64,000 nucleotides of DNA, taken from positions 32,001 to 96,000 of IMG/VR virus record IMGVR_UViG_3300025011_000019. One strand, given 5' to 3'. This document shows, piece by piece, positions 1 to 64,000 of this stretch (the stretch's first letter is position 1; the number at the start of each line of letters is the position of its first letter). Made by a program: the position numbers and the translations under genes. Origin of the DNA: a virus. A model generated the notes under the pieces. The model worked only from the letters and a program-made list of their open reading frames with translations, had not been told where the DNA came from and did no database searches.

Positions 1-860
1 AATTAGTGAAGACTTAAATAAATGAGTAACCACTCATATGTACAACCATTCATATAATAAAATTGTAATTACATTGTACATACACATATAATACTTTGAA
101 TATCAAACTATATTAGTCTCAAAATATTCTATATTCAAACTAATATCACATAACCCATAATCCTATCATACTACCATACAATACAGTCACTTGACTACAT
201 TACACGTTCAATATAATCATAATCATATTATCCCATCACATTAACCACATTATATGATCATTATGATCACATATCACCTATACTATCATAATCCAAACTA
301 ATATCAACCATTTCACTAAACTATAATCCACACCAAATTACTATGCTTTAATACCTACTATATTACTTGGTATTTATATCCTATCATTCTACTATACATT
401 AATACCAACTAATTAACTATGCTATATATATCCATATCATTTCACTACACTATAATAAATTAGTACACAACATAAATATATAACCTGTTATATATCACTA
501 TACCCTCAAGGGGTATACTCTAACCTCAAAACTACCATACCCACGTAGGGTATAAAATTCCACATCTCGTAATACCCCTAAAATAAAATTCTACACACTA
601 ACATATACCTCTAAACCTCAAACCGCTTAAACGCCCCTTTCTGTCGCTCTAATCTTATAATTTTATTTCTTGCTTCAACGCATTATATCAACTCTTATTT
701 TACATTGGCATAAGTTTTGCTAGTATAATACAGTAATACATAAACCATATCTGTATTAATACACAGTCTTCATATCCTACGATCATATCATAATCAAACC
801 AACAACATACAATTATAAATACTCATAGTAAATATCCTAAAATCCCTACAAATTCATAAC
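1..860. other. Long non-coding region, extremely G-poor and C/A-rich on the + strand
   Basis: No ORF in the track; very few G between about 120 and 480; two ATACCC-N5-GGGTAT palindromes at 499-554. Confidence 0.7.
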
Positions 861-951
861 TATAAAAATAAATTTTATTGCAAATGGTTTTCCCTATTGT
901 TTTTGTGATATAATAATATAGGAAATCAATTAATTAAAAGGAGTGCTAACA

Positions 952-1278
952 ATGATTAAAGCAACGAAAGCAACTAAAAAAAGATTAACTACTGAAGACT
1001 TTACACCTTATGTTCGCCTTTCAACTCTCATAGAATCAATAATCAAAGAAGCAGAACGAGTTGAAAGACATGGAGAAGAGACAGACTTTAGAGCTTGCTA
1101 TACAGATAGAGGATTATTTTACAAATGTTATGAAGACGAAAAACCATTATTTAGAGGATTTGAAAGTAGATACCCTGAATTAATTGAAACAACATTAACA
1201 CATGGTTTAAACCAAATTAAAATACCAGATGTGAATAAATTTGTTAAAGTTATGTTGCAAAGAAAATTTGAAGACTAG
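952..1278 (+). CDS. Hypothetical phage protein
   Basis: ORF with AAAGGAG RBS before ATG 952; extended -10 TGATATAAT at 906-914; hairpin and T-tract after the stop. Confidence 0.75.
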   Translation: MIKATKATKKRLTTEDFTPYVRLSTLIESIIKEAERVERHGEETDFRACYTDRGLFYKCYEDEKPLFRGFESRYPELIETTLTHGLNQIKIPDVNKFVKVMLQRKFED

Positions 1279-1322
1279 AGATAGTCTTCTTTTTTGACCA
1301 TAAACCCCAAAATAAAATTATC

Positions 1323-1350
1323 TTGACATTCTCCCAAATTTATTTATAAT
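1323..1350 (+). promoter_or_regulatory. sigmaA-type promoter
   Basis: TTGACA-16-TATAAT preceded by an A-tract. Confidence 0.75.
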
Positions 1351-1440
1351 TATATTTATACCTCAACTAAATCAATTACATAAAAAATCCTAAACCCAAT
1401 TCCCTAAACCAAACCAAAAATAAAAGGAGCGTGTACCCAA

Positions 1441-1947
1441 ATGAACAAATTTAAATTTTTCTCAACCTGCAAAACCATCCAGGAGCTAAAAACTACATTC
1501 CGCGAACTCGTAAAACTCCATCATCCAGACAAACCGACCGGAAACCTCGAAACAATGAAATCCCTAAACATAGAGTATGAATTAGCATTCGAATACATCA
1601 AAAACAATCCAATTAACGACACTGAGAAAAAATCCTCTTTCTATGCAAATGTAAACGATGGATTCCGCGAAACCTTAGAAAAAATTATCTTCATTCCTGA
1701 AATTTTTATAGAAATATGTGGCTCCTGGATTTGGGTCAATGGTGAGACAAAAGCAGTAAAACATCTACTAAAAGATGCTGGTCTATGGTATGCAACAAAC
1801 AAAAAAGCATGGTATTTTAAACCTGCTGATTATAAGGCCAAAAAGCATAAGGCATTTAGCATGGAAGATATTCGCGGTAAATATGGTTCAGAAACAGTCG
1901 AGAAGAAGGAAAGAGTAAAGGTAGAAAATCCAATGGCAGCAAAATAA
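1441..1947 (+). CDS. J-domain (DnaJ-like) protein with a C-terminal phage/plasmid domain
   Basis: ELKTTFRELVKLHHPDK contains the HPD motif; C-terminal WIWVNGETK...WYF motif; AAGGAG RBS. Confidence 0.8.
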   Translation: MNKFKFFSTCKTIQELKTTFRELVKLHHPDKPTGNLETMKSLNIEYELAFEYIKNNPINDTEKKSSFYANVNDGFRETLEKIIFIPEIFIEICGSWIWVNGETKAVKHLLKDAGLWYATNKKAWYFKPADYKAKKHKAFSMEDIRGKYGSETVEKKERVKVENPMAAK

Positions 1948-1958
1948 AATTGTTAAAT

Positions 1959-1993
1959 AAAATGAGGCTTAAACAGTCTCATTTTTCTTTTTT
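1959..1993 (+). terminator. Intrinsic terminator
   Basis: aaaatgaggct-taaac-agtctcatttt followed by a T-tract. Confidence 0.8.
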
Positions 1994-2172
1994 ATGTGCT
2001 AACATTTTGCTCTTATCTATTTTGTGCTACCTGGTAAACATTTTTGTATTAATTCTAAATAATTAACCATTAATAAAACCTTAAAATAATTTTCCAAAAT
2101 CTATAGACATTCGCTTAAAAATATATATAATAATAAGTAAGAAGTTGTTCAAATTTGAAAGGAGTTTTTAAA

Positions 2173-2550
2173 ATGGCAAGTATTAAAACTGCTAAAATTG
2201 GAGATATGCTACAAGTTCCTTCGATCTTATTATTCCCTCAAAGGACTGGAAAATTTAATAGACATGGTTATTCTATAGGTAAAGTAATCAATGTTTTTAA
2301 ACATTCTGAAACAGGCGAAACGGTTGTAGAGGTCGAATATTTAGAAGCATTCCGCTACAAAAGCGATTTCCCTTTACAAGTAAAAAAATTCTTTGTTGGA
2401 AATTGTATGAAATTTAAACTGGAACCATGTACTTTATCTGATAAAGATGCAGAATTATATATCTCAAAAGCTGGATATAAACGCATAAATGGAAATGTAT
2501 ATGATCTTTATCAATCGGCATGTATTGATACATTTAATTTAGAAGTATAA
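2173..2550 (+). CDS. Hypothetical protein
   Basis: Promoter TAGACA-16-TATAAT (2104-2131), GAAAGGAG RBS, terminator at 2551-2575. Confidence 0.75.
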   Translation: MASIKTAKIGDMLQVPSILLFPQRTGKFNRHGYSIGKVINVFKHSETGETVVEVEYLEAFRYKSDFPLQVKKFFVGNCMKFKLEPCTLSDKDAELYISKAGYKRINGNVYDLYQSACIDTFNLEV

Positions 2551-2681
2551 AAGGAAGGGAAACCTTCCTTTTTCTCTATTTCTAAAAATGCTCTCTAGTG
2601 ACCTCTGACATCATTCCATAACCCTTTATATCAATACTATCTTATCCAATCATCTTGCAAATACAAATATAAAATATTTTC

Positions 2682-2709
2682 TTGACATTGGCCTAAATAA
2701 GCGTATAAT
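2682..2709 (+). promoter_or_regulatory. sigmaA-type promoter driving a structured RNA or leader
   Basis: TTGACA-16-TATAAT. Confidence 0.75.
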
Positions 2710-2715
2710 AGTAAA

Positions 2716-2895
2716 TGTAGAGATAAGAGGAAAAAGCACATAGGGCATATGTTGAGGAAATGACTTGTTAATCAAGTGTATAAGACCTCACTAGTTCGGG
2801 AGGCTGGAAGGCCTATAATCCTCACTATTGGTTGAGGGAACAAAGATAACCCGGAACCCCTACAACTTGATAGAACTATCTACTTATCTCTATAC
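2716..2895 (+). ncRNA. Candidate structured RNA or 5' leader, about 180 nt
   Basis: Starts at the predicted TSS; closing stem gtagagataag/cttatctctat; nested stems atcaagtgta/tacaacttgat and gttcggg/cccggaac; richer in G+C than its flanks. Confidence 0.5.
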
Positions 2896-2920
2896 TAAAT
2901 CTTAAAAGGAGTTTTGACTA

Positions 2921-3371
2921 ATGAGAATAGTGCAAAGTCAAACTGAAGGTAATTGCACAAAAATTATGATTATTACTTATAATGAAGGTGTTTCAATTTT
3001 TATAACTGGTGCATATGTAACCAGTGAAGGAAAACCAAATGCACTAAATCAATGCTTTGGAGTAAGAAGTTTTTCAAAATTTGAAGAGGCAGAGGAAAGA
3101 TTAAATTCTAGTTGTAAAAATTGGGGTTAATTGGAGGTTTTAATTAATGAAAAAAGGCCAAAAATTCTGGTATTATGGTGAATTAGTTACTTATACTTAC
3201 TATAGCATAAAATACAATTCCCATCATTTTAGCAATTCGGTTTGCAAAGATAATCAAATTTCTGTCATTGGTACAAAAGACTATCATAATTTTTCTGAAG
3301 TCCTTGCTAATCAGGAATATCATAAAAGTTATAAAATTCCTGAAATCAATGAAAATGAAGTATTATTTTAA
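2921..3371 (+). CDS. Two small hypothetical proteins (2921-3130 and 3147-3371)
   Basis: Each has a GGAG-type RBS. Confidence 0.65.
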
Positions 3372-3646
3372 AGACTCGATTCCCTCCTATTACATATGTA
3401 GAAGCAGCAAAATAAACACAAACCACAAAATAAATTCTCTAAGAGGCTCTAACGAGTCTCTTTTCTATTCCCCTTATAATCCTTCACCTATCCACAAAAA
3501 CCTTCTTACAATCAATCCTAGCGCATATCACAGCAATATAAACCACATTCCGCTACAATCTCAAATCCTATAATCCTAATAATTATCAACCATCCTTATC
3601 AATCCCATATTCCCGATCACAACAAAAACAAACCCTAAAATAAATA

Positions 3647-3676
3647 TTGACATATCATATTCAATCATGCTATAAT
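3647..3676 (+). promoter_or_regulatory. sigmaA-type promoter
   Basis: TTGACA-18-TATAAT with a TG extension. Confidence 0.7.
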
Positions 3677-3862
3677 TAATTTTACCCAATTATACAAAAT
3701 AAATTTCTAAGGAAAGGAGTTGAGCGAACTATACTAATTATTAATTTTATTAATTTTGCTATTACTATCTATAGATCCGGCTATACATAATAATCTAATC
3801 AATTATCCGTCCTTAATCTTTAGTCAATTATAAAAATAAAATAATGAAAGAGGTAAAACAAA

Positions 3863-4168
3863 ATGAATGAATTTGATCTATTTGATTTTATGTACAATCC
3901 TTATGGCCCTAATGGACTGGAAGAAGAGCAGGAACCTCAAGTATTAAACCTTAAATACATCCTAGAATACTGTAATGAATATTCCTTAGAGTCAGCACCA
4001 GAGACAATATATCATGAATGGATACAATTATTAGAAAGTCAGCATCTATTTGTTTGTGAAATGATACTAGAGCCTTATATGAGGGTAATCGAGAGAAACA
4101 CTGGTAAAATAGTAATGGAACATAATGAACAAAGACAAAATATAAATATAGAAGAAGAAGAAAAATAG
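3863..4168 (+). CDS. Acidic hypothetical protein
   Basis: ORF with GAGGT RBS. Confidence 0.65.
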   Translation: MNEFDLFDFMYNPYGPNGLEEEQEPQVLNLKYILEYCNEYSLESAPETIYHEWIQLLESQHLFVCEMILEPYMRVIERNTGKIVMEHNEQRQNINIEEEEK

Positions 4169-4169
4169 A

Positions 4170-5180
4170 ATGAATATATCTAAACTATATTTAGGATTAA
4201 CAATAAAAAATTACAAGGAATTATGTATTTTCTTAGAAATACCAGTCAAAGGAGGCAACGGCAAACAAATACAATTAAACGAATTATCTAGATATTGTAA
4301 TTTTACTAAAGAAGGTAAAAAATTTACTTTTAATGAGATATATGAGGAACCACTAGAAAAAATAGATTTAAGATCAGAGGGTAATAATTCTAAATATGTA
4401 GAACATATTCAAGCTCAATTATTACATACACTATCTAAGGCTGAAGGGCATAAATATACTATTACTAAAAATAATTTATTTGAATCTCTTGGAATGGTTA
4501 ACGCTCAATACTTAGATAAAGCACTAGTAATAAAATTCTTGTCTAAAAAGGATAGTAGATTTACAAAATTCAATATTAATCACTTATATTTAAGAACCAA
4601 TGATAGATTGACTAGAATCCTATTTGATTCTTTAAATAGTTTAAAAAGAAGATGTCTAATTGACTATAATGAATTACATATAATAGTTAAAATAGATGAT
4701 GAAGGAAAAGAGCATCATCTAAGGGCCAATGATGATGAAAAAACTTTAATTATGAGTATTAAATATAATGTATTGCAAGACATGAAACTTAATACTATCA
4801 CTCAGGTTATGTTTAAATTTAAGACTGAAGAATTTTACAAAAGAGTTAATAAGAAACTAAAAGAATATGGTATAGATTACGCATATAAGCAAATAGAGTT
4901 ATTATTTGAACAAGAAGATGTATTACACGAACTTAATAAGATTGAATTACAGCAACATAAAAAGAATTTAAATGATAAAGTAATCGAAACAATGACTATA
5001 AATACAAGAGATACCTTTTACAATAATGAAAAAGAATACAATGAAGGGTTAATGGATTTCTTACTTAATGAAAGACCAATGATAGGGAGATATAATGAAA
5101 TGAAGTTTACAGGATTTAAACATAATTCAGACTATATTGATATACAATTAGAATTAATTGAATATATATTAAGAATTTAA
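4170..5180 (+). CDS. Phage protein of 336 aa, possibly DNA-binding
   Basis: Long ORF with an N-terminal KNYKELC...GGNGKQIQLNELSRY segment; followed by a long inverted repeat. Confidence 0.6.
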   Translation: MNISKLYLGLTIKNYKELCIFLEIPVKGGNGKQIQLNELSRYCNFTKEGKKFTFNEIYEEPLEKIDLRSEGNNSKYVEHIQAQLLHTLSKAEGHKYTITKNNLFESLGMVNAQYLDKALVIKFLSKKDSRFTKFNINHLYLRTNDRLTRILFDSLNSLKRRCLIDYNELHIIVKIDDEGKEHHLRANDDEKTLIMSIKYNVLQDMKLNTITQVMFKFKTEEFYKRVNKKLKEYGIDYAYKQIELLFEQEDVLHELNKIELQQHKKNLNDKVIETMTINTRDTFYNNEKEYNEGLMDFLLNERPMIGRYNEMKFTGFKHNSDYIDIQLELIEYILRI

Positions 5181-5191
5181 TAAATTAAAAT

Positions 5192-5281
5192 TTAGTTGAC
5201 AGTTTATAAATCATAAATATAATATAGCATGGTGACAAATGTTATAGTTCTTTATACTACGACTTTTAAACTGTCAACTAA
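5192..5281 (+). repeat. 18-bp inverted repeat forming a long hairpin that contains a sigmaA promoter
   Basis: ttagttgacagtttataa versus ttttaaactgtcaactaa (17/18); TTGACA 5196-5201 and TATAAT 5218-5223; third degenerate half-site at 5303-5320. Confidence 0.7.
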
Positions 5282-5531
5282 TTTCTTTTTCTCTATTTGT
5301 CTTTTTAAAAGTGCCAACTTTTCTCTAATCCTTAAATTTATACGGTGACTTAGGAACGCAAGCATAATTTCCGGCAAGTGTGCGGAAATTCTGGTATATA
5401 CTTCTAATAATTTTTTTCTTATAATCTTAAATCTATAAACACTAATATAAATTATTCTATAGACATTGCTCTCCTATTTTGTTATACTATCAATATTAAA
5501 CATACCCAAATCAATAAAAGGAGGTTTCCCA

Positions 5532-5981
5532 ATGGCAAAGCGTAGAACTAAACAAGACATGCAAAAAGCAGCAAATACATGTCGCTTATTTCTCTTATCC
5601 GACAATAATCCCCATACTGCATACGAGCAATACATAAAAGACCATATGCTTTCTGGTCAACCAATGCCTTATTATATCCAAGGAATCAAAGACTTTATTA
5701 CAGCATCAAAACTCTTGGAATCTGATATCCTGGCAATCAAAAAAGAAAAAGAACGCTCAGAGAATCAATTAGCAGAAAAACAATCTGATATGGAATTGAT
5801 CAAATCATTAGACGTTAAGTTAGTAATGCAAGCTTATAAAACATCATCGGGCAATGCTAAACTAGAATTATGCAATTTAGCAAATATGGTACACGCTAAA
5901 GACTTTACCGGAATTACGCAATCAGAAATCTACACTGCAAAGGAATTCCAATTAATTAAAGAAAGTAGGTACACCTCATGA
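5532..5981 (+). CDS. Hypothetical protein
   Basis: Promoter TAGACA-17-TATACT (5460-5488); AGGAGG RBS before ATG 5532. Confidence 0.75.
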   Translation: MAKRRTKQDMQKAANTCRLFLLSDNNPHTAYEQYIKDHMLSGQPMPYYIQGIKDFITASKLLESDILAIKKEKERSENQLAEKQSDMELIKSLDVKLVMQAYKTSSGNAKLELCNLANMVHAKDFTGITQSEIYTAKEFQLIKESRYTS

Positions 5982-6295
5982 AAAAACTAATATCTATCTT
6001 AACAATTTCCCTCACTCTCCTAACATCCTCTATCCTAACAACTTCAGCAAATCCCACAATACAACCTGGCTCTGACACCTCATACACAATGATAGCACTG
6101 GCCACACAATCTATCTACAATCCACCAAATTCTTGTTACCATACAACTATTCAAAATGAAAATGGCGATGCCTTTATAATCCTCACAACAGACAATGTTA
6201 CAAACAAATGGTTTGAATGCTCAGTTGACAGTAATAATACACCGGAAAATATAAAAGATGATAAAATAATTGATCTTGGATTGCTAGAGGAATAA
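5978..6295 (+). CDS. Secreted protein with a signal peptide
   Basis: MKK followed by a hydrophobic stretch and a TSA-N cleavage-like site. Confidence 0.7.
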   Translation: MKKLISILTISLTLLTSSILTTSANPTIQPGSDTSYTMIALATQSIYNPPNSCYHTTIQNENGDAFIILTTDNVTNKWFECSVDSNNTPENIKDDKIIDLGLLEE

Positions 6296-6410
6296 ATCTT
6301 AAAATAAAATTATCTACTACCAAAACTATTCAACCTATGCTATAATGTTGGCATAGGTTTTTTATTGTAATTAATTCAAATCTAAAATATTAGAAAGAAG
6401 GTAAATACAT

Positions 6411-6959
6411 ATGATCAAATTAACCGAACTCAAACGCATGATAAAAGCCAATAACTTGAACCCTTGTTTTTATGCTGAAGGATTAAATAATGTCATTTTC
6501 AACTATAAGCAACAACTTACTATTATTTTAAAGCAAATTGACCAACCAAAACTATTTGCTTATTTACAATCAACTAATTATGTCTCTGCTGATCTAAAAT
6601 TCACTCCTTATAATCTAGATATGGATCTTAAAAATAAATTTGAGAGAATCACAGCTAACAAACTGGAGCATACACAAATGTTAGTGGACACCGGAATACA
6701 ATTCCACAAAAAAGGAAAATGGAAAGACGAAGAGAAAATTCTTTACAAAGTATTCAAAACTGAAAAAGGATTAATGAAGATCAAAGATGAATACCTTTGT
6801 ATACTTAATCAAGATGTTAAAAAAGGAGTTATGCTAAAAACAAATGAAGCGCATAGCATGGTATTTATATATAATAATACATTTGACATTATCGGCGTTT
6901 GCGTGGGAGAAAAATTCGAAATGAGCGAACTAACAGAATATACACAATGGGGATCTTAA
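6411..6959 (+). CDS. Hypothetical protein
   Basis: ORF with RBS, TGCTATAAT extended -10 at 6338-6346, terminator at 6958-6985. Confidence 0.75.
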   Translation: MIKLTELKRMIKANNLNPCFYAEGLNNVIFNYKQQLTIILKQIDQPKLFAYLQSTNYVSADLKFTPYNLDMDLKNKFERITANKLEHTQMLVDTGIQFHKKGKWKDEEKILYKVFKTEKGLMKIKDEYLCILNQDVKKGVMLKTNEAHSMVFIYNNTFDIIGVCVGEKFEMSELTEYTQWGS

Positions 6960-7066
6960 GGAGCTTTACAGCTTCTTTTTTCTTTGCCTTAATACTAATT
7001 CCCTCTATCCATAATCCAACCTCTTAAAACCCTATCCACGGGCCTTAAAAACTAAAATAAAATAGT

Positions 7067-7095
7067 TTGACATTGCGCTATCTATCTATTATAAT
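7067..7095 (+). promoter_or_regulatory. Consensus sigmaA promoter of a short transcript ending at the terminator 7225-7251
   Basis: TTGACA-17-TATAAT; aaggact-gaata-agtcctt followed by a T-tract. Confidence 0.7.
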
Positions 7096-7446
7096 CTTAA
7101 TTAATAGATCAAATATAAATTATTAGTACCGGAAACAATAGAAGAAGCAGAAATATGGATAAAAAATTATCAAAGAATCAGAACTCAAATTTGGGAATAT
7201 AATCAAACTCAATTAGATAATTACAAGGACTGAATAAGTCCTTTTCTTTTTGTCTCACAATCCCTCCATACCTTCCACGATGCCTTGTAAGCTCTCAGAT
7301 ATCCTACACTAATACAAATATACCACTAAATCATCAATAAGGCCACAAACAATGCTAAAATAATATTTATGTTTTGCTATTGTAATTGCGCTAGAAATAG
7401 ATTAATATATAAATATCAGATTAATTAAATAAAAGGAGTGCTTCAA

Positions 7447-8075
7447 ATGGCAAACTACAAAGCAATCTTATTAAATGATCAAGGCGCATGTCTGGCTGAA
7501 AGAAATTGTGATACAGTCGAGGAAATCAGAAATCTACTAAATGAGTATTCAGACCCAGAAAATATTGACTTAAGAGTGTTAGAAGATCATGAAGAAGTAG
7601 AAATAGGATGGTACATAGATAATGGATTTATGGAAGATTATGAAGAGAATTAGGAGCCAGTAATGGTTCCTTTTCTTTTTGTCTAAATACTTTCAAACTC
7701 TTGATTTATGGGATATAGTAAAGTGTAAAATAATTATTTTTAAAAACATTAAAAATCTATTGCATTAATCTTAAAAATGATTATAATTATATTATAAGGT
7801 AAATAAAAGGAGTGCTGAAGATGAGTAAAAAGTCGCGGTCAGTCGATACACAAACCCTTACTAAAATTAAAAAAGATGCTGAGAAAGTCAGAAAAATACA
7901 TGAGAAAATGGAAAAAATGGTTCAAGAACTAAAGGAAATTCACGAAGAGAATAATTGGTTAAATTACTTAAACAGTGCTAACGTGGAATTAACCGAGCAA
8001 GAAACTGGAGAATTTTATGAAGCATCAGACATTATAAATAGAGCAGAAAAAGTAATTATAAGAAAAGGCCAGTAA
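7447..8075 (+). CDS. Two monocistronic hypothetical proteins (7447-7653 and 7821-8075)
   Basis: AAGGAG RBSs; related GCCA-gtaa-TGGT terminators at 7652-7680 and 8063-8090. Confidence 0.7.
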
Positions 8076-8161
8076 TGGTCTTTTCTTTATTCTTTTTGTT
8101 TGACCTTATAATATATCCTATGATAAAATAGAGTATAAATAATTTTAGAAAGGGTGATGAT

Positions 8162-8320
8162 ATGATTAAAATTGAAATCGAAGAATCTCCTGAATATTCG
8201 CGCTGCACTTCATGTTTTGCAAAAGAGAATCTTAAAAACTTAATTATTGGATCAATACAGGTAACTTTATGCAAAACATGTCAAAATAAAATTATAAATA
8301 TTTTAAAAGATGCTGAATAA
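8162..8320 (+). CDS. 52-aa zinc-finger protein, not in the ORF track
   Basis: MIKIEIEESPEYSRCTSCF...LCKTCQ; GAAAGGGTG RBS; terminator overlaps the stop. Confidence 0.7.
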   Translation: MIKIEIEESPEYSRCTSCFAKENLKNLIIGSIQVTLCKTCQNKIINILKDAE

Positions 8321-8432
8321 AGCATCTTTTTCTTTTCAATTTCTCAAACCAAATGCCCATTTTATTTGACATATCTAATAATATCTATACACTGTTAATT
8401 AATCATATAATAAATTTGAAAGGAGCGATAAA

Positions 8433-8665
8433 ATGAATATCAAAAAGAAGCATATTAATAAATTTATCAAATTAGCTAATGAATTGGATACGCTAATTAA
8501 AGAAATTAAAGAGTATTGCCCGGAAGCTCAATATTATGTGTCTGTAGAAACATTAAACCTAATGAACGGAGAAACGCACGATGACAAACATTTTCAGCAT
8601 TCATTGAGAGAGAAAATATAGTGAAAAGTGTTGCTGTAAAAACATTGAGTGATGGAGACTGGTAA
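8433..8665 (+). pseudogene. Small gene frameshifted at a GA dinucleotide run
   Basis: Removing one GA from ttgagagagaaa (about 8605-8616) gives ...RENIVKSVAVKTLSDGDW* ending at 8665. Confidence 0.5.
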
Positions 8666-8777
8666 AATCAATAATTTTAAAATAAGAGTACAAAAAGACA
8701 TAAATAATTATTGTACTCTTATTTGTTTTGTGTTAAAATATAAATATCAGATACATATTAAAAAGGAGGTTTTCCAA

Positions 8778-9944
8778 ATGAAAGTATACAAATGTTTTAC
8801 ATCAGATTTCCAAGACCTAGAAAAGAAAATTAAGCGCATCACTAAAAAACTCGACAAGAACTCCCTCAAATGGTCTTTCGAAGTCCTTGGAGAATCAGGC
8901 GAAGAAGTTAGAGTTATTGACTATGTTAACCGCGATAATATACCATCTTGGCAATTCAGCCCTAAAGATTGTGGAATGGTTGTAGTCGATGTTACCTTAT
9001 ACACTTTTGAAATGGAATCACTAAAATTAGGCGAATTTGAAGTTCTGGCAGTAATTGAACATAATGCGGTTGAAGGCTCAAACGAAAATATCATACACGT
9101 TATCAAGGAAAATGCTTCAATCCCTGTTGAATATCGAACAGTAAAAAGTCACTGTCAACATTGCAATTCTGACAGAAAGAGAAACAAAACAGTCCTTCTG
9201 ATTAATTCAGAAAATGAAATTATCCAAGTTGGCAGCACTTGCATAAAAGAGTATACAGGGATTGACGGACTAAGCATCATAGGTAATTATCAAGACATAC
9301 ACGACATTTGTATTGAAGAACCTGCAATGGATTATGATAACCTCGGAAAACAATCTAAGTATTTAAAAACTCTTGATTATCTTACAAATTGTCTAAACTT
9401 GATTAACTCAGAAGGGTACAAAAAGGAAGAAACTAAAAACGAAGCTTGGGATCTAACCAAAAAATCTGGCAAAAATGAAAAATATGAAGTAATGGCCCAG
9501 GAAGTTATAACCTACTTCAAAAGCAAAGAGTTCAAAGAGTATGAAACATTCCAAAACAATATCAAAATATATCTTAGTAATGAGTACACCAAAATAAACG
9601 GAATTGTGGCCTATGCTTATGTAACTTATCAAAAGGAAATTGAAAAGGATATCAAAAGAGCAAAGGAAAACGAAGGTAAAAAAGATTCCAATTACGTTGG
9701 AGAAGTCAGTGAAAAAATTCAAACTGAATTAACCTATATGAATTCATATTCTTTTGATACCGAATGGGGAACCTCCTATATTCATAAATTTTTAGATCAA
9801 AATGGAAATATTTTTGTATGGAAGTCCTCAAATTCAGTAAGAGCGGATCAAGGTGAAGTTGTTAAAATCAAAGGTACAATTAAAGATCATTCCGAATACG
9901 CAGGAGCGAAGCAGACAATTTTAACTAGATGTAAAATAGCTTGA
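8778..9944 (+). CDS. Phage protein with a CxxC...C zinc motif and a probable C-terminal OB-fold
   Basis: CQHC...QVGSTCIKEY; C-terminal YVGEV...GNIFVWKSS...IKGTIKDHSEY...QTILTRCKI; AAGGAGG RBS before ATG 8778; terminator at 9955-9987. Confidence 0.65.
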   Translation: MKVYKCFTSDFQDLEKKIKRITKKLDKNSLKWSFEVLGESGEEVRVIDYVNRDNIPSWQFSPKDCGMVVVDVTLYTFEMESLKLGEFEVLAVIEHNAVEGSNENIIHVIKENASIPVEYRTVKSHCQHCNSDRKRNKTVLLINSENEIIQVGSTCIKEYTGIDGLSIIGNYQDIHDICIEEPAMDYDNLGKQSKYLKTLDYLTNCLNLINSEGYKKEETKNEAWDLTKKSGKNEKYEVMAQEVITYFKSKEFKEYETFQNNIKIYLSNEYTKINGIVAYAYVTYQKEIEKDIKRAKENEGKKDSNYVGEVSEKIQTELTYMNSYSFDTEWGTSYIHKFLDQNGNIFVWKSSNSVRADQGEVVKIKGTIKDHSEYAGAKQTILTRCKIA

Positions 9945-10249
9945 AGGGATACTAAAGACTAGGCAAAAACCTAGTCTTTTTCTTTTATCTAAATATAAAA
10001 TATAATAAAATTACTCCTTCCGGCTCCCACTAATCCAAACACCTCGCACAGAATGCCACCTATAAGCCCTCAGAATCTATACCCCTATATAATTGCACTT
10101 TAACACGTTTTAAACTTGTTAAAATCAAAATGCAGGTATAAGGTCTATAAATTATAAAATAATTTTTCTGTATAACTTCTATTTTCCTTTATTCTATGAT
10201 ATACTTAATAAAATTAAATATATTGGAATTTGAAAGGAGAAAACTACAT

Positions 10250-10831
10250 ATGAAAAACTTAAAATCTGGAATGATTGTCAAGCACAATAACGAATTATGC
10301 AAACTGTCCAGGGGTGCCGAAAAGAAATTATACTTCGTTCCTGCTAAATATTATGTGCAATCATGGGAGGATTTAGAGGTAGCCTCTGAGGAAAATACTC
10401 AAGATACTACCCACGATGAAAAAGTAGAATTCCTCAAAAATGATTTTACATGGGGCGAAGTAGTTAAGACTTATACTATTGGAGAATATGTTGTCTTTGA
10501 ATATATAGATGGTTACGATCTAGAGCATGAAAAAGTAAAAAACATCAGATTCCACGCTCTAATCAATTATCAAACTGTTAGTATCTCATATCATTCTTTA
10601 GATTCCTGCTTAGTTGGCACAATCGCATATAAATTTGATGGAGCGAACTCTCAAGCAGCAGGTTACTTTGAAAAAATGATTGGAATGAAAGGAGCAAAAT
10701 AAATGAATTACAACAAAACTCAAAAACGAGTCCTGCGCTACAGATTAGCACAAAAAATGGACGTTTGTTGTTGGCCTACAAATCAATGGGGAATATCTAG
10801 TATTCCATTTCTTAAAAAAGTAATTAAATAA
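10250..10831 (+). CDS. Two hypothetical proteins (10250-10702 and 10703-10831)
   Basis: GAAAGGAG RBSs; terminator at 10840-10870. Confidence 0.65.
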
Positions 10832-10991
10832 AACAAAATTAAGAGCTAACAATTAGCTCTTTTTCTTTTCTCTCCAATCCATTAAAAATCCATTTTTATA
10901 GCATAAATAGAGATATAAAAACCTTGACTTTAAGTCATAAATCGTTATACTTATATTATAAATTGTTTCAAATTTGAAGGGAGTTTTTCAA

Positions 10992-11144
10992 ATGAAATAC
11001 GAAGTAACTAAAAAATTCATCGGCGGGATCTTAAAGGGATTAAATCACACTAGCATTACCTCAGTAAAATTCGAAGTTGGATTCACCTGTAGGGATTCAA
11101 TCGGAGGCAGTCCTTATAAAATAATTTCCTGTAATCCAGTGTAA
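10992..11144 (+). CDS. 50-aa hypothetical protein, not in the ORF track
   Basis: Promoter TTGACT-16-TATACT (10924-10951), GAAGGGAG RBS, MKYEVTKKFIGGILKG..., hairpin at 11150-11173. Confidence 0.65.
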   Translation: MKYEVTKKFIGGILKGLNHTSITSVKFEVGFTCRDSIGGSPYKIISCNPV

Positions 11145-11198
11145 ACTAAAAAGGAAGGGTAAAACCTTCCTTTAATAATTTGAAGGAGTGATAAACAA

Positions 11199-11546
11199 AT
11201 GTTTAAACCAGTAACAACCAAACAAACTAATAAAATGTCTCAAAACTATAAAAAATTCATTTCTACACTATTCGGAGTTGAGGCAATCGGAGCCACAAAG
11301 CAAGAAGCTGAACAAAATTTATATGATCTCATTAACTGGAATACAAAGCAATTCAGAAAATACTTTCAGCATGAAAATATAATTGCTATATTATCAAATA
11401 GTCCTTACGATCTTAATCAATATCATTATTCTTATATTCGAGAAGGAAGGGAGTCGGGAACAACCATATTCGATGCAATAAGCGACAAGGAAGCAATAAA
11501 TAAAGCTCAGAGATATTTTGATGAATACATAGGATGTTCAAATTAA
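11199..11546 (+). CDS. Hypothetical protein
   Basis: RBS; terminator at 11545-11570. Confidence 0.7.
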   Translation: MFKPVTTKQTNKMSQNYKKFISTLFGVEAIGATKQEAEQNLYDLINWNTKQFRKYFQHENIIAILSNSPYDLNQYHYSYIREGRESGTTIFDAISDKEAINKAQRYFDEYIGCSN

Positions 11547-11717
11547 GACTCTTAGGAGTCTTTTTCTTTGTCTTGCTATAAAGTTTTACCTTAAACATAT
11601 TCTAGTGCCTAAAAAGTGCCATTATGGGCCTTAAAATTAAATATAATTACTATTTGACGTTTATATTTGTTCTATGGTATTATATCAATAAGAAATAAAT
11701 TCAGGAGGTTATTACTT

Positions 11718-12209
11718 ATGAAAAAATATGATTTCGTAAAAATTCCAAACATCGGCGTAGGTAAAATTGAAAACATTTGGGACAACAAAGACGTTGAAGT
11801 TATTATTTGTGGTACTAAATACTATAGGGATTTAACCGAGGATAGGCCAGACATAGGAAACGTTGAACCTGCCACGGAAAAAGAATACATAGAATTTATT
11901 AAATTCATGGTTAAAGAACTAACCGCAAAGTCTAAAAATAAAAGGAGCGAAGCAACAGAATATAATAAGGAAGTTGATGGAGAAGCCACAAAGCGAAAAG
12001 GAAAAGTAAGTGTAATAAATGGTCAGTATGCTTTTGGATTATGTGAGAATTCAATATCTAGTCATCATAGAGAATTATTGTCTGATGCTAAGAAAGCAAA
12101 GGAGTTAAAAGAAAAACTTAAAAAAGAAATTGCATGGTATAAACATAGGGATAAATTAATAAAAGAGGCTGAAAAGGAAAGAAAGAATAGAGAAAAGAAC
12201 GCAGGGTAA
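11718..12209 (+). CDS. Hypothetical protein
   Basis: Promoter TTGACG-18-TATTAT, AGGAGG RBS, terminator at 12217-12248. Confidence 0.7.
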   Translation: MKKYDFVKIPNIGVGKIENIWDNKDVEVIICGTKYYRDLTEDRPDIGNVEPATEKEYIEFIKFMVKELTAKSKNKRSEATEYNKEVDGEATKRKGKVSVINGQYAFGLCENSISSHHRELLSDAKKAKELKEKLKKEIAWYKHRDKLIKEAEKERKNREKNAG

Positions 12210-12730
12210 ACCATCTAAAGACTAGAAATAAAATTCTAGTCTTTTTTATGTTCATTCAGCCCGATCAACTCATTTCCCCATTTAAATCCTTGACAAACCA
12301 AAAACACACCCACAAAAACGGCCTTTCCTGCCCTCAGATTGTATTACCCTTTATAATCTTACCTAGTATACCTTTTAAACGTCTCAGAATCAAAATACAT
12401 CAATTATCCCTGCTAATCTAGGCTATTTTATCCAAGATCCCATTCAAATCTAAAAATAATATTAATTATATAGTAATACTGAGCAAACAATAGTAATCAA
12501 TAGATAATGTCATATAATCCACTGTAAATAGGCTAAAACATGGTTATTTGAGAGTATACAATATTATTTTAAGTATGTTATACTTAAGAGTACCATAAAT
12601 ACAAAAATAAATTGAAAGGAGATAGAGAGATTTTAATTAATATTTTTGGTTATACATAAGTAGGTTTTTATTGATAATGGGATAATGGGTTGATAAATAA
12701 AATTATAAAAAGAAAGAGGATGAATAATTA

Positions 12731-13786
12731 ATGCCAAAATTAGTATCTTATGAAGAAAATCACAGAATTAATGAAAATGAAGAATTGGAAAAGTTATGCA
12801 GTAAACATTATATCTATTTCCCTGAAGAAAGTTCTTGGTTTCCTTGTAATGATAAATATTTTAATAAAAATCCAACAAATACTAAAGACGGCTTAAATGG
12901 ACTATGTAAAAAATGTTTAGGTAAAAATAGTAAAAAATACAATAAACCTAAAAAACCTAAAAACATAATACCAGAAAGATTACAACAAACTTATGAAAAT
13001 ATGAGACAAAGATGCTACAATCCTAATGCAAAAAGTTATAAATATTATGGGGATAAAGGAGTTATTATTTGTGATGAATGGTTAAAAGATAGAAAAACTT
13101 TTTATAATTGGGCTTTGTCTAATGGTTATGAAGAAAATCTAACTATTGATAGAAAAGATACTAACGGAAATTACGAACCAAATAATTGTAGATGGATAAC
13201 TCATAAAGAGCAACAAAACAATAAAACAAATAACGTATTTATTGAACACGAAGGGGAAGTAAAAACAGTATCACAATGGAGTGAAGAAACTGGAATTAGT
13301 GGTAACTCTATAAAAGGAAGATATGAGAAAGGGAAAAATATTATGGAAGATTATTTCCACATAAAAATAAGTATAAACGGAGAGATAAAAACACTAATAG
13401 AATTATCGGAAGAATATGAAATACCATATTCAGCAATGTTAGATAGATACCACAAAGGCTGTAGTTCAGAAGATTTAATTAGGGATCTTGAACCAAGAGA
13501 GACTAAACATATAGAAATTAACGGAGAAATACATACGATTACGGAATGGGCCGAAATTTCAGGTCTAACAAGAGAAATAATTATAAATAGAATAGCTTAT
13601 GGATGGAATATAAATGATTTATTAAAACCTAGAACAAGAGAGGGTAGAAAGAAGTATATAGAAATAAATGGGACTAGTCACACAGTTCCAGAATGGTGTG
13701 ATATTATTGGAATAAGTCCTGTTGGAATGTATAATAGAATTAAGAAAGGACTAAAAGGAAATGATTTATTAGCACCAGCAAAGTAA
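12731..13786 (+). CDS. HNH homing-type endonuclease with four C-terminal DNA-binding repeats
   Basis: MRQRCYNPN...YG.KG..ICDEW...LTIDRKDTNGNYEPNNCRW; repeats of IEINGE.KT..EW......I..R; N-terminal Cys motif. Confidence 0.85.
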   Translation: MPKLVSYEENHRINENEELEKLCSKHYIYFPEESSWFPCNDKYFNKNPTNTKDGLNGLCKKCLGKNSKKYNKPKKPKNIIPERLQQTYENMRQRCYNPNAKSYKYYGDKGVIICDEWLKDRKTFYNWALSNGYEENLTIDRKDTNGNYEPNNCRWITHKEQQNNKTNNVFIEHEGEVKTVSQWSEETGISGNSIKGRYEKGKNIMEDYFHIKISINGEIKTLIELSEEYEIPYSAMLDRYHKGCSSEDLIRDLEPRETKHIEINGEIHTITEWAEISGLTREIIINRIAYGWNINDLLKPRTREGRKKYIEINGTSHTVPEWCDIIGISPVGMYNRIKKGLKGNDLLAPAK

Positions 13787-13796
13787 TTAAATAAAA

Positions 13797-13834
13797 GACA
13801 AAAAGACTAAGTATAAATATCTAGTCTTTTTGTC
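13797..13834 (+). terminator. Intrinsic terminator, possibly bidirectional
   Basis: gacaaaaagacta...tagtctttttgtc. Confidence 0.75.
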
Positions 13835-13912
13835 TTCAGAAGCTTTAAATTGTTTATAAAATATCTACAATAAAATAGGACTCCATAAACAAGTAATATA
13901 TAAAAGTTTTCC

Positions 13913-13941
13913 TTGACTTATTTAGTTCATTACTATAAAAT
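13913..13941 (+). promoter_or_regulatory. sigmaA promoter of the long leader operon
   Basis: TTGACT-17-TAAAAT. Confidence 0.7.
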
Positions 13942-14106
13942 AGGGAACATAAGAGGGAGCAAACAAAAACCTCTTAGCACTTAGAAAAGTCAACTATTCA
14001 CTTGAATCGAAAAATAAATGTACATAAGGAGGGCCAACAATCACAAAGTATCTTGTGGCGTGACTAGGAAAACAACCTAGCATGAATTCTTTAAAAAGAG
14101 TTGAGA

Positions 14107-14124
14107 TGATCTTTGAAAACTGAA
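14107..14124 (+). promoter_or_regulatory. rRNA-type boxA antitermination element
   Basis: TGATCTTTGAAAACTGAA matches the Firmicutes rrn boxA (TCTTTGAAAACT); a second boxA-like GCACTTAGAAAAGTCAA at 13977-13993 follows a hairpin. Confidence 0.7.
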
Positions 14125-14489
14125 TTAAGAGACTAGCCAGCCAACACTTGTCAAATAACATACATTAGAGTATTCTATCTTAGAATATCCTCTGAGGGTT
14201 ATAATCAAGAACGTGGTAAAAAATTCGAGTGCGATATGGGCTAGTATAAATTTCTTTTATCTTATCTAATTCTCTATCCTTTCTAAATTCTAGCATATGG
14301 GATATTCCCTCTATATCAAAATTTTCTTAACAGCGTCCCTTAGTCGAATGATGATCTAAGACAGCCAAAAGAAAATAAAGATACACGGAATACAAAATAT
14401 GTTAGATTTTATAAAGGATAGAGGAAAGGATAAAAACATTCTAGGGATATGCTCCTGTTAGTGCCTACTCAAAAGGAGTATGATAATTT

Positions 14490-14765
14490 ATGATAGCTTT
14501 AATTTCTTCTGATTATATCGTTAAAAATCACTTCGAGGAAATTGTGGATAATTTTCCTCAATTAAAGGTATTCAATACTAACGATGAAATAATCAGAAAC
14601 GAAGAAAATTATAACCAATTCGATCAAATTTGTTTTTGTAATTTCGAAATAACAGCCTACACTTCTATGAAAATTTCGAAATATGCTCCAGAAAAGAAAA
14701 TACAATTTTCTGATTTATACAGTTTGAAAAATTATCTTTGCAAATTAAAAAACATTCTTAACTAA
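14490..14765 (+). CDS. 91-aa hypothetical protein looped out by a 26-bp stem
   Basis: AAAAGGAG RBS; flanked by the inverted repeat 14443-14468/14776-14801. Confidence 0.65.
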   Translation: MIALISSDYIVKNHFEEIVDNFPQLKVFNTNDEIIRNEENYNQFDQICFCNFEITAYTSMKISKYAPEKKIQFSDLYSLKNYLCKLKNILN

Positions 14766-15049
14766 AAATTAAAATGTAGGCATTAACAAAAGCATATCCC
14801 TTAAGCAAAAAAAGAGAGAATTAACCTAAAACATTCTACTAAATCCCTTCAGTTTATTCATTATTACTATTTAATCATAACAATTGCTTTAAACTTGCAT
14901 AACAAAATTAAAATGCAGGTTGTTGTAATTTAATGCTAAATTGTCTATGCTATAGGCTGAAGGGATTGAATTTTCCATAAGGTGTGAGCTTATAACAATT
15001 GGAGTTTAGACCTTGTGCAAAAATTTAAGAATGAAAGAGGTTGTGTAAA

Positions 15050-15637
15050 ATGGCAAAGGTAAGAGAATTAAAACTTTACACTTTAGAAACTACTAATTAT
15101 CTCGCAGTGGTAGAAGCTCATACAAAAGCTGAAGCCATCGAAAAAAGTGATTTCACAAAAAGTCAAGTAATTGTCAGGGAGGCCACGGAAGAAGATATAA
15201 ACTATTTAAAAGCAATGGGAGGGTATATAGTTAGGTAAAATCATAATCCATTAAAAAAGACAATTTATGGGAAATGAAGTGCTTTATAATACTGGATTAT
15301 AGAGCACTTTGAATTTTATTAAACTATGTACTAAGCAAAAATAATTAGTTTGTATTTTAGTAAAATAAAAGGAGTGGTCAGAATGACAAAAGATACCATT
15401 CAGGCACTAAATGAAAACAAACGATTCACTATAACCATGATGAATAAAAATGGTTATACAGTCATGAGAAAATTTTCTACCATTCAATCCTGCAAGACCT
15501 TTGCAAAACATTTTCCTTTGTCTGTATTCTTCGCTTGGATTTATGACAAGTCAAAGGACGCTATAATAATGCAAAATAATTATAGCGACAAGTTATATAA
15601 ATGTAACGAAGAATCATTTATTCCTTATTGGTGTTAG
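15050..15637 (+). CDS. Two small hypothetical proteins (about 15050-15238 and 15383-15637)
   Basis: RBSs; each is preceded by a hairpin. Confidence 0.65.
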
Positions 15638-15731
15638 CCCCTTAAAGTTTGTTTGCCTCTAGCAACAAAATCAAAATAACAGCATAAAAATTTTGTTGCT
15701 AGTGTCGAGTAAATTAGAAGGAGTGGTTAAA

Positions 15732-16955
15732 ATGGCAAGAAGAAAACCAACCACAATGTCATGGAATATCAAGCAAATTAACACTATGATCAATAAGGGA
15801 ACAATCCTCTTTACTCATCCTTTACAACGTCCTACGGGCCAATGGGAGCAAGCAGACAAATCCTTATTAGTTGATTCTCTTTTAACCCTCTATTGTCCAG
15901 ATTGTTTCGCCATCAAGGAAAAGACAGAGAATGGAAATACATACAGCATCATTGATGGTCTTCAAAGGTTATCGACTATTCATGAACTTCTAGCAGACAA
16001 ATTAACTATGACAGAATTAGAAGACTTTTGCCTAGACGCTACCGGAAATGAAGTCTATAACATTTCAGGCAAAACATGGTCACAATTTCCCGAAGAAGTT
16101 CAAAACGAAATAATGGGTTATACTTTAGGTCTTAAAGTTTTTGAAATCGAAGAGGGAGACGACGAAGAGTCAATCATTGAAGAAATCTTTTACCGCCTTA
16201 ATAACGGTAAAGGAATGTCACTAGAGCATAAAGCACTAGTAAAAGCTAGTCATAAGGTGCAAAAGTTTGTTCACAGAATTGCGACAGAACACAAATTATT
16301 CACCAACAGTGCAAAGTATTCTGAAAAAGCGGTTAAAAAATCAGATATTCCAATGACCATTATGCAAGCAATTCTTCTTATCTCAAGGTTAGATTATCCT
16401 AGCCTAGCAGCAAAGGACATTGAACTGGTATTCTCAAAGAATGAAATAACAGATCAAGTCCTAGCACTTGTGGAAAAATCCTTTGACTTAATTGCTACAG
16501 CATTTCCAGAACAGCATAAATTTGTTACAAAAATCAACATTGTTTCAATGGCCTATTTGTTTGCTAATAGTCTTAATCATGATCAAACAATTGTTAATCT
16601 TTTGAGATATGTTAATCAAGAGATTAAACCAGGGGACGCTTATAAAGGATATACTGGCTCTGGTAATGTTAAAAAAGAAAAAACCATTAATAGACTTAAA
16701 GGTATTCTTAAATTATGCGGTGTTAATGACATTGGATTACCGATAGTGGAAGAAGTCGAAGTTGAGCAAAAATTAGAACAAGAAATAATTGTTGAAGAAC
16801 AACCGCAACAAACTGAAAACCTTGATTCTGCTATAACAGTGACCCCAGAAGAGTTCAGCGAAAATCAAGAAGAGCAACCGGAAGAAAATGAAACATCAGA
16901 CCAAAACCAAGAAGATGCTCAAGCAATTCTAAACATCATTGACAATGTTGCTTAA
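15732..16955 (+). CDS. DUF262 (ParB-like, GmrSD N-terminal type) protein with an acidic tail
   Basis: LQR...W...KSLLVDSLL, IIDGLQRLSTI and IFYRLNNG motifs; AGGAG RBS before ATG 15732. Confidence 0.8.
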   Translation: MARRKPTTMSWNIKQINTMINKGTILFTHPLQRPTGQWEQADKSLLVDSLLTLYCPDCFAIKEKTENGNTYSIIDGLQRLSTIHELLADKLTMTELEDFCLDATGNEVYNISGKTWSQFPEEVQNEIMGYTLGLKVFEIEEGDDEESIIEEIFYRLNNGKGMSLEHKALVKASHKVQKFVHRIATEHKLFTNSAKYSEKAVKKSDIPMTIMQAILLISRLDYPSLAAKDIELVFSKNEITDQVLALVEKSFDLIATAFPEQHKFVTKINIVSMAYLFANSLNHDQTIVNLLRYVNQEIKPGDAYKGYTGSGNVKKEKTINRLKGILKLCGVNDIGLPIVEEVEVEQKLEQEIIVEEQPQQTENLDSAITVTPEEFSENQEEQPEENETSDQNQEDAQAILNIIDNVA

Positions 16956-17054
16956 TCATTAAATAATTGTATCTGGAAGCTAGACAATAACAATGTTAAC
17001 TTGCTATTGTCTAGCATTCGAGGTAAAGTTATTATATTCAAAGGAGGTCAAACA

Positions 17055-19326
17055 ATGCAATTCTTAACCCACTACGAGCGTTATAACGTGTCAAAATGGG
17101 AGCAACGTCAAATCATGCCACAATCTAATTTTATAGCCTTAAACAATTCATTTATGAACCACAATTCTTCTCTAATCGGTTTCCAAATTGAACATGAAGA
17201 AAAACGAGTACATTATTCAGTTAGTAATATGTTTCTCGAAAGGTTGCAAGCTCAATTCCCTGATAACTGGCTTGATATTCTAAATGACGGTATGGTTTAT
17301 GAGTTCAAACAGTGGGAGCGTGGTATTTATTCTAATATGTATCAAGAGGGATTTTTTAGTTAGTAAAATACATTACCTAAACTAAAAAATAATTATTTAG
17401 AGAATTAGCCTTAATTCTCTTCTAAGTTCATGAAAAAAGTGATATAATATATATCATAAGGCTATGAAATTAGAAGGCAATTGTGGAAAATATCTATAAC
17501 AGTTGGCCTAGAATAAATCAAAGGAGCGTGTATATTATGCAAAAAGTAACTGAAGCAGAATTCCAAAACCTTTTAAACCAAAATAACTATTCTTTAAAAG
17601 GTCTTGAAAATTATGAAATTGTTCCAGACTTCACACCTGTCGGAAACAAAATTATTGATTCATGTTTACATTCAAGGGTTAAAGATTGTGGAAGTACATT
17701 ATACTTTGGAGGCTATACTAATTCAGGTTGTTACTCATTCCAAATTATGGTCAATAAATCCTATAACACGACTGCACTATTCGTTGACGGATACAGGGCA
17801 GTATTGACTGACAATGATTCCCATAACATTTACACTTATTGCGAAGGTGATATTTCTGTTGAATCGTTCGGAAGTATCGAAGAATATCAAGTAGGAATTG
17901 CTGAAGCACTAGAATTTTATGAGGTTAATTAATAAAGGAGAGTGGACGCTAAATGATCACAATTATTAAATTAACCCATACCCTAGATGAAATCAAACCT
18001 AAATTTGATAACTGGAATGAACTTTCCAAAACTCAAAGAGATTTTCTTGAATCCTATAACGAATTCAGAATAACAAATTATGGTCAAGAAATGCTAGTAT
18101 ATGAAGGAAGACAAATTATTGCTAGTTGTTCAACATCAATAACTTATCATGATAAAATAGTTATTGACAGCATATGGACAAAAGAAGGTAAAATATTATA
18201 ACCATTCTTTATCTCGACAGTGGGCAGGTAACATTATAACAATAACAAATGTTATTTGCCTAGTTTCGAAATTAAGAAAAGGAAGTGTATTTTAATGAAA
18301 AATTTTGTAATTAATAACGTGAATATGATTAAAGAAGATTTTTCGCAAATGATTAACTATGTAGGGTCAAGAGCTATAGCATTGTCCGAAGTAGAAGAAG
18401 GTATTGCAATTAATACTTCTAGCCCTTCAAACGAAAAAGATGTTCATAGTAGTATTGTGTTTTTCTTTGAAAAATGGAATAATGCTTATAAATTAGATTA
18501 TGAAAGGAAAGACATATTGATTACTTGGAGGGAATAACCCGACCAAACACGAATTTTAAGCTAAATATGAAAGGAAGTTTTTGGAATGTATGAAATTAAT
18601 GTATCTTTAAACGGTTATCATTTATTTGCTACTCATGAAAGGTCTCTAACCAATGAAAATATGTTTAAACATGCGTTAGAAATTTTCAAAGAAAAATTTC
18701 CAGAATCAGAAGGTTATCAAATATCAGCTTCCTTATTGCAACCTAGAACTAGTAAAATATTAGATATTAATAAATTTTAACATGAAATCTAATTTTGATT
18801 GTATGGAAATAGGGCGAAGTGATATAACAATAACAGGACTTCGCCTTGATTCGAGACTATTAAAATTAGAAGGAGAGTGTTTTAGATTATGAACGCAATG
18901 GCAGAAGCATTAAATAAGGCGCAAATAAAAGCAAATGATTTTGAGGATAAACAAGTCGATGAGAAAGCAATTGAAGCAGAAATGCAAATTGATTTTCTCG
19001 AAACATGGTTGAAATTACTTGAAAGAAATGCTTCTGAAAAGGAAAAGTATAACTTTGTGATAAAGCATGGTTTTGTATCAGTTTTACAATTTAACCTGCA
19101 TATGTCATGCATGGAAGATGTTCATAACCTGAAGGATATCTTAGATGATATTCGATATGATATTTCAGCCAGTGAAATTGCAGAACGTGAAAAAGAAATA
19201 ACAGAGAAAGAGGCAATGGCAAAGAATATCAAGAACTTGTTTTATTACAAAATGATTCTAAGGGGTTTAGGTAAAAAGGATATTACTCCTTATGGAGAGG
19301 ATATTTTGAAAAGAAAACTAACATAA
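17055..19326 (+). CDS. Six small hypothetical proteins (17055-17363, 17537-17932, 17953-18201, 18295-18537, 18586-18780, 18889-19326)
   Basis: Each has an RBS; several are preceded by ATAACA hairpins. Confidence 0.7.
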
Positions 19327-19483
19327 AACCAAACTTTTATATGACAGAGCGAGAAATAAAAATAATTTATCTCGCTCTGTGTGCTTTAATTATTCTCTAG
19401 ACCGTGATATAATGTAAATATAAAATATTACGGTTTGGAGAGCATTTAAAACTCTCTTAAAATCTAAAAGGAGCGTGTTACAT

Positions 19484-21751
19484 ATGTATTATGGAGATCA
19501 AAGAGAATCAATGGTCAATCTGTCTTATGCATTAGAAGGCAAAGGTTGGGAAATTTTTGGTTATAGTGCGGATCAATCTGATTCCCAGTCTGATTATTAT
19601 CATCCTGCATCATGGGACGGTATTGCTACTAAAAATGGCTTTGTTCTCTGTGTAGATATTAAAGATTATCAAGTTCAAAATTCAGGCAAAGGAGTCTATG
19701 AGTACACAAAAAATTATACAAATGTTTCAGATTATTCTAAAATTCAAAAACTCCAAGCACTAGCTAATGATTCGGCAGCGAGTCCAGAAGAAAAAGACAC
19801 AGCACTAAAATTTATCGAGAAACTACATAATAATCAAGAAATCAAAGATCAAGACCGCGAAGCAACAAGAGTTTTAAAATATACTTATCCTATATTCCAA
19901 GCAAATCCTCCTTCTTGTAATTGGCATGTCGAAAAAGATGGTGTAATTTTAGCTAAAGGAAAAGGAGCTTTCCAATTTTCAGACCTCCCCTATGACTATG
20001 ATTGTTCAACAGGTTTACAAAAAACATGGAGAAGTAGAGAATGGACACCGGATGAGAAAGAGCAAAAAGTTATTAACAAATTCTTATCATTCGTTGCAAA
20101 AATAAATAATGTTGCATCGGGTGTGGCTAACATGGGCGATGGAACAGAAGAAACAGAACAGGAAGGATTAGAAGCCGAAAAGAATTCTGGTTATGAAACC
20201 ATCACTGTAACTGAATATAAAAGCGAAATTCAGGCTAATGAGATTGAAACACCAGAAACTTTAATTGTTGGAATGCATTTCAAATTAAAGGCAAGCTTTA
20301 CGCACTGTAATTCAGGAGATATTTATGTAATTACCACAATTCGTGAGAATCAATATAACAACAAGTGGTATATTACAGCATCGAGAATGAACCGCAAACT
20401 TAACAAAGTGTTAACTGGCAGAGCAACAGCAAGCAATAATTTTGACTGTGAACTTGAAAAGCTTAATACTTGGATAAGTAAAAAATTTATTTCCATCGTC
20501 GAACTTGAGGAAGTAAAAACGCCTTATCAAGTACAAAAATGTGTAAAAATTACAAGGGATAAGACCACTAAACCAACCCAAAAGAAAACTAAAATTGAAG
20601 ACGAAAAGACTGAAAATCCAATAACACCAGACCATGAAGAATACCAAGATGAAGTCTTGAGTGCCGATATAAGCGACACAACATCAATTAATGAAGAATC
20701 AGCAACCGAATTTATTCAGGCTTCCAAACGTCAATTATATGCCTTATATATTGGTACTAAGATCAAGACCACTGACCTAGTAATTAGCAAAGAAAAAGCA
20801 GGAGAATTGATATCTAAGAGTATCAAAGGAATCAATATCACTGAAGAACTTCAGGCATTTATAAATGGGGAGACCTTTATAACAGAAGTCTCAGAACCAT
20901 TGCAGGAATTAGAAGAGATTAAACAAGAGGAGGAAATTAAAATAATGGAAAATGTTGATAATATACTCAGTAAATTTGATGAAATAGAGGTGAAAAATAG
21001 TTCGCGTATCTCCTTAGATGATCAAACATTCTGCGAGGATCAAGAAAGAAACTACAATGAATTTATAAAATTCTCCAATGACTACATAAATTATCTAAAT
21101 GAAAATTCCTTATCAAATACATTCTATAACAGCGAGTCTTTAGTCAATGAGATGAATAAAACCAGAGATATTAAAAAGGATATGTTTATTTCTAAAGTGG
21201 TAAATTATTTTAGAGATAAATACAAAGTAACGCTAAAAAGCGAACCGATTCAAAAGAAGTATGATATTTCTGTAAAGTATGATATAATTGTCGATGAAGT
21301 CATAGAACAACTGGGAGGTTATAACTTCATTGATAAAGCAGAAAAAGAGATTAAAGACGAATTCAAAAACACTTTAAGACATGACAAAATTAAACTTAAA
21401 AATAAAAAACTATCAATTGAAAGTTTTTTTCAAACTGATTACTTTAGCATTAAGTATGGAACATATGAAGTTGGATATGGAAGCGATGAAAAGTTTTATA
21501 AGTTGTTCAAGGCCATGTCTCACTTTTTATATGAGAGTAACGAGAATCTTTTTGATAATGTATATAGCACTATAACTAGACAAAAAGATGATGATGTATT
21601 TAAAACTCATGAGATAATTGGCAAGGATATTATCAAAACTTTGAAAGTATATAAAAATGGAAAAATTGATTTAGAATTTAGCAACTCGGATCATATGCGA
21701 AAGTTTGCGAAGGATTACTGCGGATACACAGGTGATATTGCAGCCAAGTAA
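19484..21751 (+). CDS. Multidomain protein with a DUF2786-like helix pair and a C-terminal domain paralogous to the next gene
   Basis: KIQKLQALAND...PEEKDTA; the region from MENVDNILSKFDEI aligns with 21782-22609; ends in LKVYKNGKIDLEF, which resembles DUF4942. Confidence 0.65.
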   Translation: MYYGDQRESMVNLSYALEGKGWEIFGYSADQSDSQSDYYHPASWDGIATKNGFVLCVDIKDYQVQNSGKGVYEYTKNYTNVSDYSKIQKLQALANDSAASPEEKDTALKFIEKLHNNQEIKDQDREATRVLKYTYPIFQANPPSCNWHVEKDGVILAKGKGAFQFSDLPYDYDCSTGLQKTWRSREWTPDEKEQKVINKFLSFVAKINNVASGVANMGDGTEETEQEGLEAEKNSGYETITVTEYKSEIQANEIETPETLIVGMHFKLKASFTHCNSGDIYVITTIRENQYNNKWYITASRMNRKLNKVLTGRATASNNFDCELEKLNTWISKKFISIVELEEVKTPYQVQKCVKITRDKTTKPTQKKTKIEDEKTENPITPDHEEYQDEVLSADISDTTSINEESATEFIQASKRQLYALYIGTKIKTTDLVISKEKAGELISKSIKGINITEELQAFINGETFITEVSEPLQELEEIKQEEEIKIMENVDNILSKFDEIEVKNSSRISLDDQTFCEDQERNYNEFIKFSNDYINYLNENSLSNTFYNSESLVNEMNKTRDIKKDMFISKVVNYFRDKYKVTLKSEPIQKKYDISVKYDIIVDEVIEQLGGYNFIDKAEKEIKDEFKNTLRHDKIKLKNKKLSIESFFQTDYFSIKYGTYEVGYGSDEKFYKLFKAMSHFLYESNENLFDNVYSTITRQKDDDVFKTHEIIGKDIIKTLKVYKNGKIDLEFSNSDHMRKFAKDYCGYTGDIAAK

Positions 21752-21781
21752 CCAAAAAATTAAAAATTGGAGTGATTTATT

Positions 21782-22609
21782 ATGTTAAATTTATTGAGTA
21801 AATTCGATGAAATCAAAATTGAGAATGTAAACAGAATTGATGAGGAAGATAAAAAATTCTGTGAGATGTTCAACAAAATTTATGATGAAACATTAGTATG
21901 CTATAGGAACACCTTAGAAAGTTTAATATCCTTATATAATGAACAAATCCTGTTAGTAAAAAACAGTTATGATTTATGTATTTCAAAATATGGCGGTGGA
22001 AGGAACGATCTTAGTATTGACGGTGTTAAAAATGGCATTTTTCACGTAAAGGAAAATTTTATCAGTAAGATTTGTTATTATTTTAGCAGAAAATATAATG
22101 TTACTATTGATCACAGTAAAATTTATGAAAGATACAAAGATATTGAACTCCCCTACGGTAAACAAGAGAACAGAGATAAGACACTTAATATAAATTTGCT
22201 TGAATATGTACATATTGATTATAACATTATTTTGGATGAGATATTCGCTCAATTAAATGGTTTTAGTTTTCTTGAAAAGGCAATTGATGAAATTAAGCAA
22301 AAAGCAAAAATACCCTTACGTTGGTACGAACATCGTAAGTATTGGAATTATGAGGTTAAAGGTAAAACGATCAAATTTAGAACAAGTATAGATGATATTA
22401 AGTCAGCACTATATTTTTATGATAATAATGAAACACAGCTAATTGACTGCTACACTCATAACAAAGTTGATGATTATACAAGTTATGATAATGGTAATAC
22501 GAATATTAAGTTTATTAATTCTTCTTATGCTCTTGATTTTGCAAAAAGATATTTAGGATATATTGAAATGACTGAGGAGCAAAGAGAAGCATTTAAGAAA
22601 AGTTGTTAA
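21782..22609 (+). CDS. Paralog of the C-terminal third of the upstream protein
   Basis: LLSKFDEIKIENVNRIDEEDKKFCE versus ILSKFDEIEVKNSSRISLDDQTFCE; YFSRKYNVTI versus YFRDKYKVTL; QLNGFSFLEKA versus QLGGYNFIDKA. Confidence 0.8.
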   Translation: MLNLLSKFDEIKIENVNRIDEEDKKFCEMFNKIYDETLVCYRNTLESLISLYNEQILLVKNSYDLCISKYGGGRNDLSIDGVKNGIFHVKENFISKICYYFSRKYNVTIDHSKIYERYKDIELPYGKQENRDKTLNINLLEYVHIDYNIILDEIFAQLNGFSFLEKAIDEIKQKAKIPLRWYEHRKYWNYEVKGKTIKFRTSIDDIKSALYFYDNNETQLIDCYTHNKVDDYTSYDNGNTNIKFINSSYALDFAKRYLGYIEMTEEQREAFKKSC

Positions 22610-22631
22610 TTGAATTAAGGAGTTGAAGAGA

Positions 22632-25600
22632 ATGAAATACGCTATAACAAATGTTGTAATACCTCAAGAAAGACGCAAGGAAATAAATTCTAAATGTTTA
22701 TATGTTGTTGAAAATAATTTAGATGTATTAACTCAACAAGATGTATTTTCTTGCTATTCTGGCGAGGGTGGACTTCATGGTTTAGAATTTAAAGAGTTTG
22801 ATAACTATCATTCGTTCTCTGAAGCGAAAAAAGAAATAGAACTTGGAGCCTTCTTTACTCCTGCTACAATATCGAAATTTATGGCTGATTGTATAAAACC
22901 AAGTAATCAAGATTTAATTTGTGACATGACTTGTGGCGCAGGTTCATTCTTTAATTATCTTCCAGTCGAACACAATGTCTATGGTAATGAAATTGATATT
23001 AAATCTTATAAAGTTTCTAAATATCTTTATCCAAAAGCAAATATTTCTAATGATGATATTAGAAATTATGCACCAGACGTTAGATTCGATCTAATTCTTG
23101 GAAATCCTCCATATAACTTAAAATTAAGAGTAGGTAAAGAAGAATACCTTTCACAACTTTATTATTGTATGAAAGCTTCAGAACTTCTTAAACCTGCCGG
23201 ATTCATGGTATTAATTGTTCCTAATTCATTTCTAGCAGATACCTTCACAGATTCGGGAATGATTAAAACTATTAACAAATCATTTAATTTCATATGTCAA
23301 TTCGATCTTCCTACAAATGCCTTTAAATCAGTAGGGGTTGAAAACTTTGCAACAAAAATAATGTTCTTTCAAAAACAATCAGAACATTTATTGACTATGC
23401 CTTATACCACTGATAAAATTCCTAACATTTTCATTACAGATGCATATGCTGAGATCATACATAATCAATATCTACTTCCATACATAACTAAAAAGGAATC
23501 CTTAAAAGGCAAATTATTCTTTGAAAATGTACATAATAGTGATACTCAAGAGAATGCAGAATTTCAGTATAAAGTAAAAAAGATGTTATTTGCAATTAAA
23601 CAACATCCTGCAATTAATTCATATTATGGAAAATGCTTATCTTATTTAGATAAATTTAATACTCAGAAAATGCCAGAGGGTATGAAGTATGAGGAATGGT
23701 CTAAGGTTAAAATCACTGAGAAAAAAGTATTATCTTATCTTAAAAGAACATTGGCAAAACAATCTAAAAATGAACGTGATGAGATCCGATTAGTTAAAAC
23801 ATCTTATTCAATCAAGTTAAAGGGATATTCCCAAAAGAACAAAGTGTTTCTGTCTAAATATGCAGGAGAAAAGAATATCTCTATTAATGATATGATTATT
23901 TCTGGGAAATATCCTTTTGAAGATAAAACATATCAAAAATTAATTGATAAAAAAGTCAATGATTATAACTTTAATAGTTCTAATTTGCGTGAACTTCTTG
24001 CTAATTTAAACATATCTAATTTCCTTAATGAGTTTTCTCTTACAGATACATCCACAGGGGAAATATTACGCCTTAACGACATTCAAAAAAGTGACATGAA
24101 TAATATCATTCAAAGACGTTATAGTGTCCTTAATTACAGTATGGGTGCTGGTAAAACTCCATGTGGTATTGCATGGTATAAATATCTATTGTCCCAAAAT
24201 AAAGTCAGAAATGTATTTATTGTATCGGCAGCACTAGGAATAAATTTAACATGGGATGTAAAACTGAATGATTACAAAGAGGATTATATTAAAATTAAAT
24301 CATTAAAAGACATTAATTCTATTAAACCTAAACAAATTGTAATATTATCATTCAATATGTTAATTAAATATCAAAGACAAATTAAAAAGTTTATTAAAAT
24401 GCAATCTCAAAAAGTGGCTTTGATTGTAGATGAATCAGACGAATTGACTAATGATAAGTCACAAAGAACAAAAGTTACTTTAGATTGTTTTAGAAAGGTA
24501 AATTATAAACTCTTAACTACTGGAACTACTACACGTAATAATATTAATGAATTATACAGTCAACTTGAATTACTTTATAATAATTCTGTTAATATGTTGT
24601 GTGAAGCTGATTATATTTATAAATTCAATAAGGAGAAAGAACTTAAGGAAGAATACAATGAACATTATATGAACCCCTTTCCTGCTTATCATGGGAAAAA
24701 GTTGTTTGTTGCTAGTTTTTCACCATCTAAAATAAGTGTATTTGGTATTAAAAAAGATTGTCAGGACATTTATAACATTGAATATCTTCAGAAAATTATT
24801 GAAAAAACAATTATTACACGTAAATTTCAGGAGGTAGTTGGGCGTAAAATTTATGAGATTATTACTCATAGGATTAAACAAAATTCAGCAGAAAGAGAAG
24901 TTTATAAAGTAATTATGGAACAGTTTTATGAAATGCTTTATTTGTTTAGAAGTACTGGGAACAGTCGTAAAGACGCTATGTTACGTCTAATTAGGCAAAT
25001 TCAATTATTAATTAAATCAACTTCAACACCAGAACAATTTAAGGAATATGCTAGTACCGAAACGCCTAATAAATACTTAAAAATCTTTAGCTTATTAGAC
25101 AAGTGGAAAAATGAAAAAGTAGCAATTGGTACAGTATTCCTAGATACTGCAAATAGTTATTATTCTAAACTTCGTCAAAGGTATCCAGAACGAGAGATAT
25201 TTATGATTCAAGGCAATGTATCCTTTACTAAAAGAAAGAGCATTATAAGCCAATTTGAGGCAACTAGTAATGGAATTTTAGTTAGCACTCAACAAAGTTT
25301 AAAATCCAGTGTCAATATTCCAACTTGCGATAAGGTTATTATTGAGTCCATGCAATGGAATATACCAAAGATTAGTCAGTATTATTTTAGGTTTATTAGA
25401 TTCAATTCAACGCAAAATAAGGAAGTACACTTCGTAACCTACGATCACACGATTGAGCAAAATTTAATGGCCTTATTAATGGCGAAAGAAAGAATTAATG
25501 AGTATATCAAAACATTAGATTTTCAAGACCAAGAGGAAATTTATGAGGAATTTGACGTAGATTTGGGCATACTCGACGCACTAATAGAAAAGGGAGAAGA

Positions 25601-25649
25601 TGAGAATGGACATGTAAAGTTGACATGGGGAGAACAAAAGATAGTATAA
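22632..25649 (+). CDS. N6-adenine DNA methyltransferase fused to an SF2/SNF2-type helicase (DarB-like architecture)
   Basis: FFTP, DMTCGAGSF (SAM motif I), GNPPY (motif IV); SMGAGKT (Walker A), IVDESD (Walker B), TTGT (motif III). Confidence 0.85.
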   Translation: MKYAITNVVIPQERRKEINSKCLYVVENNLDVLTQQDVFSCYSGEGGLHGLEFKEFDNYHSFSEAKKEIELGAFFTPATISKFMADCIKPSNQDLICDMTCGAGSFFNYLPVEHNVYGNEIDIKSYKVSKYLYPKANISNDDIRNYAPDVRFDLILGNPPYNLKLRVGKEEYLSQLYYCMKASELLKPAGFMVLIVPNSFLADTFTDSGMIKTINKSFNFICQFDLPTNAFKSVGVENFATKIMFFQKQSEHLLTMPYTTDKIPNIFITDAYAEIIHNQYLLPYITKKESLKGKLFFENVHNSDTQENAEFQYKVKKMLFAIKQHPAINSYYGKCLSYLDKFNTQKMPEGMKYEEWSKVKITEKKVLSYLKRTLAKQSKNERDEIRLVKTSYSIKLKGYSQKNKVFLSKYAGEKNISINDMIISGKYPFEDKTYQKLIDKKVNDYNFNSSNLRELLANLNISNFLNEFSLTDTSTGEILRLNDIQKSDMNNIIQRRYSVLNYSMGAGKTPCGIAWYKYLLSQNKVRNVFIVSAALGINLTWDVKLNDYKEDYIKIKSLKDINSIKPKQIVILSFNMLIKYQRQIKKFIKMQSQKVALIVDESDELTNDKSQRTKVTLDCFRKVNYKLLTTGTTTRNNINELYSQLELLYNNSVNMLCEADYIYKFNKEKELKEEYNEHYMNPFPAYHGKKLFVASFSPSKISVFGIKKDCQDIYNIEYLQKIIEKTIITRKFQEVVGRKIYEIITHRIKQNSAEREVYKVIMEQFYEMLYLFRSTGNSRKDAMLRLIRQIQLLIKSTSTPEQFKEYASTETPNKYLKIFSLLDKWKNEKVAIGTVFLDTANSYYSKLRQRYPEREIFMIQGNVSFTKRKSIISQFEATSNGILVSTQQSLKSSVNIPTCDKVIIESMQWNIPKISQYYFRFIRFNSTQNKEVHFVTYDHTIEQNLMALLMAKERINEYIKTLDFQDQEEIYEEFDVDLGILDALIEKGEDENGHVKLTWGEQKIV

Positions 25650-25794
25650 GGCATAGAGGAAATGAACTAAAATGGTTTGTTTCCTCTCTTTGTTCCCTAT
25701 TATAAAGTAAAAAATAATTATTTATCTATTGCAATTTGTTTAGTTTTCATATAAAATAAGCAATAAGAAGCAAACTAGAAGGAGCGTGTAACTT

Positions 25795-28700
25795 ATGTCT
25801 AAATTAGCAGTACATAATGATGGTGTTTGCTCAGTGGTTGACCCATTCATAACAACTAATGAAAGATGTTTAACTTTTAAGTATGCAGGAAATGACAAAG
25901 TAGAGAAAGCAAAAAATCTTTCAAACTTATTAGATCAAAACAAAATAGATTATGTTTGCTATCTTGAAACAGGGAATTATTACCCTTGTCAATTTATCCT
26001 TAGAAGAAGTGGCAGAAAGTGGAATGATATAATGAAGTTGGTTAACAGTGTTCAATCTCCAAAATACGATTATGCTAAGATTGACTTCTATATAACTGAC
26101 GAAGTAAAGAAAAATGTTTTAGGTAAAATTCAAGTAATTCAATATTGTTAGTCCAATAAACCTTACATTTCCAATACTAAAATGGTATAATATGTATAAC
26201 AAAATCAACTAGAAAGAGGGAATTAAAATGGAAATTACTTTTGAACAACTGAAGAAAACTATGCTAAATGGATTAGAAGGAGAATTTAAAAGATCAATTG
26301 AAGGGATTATTGATTGCAGTGAGAAAATCGGAAAAACAGTTCCAGAAACAATGGATAAAATTACTAAGATATTATTAGGACAATAGGTTGATTGAAGGTT
26401 ACACACCAATAATTCTATAACAAATTGGCGTGTGACATTGAACCAAAATATTGTAGAAAGAAGGAATTATAATGAATTTATCAGAAATTACTCAAGATGC
26501 TTTTCAGATAATCAAAGATTTTAAACATGGTCATGGTCGTTATTCTTTGATTGTATCAAGTGAGTCAAAATATGGAGATTTTTCAATTGAATATCGAATG
26601 TTAAATAATGAAATTAATCAAATTTTGGTATCTGAGAGAATAGCACCTAATCATAGTTCTAAATTCGTGGTTACTCCAAATAATTTCCGTACTATCACAG
26701 AACAAGGATTCGAAGCAGACAAATTCTTTGATAAAATCATAAAGGAAATGAATTTTGATGCTGTAGAGGTTCGTTGTTTTCCAGCCGATATGGAAGAAAT
26801 ATATTGTCAAGAATTTAATATCTAGGTTGAAATCTGAGGTATTAGTATAACAATAACGATATGATCCCTCGACTTGAGTCTATAAATTAATTAGAAAGAG
26901 GGAATATATTATGGGTATGATTAAAGAAAATGCAATGGAATTAAAGGCTAAAATCGAGAACCGTCACACCTTCGAACCAATTAATTTAAAATGTAATGGC
27001 GGTACGTTCTATGGAAGAGGTTGCCTTAATTATGTAGATTCTGGTGATAATGTAAATGGAATTTGGTGGTTTTCTAATGGTAGTGTAGGTGGTAGTTTTG
27101 AGGCCAGTGAAGAATTTGTGCTAACCACTATCGGAATTAATTACCAAGAAATTAAGGAGTATTTTGAAGGATAAATCAATTAAGAAAGAAGGAATTATTT
27201 ATGTCTGAAATTTCAATTTGGCAATTAAACAGAACTGATAATCAAGGCAATATCATTTCAGGTTATCAAGACATTTCCAAAAACGTAACACGCGAACAGG
27301 CAATAACAGATTATCTTTACTACTTGGAGACCTCAGAAGGGATTGAAAATCCTAAGTGTGAGTGCATTGAAATTGATTGGGAATAAATTAATTGCATATG
27401 GAGAATAGGCAATAACAATAGTACCATAACAGAACCGTTATAACAGGTTGTTGCCTTCCTTTCGAGGTAAAGTTGACTAAATATGAAGGAGTGGAAATTA
27501 TGGAGAAAATTGACTCTATTAATATTCATTGTAGATGGTTTGATAGCAATACAGAAAGGGAGCGTATTCAAAGATTAATACTCAAAGGTAAAGTAGAAGG
27601 GGAAATAATCCAACATAACGAAACTGGAGAAGATTATTGGGGATGGTGGAAAAGATCCTAGTAAACAATAATTTTAAATGAAAAGGAGAAAAATTATGAA
27701 AAACTATTTAGTAGAATTAATACTTGAACCGAGACTACCACAAGGAAAATATATTGGGCGTAGGTATATAACTATTAAATTACCTGCTGATAATGAAATT
27801 GACGCAGGTAATTTTGCAAAAGAATCAATAGAAGTGTTATTGATTTCTAATGTATTGGTTATAGTAAATAAAGTATTGGAAAGTTAATGTCTAGGGGCAT
27901 TTAAAGCCCTTCTGAGCGTCAATAATGCTATAACAGTCATATATATCCATAACAGCAGAGTAAGGGACGTTCAGAAGAGTTCTGAAGACTCTAAAAATAA
28001 ATTGTTGGAGGTTATTTTATGAAAATATTGCAATTTGATTATCTTCAGGCAGAATATGATGGAGAAGTGCTAAAAGATTTTCTTATCGAACAGTTACCAC
28101 GCTTTATAAATTGTGAACAAATGCAAACATACATAAAATCATCCGATGGATTTTGGCAAGATGTTAGAAATGAAATAACAAAGCAAAAAAGAGTTAAAAG
28201 GTTCAGTGAATTAGAAGATTATAAATGGATATTAGATTACCTTAATTTTTTAGCTGACAGAGATTTAGCAAAGGCAATAAACAAAGGATTGAACACAAGA
28301 AATAAAAAGTATGCGGATCTTGAAAAATTCTTTATTAAATATTCAAAGGCAGCATGAATGTACCATTTGCTCAGGTTAACAAAAGGAGGAATAACAATTG
28401 ATTATTAATATTGATCCTTATCAAAATACCTTTTATTCTCGTAAAATCAATAATAATCTATACAGACATGAGGGCAGACAGAATACAATTGAATTTGTGA
28501 TTGATAGTAAAACTCCAAAGACTCAAGAAGAAATTCTCGATTTTTTAGAATCAAAGTCAATAGATTATCTATTAAATAGAGAAGGAACTATCATAGATAT
28601 TTAAAGAGTTTATGCTCTTTATCTTAAATCTATCATAACAGAAGCCCTATATAGGTTGATGGATTTAAGATAAAGGATATAAATCTAATCATTATATCCT

Positions 28701-29185
28701 AAAATAAAATCAAAGGAGGTAACAAAATGAGCAAATTAAAATTACTCCAAGAATTCAAAAACATTTGCGATACTCATTCTATTCCATTCACTTTTAAGTC
28801 ATTTGACATGTTTCTTACTCATATTTCTAAATAATCTTACATATTCTATATCAACTATAAACCAAAAATAAAATTATTGAAAGAAGGTAATCAAATGCAA
28901 AAACCTAAAAATATCAAAAACTTAACCCATTCTGCTTCAAAACTTAATATCTTATACTTAGGCAAAGAAATTGTTTACACAGGCACAGGACACTCCTTAA
29001 GACCTTATCGTGGAGAAATCATTAACATTGCTTATTACTCAGACCTTGAACCTGTTCCATATGCAGAAATCAAGTTAAAGATATGGAACAGCCGGACAGT
29101 AACTAAAATTCTTCCATTATCTGATGTTGTTTTGGTATCTTCTTTGAAGAAAACTAAAACTAAGAAATCTAAGATAGCAGCATAA
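25795..29185 (+). CDS. About 11 small hypothetical proteins, including 26228-26386 and 28727-28832 not in the track
   Basis: RBS-led ORFs separated by ATAACA hairpins; promoter TTGCAA-17-TAAAAT at 25729-25757. Confidence 0.65.
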
Positions 29186-29341
29186 TTCAATATCTTTTCT
29201 ATGGACACTGTAAAGCGTAAAATAATTATAACAATTGATTCCCATACGTTGTACAGTGTAATTCTTAAAAGGTATTAGTTAAACTCAATGCTAATATCTC
29301 AACTATTGTATAACAAAATCAAAAGGAGGACAGGAGATATC

Positions 29342-29671
29342 ATGTCAAAATTATCTAATGTAGAAATCATTGCAATTGAAGCATCTAAAAAAGAATATAT
29401 TTATAATGGTGAGAATATTTTTACTTTTGCTCAGTGGGAAAAGAGAGGATTCGGAGTTAAGAATGGGCAAAAAGCATTTATCAAGACTAGATTAATGAGT
29501 CAGGGAGAAAATCCAAGATCGATCCCAGTATCGCTTTATACCATCGAACAGGTAAAATATAACGAAGACTTATGGAATGGCAGACCTCGCAAACCACGAC
29601 AAATAAAAGATGAAATTGGTTATTATCTTGTAAGCAAGCAACGTACCCAGAGGGAAGTTATTATGGTATAA
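29342..29671 (+). CDS. ArdC-like ssDNA-binding domain protein
   Basis: IFTFAQWEKRGFGVKNGQKA matches the ArdC-N TFxQWxxxGxxVKKGEK motif. Confidence 0.6.
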   Translation: MSKLSNVEIIAIEASKKEYIYNGENIFTFAQWEKRGFGVKNGQKAFIKTRLMSQGENPRSIPVSLYTIEQVKYNEDLWNGRPRKPRQIKDEIGYYLVSKQRTQREVIMV

Positions 29672-29751
29672 TCTTGTAAATGTCATAACAGCCATAACAC
29701 GGACGTTCGAGAGGTTCAGAAGATATTTTTAAATTATTAGGAGGAATTATT

Positions 29752-30856
29752 ATGCAAAGTGGTTTACAGTCTAAAAATGAGTATATTCTATATCGTTCTA
29801 TGTATAACAATGAACTTCACAATGCTATAATGGATAAGGATGTTCAAGCGATTGAAATATTATTAGATGGATTAACAAAAGCACATTTGAAGAATTATGA
29901 TTTTAGCCTATATGATTCAAATACTTTTATTGATATTGATTATGTTTACAATGAGCACGTAAAACAAATTGAAGAATTGGAGGCATATTGTCGTGGTTTA
30001 TAAATTCAAGCAAGCAATTGTAAATGGTGATCAATATATTTATGGATTTGGATTTTATTTGTCAATTGTGAAGTGGTATAGGTAATTATCCCATAAGTCT
30101 ATTATTTAACTTATTCTAAATTAGAAAGGAAATGATAAAATGAAATTTGCAAAATATTATGATGTTACAAGTAAAATGAATCAACTAATTGATAAAGGTG
30201 AATTATTCTCCTATGCAAAAGACTACTATAAGAAGTTATTTATATGTATGGATACCAATGACTTTTGGATTAGTAGAGTGTTAGAGGGATATAACAGTGA
30301 GTATGACCAGGAACAGGGTAAATGGCTAATCGAGAGAGAAAAGATTGATAAATATGCTTTTATTGATTTCCTCTCAGAAAAGACTGATAAAAAGTATGAG
30401 GTTAACGACAGACATCAAAGAAAAGATATTATTGATAAAATACCAGTAGACAAAGTAATTAAATACCTAATATTAATGGATGATGATAGAGGACTTGAAG
30501 GTTGGGACAGTCTTGAATGTGATAGTTTAGAAGAAGTTATAGAAGCATTAGATGGTGGATTTGGAATTGAAGTATTGACATAAGAAAATTAGCATGAAAG
30601 CAAGCTTACTAGAAAGCAGAATTAAATTAAGGGAGAGTGTATTAATATGTTAGCAAGAACATTTGAACCATTTGACATGGAATCTTTTATTGAGTATGTG
30701 GAAAGATTGTTTGAAATATGGGACAGAATGGTTAAAAGAAATCAAAGAAATGATTTCTCCATTGGAGGCATTTTTAATGGTTTTAATGTAGTAGTTGATA
30801 GTAATTCAACAGTTGATTCTATAAAGTTAGCTTGGGTTAATTATTGGAAGGAATAA
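29752..30856 (+). CDS. Three hypothetical proteins (29752-30003, 30140-30583, 30647-30856)
   Basis: RBS-led ORFs. Confidence 0.7.
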
Positions 30857-30958
30857 ATTAACTGGTCTGATCCAGTATAAAACGCCTTAAGCTCAGAGCG
30901 TTAGCAGGGTTCATAACAATCCTGCTAGGTGGTATCAAAAAATAGGAGGTGCAATAAT

Positions 30959-31075
30959 ATGACAAAAGTGGTATGCCCAAACTGTAAAACTAGTTTTGAA
31001 AATTTTGAAATGAACATTAACCTAGAATCAGGTGAAGTAGAGTTCTTTTGTCCTGCTTGCGGAGAGAGTCTATAA
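30959..31075 (+). CDS. 38-aa zinc-ribbon peptide, not in the track
   Basis: MTKVVCPNCK...FFCPACGESL; AGGAGGTG RBS. Confidence 0.7.
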   Translation: MTKVVCPNCKTSFENFEMNINLESGEVEFFCPACGESL

Positions 31076-31363
31076 AAAGTAAAACTTAACGGAGTGAAGA
31101 AAGGAGTTAATTTAAAATGAACGAGTATAAAGTTGAAAAGAAACCACTAACAAAGAAAGAATATTTTCAAACACTTTCAGGCAATTTGGTTACATCAGAC
31201 GATCTTAACAAAATGTATAACAATTACCTTATGGGATTCTATGGTTATTATTAATCTGTGCTAGTGATTTAAGCCCATATTCGCTATAACAGCAGAGCAT
31301 ATGGGTTTGTGGGTTTATATCATAGTATTGGTTACTAAATTAAATCCAAAGGAGAGTGAATTA

Positions 31364-31633
31364 ATGAACGGTTGGTTATCCCCTGAAGGTAAATTTTACA
31401 GCACTTTCAATTTGCTTTCTCATTATAAAAAGGCTGAAGAAATAGCAGATTGGAATGAGATTAGTTTTAATATCATCGATCCCTTAACCAATACTCATCC
31501 TTGGTGTGCAGAAAGATTGTTGGAAGTCTTAGGTTGGGTAAAATTAGGTAGTGATGAAAGAATTATAGATTTAGATATTGATACTTTGACGGATAAGCAA
31601 ATCAAGTTTTTGTTGAAGCATAAATTAGTTTAA
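31364..31633 (+). CDS. Phage protein with GWLSPEG...H...LGWV motifs; paralog of 55152-55535
   Basis: Shared GWL..G.F, H..A, LLE.LGWVK and LT..Q...L motifs. Confidence 0.7.
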   Translation: MNGWLSPEGKFYSTFNLLSHYKKAEEIADWNEISFNIIDPLTNTHPWCAERLLEVLGWVKLGSDERIIDLDIDTLTDKQIKFLLKHKLV

Positions 31634-43900: not shown

Positions 43901-46900
43901 AAGAATTGACGAATATATAAACGCATATGAAAGATTATATCAGTTTATAGATCAAATCAGCAATGAATTAAATCAAAATTCTTCAACATGAGTAATAATG
44001 AAACCGTAAAATTAGATGGACGAACAAGGATTTGTTTAAGGAGGGACTATATGATAAATTTAAAATATCTTCCATATTATTATGGTATAATGTCTGGAGA
44101 AGGCAAAAGTAGAATTAATTTGTTAATGCAAGAAGAAAAATTATTAACAGAAATTGAAACTATTATAAGTAAAGAGTTAGCATCTAAGATAAAAGATGAA
44201 TTTAAATCAACATATCATGACTATGATTTCATACGTTATTTAGGAATTTTGAGAAGATGTAAAATATTGTTGTTAAAAGACATTAATGATTTTGATTCAA
44301 TTAGAAAAATAATCAATAAGAATTTAGACTTTGTACTTTAAATGATAGATATTATCGGATGATATGAAAGGATGTTGAATTATGGATATTAACGAACTAA
44401 AAGAAAAGATTGAAGAAATGCTGAAAGAGGCAGAAGAATCTGCAAAGCAACCATATTTAAAGGATTTAACATATTCGTTTAGGGATGGTAAAGTATATGC
44501 ATTAGAGAAAGTTTTAGATTTATTTCATAGACTAAAATAACCCCTAACAAACAGGAAATCGAAAGGAAGTATGAATATGGATGTCTCTAAAATGTCTGCA
44601 CAAGAATTGCAAGAGTTAAGTAAGCAAGTAGAAAAGCAACAGAAACTATTAAAGGAAGAAGAATTAAATAAACGCAAAAATATTGCAAAAGCTAAAATTG
44701 AAAAATTCAGAGAGCAAAAAGATTTGATTCTGAGTTTAATCAATCATAGTAGAACTTCTTGTAGCGATACAAATGTTTGTAATGGATATGGTTCTGCTAA
44801 TTATGGTGTAAGGTGTACGAAATGTCATTTGATTGAGATATTTGATAAGGAATGGGATGATGGTGAGTGGGAAGTTGATTTTGATGTTACGATTACTAAG
44901 GTGCAATAGTAGTAGGGAATTCATAAATTGAAGTATTAAGGAGGAAAATTATGTTGTATAATGGTTCAGAAGAAACATCTTTTAATTTTGTATATGCAGA
45001 TATCCCAAATTATAAAGCACAGTGGTATTTAAAAATTTCTTCGGAAAATCTCAATGGATTAGTTGAAATTATTGAATGGTTAAAAGGCAAACTAGGTGGT
45101 ATTTATTCTAGACAATTAGAGCAATTATTAGAAGGCAAAATAAAAGAATCAAATATCCACAATCCTTTCTTATTTATAGACAATTTAACTTCTAATGTTA
45201 TTAAAACTTTAGAACAAGGGAAAACATTATTATGGGCTAGTGACGCTAATCGTTTTGAATTAAATGAAAATGTAACAGTATTAAAGGAAATTAAAACTGA
45301 CAATTACCAATTTCCTGATATTGAAGAAGTTATTAATATTGCTAAAGGTGGGGAGGTAAGCATTATTATCTCCAAAGTAATATGCCAAGGAATATCGAAA
45401 GACTACAATTTAATTCAATGTGGGAAGCAAAAGATGAAGCATTAAAATATGTAGATGAAAAACATATTAGTGTAAATACGTCTAAGATATATACTCATGA
45501 AGGTGATTAGAATTAGAATTCCATTTGAAAGACTCATTTTAAATGACGAAAAATGAAAGAAGGTATTTATTATGAAAAAATATACAAATGATGAATTAAA
45601 GCAACTTATAGGCAATATTAGCGAAGAAATAATACAGAAAAAGAATGAATTAAATTTATTACATGACAAAGTAAAACAATATAAGAGTTTATGCAATCAT
45701 AGTGATTTAACTATTAATGATTGGGGATCAGCCGATTGTAAAATATGTGGGAAACATCTTAGTTGGTACTGTCCAACTTCACCAACTTTAGAATGTGATT
45801 ATGAGCAGGAAGATGGAAGTTATAATGAAGACTCTTGCAGATATTGTGGAGATCCCGAAGAAAGGAAATGATAAAATGTCTCAATGTCTAAGATGTGGTC
45901 ACTGTTGTAAAGGTTATTTATGTTTTGTACCAAAATATGAAACAAGCGACTTATCTCCTGATTTTTTGGAAACTGTAAATGAAGATAATTTAGATGATTA
46001 TATAAATGAAAATATTGAAGAACAAGGATCTGTTTGTAAATGGTTAACCGTAGATGGGCAAGGAATGCATTCTTGTTCTGCTTATGAGAGAAGGTCTAGC
46101 ATGTGTAGAGACCATAATTCTTTGATTGGAATATGTCGAGTTGGACAATCATATTGGAAAGATAGAAAAGATATTCCTGAAGAAATTAAGAGTATATTAC
46201 AGGAGGTCAGTAATGGAATTAGATAAATTACTTGAAGAAATTGAGTATTTAAAAGAAGCAGAGGAATTATTGAATAAAATTTATACAAGTATTGGAGTTT
46301 ATAATTTGAAAATATTGGATGGTAAATTTGATTATCCTAAACCATTATCGACTATGATTAGAAATCATTTTAAGTTTGATGATAGTGAATAGAATAACTT
46401 ATTTTATAAGGAGGATAAAGGATATTATGTGGTTTCTAAAAGAAATTACTACTCCACAATTTACGCTTCTTGATATTATAGTTTGGTTGTATGCTTGGGG
46501 AATCACAAGCAATGTTTATAAAACTTTAATAGCTGGGTTAATATGGATGACAATTGAATTTATTATTAAGTATAAAATTAGAAATAAGGAAATTAAACTA
46601 AAACAACAGGAAAAATTAAAGCAGTTGGATTAACAGTCTTAGAAAGGAGACAAAATCATGGAAGAAGAATTATTAAAATCTACAATTGGTTTGGAAATTT
46701 CTAATGTTGAAATCTACAAAGATCATTGGGATACAAATATTATAAGAGTTGAATATACATTCACAAATGGTCAAAAATTAGCTATTACGGCTAGTGGCAC
46801 CGAAGCACAGTGGTTAGATATTTGTGATAGATAAATTAGAAAGGTGGTTTATTGAATGACTGAAAATGAATATCTTCAAGAAATTAACATCATCTATATT

Positions 46901-47909
46901 CAATTCAAAAACAGCAATCATTCAGAGATGGATCATGAAATTTTAGCTACTAAATTAATGTGGTTAACTATGGATTATAAAGAGGGAACAAACAGCAATA
47001 TGTGGAAGGATGATAAGTTTTGAAATCTAAACAAGAAGTAGAAAACTTTCTAAATAATACCAAGAAAAAGTTTGATCATTTTTATGGTGAAGATGTCGCT
47101 AAAATCATAGACAACAAATTTGAAATACATATGATTGTAAAAACTAAACACAATCTAGATATACCATCAAGAGAAGATAATGAACACAGATATTATTTTA
47201 TTAGAGACATTTTAGATAAGTCAGATCAAATATTTATTAATGTTAATCATGAAGGATTATTAGAAACTTGGTTTGTGTTTAATGGTTTGGGTGAAGAATA
47301 AAAGATGGATGGAGGGGATAAAAAATGTATACACCGGAATGGATAGGTAAAAAAGTTAAATTTAAAGTATTATGGGATGAAGATGATTTATTATTTATAC
47401 CCTATATTAATAAGGATGAGATATATGAAGGAATAATAATTAAGGAAAAGTATGGCTGTAAAAATTGCATAGAGTATATAAGAAAAACTCCTAATGGAAA
47501 TATTATTGATTATGCAGATTTAGCAGAAATTGAGTTTATGGAATACTATAAATTTTTATATGAATATAATTAACAAATTGAAAGGAGGAATTTTGAGATG
47601 AGTTATGATATTAATTTGGTTAACTGTGATGAAAAAGAAATATATGACGATAATTATACTTATAATGTTGCTAGTATGTTTAGAGACGCAATTGGTGGTG
47701 ATGGTTTATATGAATTATATGGCAAATCAGCGAAAGATTGCTTACCATTACTTAAAAATTCAATTAATAAAATGAAGAATAATCCAAAACATTATGAAGA
47801 TATGAATCCTGAAAATGGATGGGGAGATTACAAAGGGGCATTAAAAGTTTTAGAGAGATTATATTCTGCATGTGTTGAAAATCTAGATAGTAAAGTTATT
47901 ATTTCTTAA
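40935..47909 (+). CDS. Array of about 22 small hypothetical proteins, several Cys-rich and three apparently frameshifted
   Basis: RBS-led ORFs; frameshift candidates near 41060, 43120 and 45348. Confidence 0.6.
45876..46226 (+). CDS. CxxCxxCC (YkgJ-like) cysteine-cluster protein
   Basis: CLRCGHCC...CKWL...CSAYERRSSMCR. Confidence 0.75.
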   Translation: MSQCLRCGHCCKGYLCFVPKYETSDLSPDFLETVNEDNLDDYINENIEEQGSVCKWLTVDGQGMHSCSAYERRSSMCRDHNSLIGICRVGQSYWKDRKDIPEEIKSILQEVSNGIR

Positions 47910-48068
47910 ATTTCAAGATTTCCAATTTTCAAAAATCAAGCTATAAGCCACTTTCAGCGTACACTAAATCCATTAAAAATTGCATTTTAATTGTTTTGTG
48001 TAATTGACTTTATATTGTATTTGTGTTATTATAAATACAGAAATAAATTTATCAGGAGGTACATAAAA

Positions 48069-49188
48069 ATGTCAACTGCAAGAGAAAATCACATTGCAAG
48101 TATCAACTCCTTACTTGTAAAATACAATGCAACAAAGGACAGATATGGTACATATCGAATTGGAGATTATAAATTTGACACTAGGGCTGTAAACTTAAAA
48201 ATCCATCATGGTAAAATTAAAATCAAATCAACTCCTATGATGAAAGTTACATTAGAATCTCTAGAAAGATCATTGAAAATTTATGCAATGAAGGAGGATA
48301 ATTAAAATGAAAAAAAGATTAATAAAGAAATACAACAAATCAAGACTAGAAAATATCTTAACTCAAGTTTCAGATAAATTTACTATAACCAAGAAAACAT
48401 TTGGTGACGGATATTTTATATTTTCATTTGGTCAAAATACAGTGTGTCATTTTACATTAAAAGAAACTCCATTATGGAAATATGGAATATGGTTAACTAA
48501 AAAAGGATATCAAATTTTTGGTGAACATGAATGGCTTATTGATAAATTTAAACCAAGTGCAACATATTTAAGTTTTGAAAATGAGATTGATTTATTTCTA
48601 GAGAAAGTAAAAGTAATTAACGAAAATTCCAAATTGTGCTTCGTTGACTCATATACTGATGATAATGCTTTAGTTGCTTATGAAAAAGTAGATTGGGGTG
48701 ATGGAGAATTTTATTATCAGGGTTATCAATGTATTAGAGAATTTAACGAAGAAACTGAACTTTATAACCAATTTAGAAGAGATGAATCTATAACCCAAGA
48801 AGATTATGTAGAAAGGCAATGGAATGAATTTATTGAAATGAGAAGACAAACTGAAGAGAACCACGAATTTGACAGATTATTTGCTTTTAATTTCTTTAAA
48901 GAATTGCCAAATATGTTTTCACAAATAAAAATGGTAGGGATACGCGATGAGAATAAGGATGGATGTTGGAGTAGTCCACGATACAATATTAAGGTATTGG
49001 TAGACCAAAATATTTCACCAGAGGAGTTAGATAAGCAATATGAAGAATTGGATAATTTAGTGCATAGCAAAAATTATTCGGAAGAAAGGAAATCGCATGA
49101 ACATCAATTTTCATTAATTGGTTGTTATGATCATGTTAAGGATATTAGAGATTGTAATTATAAATATTATAAAGAGAAGGTGGTATAA
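48069..49188 (+). CDS. Two hypothetical proteins (48069-48305 and 48307-49188)
   Basis: Promoter TTGACT-17-TATTAT at 48004-48032; AGGAGG RBSs. Confidence 0.7.
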
Positions 49189-49358
49189 ATGATTGTAATT
49201 GCGTGGACACTTGTTATTATTTTATATATCATGGTAATATATCTATGGTGTAAAATGGTTAAAGAAACTTTTAAAATTACAAAAGAAAAATTATTTAAGC
49301 ACAAACTTTAAATTTGCCAATTTATTATTAATCTATAGAAAGGAGGTGATTCATATAA

Positions 49359-49586
49359 ATGAGGATGAGAGGATACACTTTAAAAGAAATGTCACAGATA
49401 CTAACACAGCATGGATGGAAACCATCTCATAGGAAAAGTTCCCACATAACTTTCCAAAATGAAAATACTGATAACCATATTACATTACCGGATCATGGTA
49501 AATCAAAAGAAATTTGCAGGCCACTGGCAAAGAAGATACTCAAGCAAGCAGGATTATTAGAATTTGCTTATGGTTGTGAATGTTAA
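49359..49586 (+). CDS. hicA: HicA-family mRNA interferase-like protein
   Basis: KEMSQILTQHGW...RKSSHITF...ITLPDHG...AKKILKQAGL. Confidence 0.8.
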   Translation: MRMRGYTLKEMSQILTQHGWKPSHRKSSHITFQNENTDNHITLPDHGKSKEICRPLAKKILKQAGLLEFAYGCEC

Positions 49587-49812
49587 TACATATTATAAAA
49601 ATAAAATTTTTAAACCATGCATTATCTCTTTAAATTGTAATATATTAAATCATAAATAAATTTAAGGAGTGATAATAATGAAAAATAAACTCTTAATTGC
49701 TCTTCTAATCCTCTTATTAGTCGCGGTGTATGTTAATGTCAATGATGATAGTAAAGAAGCTTACAGGTCAAATTCTGGGCTTACAGTGAAGATTTAAAGG
49801 AGGTTATAAAAA

Positions 49813-50373
49813 GTGGAAACAGTAGAACCAATCCGAGATAAGAAGAAGATCGAAGAGATGAAAATCTATTTAAAATCTCAAAGTCTTAGAGATTGGGCGT
49901 TATTTGTATTAGGAATTAATTCTGGATTAAGAATATCTGACTTACTTAAATTTAACGTTTCGGACGTAGTAGACGAAAAAGGTAAGGTTAGAGATAGGTT
50001 GATTGTAAAAGAAAAGAAGACATCTAAAACAAAAAGTTTTCCTTTGTCTGCAAACGCATTACAAGCATTGACGGAATATATTACATTTAGTAAACCAGAA
50101 ACAGTTCTATTTTCCTCTAGAAAAGGAAACGAACCGATTACTAGACAACACGCATATCGCATCATTAATAAAGCAGCACGATCTTGTGGTGTAAAGGAAA
50201 ATATTGGGAGTCACAGCCTTAGAAAAAGCATGGGTTATCATGCGTATATTGCAGGGGTAGATATTGTTATAATTCAGTCCATTTTAAATCATTCTTCTCC
50301 AAAGGAAACGTTGCGATATATCGGTATTACTCAAGATGAATTAGACGATGTATACATGGAACTTAACTTATAA
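49813..50373 (+). CDS. Tyrosine recombinase, catalytic domain only (186 aa)
   Basis: GLRISD (R), KEKKT (K), HSLRK (HxxR), LNHSS (H), TLRYIG (Y); AAGGAGG RBS with a GTG start. Confidence 0.92.
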   Translation: METVEPIRDKKKIEEMKIYLKSQSLRDWALFVLGINSGLRISDLLKFNVSDVVDEKGKVRDRLIVKEKKTSKTKSFPLSANALQALTEYITFSKPETVLFSSRKGNEPITRQHAYRIINKAARSCGVKENIGSHSLRKSMGYHAYIAGVDIVIIQSILNHSSPKETLRYIGITQDELDDVYMELNL

Positions 50374-50433
50374 TTACCATTATCAAAATCAATTATATTA
50401 AATAAAACTAAAAAACGAAAGAAGGTAATAAAC

Positions 50434-51255
50434 ATGGGATATCAAGAATCATATATCAAAACAAATTCAACTAAAAACTTCATCAAACTAGTCAATACAA
50501 TTAAAATCAATGGTAAAGATTCATTCAATATGCACATTCCAGTAGAAATTATTACTCTATTGAAACCAATTGACACTGACTATGGAAAATTCAAGAAAGG
50601 TGAGAAATTCATATTTGTAATTGGTGAAAGACATGGGCAAAGAAATTCAAATAACTTCTTTGAGTATTGTGATAATGTTCCTGAAGAATTATTTAATAAT
50701 CTAGAAATTTACTTTACTGAAAGTTTTCCTTCTGAAGATATTTTTAAGAATAATGAAATAACTAAATTAGCATTACATGAACCATTTCCTTGGGAATAAA
50801 ATAAATAAAAGGAGGGAACTAACATGAAACAATTAACAAACCGTGAAAAGATCATCAAGATATTACTCGAATGGAAGGAAGATGATAAATAAATGTATCT
50901 ATTATACTTCATACCAAAACGTGTAATCCAAGAATACCAACAACATATTCATAATGCTAAATCACTAACCACTCCAATTATTAAACGTAAAATTAGTGCT
51001 ATGATTCATGCTACAAAATATTGTAGAGTTAATCTAGGAAACAATAAATATCAACATCGTTTTGGTCATTGTAAAATGATTGTAGAGGAAAATAATTTAA
51101 CTGTATCAAAAGTTGAATATATTATCGTTGGTAGTGTTAATCAAGGTGATGGCAAGTTTTATGATAGAATATGCAAGAAATATTATGGATTGAACGATAA
51201 ACATACTGAATTTGCTGAAACTTGTAAAAATAAAATTATTGAAGGAGTGTGTTGA
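50434..51255 (+). CDS. Two hypothetical proteins (50434-50799 and 50893-51255)
   Basis: RBS-led ORFs. Confidence 0.65.
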
Positions 51256-51256
51256 C

Positions 51257-51676
51257 ATGTTAGCAAAACCTGAACATGGATGGGTCAATGTACAGTTAGA
51301 AGGATTCTCAGAAAGAGCAAGTTATATGACTGATATTCCAAATGATTGTTTAGATGCTTTTATCTATGCTTTACAAAATAATTCGCCTACTGTAATTTTC
51401 TTTGATGCGGAAGGTTGAGATTTTCATTTAGTTGCATCATGGTATCAAAGTTACGTAATTCTAGACAAAGATGATGTAAAAGTATTTGAAATTAAAAAAT
51501 ATTTATTTGAACTTGCAAAAGAATTATATGAAGACATCAACAACAATCTTAATGATTGGTTAAATTGGGACTATGCAGATGATGAAGAGGAGTTAAAAGA
51601 ATATAGAGAAAAACTTATTATGAAATTAAATACATTGGGAGTCGAACTTGCAAAAAGAGAAAAGTGTAGTCCATGA
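51257..51676 (+). pseudogene. Gene interrupted by a single in-frame TGA
   Basis: ...FFDAEG*DFHLVASWY...; the frame stays open 85 codons past the TGA at 51416-51418. Confidence 0.6.
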
Positions 51677-51728
51677 AAATGTTGAATTCATGTGGTGAAA
51701 ATAAATATAATTTGAGGAGGATTTAATT

Positions 51729-52304
51729 ATGAAAAAGATGCCATCTTTGTTTGTACGAACTTTTAACGGCCATGCTATTGCTAATATTACTTCTGAAATT
51801 ACAATTGGGTGTGAGTGGGTGCTTGAAGGAGAAGGATTTGCTACTAGGAAATATGATGGAACATGTTGTTTGATTCAAGATGGTTCTATTTATAAGAGAT
51901 TTGATTTTAAACTAGGTAGAAAGTTACCTAATAACGCAATTCCATGTCAAGATGAAGCAGATCCTATTACTGGACATTTTCCTCATTGGGTTTTGTGTGA
52001 TTCTAACAATCCTAATGACAAATGGCATATAAAAGCATTTGAAAATAGTAATTGTTTGGCAGATGGAACTTATGAATTATGCGGAGTTCATTTTCAGAAA
52101 AATATTGATACTATGGTCATAGATGGCGATATTTTGATTAAACATGGTGAAACCATTCTAGATGTTGAAAGATCATTCGAAGGCATTAAAGAATATCTTA
52201 GTGAGAATATGATTGAGGGTATTGTTTTTCATAGAGATAATGGTGATATGTGTAAAATAAAGCGTTCTGATTTTGGTTTTGATTGGGGAAATAAAAAGAG
52301 ATAA
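51729..52304 (+). CDS. ATP-dependent RNA ligase-like nucleotidyltransferase (DUF5565-like)
   Basis: TRKYDGTC (motif I KxDG), TYELCG (III), IEGIVFH (IV), MCKIKR (V). Confidence 0.75.
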   Translation: MKKMPSLFVRTFNGHAIANITSEITIGCEWVLEGEGFATRKYDGTCCLIQDGSIYKRFDFKLGRKLPNNAIPCQDEADPITGHFPHWVLCDSNNPNDKWHIKAFENSNCLADGTYELCGVHFQKNIDTMVIDGDILIKHGETILDVERSFEGIKEYLSENMIEGIVFHRDNGDMCKIKRSDFGFDWGNKKR

Positions 52305-52620
52305 AACTTAATTTACTTCATACATAAAGGAGGAATAATTTTATGACATCAGAAGGTTTTATTGTAGGAATTGACTGCAAAATAAAAGAATTATCAGAAA
52401 GAATTGAAGAGATTTTACTTATATGTGAAAAAAGATTGAAAGATTTGGGATGCAAAGATAAAGAAGATTTAATTTTCCCTTCTAATATTTATTATAGAAA
52501 TGATGAATTATATGTTACTTGTGATATTTGGGTTAAAAAATATTGGGACGAACTAAATTATATGGAGGATGTTTAAATGTTAAGTGAGCATGATATAATA
52601 ATTAAGAAAGGATTTACATA

Positions 52621-53199
52621 ATGCAAACTCAAACACAACTAAAACCGCAAACTGAAAATATAAAACTAATTCAACCTAAAGTATTTAATTTTCGTAAACA
52701 CTGGTCTAAGAAAGTAAAACCATATTTATTTCATAAAGATGTTCAATATGCTTTAGATTATGGCATGAATTTAATGATGGAATTATGGAGATACGAAAAT
52801 AAAATCACTAATGAAAAATTAGAATCAATGAATGAATATATGAAAGATTGGTACTCATGGATTCCAGGTAGTCCTCCATACCATAAAACATCTTCTGATT
52901 ATTGGTGTTATCATCGAAAACCATTGAAACATTCAGTAGGTTGGTATCAATGTAGACACTGTTGCCATTGGATTTGTTACTTTTGTATTGAATTAGGAAT
53001 GAAAATATATCCTAAACTCGATTGGTATATTGTGTCTGGCAGAAGACATTCTGTAGCAGTTGGATTTAAATATGGTCAACCTTATATGATTTTTGATATA
53101 CTTAATTTTGAGGATATGTCAGCAGAGAATATATTAGATTTTGCTGATAAGAAAATGACTAAGAAGGTTTATGAGAAGAAATGGAAGAATAAAAGGTAG
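52621..53199 (+). CDS. Hypothetical protein with a possible Cys-His-Asp catalytic triad
   Basis: HCCHW...RRHSVAV...IFDIL. Confidence 0.5.
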   Translation: MQTQTQLKPQTENIKLIQPKVFNFRKHWSKKVKPYLFHKDVQYALDYGMNLMMELWRYENKITNEKLESMNEYMKDWYSWIPGSPPYHKTSSDYWCYHRKPLKHSVGWYQCRHCCHWICYFCIELGMKIYPKLDWYIVSGRRHSVAVGFKYGQPYMIFDILNFEDMSAENILDFADKKMTKKVYEKKWKNKR

Positions 53200-53234
53200 G
53201 TATTATATAATTTACTGGAAAGGAGAGAAAAATA

Positions 53235-55973
53235 ATGCAATTAATATCTAAAACAGAAAATAATGAGAAAACAATTAAATTCACAGTAGATGAATATGAA
53301 CATTTATTAAAAATCTTAGACATTTGTACTCCACCAGAACATCGTAATTATTTATATGAGATAATGTTAAAGATGCATAATGATTTATATAATATGGATT
53401 TGACTTAAAAGCAAGATTCGTGGTAGAAGGAGAAGATTAAAATGAAAATTGATGATGTAAAAATCAATCAAACATTAACCAAATATAATGAATTAAAAGG
53501 TGTAGATGTTCATATTGACCGCTATGATAGTGATAGCATCAAAAGACAAAAAGATATGATGTGTGGTAAACTATGGGGATATGAGGAAGCTCTTAAACAA
53601 TTAGGAATTATTGAATAAAATAAAAGGAGATTAAATAAATGAAAATTACAACCACCCTAGAAGTTTCCAAACAAGAGAAGAACATAATCTATAACGCATT
53701 AGAAGCATACATTAAATATCTCACTGAAGTGTTACCAGACAGTCCAGAAGGTAGCTGTAAGGCGTTAATTAGTGAAACCTTAACTCAGACCAATAGATTA
53801 ATATCTGAGATGGAATTAAGCATGTAATAAGCAGAAAGAAGGAATTATTAAATGGAAAACATTATGAAGATATTTGACGCTCAAGACAAAGAAGAAATGA
53901 AAAATGCTTTTATTGAAATTATCAAGGAACATTTTAAAACAGAATTAGAGGATATGGGAGTATATCTATTTGATCCTAATGAAATTGAAGAAAAGATTAA
54001 TGATGCATTTTCAGAAGTTATTAAGGAAATTAAGGCAGAATTTAAAGAAAAGTTAAGAGAACAAATGGCTGTATTTTATGATAAGAAGGTAAGTAAGATA
54101 ATGAGTGGGATTAAGTAAGGAAGAAAAGTTGTTTATTAGAAGAATGTGAAAGAGTCGTTGGAATAATGGTTGGTCAAGGGCATTAAAATCCCACGTTCAT
54201 AGTATTTAAGAAAGGAATTATCTTTATGATTTATGGATTAATACTTATAGTTTTTCTTTTAGGAATCTATTTTTTCATGATAAATATCACGGATTTAAAA
54301 AGTAACAAATTTTTATATTTGAGTTCATTAATGTTTATATCATCTTTGACACTAATAATGTTTGAATGGATATTTATGCATAGATAGATGAAAGACATCT
54401 TTGATAGGGTTAGAAGAAAGGAATAAAATAATGAAGAAAATCAAAAAACCAAAGAAAAGTAGAAAATGCAAAGAAGATTTTGTTGATAAGGTAGAAAAAT
54501 TTATTGCTACAACTGATGATTGGTGTCCTAACTATGAAGGAGATAAAGTTAGAATATTTCTATTGCGAAATAAATACAAAGAAGATAAATTTAATTTTGT
54601 TCGTATTGCAGTATGGGGTAATGATGACCTTGGTTTAGAAATGGATTTTAAAGGAACTTCCGAAGAAAATAGGCTCAAGTATATTGAATGGAAAGAAAAT
54701 ATATTTGATAAAGTGCCAGAACCTTGTACAATGGAATATTTAAGGAAACTTGGTTTTTATAACGCTTAATAATTATCCCAGAAAACACGCATTTTATCTT
54801 CTTTTAGGATTTGAAAAACGGGGCATTAATGAGCATGTGAACGTATGAAGGAGGTTCAATATTGAAAGTTGCAGTTAAAGAACAGCTAGAAAAACCATTG
54901 TTGGAAATAGGAAAATTGAGTTTGCTTTGTATAGATGAATATAAACATTATCATTTTACTGATGAAAAAGGTGTTCGTCAATCAGGAGATATAAGTGATT
55001 TAATTGCATGGTTTACTAAACAAGTTATGACTCTTGACCATGATGGAAGTATGCAAATAGATTTTACAAGGTTTATCTATTATAAAGAGTATGAAGATGA
55101 ACTTGACAATCTGTTTGGAAAGAAATAGAACGCATTTCATTTCTAGAAAGGATGATTAATTTGCATAACTTTGTGTGTGGTTGGTTAGATTTAAATGGGG
55201 AATTTCATATCTGTGGTGAATATGAACATATTAGTTTAGCAGATGAATTGGAGAATAAATTAGGGTTGAAGATATATGATCGTGAGAACTTTAAACTATT
55301 TCATGGTGAGCATTTACTTGAAAAGTTAGGTTGGGTTAAGTTTACTCAAGCAGAATTTTACAAGGAGTATGATTCCTATCCAGATAAAGGTTATGTATTT
55401 TTCCTTTGGTCAGAACATCAATTAACCAGAGGGCAAACTGATTGGTTGCTGGATAACATGTTAACATTTTCTCCTTCTCAAATTAAAATGATTGAGGACA
55501 TTTTTAGGAATCAAATGGATTTTTGGAATAGGTGATAAAACGGTGATTTCATCACCAGAAGGAGGAAATTAATGAGTGAAGAGAACTCTTTTGAATACAA
55601 AAAAGGATACTTAGACGGAATCCAAGACTGTAAAAAAGATATTAAAAAACAAATAGTTGAATTAATTGATAATGGTTTTATTTCTTCTCTTGAAGATGTA
55701 ATAAGATATTTAGAGAGCAAAGGTATGTAATATTCAATATAAGGAAGAATAAAATGGCGATTTTATAGTTAGGAGGAGAAAACGTAAATGAACATTTGTG
55801 AGAAATTAATTTGTCATTCTTGTGAAGAGGAAAAATGTGAGAATACTGAACAATGGTATGCTTGTGCAGACTTTGACCGCTATTGTGATTCTAAAGAAAT
55901 AAATGTAGAGAATATTGCATTTGGTACATGTTGTTCAAATTGCAAAGAAAAATTAGTTTATAATATAAGATAA
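53235..55973 (+). CDS. Array of about 10 small hypothetical proteins, including 55152-55535
   Basis: RBS-led ORFs with AAA-N6-TTT sites at the junctions. Confidence 0.6.
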
Positions 55974-56228
55974 ATGGAGGAAATTAAATTGGAAAATGAT
56001 TTAAGGAAAACAGAGACAAATGGTGTGGAGAAAGTATTGAAAAATCTAGGTTTTCAAATGTGCGAACCAGATGGGACTTATAGACCTTTCAATGAAGTGA
56101 TGATTGACTTGGGTGAAGCTATTAAAAAATTAAGAGAGACTAGTAATGAAAAACAATTTGAAATTATGAGAGATCATATCTATAATACCATCGTTGGAGC
56201 AAGATATAAAAACCAATTTAAGTTTTAA
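55974..56228 (+). CDS. Small protein resembling a tape-measure-protein segment
   Basis: VEKVLKNLGF....DGTYRPFNEVMIDL...IVGARYKNQF. Confidence 0.5.
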   Translation: MEEIKLENDLRKTETNGVEKVLKNLGFQMCEPDGTYRPFNEVMIDLGEAIKKLRETSNEKQFEIMRDHIYNTIVGARYKNQFKF

Positions 56229-56274
56229 ATGAAGATATAAATCAACCATTTTAATCATAAAAGGAGACTCAAAA

Positions 56275-56997
56275 ATGAAAACTAATCCACACATCAAAGA
56301 AGATCCAGATACATTCATCAGAAACAATATGAAACTTGCCAATTCTGTTGCATTAAAATTTTATCATAAGCTATATAAACAAGGATTAGAAAAAGATGAT
56401 ATTCTAAGCATTGGATACATAGGACTAATTAAAGCATATGAAAAATTCAATCCTACTAAATTCAAAGGAGAGAATGGAAGTGAAATAAAATTTAGTACAT
56501 ATGCTGTTCCTATGATTTGGGGAGAAATAAGCAATAATATTCGTGCTAATTATGATTTTATATCAATTCCTAATTCAGTTAAAGAAACTGTTGCAAAAAT
56601 TAGGAAAGCAGGTTATCTCGAAGAAGATAATCCGAAAGAAATATCACAGAAATTAAATATTTCCTTAAAGTTAATTAAATCAGGAATACAGGTATTGAAT
56701 CAATGTTCATTAATTGATAGTTTGGATAGAGGATTGGATGAAAATGAATCAAGTAATATTTTAGCAGATTTAATTCAAGGGGACACCGGAAGAGAATTAG
56801 AAAATGAAATAATATTGAATGATTTTTTAAGTTTATTATCAGATCAAATGTTAGAAGTTTATAAGTTAAGATTTAAGTATGGATTTAATCAAAGAGAAGT
56901 TGGTGAAGTATTGAATTTGAGTCAGAAGATTGTAAGTAGGACAGAGAAGAAAATATTTGATTTAGCAGAAATGTATTGTGGCGATGTGGCTTGTTAG
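56275..56997 (+). CDS. Phage RNA polymerase sigma factor, SigF/SigG/SigB-like
   Basis: Region 2 DDILSIGYIGLIKAYEKFNP...FSTYAVPMIWGEI; region 4 NQREVGEVLNLSQKIVSR. Confidence 0.9.
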   Translation: MKTNPHIKEDPDTFIRNNMKLANSVALKFYHKLYKQGLEKDDILSIGYIGLIKAYEKFNPTKFKGENGSEIKFSTYAVPMIWGEISNNIRANYDFISIPNSVKETVAKIRKAGYLEEDNPKEISQKLNISLKLIKSGIQVLNQCSLIDSLDRGLDENESSNILADLIQGDTGRELENEIILNDFLSLLSDQMLEVYKLRFKYGFNQREVGEVLNLSQKIVSRTEKKIFDLAEMYCGDVAC

Positions 56998-57015
56998 AAA
57001 GGATTGTGAGATAAG

Positions 57016-59487
57016 ATGATTATTGATTACACAAAGTTTACATTAAAATGTGGTGGCAATGGGTATAATGATTGTGGACAAAATGAAATACGAAGATGTT
57101 GTGTGGCGTGTGATAAATATAAGGACTGTAATTTAAAGGGTTGGACTTGTCATCCTCTAAAAGATTTGTTTAATAATAACCCACAAGAATGCCCTGCTTT
57201 ATACTTAAAAATAGAAAGATAATTAGAAAAGGAGGTATTGTTAATGGATTTTAAAGGTAAAGATAAAAAATATATTGATCAATGGATTAGAATGATGCTA
57301 CCTAATCTTGATTTATCAGTATATGAAAGATTTGGATATCTAAGAGGATATTCAGGATACAAAGGGAAGTTGGATGGATACTTTCAAGAACAATATGAGC
57401 AATTGATTGGTATTTTGACTAAAGAATAATAAATCATTTCATTGCATTTATCTGGAATTTAATACTAGAAAAACCAAACAATTGCATGTATAATTAGCAT
57501 GAGAGGTGAAAATCATGCAAGACATTATTAATACGATTAAAATTTCAACTAATTCTAATGAAGTAAAACAAATTTTAAAACCACTAAAAATTAAAGAAGT
57601 TATTAAAATTGCAAAAGGTTTAGATATTTGTATTAGAGGAAATGAGAACAAAACTGAAGTGATTAATAATATTATTTTAGGGATTATGAAATAGAAAAGG
57701 AGAATAAATTAAATGATGTTTTCAGTTTTTGCAAAAGATTTTATACACGGAACGATAGTGCAACATAATATGACTGTAGAAGAAATTATCCAATTATTTT
57801 TAGATTGGAACGATGGGAAAGATATTGTAGTTAAGAATTTTATTATTAGAAATGTAAGTATTGAAACAATTAGCGTAAAGGAAACTGGAAGGGATGATTA
57901 AATGCAAGTAGAAATTATTCACACAAATGAAATTAAAAAATCAGAATATGTCTGGGCAGTAATTATTTGTGAAACCGATGAATGGTTAGACGATTTTCAA
58001 ACTTATCAAGAAGCAGAGAAGTTTTGTGAAGATAATGGATATGTGATTAAGGGTTATGGTAAGCGAACTGTTTCTAATGGATTTATGAAGTAAGAAATAA
58101 AATTTTTATAAAGTATTGACGTATGGGTGGTTGTATGGTATGATATGGATAAGAAGAAATTTGAGAGAAGAAAAAATTGAGAGGTGGAATTTGAGTGCAA
58201 ATTTTAAGGTTTGGATTAGTAAATACGCTTTAACTAAAGGGATTTATGAATTAGAAGTAAAACGCTGTGTTAATAGCATTCGTGATAAAGATGAATCCGA
58301 CATGGTTGAAATTAGAAAAAATGGTTTTACTAGTTACTTTCATGGAGAGGGCAAAGAATGGCACCTAACTAAAGAATCTGCAATTGTGAGAGCAGAAGAA
58401 ATGAAATTAAGAAAGATTGAATCTGTTAAAAAACAACTCAATAAGTTAGAAAAGTTAAAATTCTAAAACCATAAATTACCTCGAACGACGTATTTTAAAG
58501 ACTATGGAAGGAATGATTGTAAATGAATAAAACAGCTTACCTTTATCTTCGAAGCATTGAGGAAATCCCAAAACCTGTCCTATCAGCAGAAGATTTGAAG
58601 GATAAGTCAGATAGAACCCTATTATACGGTTATACGTGCGATAGAGATACTTGGCATGTATATTTAGAAGATGGTAAAATCTATACAGTTGTTTATAATG
58701 CTAGAGAAGATGAGATTAAACTTAACATTGTTCCTATAAATGAGAATAAGGATTTTGTGCCGAATAAGAGATTATATCCTGCAAAATGTGATTATCTTTT
58801 TTGCAAACTTCTTAAGGAGCATGGGGTTAATTTACCTTTTACAACATGGGAAGATGTAGTTGAAAAGCAAATATGTTATGGTAAAACATTGTCCGATAAA
58901 GATTAAGACTTATGGGAGGAAAATAATATGAACTTAATAGGTGTATCTTTAAAATTAACAGATCAAAAATTAGAAATAGAAGTGGCGAGATTACCAATTA
59001 TTAAAGAAACTGATAAAGTTATTAAACTTAATAGTAATAGCGAACTGGTTTTTGATTGTTTTGTTAATATACCAAAAGACAAAATAGGAATTGTTCAAAA
59101 GGGTAGATTCAGTGAAAGTGTTGGTGGTTTCGAAAGAAAGTTGTGGGATACAGATGATTCTCCTGAAAATGAACAAAAAATGATTGAACATTTAAAGATT
59201 TGTGCAAGAAATGAAATGGAAAGACGTAAATATACTTTTAACAAAATGCTAGAAAATTTAAATAGTCGATGAAATTATTCATTTAATTGATGAAAGAGAG
59301 GTTATTAAAAATGAGTGTTGTTACAACATATGATGAAAAACGAGATGAATTAAGGTTTCAATTAAGTAAATGTTTAACATTGGCAAGAGAGATGTTAGAT
59401 GAGAATATTTGGGGTTTTGAAGAAATGAAAAGTGATTACGCCACTGATTTGTATGTAGCAGTAAAAAAAGCAAAAGACTTGGTGTAA
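57016..59487 (+). CDS. Array of nine small hypothetical proteins
   Basis: RBS-led ORFs. Confidence 0.6.
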
Positions 59488-59587
59488 AAAATATGCTCAT
59501 AAAAACCTAATATAATTATTTCAATCATATCTATATCATGTTAATATAATTATATTAGGTTATATCCAAAGGGAGGAATTACATAAA

Positions 59588-60469
59588 ATGATCAGACATG
59601 TAGGATTCGCTTGTATGAGTAAAAAATGCAATACAAAATATCAAATATTTAGATTAGCATCATTTAGTGAATACAGATTAAAACAAACAATTGCTCATAA
59701 TCTAAAAGAAACTGAGCGTACAATCCAACATTGCATTTCTGAAGGAATTAAATTATTCAGAATCAGTTCTGATTTAGTTACATTTGTTACTCATGAAATT
59801 ATGAAAGATATTGATTATATGTCTTGGATGCAATCTGATTTAAAAAGGATTGGTGATATAGCAAAAAATAATAATATGATATTGTCAATGCATCCTTCTC
59901 AAATGTGTGTATTATCAAGCAATAAAGATGAAGTTGTAAATAATTCTATCAAAGATTTAATTTATCATTATGATATTCTTAATGCTATGGGCCTTGATGA
60001 TTTTAATATTATAATTCATGCTGGTGGAGTTTATGGGAATAAAAGTGAAGCAATGAAGAGATTTATTAATGTTTTCAATAGTTTGCCTTTGGAATTGAGA
60101 AATCATATCTTGCTAGAGAATGATGACAAAAGTTATACTGTAAGTGATGTAATGAGAATACATCGAGAAACTGGAGTCAGAGCTGTGTTAGATATACATC
60201 ATATGTACTGCAATAATGATGGTACAGAATTAGATTTAGAAGCCATATTTGCTACTTGGAAGGATGGTAGAGTACCTAAGATTCATCTTAGTTCACCAAA
60301 GAGTATTGAAGCGTTTAGAAGTCATTCTGACATGATTGATTATGAATATTGTAGAGAGTTTTTTGAGAAGTATAAGGGATTAGAATTTGATGTAATGATT
60401 GAGGCAAAAGATAAGGATTTGGCTGTAGAGAAGTTTGTTGAGGATTATAGGAGAGTGATATGTGAGTGA
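59588..60469 (+). CDS. uvsE: UV damage endonuclease
   Basis: GFACM, FRISSD, SMHPSQ, IIHAGG, LENDD, LDIHH, PKIHLSSP, RSHSD, VMIEAKDKD. Confidence 0.93.
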   Translation: MIRHVGFACMSKKCNTKYQIFRLASFSEYRLKQTIAHNLKETERTIQHCISEGIKLFRISSDLVTFVTHEIMKDIDYMSWMQSDLKRIGDIAKNNNMILSMHPSQMCVLSSNKDEVVNNSIKDLIYHYDILNAMGLDDFNIIIHAGGVYGNKSEAMKRFINVFNSLPLELRNHILLENDDKSYTVSDVMRIHRETGVRAVLDIHHMYCNNDGTELDLEAIFATWKDGRVPKIHLSSPKSIEAFRSHSDMIDYEYCREFFEKYKGLEFDVMIEAKDKDLAVEKFVEDYRRVICE

Positions 60470-60502
60470 TTAAAAAGTTATAATTAAAAAGGAGGAAATA
60501 TT

Positions 60503-61775
60503 ATGGAAAAGAATTATCATTGCAATCGCTATAAATGTCAAGATGAAAGATTAATCCCAAGAGTTCAAATATCAAAATATATGCGTAATATGTCATTAGA
60601 ATATCCCAATGATGAGCAATTATTAAATGATTGGAAAGAATACTATAAGGCAATGTGTAATGATATTAGAAGGTCTTGGAACATTGAAGGAATTATTGCA
60701 ACTGCATATTCTAAAGAAGAAAATGCAGTTTATGTTTATGAATTTCCTGTGAAAGCAGACGATACTATATTTTCACCTAAAATACAATGGGATGATGAAA
60801 TTAAAAGATATTATATCGAAATGTAGATTATCATCCTATAAATGTGTGGTTTGAAGGGAGGAAATAAACCATGTTGTATTTTGCTTTAGGTTTAATAGTT
60901 GGATTATTAGCATTTAATTTGGTATGGTTAGTTAAAATCGAAATGAAATTGCCTTAAAGATGATGGAAGGAGGAAATTGTTTTGATTCAAAGAAATATTA
61001 CTTATTTTGGTCAACAAATTATTGTAGCTTGTGATGAGAAATGTAATAAAGCATGGGGTATAAATAATAGGCCAAAAATTCAATTCGATGATAATAATGA
61101 AGATGATTATGCTTACTTGTCAGATGATGAATTAAATGAAGCTCCTATTGATCCTGGAACTTATGAGGGATTTGAAATGAGTGGAAAACCAGAAATAAAA
61201 GAAGAAAGGTTAAATAAATGGTGTATTAGAGAATGTGAGAGAAGCTATAGAGGTCAATTGCCTATTGAATTGAAAGATTTTAGTAAGAAGATTTATAATA
61301 TTCCATCGTTGCATATAGTCAATGAAGTATCTAAAATGGATTATTCTGTTTGGATAACTTTAGACAATAAGCACTTAAAGATATCTGAAATGACTACAGA
61401 TCATATTAAGAATTGTATTAAAATGATCAAGCGCAGTAAATTTTTAGATGTCATGGAGCGTTATGATACAGTTCCAGAACCACCTCCAAGATATGTTGTT
61501 GATTATGACCAATACAAACCATATTTAAATATTTTTAAGAATGAATTAGAAACACGTTGAAAAGTGATTTAAAAGGAGGTTTATAAATGGATAAAGACGA
61601 TTTAATGTTTATGAGAAGGTCTACTTGGTGCAAGACAAAAGGAGAGTTATTATCAATTCTTGAATATTATATGAGTTCAAGAGATGGTAAGCAAGAAGAA
61701 GAAAATTTTCAAATAATGTATCGAAAAATACATGAGTTTATTAAGTGGATGGATGAAGAAAGTCCAATAGCATGA
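60503..61775 (+). CDS. Hypothetical proteins, including the Cys-rich two-domain 60982-61560
   Basis: CDEKCNKAWG...NKWCIRECERS plus a C-terminal WIT...ISEMTTDHIKNC module. Confidence 0.65.
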
Positions 61776-61828
61776 ATGTCTAGTTTCGAGGGATATACTT
61801 TATATAATTGGTACAATATGTTATATTA

Positions 61829-62089
61829 TATACATACTGTTGCTTCTGTATATTTAGTGAGTAAAGTGAGAAGGGGATATTAAAATCGATTTTAAAAGTG
61901 GAGATGTTGTTCTATTAAAAAGCGGAAGTCCTGCAATGACTATAGAAAGTATAGGGGTATACAGTGGTGCAACTAAAGCAATATGTATTTGGTTTGATGG
62001 AGCTAAAAAGTATAGCGATTCATTCGAGTTGCCAACTTTAGAAATATATGAATAAATAGTTATATTATACAGAAGTAACAGTTTGTATA
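61829..62089. repeat. 24-bp inverted repeats flanking a YodC-like ORF
   Basis: tatacatactgttgcttctgtata (61829-61852) and tatacagaagtaacagtttgtata (62066-62089), 22/24 complementary. Confidence 0.75.
61885..62055 (+). CDS. YodC/DUF2158-family protein with a non-canonical (ATC or ATT) start, not in the track
   Basis: FKSGDVVLLKSGSPAMTIE...ICIWFDG...F....L; RBS GAAGGGGA lies 7 nt before ATC; upstream in-frame stop at 61867. Confidence 0.7.
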   Translation: MDFKSGDVVLLKSGSPAMTIESIGVYSGATKAICIWFDGAKKYSDSFELPTLEIYE

Positions 62090-62118
62090 ATATTATATTT
62101 AAAGGAGTGAGAAATTAA

Positions 62119-63909
62119 ATGGATTTTAAAGAAATTGTTGATAGATTTATATTAAAACGAGGGATTAAGGCAGTAGTCAAAAGCATAAAAATAGAAGGTG
62201 ATAAATGTGACATATTTTTAATGGGTGGATTCAGTACCAGTTTGGAATTGGTTGGTGATGTATTATATAAAGATGATAATTTTTATTGTAAAGTGGAAAA
62301 TCTGTTTGTATAAACAAGGAATTGAAAGGAGAATTATTATGCATTGTAAATTTTGTCAAGAGAAAATGGAATTTGATTCATCAGAGGGTATTGGGCACAG
62401 TGAAGTTCATCATTATGAGTGTATTATGTGTGAATCTAGCGTTACAGTTCATGAAAATGGCGAAGAGGATACGTGGGAGTCTGGTGAAAAGTGATACATT
62501 AAAACGAGGATATAAAAGGGTAAAAGGAGCGAGGATAATGAAAGAAATTGAACTTGAAAAATATTTAAGGAATCATAATTTTCCTGATAGCAATCTAAAA
62601 GTTAAAATAAATGATATGTTTTACGGGGTTAGAAAATGGTGATCAAATAATTATTGAAGCAGAATAAATCTAAGAATTGAATGGAAGGGATGATAATATA
62701 TGCTTTGTGAAGCGTGTGGTTATTCACACAATATGTATGAATTAAAGATGCCATTTTTACAATTATCATTTGTTACAGAAGATAATAAAGAAGTTAATGT
62801 CTATAGTGGAGTGTATAATGATGGGAGATATTCTAAGCAACTCATCTACCTATATAGATGTCCTAAGTGTAAATCAATTGTAAGCGAGTGAAACTTTGAT
62901 TAGATGGGAAGTTAGGAGGTAATTATGGATAAATATATTAAAGAACTGGAACAAAAAACCAATATAGATTTAACCGAACGAGAGCAAATGATTTTTAAAT
63001 ATGCTTATATTTGTGGAAAGCAAGAATTAGAAAACACTAATTCAACAATAACTAAAGTTATCAATAAAATAGTTGGTGGGTTTAGAGATTTTAGTTTTAG
63101 AGACAGCACGAATTCTTTAGCAAAAGACTTGAATCTAAACTGCAAAATTGATTATGTAGCTACACTATTTAGATTTCCATGTAATAGTGTGGAATATAGA
63201 ATTACATTAAAAGGCAAGAAGTCAGACATTGATATGTTTTGTCAAAGTATTTAATATGTTTAACGAAGGAGGAATTAATTAAATGAAACTACTTAAATAT
63301 TCTCACTCAAAAACATTTCATTATGATAATGCCGAAGAAAGATTAAATCATATCAAAGAAATGGAACAAGATGGTTGGGCTTGTGGTGGTCAGGTTAAGG
63401 AGTTTATAGGCAATTTATGGTTTAAAGATGATGTAGAGGATGAAAGTAAATATTATTATGTTGGTAGATTTTATAAAGAAGAGAGGGAATAATTATATGG
63501 CTGAATTTTGTATTGATTGCTTCAAGGAATTATTATTCAATGATTATGAAGATAGTCAAATTATTCTATCTGATAATTTGGATATATGCGAAGGGTGCGC
63601 TGAATTTAAACGTGTTGTGATTAGGATAATTGATTGATATACTCATTTAAACTATAAATAGGAGGAATAATTATGTCTAATTGGAAGGAACAACTTAAAA
63701 AAGTAGAACAATGTCCACAAAGACAAGATTCTTTGATTGATCAGATGCAGGATTTACATTATATTGCTAATAAATTTGGTTTTTATGATGCAGCAGATTC
63801 AATTAAACGAAGATTTATGGAGAAAAGATGTACTATTGGTATGGATTATAAAAAATGCTCATCGATAGAGTACGGCCAATCATGTTTAGATTGTGTGAAT
63901 TTTAAATAA
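62119..63909 (+). CDS. Array of about eight small hypothetical proteins, several with CxxC zinc ribbons
   Basis: RBS-led ORFs. Confidence 0.6.
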
Positions 63910-64000
63910 TTTTCCATTTGCTTTCTAATCCATATTATGTTATACTATAATCAAGAAATAAAATATTAGGAGGAAATTGAATGTCATCAGGAGAAGGAAT

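Follow-up and report, generated by a model that had tools for sequence, protein, structure and literature searches.

Modification of RNA polymerase that depends on boxA is textbook knowledge for the rrn operons of E. coli and for the phages lambda and T7, and the early operon of T7 is punctuated by RNase III sites. For T7, genetic evidence supports a boxA behind the early host promoters (PMC3709561). The use of boxA extends beyond rRNA, as it is also present in CRISPR and suhB leaders (PMC13753749). In Bacillus subtilis, a consensus of the AUGAUCUUUGAAA type was reported in 2026 for the rrn operons; it is preceded there by a small hairpin, and NMR showed its binding to BsNusB, though antitermination itself has so far not been demonstrated for these operons (PMC13753749). 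A separate concept for the 5' ends of Gram-positive mRNAs is the STAB-SD, a Shine-Dalgarno-like sequence that acts as a 5' stabiliser (PMC4113751). Here we describe a phage leader that carries a boxA identical to the B. subtilis rrn consensus and that may recruit host Nus factors for a long operon.

The window that we analysed is a stretch of 64,000 nucleotides, bases 32001-96000 of the IMG/VR virus record IMGVR_UViG_3300025011_000019. The record is 146 kb long, has about 29% GC and is 88% complete. Genes switch strand at the start of the window, lying on the minus strand to the left and on the plus strand everywhere to the right. The GC skew has its minimum near this switch and no turning point at the leader, and we therefore rejected the leader as a replication origin. 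By its methylase-helicase protein, the nearest cultured relative is Clostridium phage D-1873 (45% amino-acid identity), so the host is probably a low-GC Bacillota bacterium. We recovered 11 related leaders from viral and metagenome contigs by protein- and pattern-based scans. A blastn search with the leader gave no match among cultured phages and plasmids. The leader also fits no Rfam family, either at the gathering score across the whole window or at E values up to 10 across 13700-15400, and the leader structures of eight related loci had no family match at the gathering score. ROOL, GOLLD, OLE, EAR and group I or II introns, which an initial annotation of this DNA had named as families to be checked, were rejected as the identity of the leader for this reason. 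Rfam identified a single element in the window, a Pistol ribozyme at 30861-30934. The features to which we refer below are these:

13795..13836, plus strand: terminator hairpin of the upstream HNH endonuclease gene, an inverted repeat with a 20-bp stem followed by a T run
13844..13871, plus strand: possible weaker upstream promoter P1 (TTTAAA-16-TACAAT)
13913..13941, plus strand: sigmaA-type promoter P2 (TTGACT-17-TAAAAT), its hexamers kept in 11 relatives
13950..13976, plus strand: 5'-terminal hairpin of 7 bp with a 13-nt loop, kept in close relatives
14026..14032, plus strand: orphan Shine-Dalgarno sequence AAGGAGG, lacking a start codon at a suitable distance
14085..14102, plus strand: small hairpin of 7 bp with a UAAA loop, 3 nt upstream of boxA
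14106..14124, plus strand: rrn-type boxA ATGATCTTTGAAAACTGAA, which agrees with the rrn boxA consensus of B. subtilis at 13 of 13 positions
14132..14246, plus strand: domain 1, a multi-helix RNA of 115 nt with a closing stem of 7-8 bp
14255..14435, plus strand: optional long hairpin RNA of about 180 nt, in which CGAAUGAUG and GCCAARA..AAAURAA are conserved and unpaired
14443..14801, plus strand: optional cassette, in which a bracket stem of 26 bp (14443-14468 / 14776-14801) encloses a gene
14490-14765, plus strand: 91-aa gene in the cassette, with a Shine-Dalgarno sequence at 14473
14842..14967, plus strand: AUAACA hairpin 3a, with a 14-bp closing stem and AUAACA in an internal loop (14877) and in the terminal loop (14899)
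14976..15017, plus strand: AUAACA hairpin 3b, with ATAACA in the terminal loop (14992)

The leader lies where the organisation of the genome changes. The gene just upstream (12731-13786) matches HNH endonuclease PHROGs, and its terminator ends a series in which each gene has a terminator of its own. A terminator map places a strong terminator behind each gene as far as 13.8 kb. Beyond that point hardly any are left, and only weak candidates follow the leader, at 15276, 25656, 30754 and 36917. The change from single genes to long runs of genes that had been noticed here is thus confirmed, and can be placed at 13.8 kb. The operon that follows is about 24 kb long.

Promoter-like sites occur in the AT-rich DNA of the window at the density expected by chance, and our call of P2 therefore rests on its conservation. 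The relatives carry TTGAC(A/G/T) or TTGCAA together with TAAAAT or TATAAT, and these hexamers are kept in all of them despite divergent spacers, which upholds the sigmaA promoter first proposed at 13913-13941. Transcription would start near 13948. P1 coincides with a block, CAATAAAATAGGACT, that is common to the relatives L007, L010, L026 and G001, and a direct repeat (13866-13879 / 13931-13944) has one copy near P1 and the other near P2. No plus-strand ORF of at least 40 aa is found between 13786 and 14490, in agreement with the ORF-free stretch described behind the promoter. The 5'-terminal hairpin at 13950-13976, also part of that description, has a fold z of -4.2. The sequence directly after it, GCACTTAGAAAAGTCAA, had been called a first boxA-like element; it fits no boxA pattern and is variable among the relatives, and we do not retain it.

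Further into the leader, the motif AGGAGG is present in 12 of 12 leaders though its flanks diverge. When we read the 12 sequences, we found no ATG, GTG or TTG at 5-10 nt from it, and no ORF stands behind it near boxA. It lies 80 nt from the predicted 5' end in the window and 30-100 nt from it in the relatives. It is thus a Shine-Dalgarno-like sequence in a 5' UTR that does not appear to start translation, as in the STAB-SD concept, and we regard it as a candidate 5' mRNA stabiliser of that type.

The boxA of the window had been described as near-canonical at 14107-14124. It proved to be an exact 19-mer at 14106-14124 that contains AUGAUCUUUGAAA, which is exactly the B. subtilis rrn boxA consensus; the agreement with the consensus of the host phylum is thus 13/13, the phylum itself being a probable assignment. 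This exact match is the only one in the 146-kb genome, and it falls in the leader and on the sense strand, where an exact 13-mer would be expected by chance about 0.03 times per whole genome, as estimated from base composition. Genome matches with up to two mismatches occur at the chance level. The element is situated 165 nt downstream of P2 and about 160 nt from the predicted start, that is, at the sequence level, on the sense strand of an untranslated leader behind a host promoter. The order of a small hairpin and then boxA is that of Bacillota rrn leaders (cf. PMC13753749).

The 19-mer is identical to sequences in the rrn leaders and spacers of many Bacillota and of other phyla. Among the matches listed, it occurs in more than 120 bacterial genome stretches at least. 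When Rfam was run on ten such loci, two (L033, L102) had the 19-mer about 120-140 nt upstream of 16S and two (L042, L086) had it in the 16S-23S spacer. The typical order at the 80 loci that we inspected was promoter, small hairpin, boxA, and many of the 19-mers follow a promoter and a small hairpin or are located at the end of a contig. The same 19-mer is also found in a CRISPR leader (L084), and elsewhere it adjoins pemK-RNA / integrase modules.

To follow boxA among the relatives, we scanned about 100 kb of loci with the degenerate pattern YRNTCTTT[GC][AT][ACT]AAYT. Of 12 related leaders, 11 contain this pattern; each of these loci has a single occurrence of it, which invariably falls within the leader. 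Close relatives conserve boxA no better than its flanks. Where the flanks no longer align, variants of the element are present: TGTTCTTTGATAACT in G001, CGCTCTTTGACAATT in L006 and CGTTCTTTCTCAACT in L010. The exception is L007, whose leader has no recognisable boxA though promoter, AGGAGG and downstream modules are present. The initial annotation had named a boxA that is not conserved in homologous leaders as an outcome that would speak against it; what we found is a boxA in the same place in 11 of the 12.

Single-sequence and consensus folds indicate that the 5' half of boxA can pair upstream, including with the AGGAGG region, and such predicted pairing would compete with NusB binding. It also bears on an alternative in which boxA exerts negative control of the suhB type, so that bound Nus factors repress translation or promote Rho termination before the first genes. 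There is a precedent for this, as Nus factors repress suhB via its boxA and thereby promote Rho termination (PMC5725501), and pairing between boxA and AGGAGG would suit such control. However, boxA stands 370-940 nt before the first translated gene across the leaders, far beyond the distances tested for suhB (PMC5725501), and the AGGAGG near boxA has no ORF behind it. We therefore consider negative control very unlikely.

Downstream of boxA, domain 1 folds better on the plus strand than on the minus strand (z -3.2 vs -1.45; -30.2 vs -24.6 kcal/mol). Its closing stem is ACUAGCC/GGCUAGU in the window and ACCAGUC/GACUGGU in the distant relative G001, which amounts to compensatory changes; the inner hairpin has compensatory changes in G001 too, and L025 and L029 show U-A and G.U variants of the outer pair. 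The structured domain first outlined at 14132-14245 is therefore real. Domain 1 and the 5' core (13948-14131) always go together, co-occurring in nine leaders, and domain 1 is invariably linked to the boxA type of the window. In L006 and L010 it is absent despite the presence of boxA, and we rejected the idea of another conserved structured domain after boxA in these two, as the folds are not significant (z 0.2 and -0.4). An attenuator made of the closing stem of domain 1 and a U-rich tail was also rejected; the U tract is not conserved in L021.

The constancy of domain 1 could suggest that the core of about 300 nt, comprising boxA and this domain, is a cis-acting RNA antiterminator like put, EAR or canT, which would bind and modify RNA polymerase directly and to which boxA would be accessory. 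This would narrow the idea of the initial annotation to the conserved part of the leader. The constant association of domain 1 with one boxA type, its strand-specific fold and its compensatory changes in G001 are all in keeping with such an RNA, and canT, conAn and EAR, which are RNA-only or RNA-plus-protein systems, do head long operons of Gram-positive mobile elements (PMC11658703). Against it, L006 and L010 keep boxA without domain 1, no Rfam family (EAR included) matches at E values up to 10, and downstream terminators are few. The first genes after the leader differ among the relatives, and a conserved gene for a partner protein was not seen there. On balance an antiterminator of this kind seems improbable to us, if worth keeping in mind.

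The remaining parts of the leader are less constant. The long hairpin at 14255-14435 has a z of -6.6, double changes in 16 of 34 pairs, and G.U cells that far outnumber A.C cells. In single-sequence energy the two strands fold equally well, and the plus strand is favoured only because of the covariation and the G.U counts among the relatives. The fold that had been proposed for this interval is thus well founded; its strand is left undecided by the single sequence, and the hairpin is optional, being absent from L021/L028 and L025. The next interval, 14443-14801, does have the long stem that led to its being called a leader domain, but what the 26-bp stem encloses is an optional cassette. Compared with L010, its 91-aa ORF has 11 synonymous and 4 non-synonymous differences, a pattern which indicates that it is a real gene; its product has no Pfam or PHROG match. 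In L025 the same bracket stem, with two compensatory changes, surrounds an unrelated 64-aa ORF, and the bracketed cassette is absent from L007, L021, L027 and others. We rejected a mobile MITE as an explanation of the bracketed ORF, as there is no second copy in the genome.

At the 3' end of the leader, hairpin 3a substantiates the domain proposed at 14842-14967. It folds with a z of -7.0 on the plus strand vs -3.0 on the minus strand (-38.5 vs -27.4 kcal/mol), shows C-G / U-A / U.G covariation with many G.U-to-A-U switches, and is 88-95% identical among the relatives, ahead of first genes that differ. Hairpin 3b is likewise specific to the plus strand (z -4.1 vs +0.5; -17.5 vs -4.7 kcal/mol) and ends 17 nt upstream of the Shine-Dalgarno sequence (15034-15040) of the first gene (15050-15238). 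In some relatives hairpin 3a is interrupted by insertions or hairpin 3b is replaced. The two are the first members of the set of AUAACA hairpins that stand ahead of genes in the operon. The ATAACA at 14155 had been counted as a further copy of the motif, but its AUAAC pairs with GUUAU, and G001 and L024 have AUAAU instead. Being paired and not conserved, this copy falls outside the set of loop AUAACA motifs. On the plus strand, ATAACA is the most enriched hexamer of the interval 14.1-38.6 kb, with 58 occurrences where the remainder of the genome would predict 4.3, and in four relatives it likewise starts just after the 5' core. The role of master element of the AUAACA regulon, which had been put forward for the leader, is putative; what we observed is that the stretch rich in ATAACA starts shortly behind the leader in every relative. 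We also considered ATAACA as an AR9-type AACA-N6-TW promoter and rejected this, since the downstream context, read by eye, does not fit.

A map of these modules across the relatives shows only two constant elements, a stretch of about 300 nt (13948-14246) and the pair of AUAACA hairpins (14842-15020). Every leader has the 3' part (14809-15040), which in truth consists of two separable AUAACA hairpins, and in the minimal leader of about 540 nt, that of L021/L028, domain 1 abuts this part. From this map, the leader of about 1 kb is best described as a constant leader of about 300 nt plus stacked cassettes. The single processive antitermination RNA of about 1 kb that had been proposed accordingly does not stand as such: two of its four large domains are optional, one of these enclosing a coding gene, Rfam has no match and downstream terminators are few. 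What does stand is a boxA that is real, exact and conserved, set among separable modules rather than within one RNA of the put, EAR or conAn type.

One could go further and suppose that the region is merely a recombination-scarred intergenic mosaic, in which boxA is a chance sequence or a passively acquired host fragment with no function. The extreme modularity, with its insertions and swaps of modules, and the leader of L007, which has no boxA, would be expected in this case. However, an exact 13-mer this rare by chance has its sole match in the leader and on the sense strand, boxA variants stay in place in leaders whose flanks are not alignable, and the folded modules covary. We find a functionless boxA scarcely credible.

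A role of boxA in modifying host RNA polymerase is our best reading, because boxA is exact and conserved and follows a host-type promoter that is itself conserved, just where the terminators cease and a long polycistron starts. Stated in full, the leader would be an N-independent boxA leader, similar to that of T7 or of rrn operons, through which a long early operon enlists the Nus factors of the host, and we give this formulation an even chance of being correct. The long operon would be transcribed by the host polymerase, probably early, from the conserved sigmaA promoter. The 5' hairpin and the orphan AGGAGG would most likely shield the 5' end from 5'-to-3' decay in the manner of a STAB-SD. 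The nascent boxA RNA would be bound by host NusB-S10 (NusE), which, together with NusG and NusA, would turn the host RNA polymerase into an rrn-type antitermination complex. An N-like phage protein should not be needed for this; no phage-encoded NusG was found, neither Pfam nor PHROG matched the small ORFs close to the leader, and no N-like gene was recognised among these ORFs. The complex would cross 0.5-1.1 kb of untranslated structured RNA and then the operon of about 24 kb. Intrinsic terminators are scarce downstream, so there is little obvious need for antitermination as such. The most plausible benefit of the complex would be protection of the operon from Rho.

Alternatively, boxA could act without antitermination. 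It might be a decoy, an abundant early RNA that draws NusB-S10 away from the synthesis of host rRNA, or it might load the Nus complex as a co-transcriptional RNA chaperone, helping long-range helices of the leader and operon (domain 1, the 26-bp bracket, the AUAACA hairpins, the ribozymes) to form, as has been proposed for rRNA. The strong and possibly tandem promoters and the several covarying long-range helices downstream of boxA would fit these ideas, as would the self-cleaving ribozymes of the operon (Pistol in the window, twister-P5 in four relatives). For both versions this support is indirect. A single boxA per genome would also be a weak titration device, and the long helices are optional among leaders nearly all of which have boxA. 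Either version strikes us as unlikely.

Returning to the boxA leader that recruits Nus factors for a long operon, a terminator-poor phage operon of about 24 kb that is headed by the exact Bacillota rrn boxA offers a natural and compact test case. The Gram-positive rrn complex has only recently been approached biochemically, and this case could reveal if Nus complexes act on Bacillota mRNA operons, and against what they protect. The leader is also the start of an operon with an unusual organisation at the RNA level, comprising AUAACA hairpins, bracketed swappable genes, and Pistol and twister ribozymes, and understanding the rest of this operon requires knowing how its transcript is launched. 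It is conceivable, if doubtful, that hairpin, boxA and 115-nt domain 1 together define a new class of antitermination/RNA-chaperone leader in Bacillota phages. In that event, the host polymerase would handle a polycistron of protein-coding genes in the style of rRNA, having become a "transcribe, fold, process" machine. AUAACA hairpins, bracket stems and self-cleaving ribozymes lie between the cistrons of this polycistron, and the AUAACA elements would make up, together with the leader, a single system of control at the level of RNA.

How, then, does this leader compare with the known systems? The bacterial rrn leaders and spacers, which act with NusB, NusE/S10, NusG, NusA and SuhB, share with it the identical 19-nt boxA and the small hairpin just upstream, as well as strong, possibly tandem, sigmaA promoters and a long, untranslated, folded RNA with long-range bracket helices downstream. 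They differ in that the phage element drives protein-coding genes, has no identified boxC in its leader and has a role that is predicted from sequence. Moreover, the phage boxA is about 160 nt from the start and after an orphan Shine-Dalgarno sequence, whereas the rrn boxA comes right after the first hairpin.

The lambda nut site (boxA, spacer, boxB, with the N protein) resembles the leader in having boxA on a nascent early phage RNA, followed by RNA structure. In place of a small boxB hairpin 3' of boxA, however, the leader has a domain of 115 nt, which is missing in some relatives; in L006 and L010 the RNA 3' of boxA is unstructured. It also has a single site, in contrast to the nutL/nutR pair. 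HK022 put, B. subtilis EAR, Tn916 canT and pLS20 conAn are similar in that a structured RNA heads a very long operon of a Gram-positive mobile element (PMC11658703). Those systems have no boxA, a word with no occurrence in the canT paper (PMC11658703). Our leaders have structured parts that vary or can be missing, and few terminators follow downstream. Neither the variable architecture nor the lack of an Rfam match points to membership in this group, for which it must be added that put, canT and conAn may have no Rfam model. With the STAB-SD, the leader shares a perfect Shine-Dalgarno-like AGGAGG that has no start codon and lies in the 5' UTR near the 5' end, behind a hairpin (PMC4113751). Here stabilisation is putative, and the motif stands 80 nt from the predicted 5' end in the window and 30-100 nt from it in the relatives.

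The early leader of T7, with its boxA behind promoters A0-A3, has in common with ours the use of the host polymerase, strong early promoters, an N-independent boxA and a long early transcript (PMC3709561). T7 has a host of another phylum, and the boxA here is of the Bacillota AUGAUCUUUGAAA flavour. Our leader is in addition much longer, modular and structured, and its operon is punctuated by AUAACA hairpins and ribozymes. With the T7 precedent already published, what sets the phage leader apart, as judged from its sequence, is its exact Bacillota rrn boxA, its orphan Shine-Dalgarno sequence and its position at the head of an operon of AUAACA hairpins and ribozymes.

We counted the motif ATAACA, whose extended form is H-ATAACA-R, over the whole 146-kb genome. 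The + strand carries 58 copies in the 24.5-kb segment at window 14155-38520, in both coding and non-coding DNA, and only 0-2 copies per 4 kb in the rest of the genome. The edge of this domain at the leader is sharp, as it is in four relatives.

We found that the ATAACA-rich operon also contains self-cleaving ribozymes on its sense strand. The one in the window is a Pistol, and those in four related phage loci (L006, L007, L010 and L027) are of the twister-P5 type:

Window 30861-30934, + strand: Pistol ribozyme
L007 7567-7628, sense strand of the operon: twister-P5 ribozyme
L007 11063-11127, sense strand of the operon: twister-P5 ribozyme
L006 12564-12629, sense strand of the operon: twister-P5 ribozyme
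L027 9780-9842, sense strand of the operon: twister-P5 ribozyme
L010 724-788, - strand, sense strand of the operon: twister-P5 ribozyme

Two of these overlap an ATAACA copy, which lies at 30913 inside the Pistol ribozyme and at L007 11082 inside the second twister of that locus. Cleavage of the RNA probably divides the polycistron into separate segments.

At the tip of AUAACA hairpin 3a (equivalent to window 14905-14950), two related phage loci have insertions carrying further ATAACA copies, of ~200 nt in L029 and ~560 nt in L023. Locus L023 also has a complete small gene between hairpins 3a and 3b. The loops of the hairpins are hot spots for insertion. One and the same 26-bp bracket stem, which shows compensatory changes, surrounds unrelated small ORFs in different phages:

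Window 14443-14801: bracket-stem cassette
Related phage locus L025 ~2770-3090, - strand: bracket-stem cassette
L010 6050-6420, - strand: bracket-stem cassette

In its behaviour the stem resembles a holder in which gene cassettes can be exchanged. In the window, the repeated AAAACATTCTA flanks the insertion on both sides (14434 and 14829). The gene that directly precedes the leader (12731-13786, + strand) encodes an HNH endonuclease (PHROG E 6e-69), and a different HNH-like gene occupies the equivalent place in the related locus L021.

For the 5' half of boxA, alternative pairings are predicted (window 14041-14115). Its partner would be either CAAAGUAUC at 14044-14054 or the AAGGA in the orphan Shine-Dalgarno sequence. 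Either pairing could control whether NusB or the 30S subunit gains access.

Outside this phage, a longer conserved block, ATGATCTTTGAAAACTGAATARTRYGGTAT, was found away from rRNA genes, in intergenic regions of Clostridia genomes and viral contigs:

Clostridia genomes: L031, L051, L057, L075, L081, L089, L098
Viral contigs: L151, L152, L154

In the bacterial stretches L097 and L098, a pemK RNA motif or integrase genes come after the boxA 19-mer. Mobile elements of Bacillota may have borrowed boxA widely.

A boxA identical over 19 nt also lies in the CRISPR leader of a Syntrophaceae MAG (L084 6288-6306), between the cas2 stop codon and the first CRISPR repeat, a position consistent with the published boxA-dependent read-through of CRISPR arrays.

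Follow-up and report, generated by a model that had tools for sequence, protein, structure and literature searches.

How phages with mosaic genomes exchange unrelated genes at clean boundaries, without scrambling them, is a long-standing question, and the locus described here raises it in a concrete form: do the short palindromic sites that recur between its genes mark the places of exchange? The DNA belongs to IMG/VR record IMGVR_UViG_3300025011_000019, a 146-kb contig, of which record positions 32,001-96,000 form the stretch analyzed (the window, 64,000 nt). The phage is SPbeta-like, encoding a YonO RNA polymerase, YopQ, and an MrpR/SroF homolog, and megablast gave no match among GenBank phages. 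The original prediction, drawn from window positions 18541-62910, held that genes are delimited by sites of the form AAA-N6/7-TTT that serve an integron-like recombinase system. The reading preferred here, with a probability of about 0.6, sees in each site a designated crossover joint of this SPbeta-like phage, addressed by its spacer.

A palindrome between stop codon and ribosome-binding site

The predicted site is real, being enriched in intergenic DNA over composition-matched shuffles. The pattern AAA-N6-TTTBAW occurs 37 times in intergenic DNA of the whole contig, compared with 11.7 ± 3.1 expected from dinucleotide shuffles (z 8.2), and 18 times in the intergenic part of 18541-62910, compared with 3.4 ± 2.0 (z 7.5). 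Counted over the whole window and on both strands, the pattern as originally written is not above chance (62 vs 52.8 ± 7.5), a misleading result because coding DNA swamps the signal. The spacing profile has its sole peak at N6, and the N7 shoulder stems from AAAA runs.

This pattern is the core of a 28-bp imperfect palindrome with an 11-6-11 layout, aTCCnWTaAAA-N6-TTTtAWnGGAt, which unseeded palindromic hard-EM recovered with an information content of 15.0 vs 9.6 in shuffled DNA. The motif is degenerate: the strict pattern CC-N4-AAA-N6-TTT-N4-GG has no exact copy, and the palindrome was missed both by exact 4-mer dyad enrichment and by soft EM, which collapsed to background. Half-sites pair only when inverted and only across a 6-bp spacer, with 157 pairs vs ∼20 at any other spacing. 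Block shuffles contain 12.6 ± 4.1 sites, compared with 59 observed. Both arms match one consensus, and the logo is accordingly symmetric around its middle. The contig has ∼50 copies, ∼25 of them within 18541-62910, and sites also occur beyond that region, spread over the entire contig (Table 1). Among the 18 examples originally listed, 14 score as sites, while those at window positions 36276, 39373, 55536, and 56238 do not. The spacer is richer in C and G (0.21 and 0.22) than its surroundings (0.12 and 0.16), as had been noticed.

Placement just after the stop codon and before the next ribosome-binding site was also borne out: of 40 sites, 27 begin between -9 and +7 nt relative to a stop codon, and in 11 sites a TAA stop is embedded at one and the same motif position. 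To call the genes delimited by such sites was an overstatement, as only 40 of 212 co-directional junctions (19%) bear one. The two arms of a site pair with each other no better than arms taken from different sites, in this contig (4.50 vs 4.80 ± 0.20 pairs) or in the relative G001 (4.53 vs 4.57). Since the arms fit the consensus independently, without hairpin covariation, and at rigid spacing, the palindromes are, judged by sequence, dimer-type DNA-binding sites and not RNA structures. A role as promoter for host sigma-A or YonO was rejected, as the site is symmetric, lies too near the start codon, and has promoter-like matches at chance level.

Table 1. Palindromic sites and the recombinase gene, in window coordinates (score, half-site score)
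Feature	Position	Strand	Spacer	Score	Remarks
site	7687..7714	.	ctcttg	19.7	28 bp, 11-6-11; intergenic
site	8343..8370	.	tgccca	15.0	spacer common to relative G001; right arm adjoins -35 of sigma-A-like promoter at 8366
site	10877..10904	.	atccat	18.6	-35 lies ∼33 nt downstream
site	15246..15273	.	aagaca	20.1	spacer common to G001
site	18537..18564	.	cacgaa	17.0	first example of the original prediction
site	18777..18804	.	tctaat	16.6
site	19318..19345	.	ccaaac	15.0	left arm contains TAA stop codon
site	27655..27682	.	caataa	12.1
site	31959..31986	.	tgttat	16.5
site	34598..34625	.	ggcaga	15.6
site	36035..36062	.	acagta	17.4
site	37716..37743	.	ctagtg	13.0
site	40513..40540	.	ccgtaa	13.2	-35 lies ∼55 nt downstream
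site	43220..43247	.	gcacga	15.7
weak site	44333..44360	.	gataga	11.9
site	45520..45547	.	gactca	13.8
site	47968..47995	.	attgca	15.6	right arm adjoins -35 of promoter at 48004; same place in relative L015
YoeC-like tyrosine recombinase, 186 aa	49813..50373	+			catalytic domain only; PF00589, 92 bits; candidate enzyme
site	51669..51696	.	tgttga	15.8	L015 homology stops at right edge
weak site	54178..54205	.	tcccac	11.1
site	54775..54802	.	cacgca	15.3	spacer common to one other contig
site	59264..59291	.	ttattc		left end of slot present in five other contigs
site	60833..60860	.	gtgtgg	20.4	right end of TTATTC-to-GTGTGG slot; spacer common to five contigs with five left-flank types
site	61767..61794	.	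gtctag	18.1	spacer common to contig c96, both flanks unrelated
site	62659..62686	.	ctaaga	12.9	spacer common to three contigs

Spacers and gene order among related phages

Comparison covered 17 related loci, with the relatives' contigs taken as 20-kb pieces. Synteny is broken at 147 of 151 site junctions (97%) and at 616 of 789 site-less junctions (78%); put the other way, both flanks are still adjacent at 4/151 vs 173/789 (odds ratio 10.3, Fisher p 2e-10), in comparisons that are not independent of each other because the genomes are related. It was the scarcity of site pairs with both flanks conserved, four in all and too few for rates, that pointed to this test. The idea that gene gain and loss break at the sites thus stands as regards synteny, but ends of high-scoring segment pairs (HSPs) are enriched neither near sites, relative to random intergenic positions, nor inside the spacer. 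The HSP-end analysis was superseded by flank-by-flank tests because alignments continue across the conserved AAA and TTT before they end.

These tests center on the spacer. Of the 18,760 between-contig site pairs that lack homology in both 72-nt flanks, 110 have an identical spacer where 12.2 were expected (nine times chance, p 1e-64), compared with 45-47 pairs matching at control 6-mers beside the site and only 2 at the reverse complement of the spacer. In such same-spacer pairs with unrelated flanks, identity is 1.00 over the six spacer positions, falls to 0.57 and 0.59 in the arms (control 0.55), and is at control level in the flanks. Spacers differ from site to site, as originally described, and no spacer is repeated within any one sequence, where 14.7 repeats were expected at the between-genome rate (P 4e-7). 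Shared spacers also keep their order across genomes, in 235 concordant cases to 2 discordant, and of 32 slots with the same pair of spacers at their ends, 23 contain unrelated DNA of differing length. With six-base centers kept in order while the flanking genes differ, the sites look like numbered crossover points.

The arms behave less simply. The left arm goes with its flank (where that flank is homologous, 8.5 of 11 positions are identical vs 6.3), and the right arm is no more alike when the right flank is homologous (6.44 vs 6.48 of 11, n = 9). When the downstream gene alone is homologous, the right arm's outer edge is where homology mostly ends (35 of 50 cases, motif positions 20-41). Neither the right-arm result nor these right-edge ends are predicted by a simple reciprocal exchange at the spacer.

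The same pattern of sites and spacers is found in the Bacillus phages SPbeta, phi3T, SPR, Goe11, and Goe13. SPbeta has 33 copies of TAAAA-N6-TTTTA vs 0-3 at other spacings, and one 44-kb stretch of it holds 18 copies vs 0.66 expected. Across the five Spbetaviruses the order of shared spacers is perfect (420:0), and a single spacer can have as many as five different left flanks. A laboratory evolution study reported a single non-homologous SPbeta x phi3Ts junction, which is intergenic and known at gene resolution only (10.1101/2020.05.06.055103), and the intergenic regions concerned carry a TATTCC site in both parents. Because SPbeta and phi3T are phages of Bacillus subtilis, the idea is directly testable by standard genetics.

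Other readings of the sites

The most durable alternative, itself improbable, is that the sites bind a phage or host protein for expression or DNA handling, such as a roadblock repressor, silencer, or activator, at the front or end of gene blocks. General or short-homology recombination would then replace the blocks, with the site as an identity patch (AAA, spacer, and TTT, 12-16 bp) at which crossovers resolve. Independent half-sites at rigid spacing and tight placement between stop codon and ribosome-binding site suit such a protein, as do the 19% of sites that lie just upstream of a strong -35, compared with 1% of controls. SPbeta-like phages are annotated as encoding single-strand annealing and exonuclease functions, no recombinase is common to all site-bearing phages examined, and the clustering of breakpoints at the outer site edges fits at least as well as it does a crossover at the site. 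This alternative, however, gives no reason for genome-unique centers to be perfectly kept while the consensus-bearing arms are not, and an identity of 12-16 bp is short, by established knowledge, for general recombination. Most sites moreover have no nearby promoter, and the strongest early promoters have no site. The operator alternative named in the original prediction is disfavored.

A more specific proposal, and a very unlikely one, makes the sites the operators of the phage's master repressor of the MrpR/YopR/SroF type, equivalent to the SPBRE boxes of SPbeta. The contig does encode a YopQ-YopR pair, with the MrpR/SroF (YopR) homolog at genome positions 113740-114750 (PF22822, 64 bits; PDB 9rd5, E 3e-25; 8a0a, 4e-11). 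SPBRE and Phi3TRE, the MrpR/YopR/SroF operators, belong to the same phage family, are repeated boxes of 15-26 bp often lying just upstream of ribosome-binding sites, and are read by a recombinase-fold protein; SroF reads a 26-bp A-tract box at many places in the genome (10.1101/2025.11.27.690993). Yet SroF binds this non-palindromic box as a monomer (10.1101/2025.11.27.690993), and its boxes differ between SPbeta and phi3T, whereas palindromes and spacers are common to both. SPBRE has ∼12 copies, is directional, and overlaps sigma-A promoters, while the palindromes do not, as a rule, overlap or follow a repressed sigma-A promoter: a strong promoter lies within 90 nt upstream of 2% of sites vs 11% of control gene starts, and the promoters before the yopQ-yopR pair have no strong site. 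In SPbeta the palindromes are not what MrpR binds, as its ten ChAP-seq peaks all lie at SPBRE promoters (PMC10516654). An identity with the MrpR operator is disfavored by the difference in sequence between SPBRE and the 33 palindromes of SPbeta, and by the co-existence of both in that phage.

Still less probable is a function at the RNA level, where the motif would form a weak hairpin, serve to terminate or process polycistronic early transcripts, or mask their ribosome-binding sites. The consensus is self-complementary and the sites lie in transcribed intergenic spacers beside the ribosome-binding site, where the GGA of the site sometimes doubles as a Shine-Dalgarno sequence; some SPbeta copies were annotated as stem-loops by sequence depositors. 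The stems, however, would be AU-rich and mismatched, the T-run terminator signal is not above chance at the sites, and a strand-symmetric consensus with conserved, ordered spacers would be left unexplained. With zero arm-arm covariation in two genomes, the hairpin reading was rejected.

Least probable is an integron-like system in which single cassettes are captured, or excised as circles, at an array: the sites follow stop codons, and an upstream gene tends to keep its left arm and spacer when it moves, rather as a cassette keeps its attC, but the sites extend over >100 kb in fixed spacer order, with neither an attC-type folded site nor an IntI-type integrase. In integrons, too, small promoterless genes of the same orientation have the recombination site behind their stop codons, but attC is little conserved in sequence, works in folded single-stranded form, and depends on IntI and attI; the palindromes have neither feature. 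The absence of arm-arm covariation leaves no hairpin with paired R and L boxes, and no IntI was found beside an attI and cassette promoter, the only PF00589 protein being a 186-aa catalytic domain whose IntI4 match is weak and partial. Of the original recombinase proposal, the recombination-site part stands on the core-site architecture, the synteny breaks, and the retention of the spacer when one or both flanks are replaced; the integron-like mode of acquisition gives way to in-register exchange at position-specific sites. Insertion scars fare no better: just two pure insertions came to light, and both lack sites at their junctions. The Tn916-style tolerance of non-identical spacers that had been invoked is not needed, and the data point the opposite way, as partner sites share their spacer.

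A possible exchange mechanism and its nearest counterparts

If the sites are spacer-addressed crossover joints, their two inverted 11-bp arms would bind a two-fold-symmetric protein or two protomers, and the asymmetric 6-bp center, unique within a genome, would be the address, related phages bearing the same series of centers in the same order. Two phage genomes would exchange at sites with equal centers, so that a recombinant would inherit one parent's sequence up to and including the left arm, and the other parent's sequence to the right. Genes would trade slot by slot, uncut and in unscrambled order, and the swapped genes would need no similarity. The exchange is probably performed by a site-specific recombinase; one of tyrosine type, exchanging strands across an identical overlap, would account for both the matching of centers and the sharp limits between arm and center.

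Candidate enzymes are the 186-aa YoeC-like recombinase encoded here, one of the two orphan tyrosine recombinases of SPbeta (YopP and YomM), or an enzyme of the host. The 186-aa protein, the sole PF00589 match in the contig, lies inside the site array and retains all catalytic residues, its R, K, HxxR, H, and Y matching those of XerA/XerD in alignment. Copies 74% and 56% identical occur in motif-bearing relatives, and a further copy, 57% identical, is encoded by a complete 59-kb phage that lacks the motif. Because SPbeta has the sites without this protein, it remains a candidate only. It has no significant similarity to SPbeta YopP and YomM, which have no homologs in this contig. Similar short proteins number ∼4000 in Bacillota, the nearest chromosomal homologs, in Alicyclobacillus and Clostridiaceae, being 47-63% identical.

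Extended to the SPbeta family, including SPbeta and phi3T, the proposal stands at about even odds: a natural cassette exchange by heterospecific sites ordered along the whole genome, with 6-bp addresses and a dedicated putative recombinase, through which co-infecting or resident relatives swap non-homologous genes slot for slot. Gene boundaries here carry a putative protein-binding palindrome with a position-specific 6-bp center, in an order that is kept while the genes change. If a recombinase acts at them, phages with little common sequence would have a built-in means of ordered gene exchange, a natural counterpart of laboratory cassette exchange, and genome engineering could profit from a set of ∼50 recombination sites that exclude one another. 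No natural genome-wide series of ∼50 heterospecific sites is described in the literature searched.

The nearest known systems share parts of this design. The core sites dif, loxP, and FRT have inverted arms and an asymmetric overlap of 6-8 bp that partners must share; differing overlaps in heterospecific lox and FRT sites do not recombine together, which keeps a laboratory cassette in its slot. The palindromes have this generic tyrosine-recombinase layout of inverted arms at a fixed distance around a spacer, and the comparisons, here and in the Bacillus phages, suggest that partners share the spacer and exchange at its borders with the arms; they differ in that catalysis at them is putative. 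The promoter-early stem-loops (PeSLs) of T4-type phages are likewise short repeated intergenic elements beside small accessory genes, marking points of gene shuffling among related phages, but each joins a real stem-loop to an early promoter, and they probably work via homologous recombination; the palindromes, with no promoter, no hairpin covariation, and an address-like center, do not qualify as PeSLs.

The pdif sites of Acinetobacter plasmids, which bound dif modules, differ between their XerC and XerD arms and occur in alternating orientation. Like the palindromes, which have the 28-bp 11-6-11 layout of dif/pdif (Xer) sites, they are many dispersed recombinase-type sites bounding gene modules in differing contexts. 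The palindromes, in contrast, have both arms on one consensus and all face the same way, and their spacers form a unique ordered series common to relatives. Some arms resemble what is presumably the XerC-side arm of Bacillus dif, but in a shifted register.

Form and placement of the palindrome

The original prediction, that genes are delimited by a short AAA-N6/7-TTT palindrome, stands in part. Over the whole window the pattern occurs at chance (62 copies against 52.8 ± 7.5), but it is enriched in intergenic DNA, where AAA-N6-TTTBAW is found 37 times in the contig (11.7 ± 3.1 expected) and 18 times in window 18541-62910 (3.4 ± 2.0 expected), with a spacing peak solely at N6. A matrix iterated from pattern seeds and, separately, unseeded palindromic hard-EM both reached the 28-bp consensus aTCCnWTaAAA-N6-TTTtAWnGGAt, two inverted 11-bp arms around a 6-bp spacer. 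In a search with the half-site matrix, half-sites pair only when inverted and only across exactly 6 bp (157 versus ~20), and direct or everted pairs have no spacing peak. At a lenient cut-off the contig holds 59 sites, compared with 12.6 ± 4.1 in block shuffles, and 14 of the 18 examples first listed are among the matrix-scored sites. The spacers are richer in GC than intergenic DNA and vary from site to site, both as originally described, with no repeat within any one sequence (0 against 14.7 expected at the between-genome rate).

Placement at gene junctions is likewise partial. Just 40 of 212 co-directional junctions have a site, but 11 sites embed a TAA stop codon at one fixed motif position, with an RBS within ~30 nt after, and at compact junctions the site takes up the whole gap. 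Arm-arm complementarity within one site is no higher than between arms of different sites, both here and in the motif-bearing relative G001, so each arm fits the consensus independently. Together with strand symmetry and rigid spacing, this independence points to binding of the sites as double-stranded DNA by a two-fold-symmetric protein, not to a hairpin. One annotated SPbeta "stem_loop" is a copy of the palindrome, and further annotated SPbeta stem-loops may be copies as well.

Spacers and mosaicism among related phages

The contig was compared with 17 loci of related IMG/VR contigs with motif densities of 0.3-0.9 sites per kb. These relatives are highly mosaic, with DNA-level alignment for merely 15-20% of each 20-kb locus. 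A synteny break occurs at every one of the 72 site junctions for which a match exists. In comparisons where one flank is homologous, the other is adjacent in 4 of 151 at site junctions versus 173 of 789 at site-less junctions (odds ratio 10.3, p 2e-10), which bears out the expectation that gene-content breakpoints between related phages fall at the sites. Identical 6-bp spacers in different contigs with neither flank homologous were found in 110 site pairs against 12.2 expected; reverse-complement spacer matches number 2, with 45-47 for control 6-mers beside the site. These same-spacer, unrelated-flank pairs are fully identical at the six spacer positions, and in the arms and flanks on either side their identity is that of controls. 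Shared spacers keep their order across relatives (235 concordant, 2 not). In 32 cases two genomes have a slot, the stretch between two sites, with the same bounding spacers: in 23 the DNA inside is unrelated and differs in length, in eight it is homologous, and in one it is related at the protein level only. The left arm is inherited with the left flank (8.5/11 identical versus 6.3/11).

Over a 29-kb stretch of the Bacillus phages SPbeta, phi3T, SPR, Goe11, and Goe13, each phage has 14-16 sites and no spacer repeated within it, and shared spacers are ordered alike (420:0). One spacer occurs with up to five left-flank types, slot lengths vary between phages, and pairs with just one homologous flank retain the spacer in 29 of 31 cases. 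Laboratory evolution of SPbeta with phi3Ts gave 16 recombination sites, 15 in homologous DNA and one non-homologous, the latter beyond the phi3Ts gene ending at 107382 and adjoining SPbeta yosA, with published coordinates at gene resolution (10.1101/2020.05.06.055103). A site with the spacer TATTCC is present in both intergenic regions of this junction; at gene resolution, this is a lead, not proof, that the junction lies at that site.

Proposed exchange at equal spacers, rival readings, and a candidate enzyme

Tyrosine recombinases such as Cre, FLP, and Xer exchange strands at arm/spacer borders between sites of equal spacer, and the spacer, arm, and slot patterns are what such exchange would be expected to leave behind. 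Results from both this contig and the Bacillus phages favor crossover sites addressed by their spacers over operators as the reading of the palindromes. In two co-resident phage genomes, a single reciprocal exchange at one equal-spacer site would join all DNA left of the site to all DNA right of it from the other parent; exchanges repeated over time would yield slot-wise mosaicism, and unique asymmetric spacers would prevent deletions within one genome. A non-exhaustive literature search turned up no account of a system of this kind.

The right arm does not clearly move together with the gene downstream of it, and many ends of homology fall on the site's outer edges. The simple exchange model fails to predict either behavior, so a serious rival is that the site is a protein-binding landmark at which general recombination resolves. 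Descent alone, or a limited choice of spacers, would be hard put to explain the data because arms are not inherited with the spacer, spacers are genome-unique and ordered, and equal slots hold unrelated genes.

The sites might instead be operators. Promoter-like and terminator-like matches in the region are at chance; a strong promoter lies ≤90 nt upstream of 2% of sites versus 11% of controls and just downstream of 19% versus 1%, and sites are absent from the strongest early promoters. MrpR, the SPbeta-family repressor, binds its operator SPBRE at ten promoters, where ChAP-seq peaks fall (PMC10516654), and phi3T SroF is a monomer reading a 26-bp box (10.1101/2025.11.27.690993). SPbeta has both elements, ~12 directional SPBRE copies overlapping promoters and separate palindromes, with TAAAA-N6-TTTTA present in 33 copies versus 0-3 at other spacings and most copies beginning with the upstream gene's stop codon. 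Because ChAP-seq peaks fall only at SPBRE promoters, and SPbeta and phi3T have the palindromes in common but not the same SroF boxes, the palindromes are very unlikely to be MrpR operators.

For equal-spacer exchange, the 186-aa protein proposed originally is still a candidate recombinase, judged on sequence. Nothing else in the contig matches PF00589, and the protein, a tyrosine recombinase consisting of the catalytic domain only, retains R, K, HxxR, H, and Y. Relatives that bear the motif have conserved copies, and its large family, made up of short recombinases yet to be characterised, includes some members named YoeC. However, no homolog was found in SPbeta, though sites are present there, and none of YopP or YomM, orphan tyrosine recombinases of SPbeta, was found in this contig. 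G002, a 59-kb complete phage with 42% G+C, has a copy 57% identical and lacks the motif. In this phage (L028-L030), TATAGC/GCTATA arms make up a weak palindrome candidate (IC 13.4 versus 11.1 for shuffled DNA), which may be a diverged form of the site.

The phage and neighboring features

The contig (146,043 bp, 29% G+C; window at bases 32001-96000) is that of an SPbeta-like phage, with nearly all genes small and on the + strand from 33 kb onward. Its gene for the single-subunit RNA polymerase YonO has two exons, with 55% and 52% identity to the SPbeta protein, an arrangement consistent with an intron. No close relative was found among GenBank phages; a group of relatives is present in IMG/VR.

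Features of the contig and of SPbeta
Feature	Position	Strand	Remarks
YonO RNA polymerase gene	genome 13611-17285, outside window	-	two pieces separated by ~1 kb, both with 52-55% identity to SPbeta YonO
Sigma-A promoter run	window 1323-7067 (genome 33323-39067)		seven near-perfect promoters, four matching 12/12; A/T-rich upstream elements
Pistol self-cleaving ribozyme	window 30861-30934	+	55.3 bits, gathering score 34.5; intergenic, early gene array
HicA toxin	window 49359-49586	+	just upstream of 186-aa recombinase; then 227-nt gap without called gene
186-aa recombinase	window 49813-50373		YoeC-like
Conserved block	window 51257-51705		91.5% in relative L015, also in G001; no long open frame beyond 51418
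Sites with spacers common to one to five other contigs	window 54783, 59272, 60841, 61775, 62667		window part covered by relatives' loci
MazF/PemK domain, 274-aa protein	L003 (same contig beyond window):13861-14685	+	toxin-antitoxin part
AgrB-family protein	L003:14713-15345 (genome 110713-111345)	+	PF04647, 1.4e-34
YopQ homolog, then MrpR/YopR/SroF homolog	genome 112361-114750		
SPbeta "stem_loop"	L048 (SPbeta piece):26406-26431 (record 116406-116431)		TATTCC copy of TAAAA-N6-TTTTA

Five of the seven sigma-A promoters have TTGACATT or TAGACATT in common, and a CCTTAAAA-like half-site lies 50-60 nt upstream of several; none has a full palindromic site. The AgrB-family gene, which precedes the yopQ-yopR pair by a few genes, is possibly a peptide-signalling module at the place of SPbeta's arbitrium. 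The conserved block, whose similarity to relatives is at the DNA level, had no match in Rfam and stops at a site centered near 51682; it may be a non-coding RNA.
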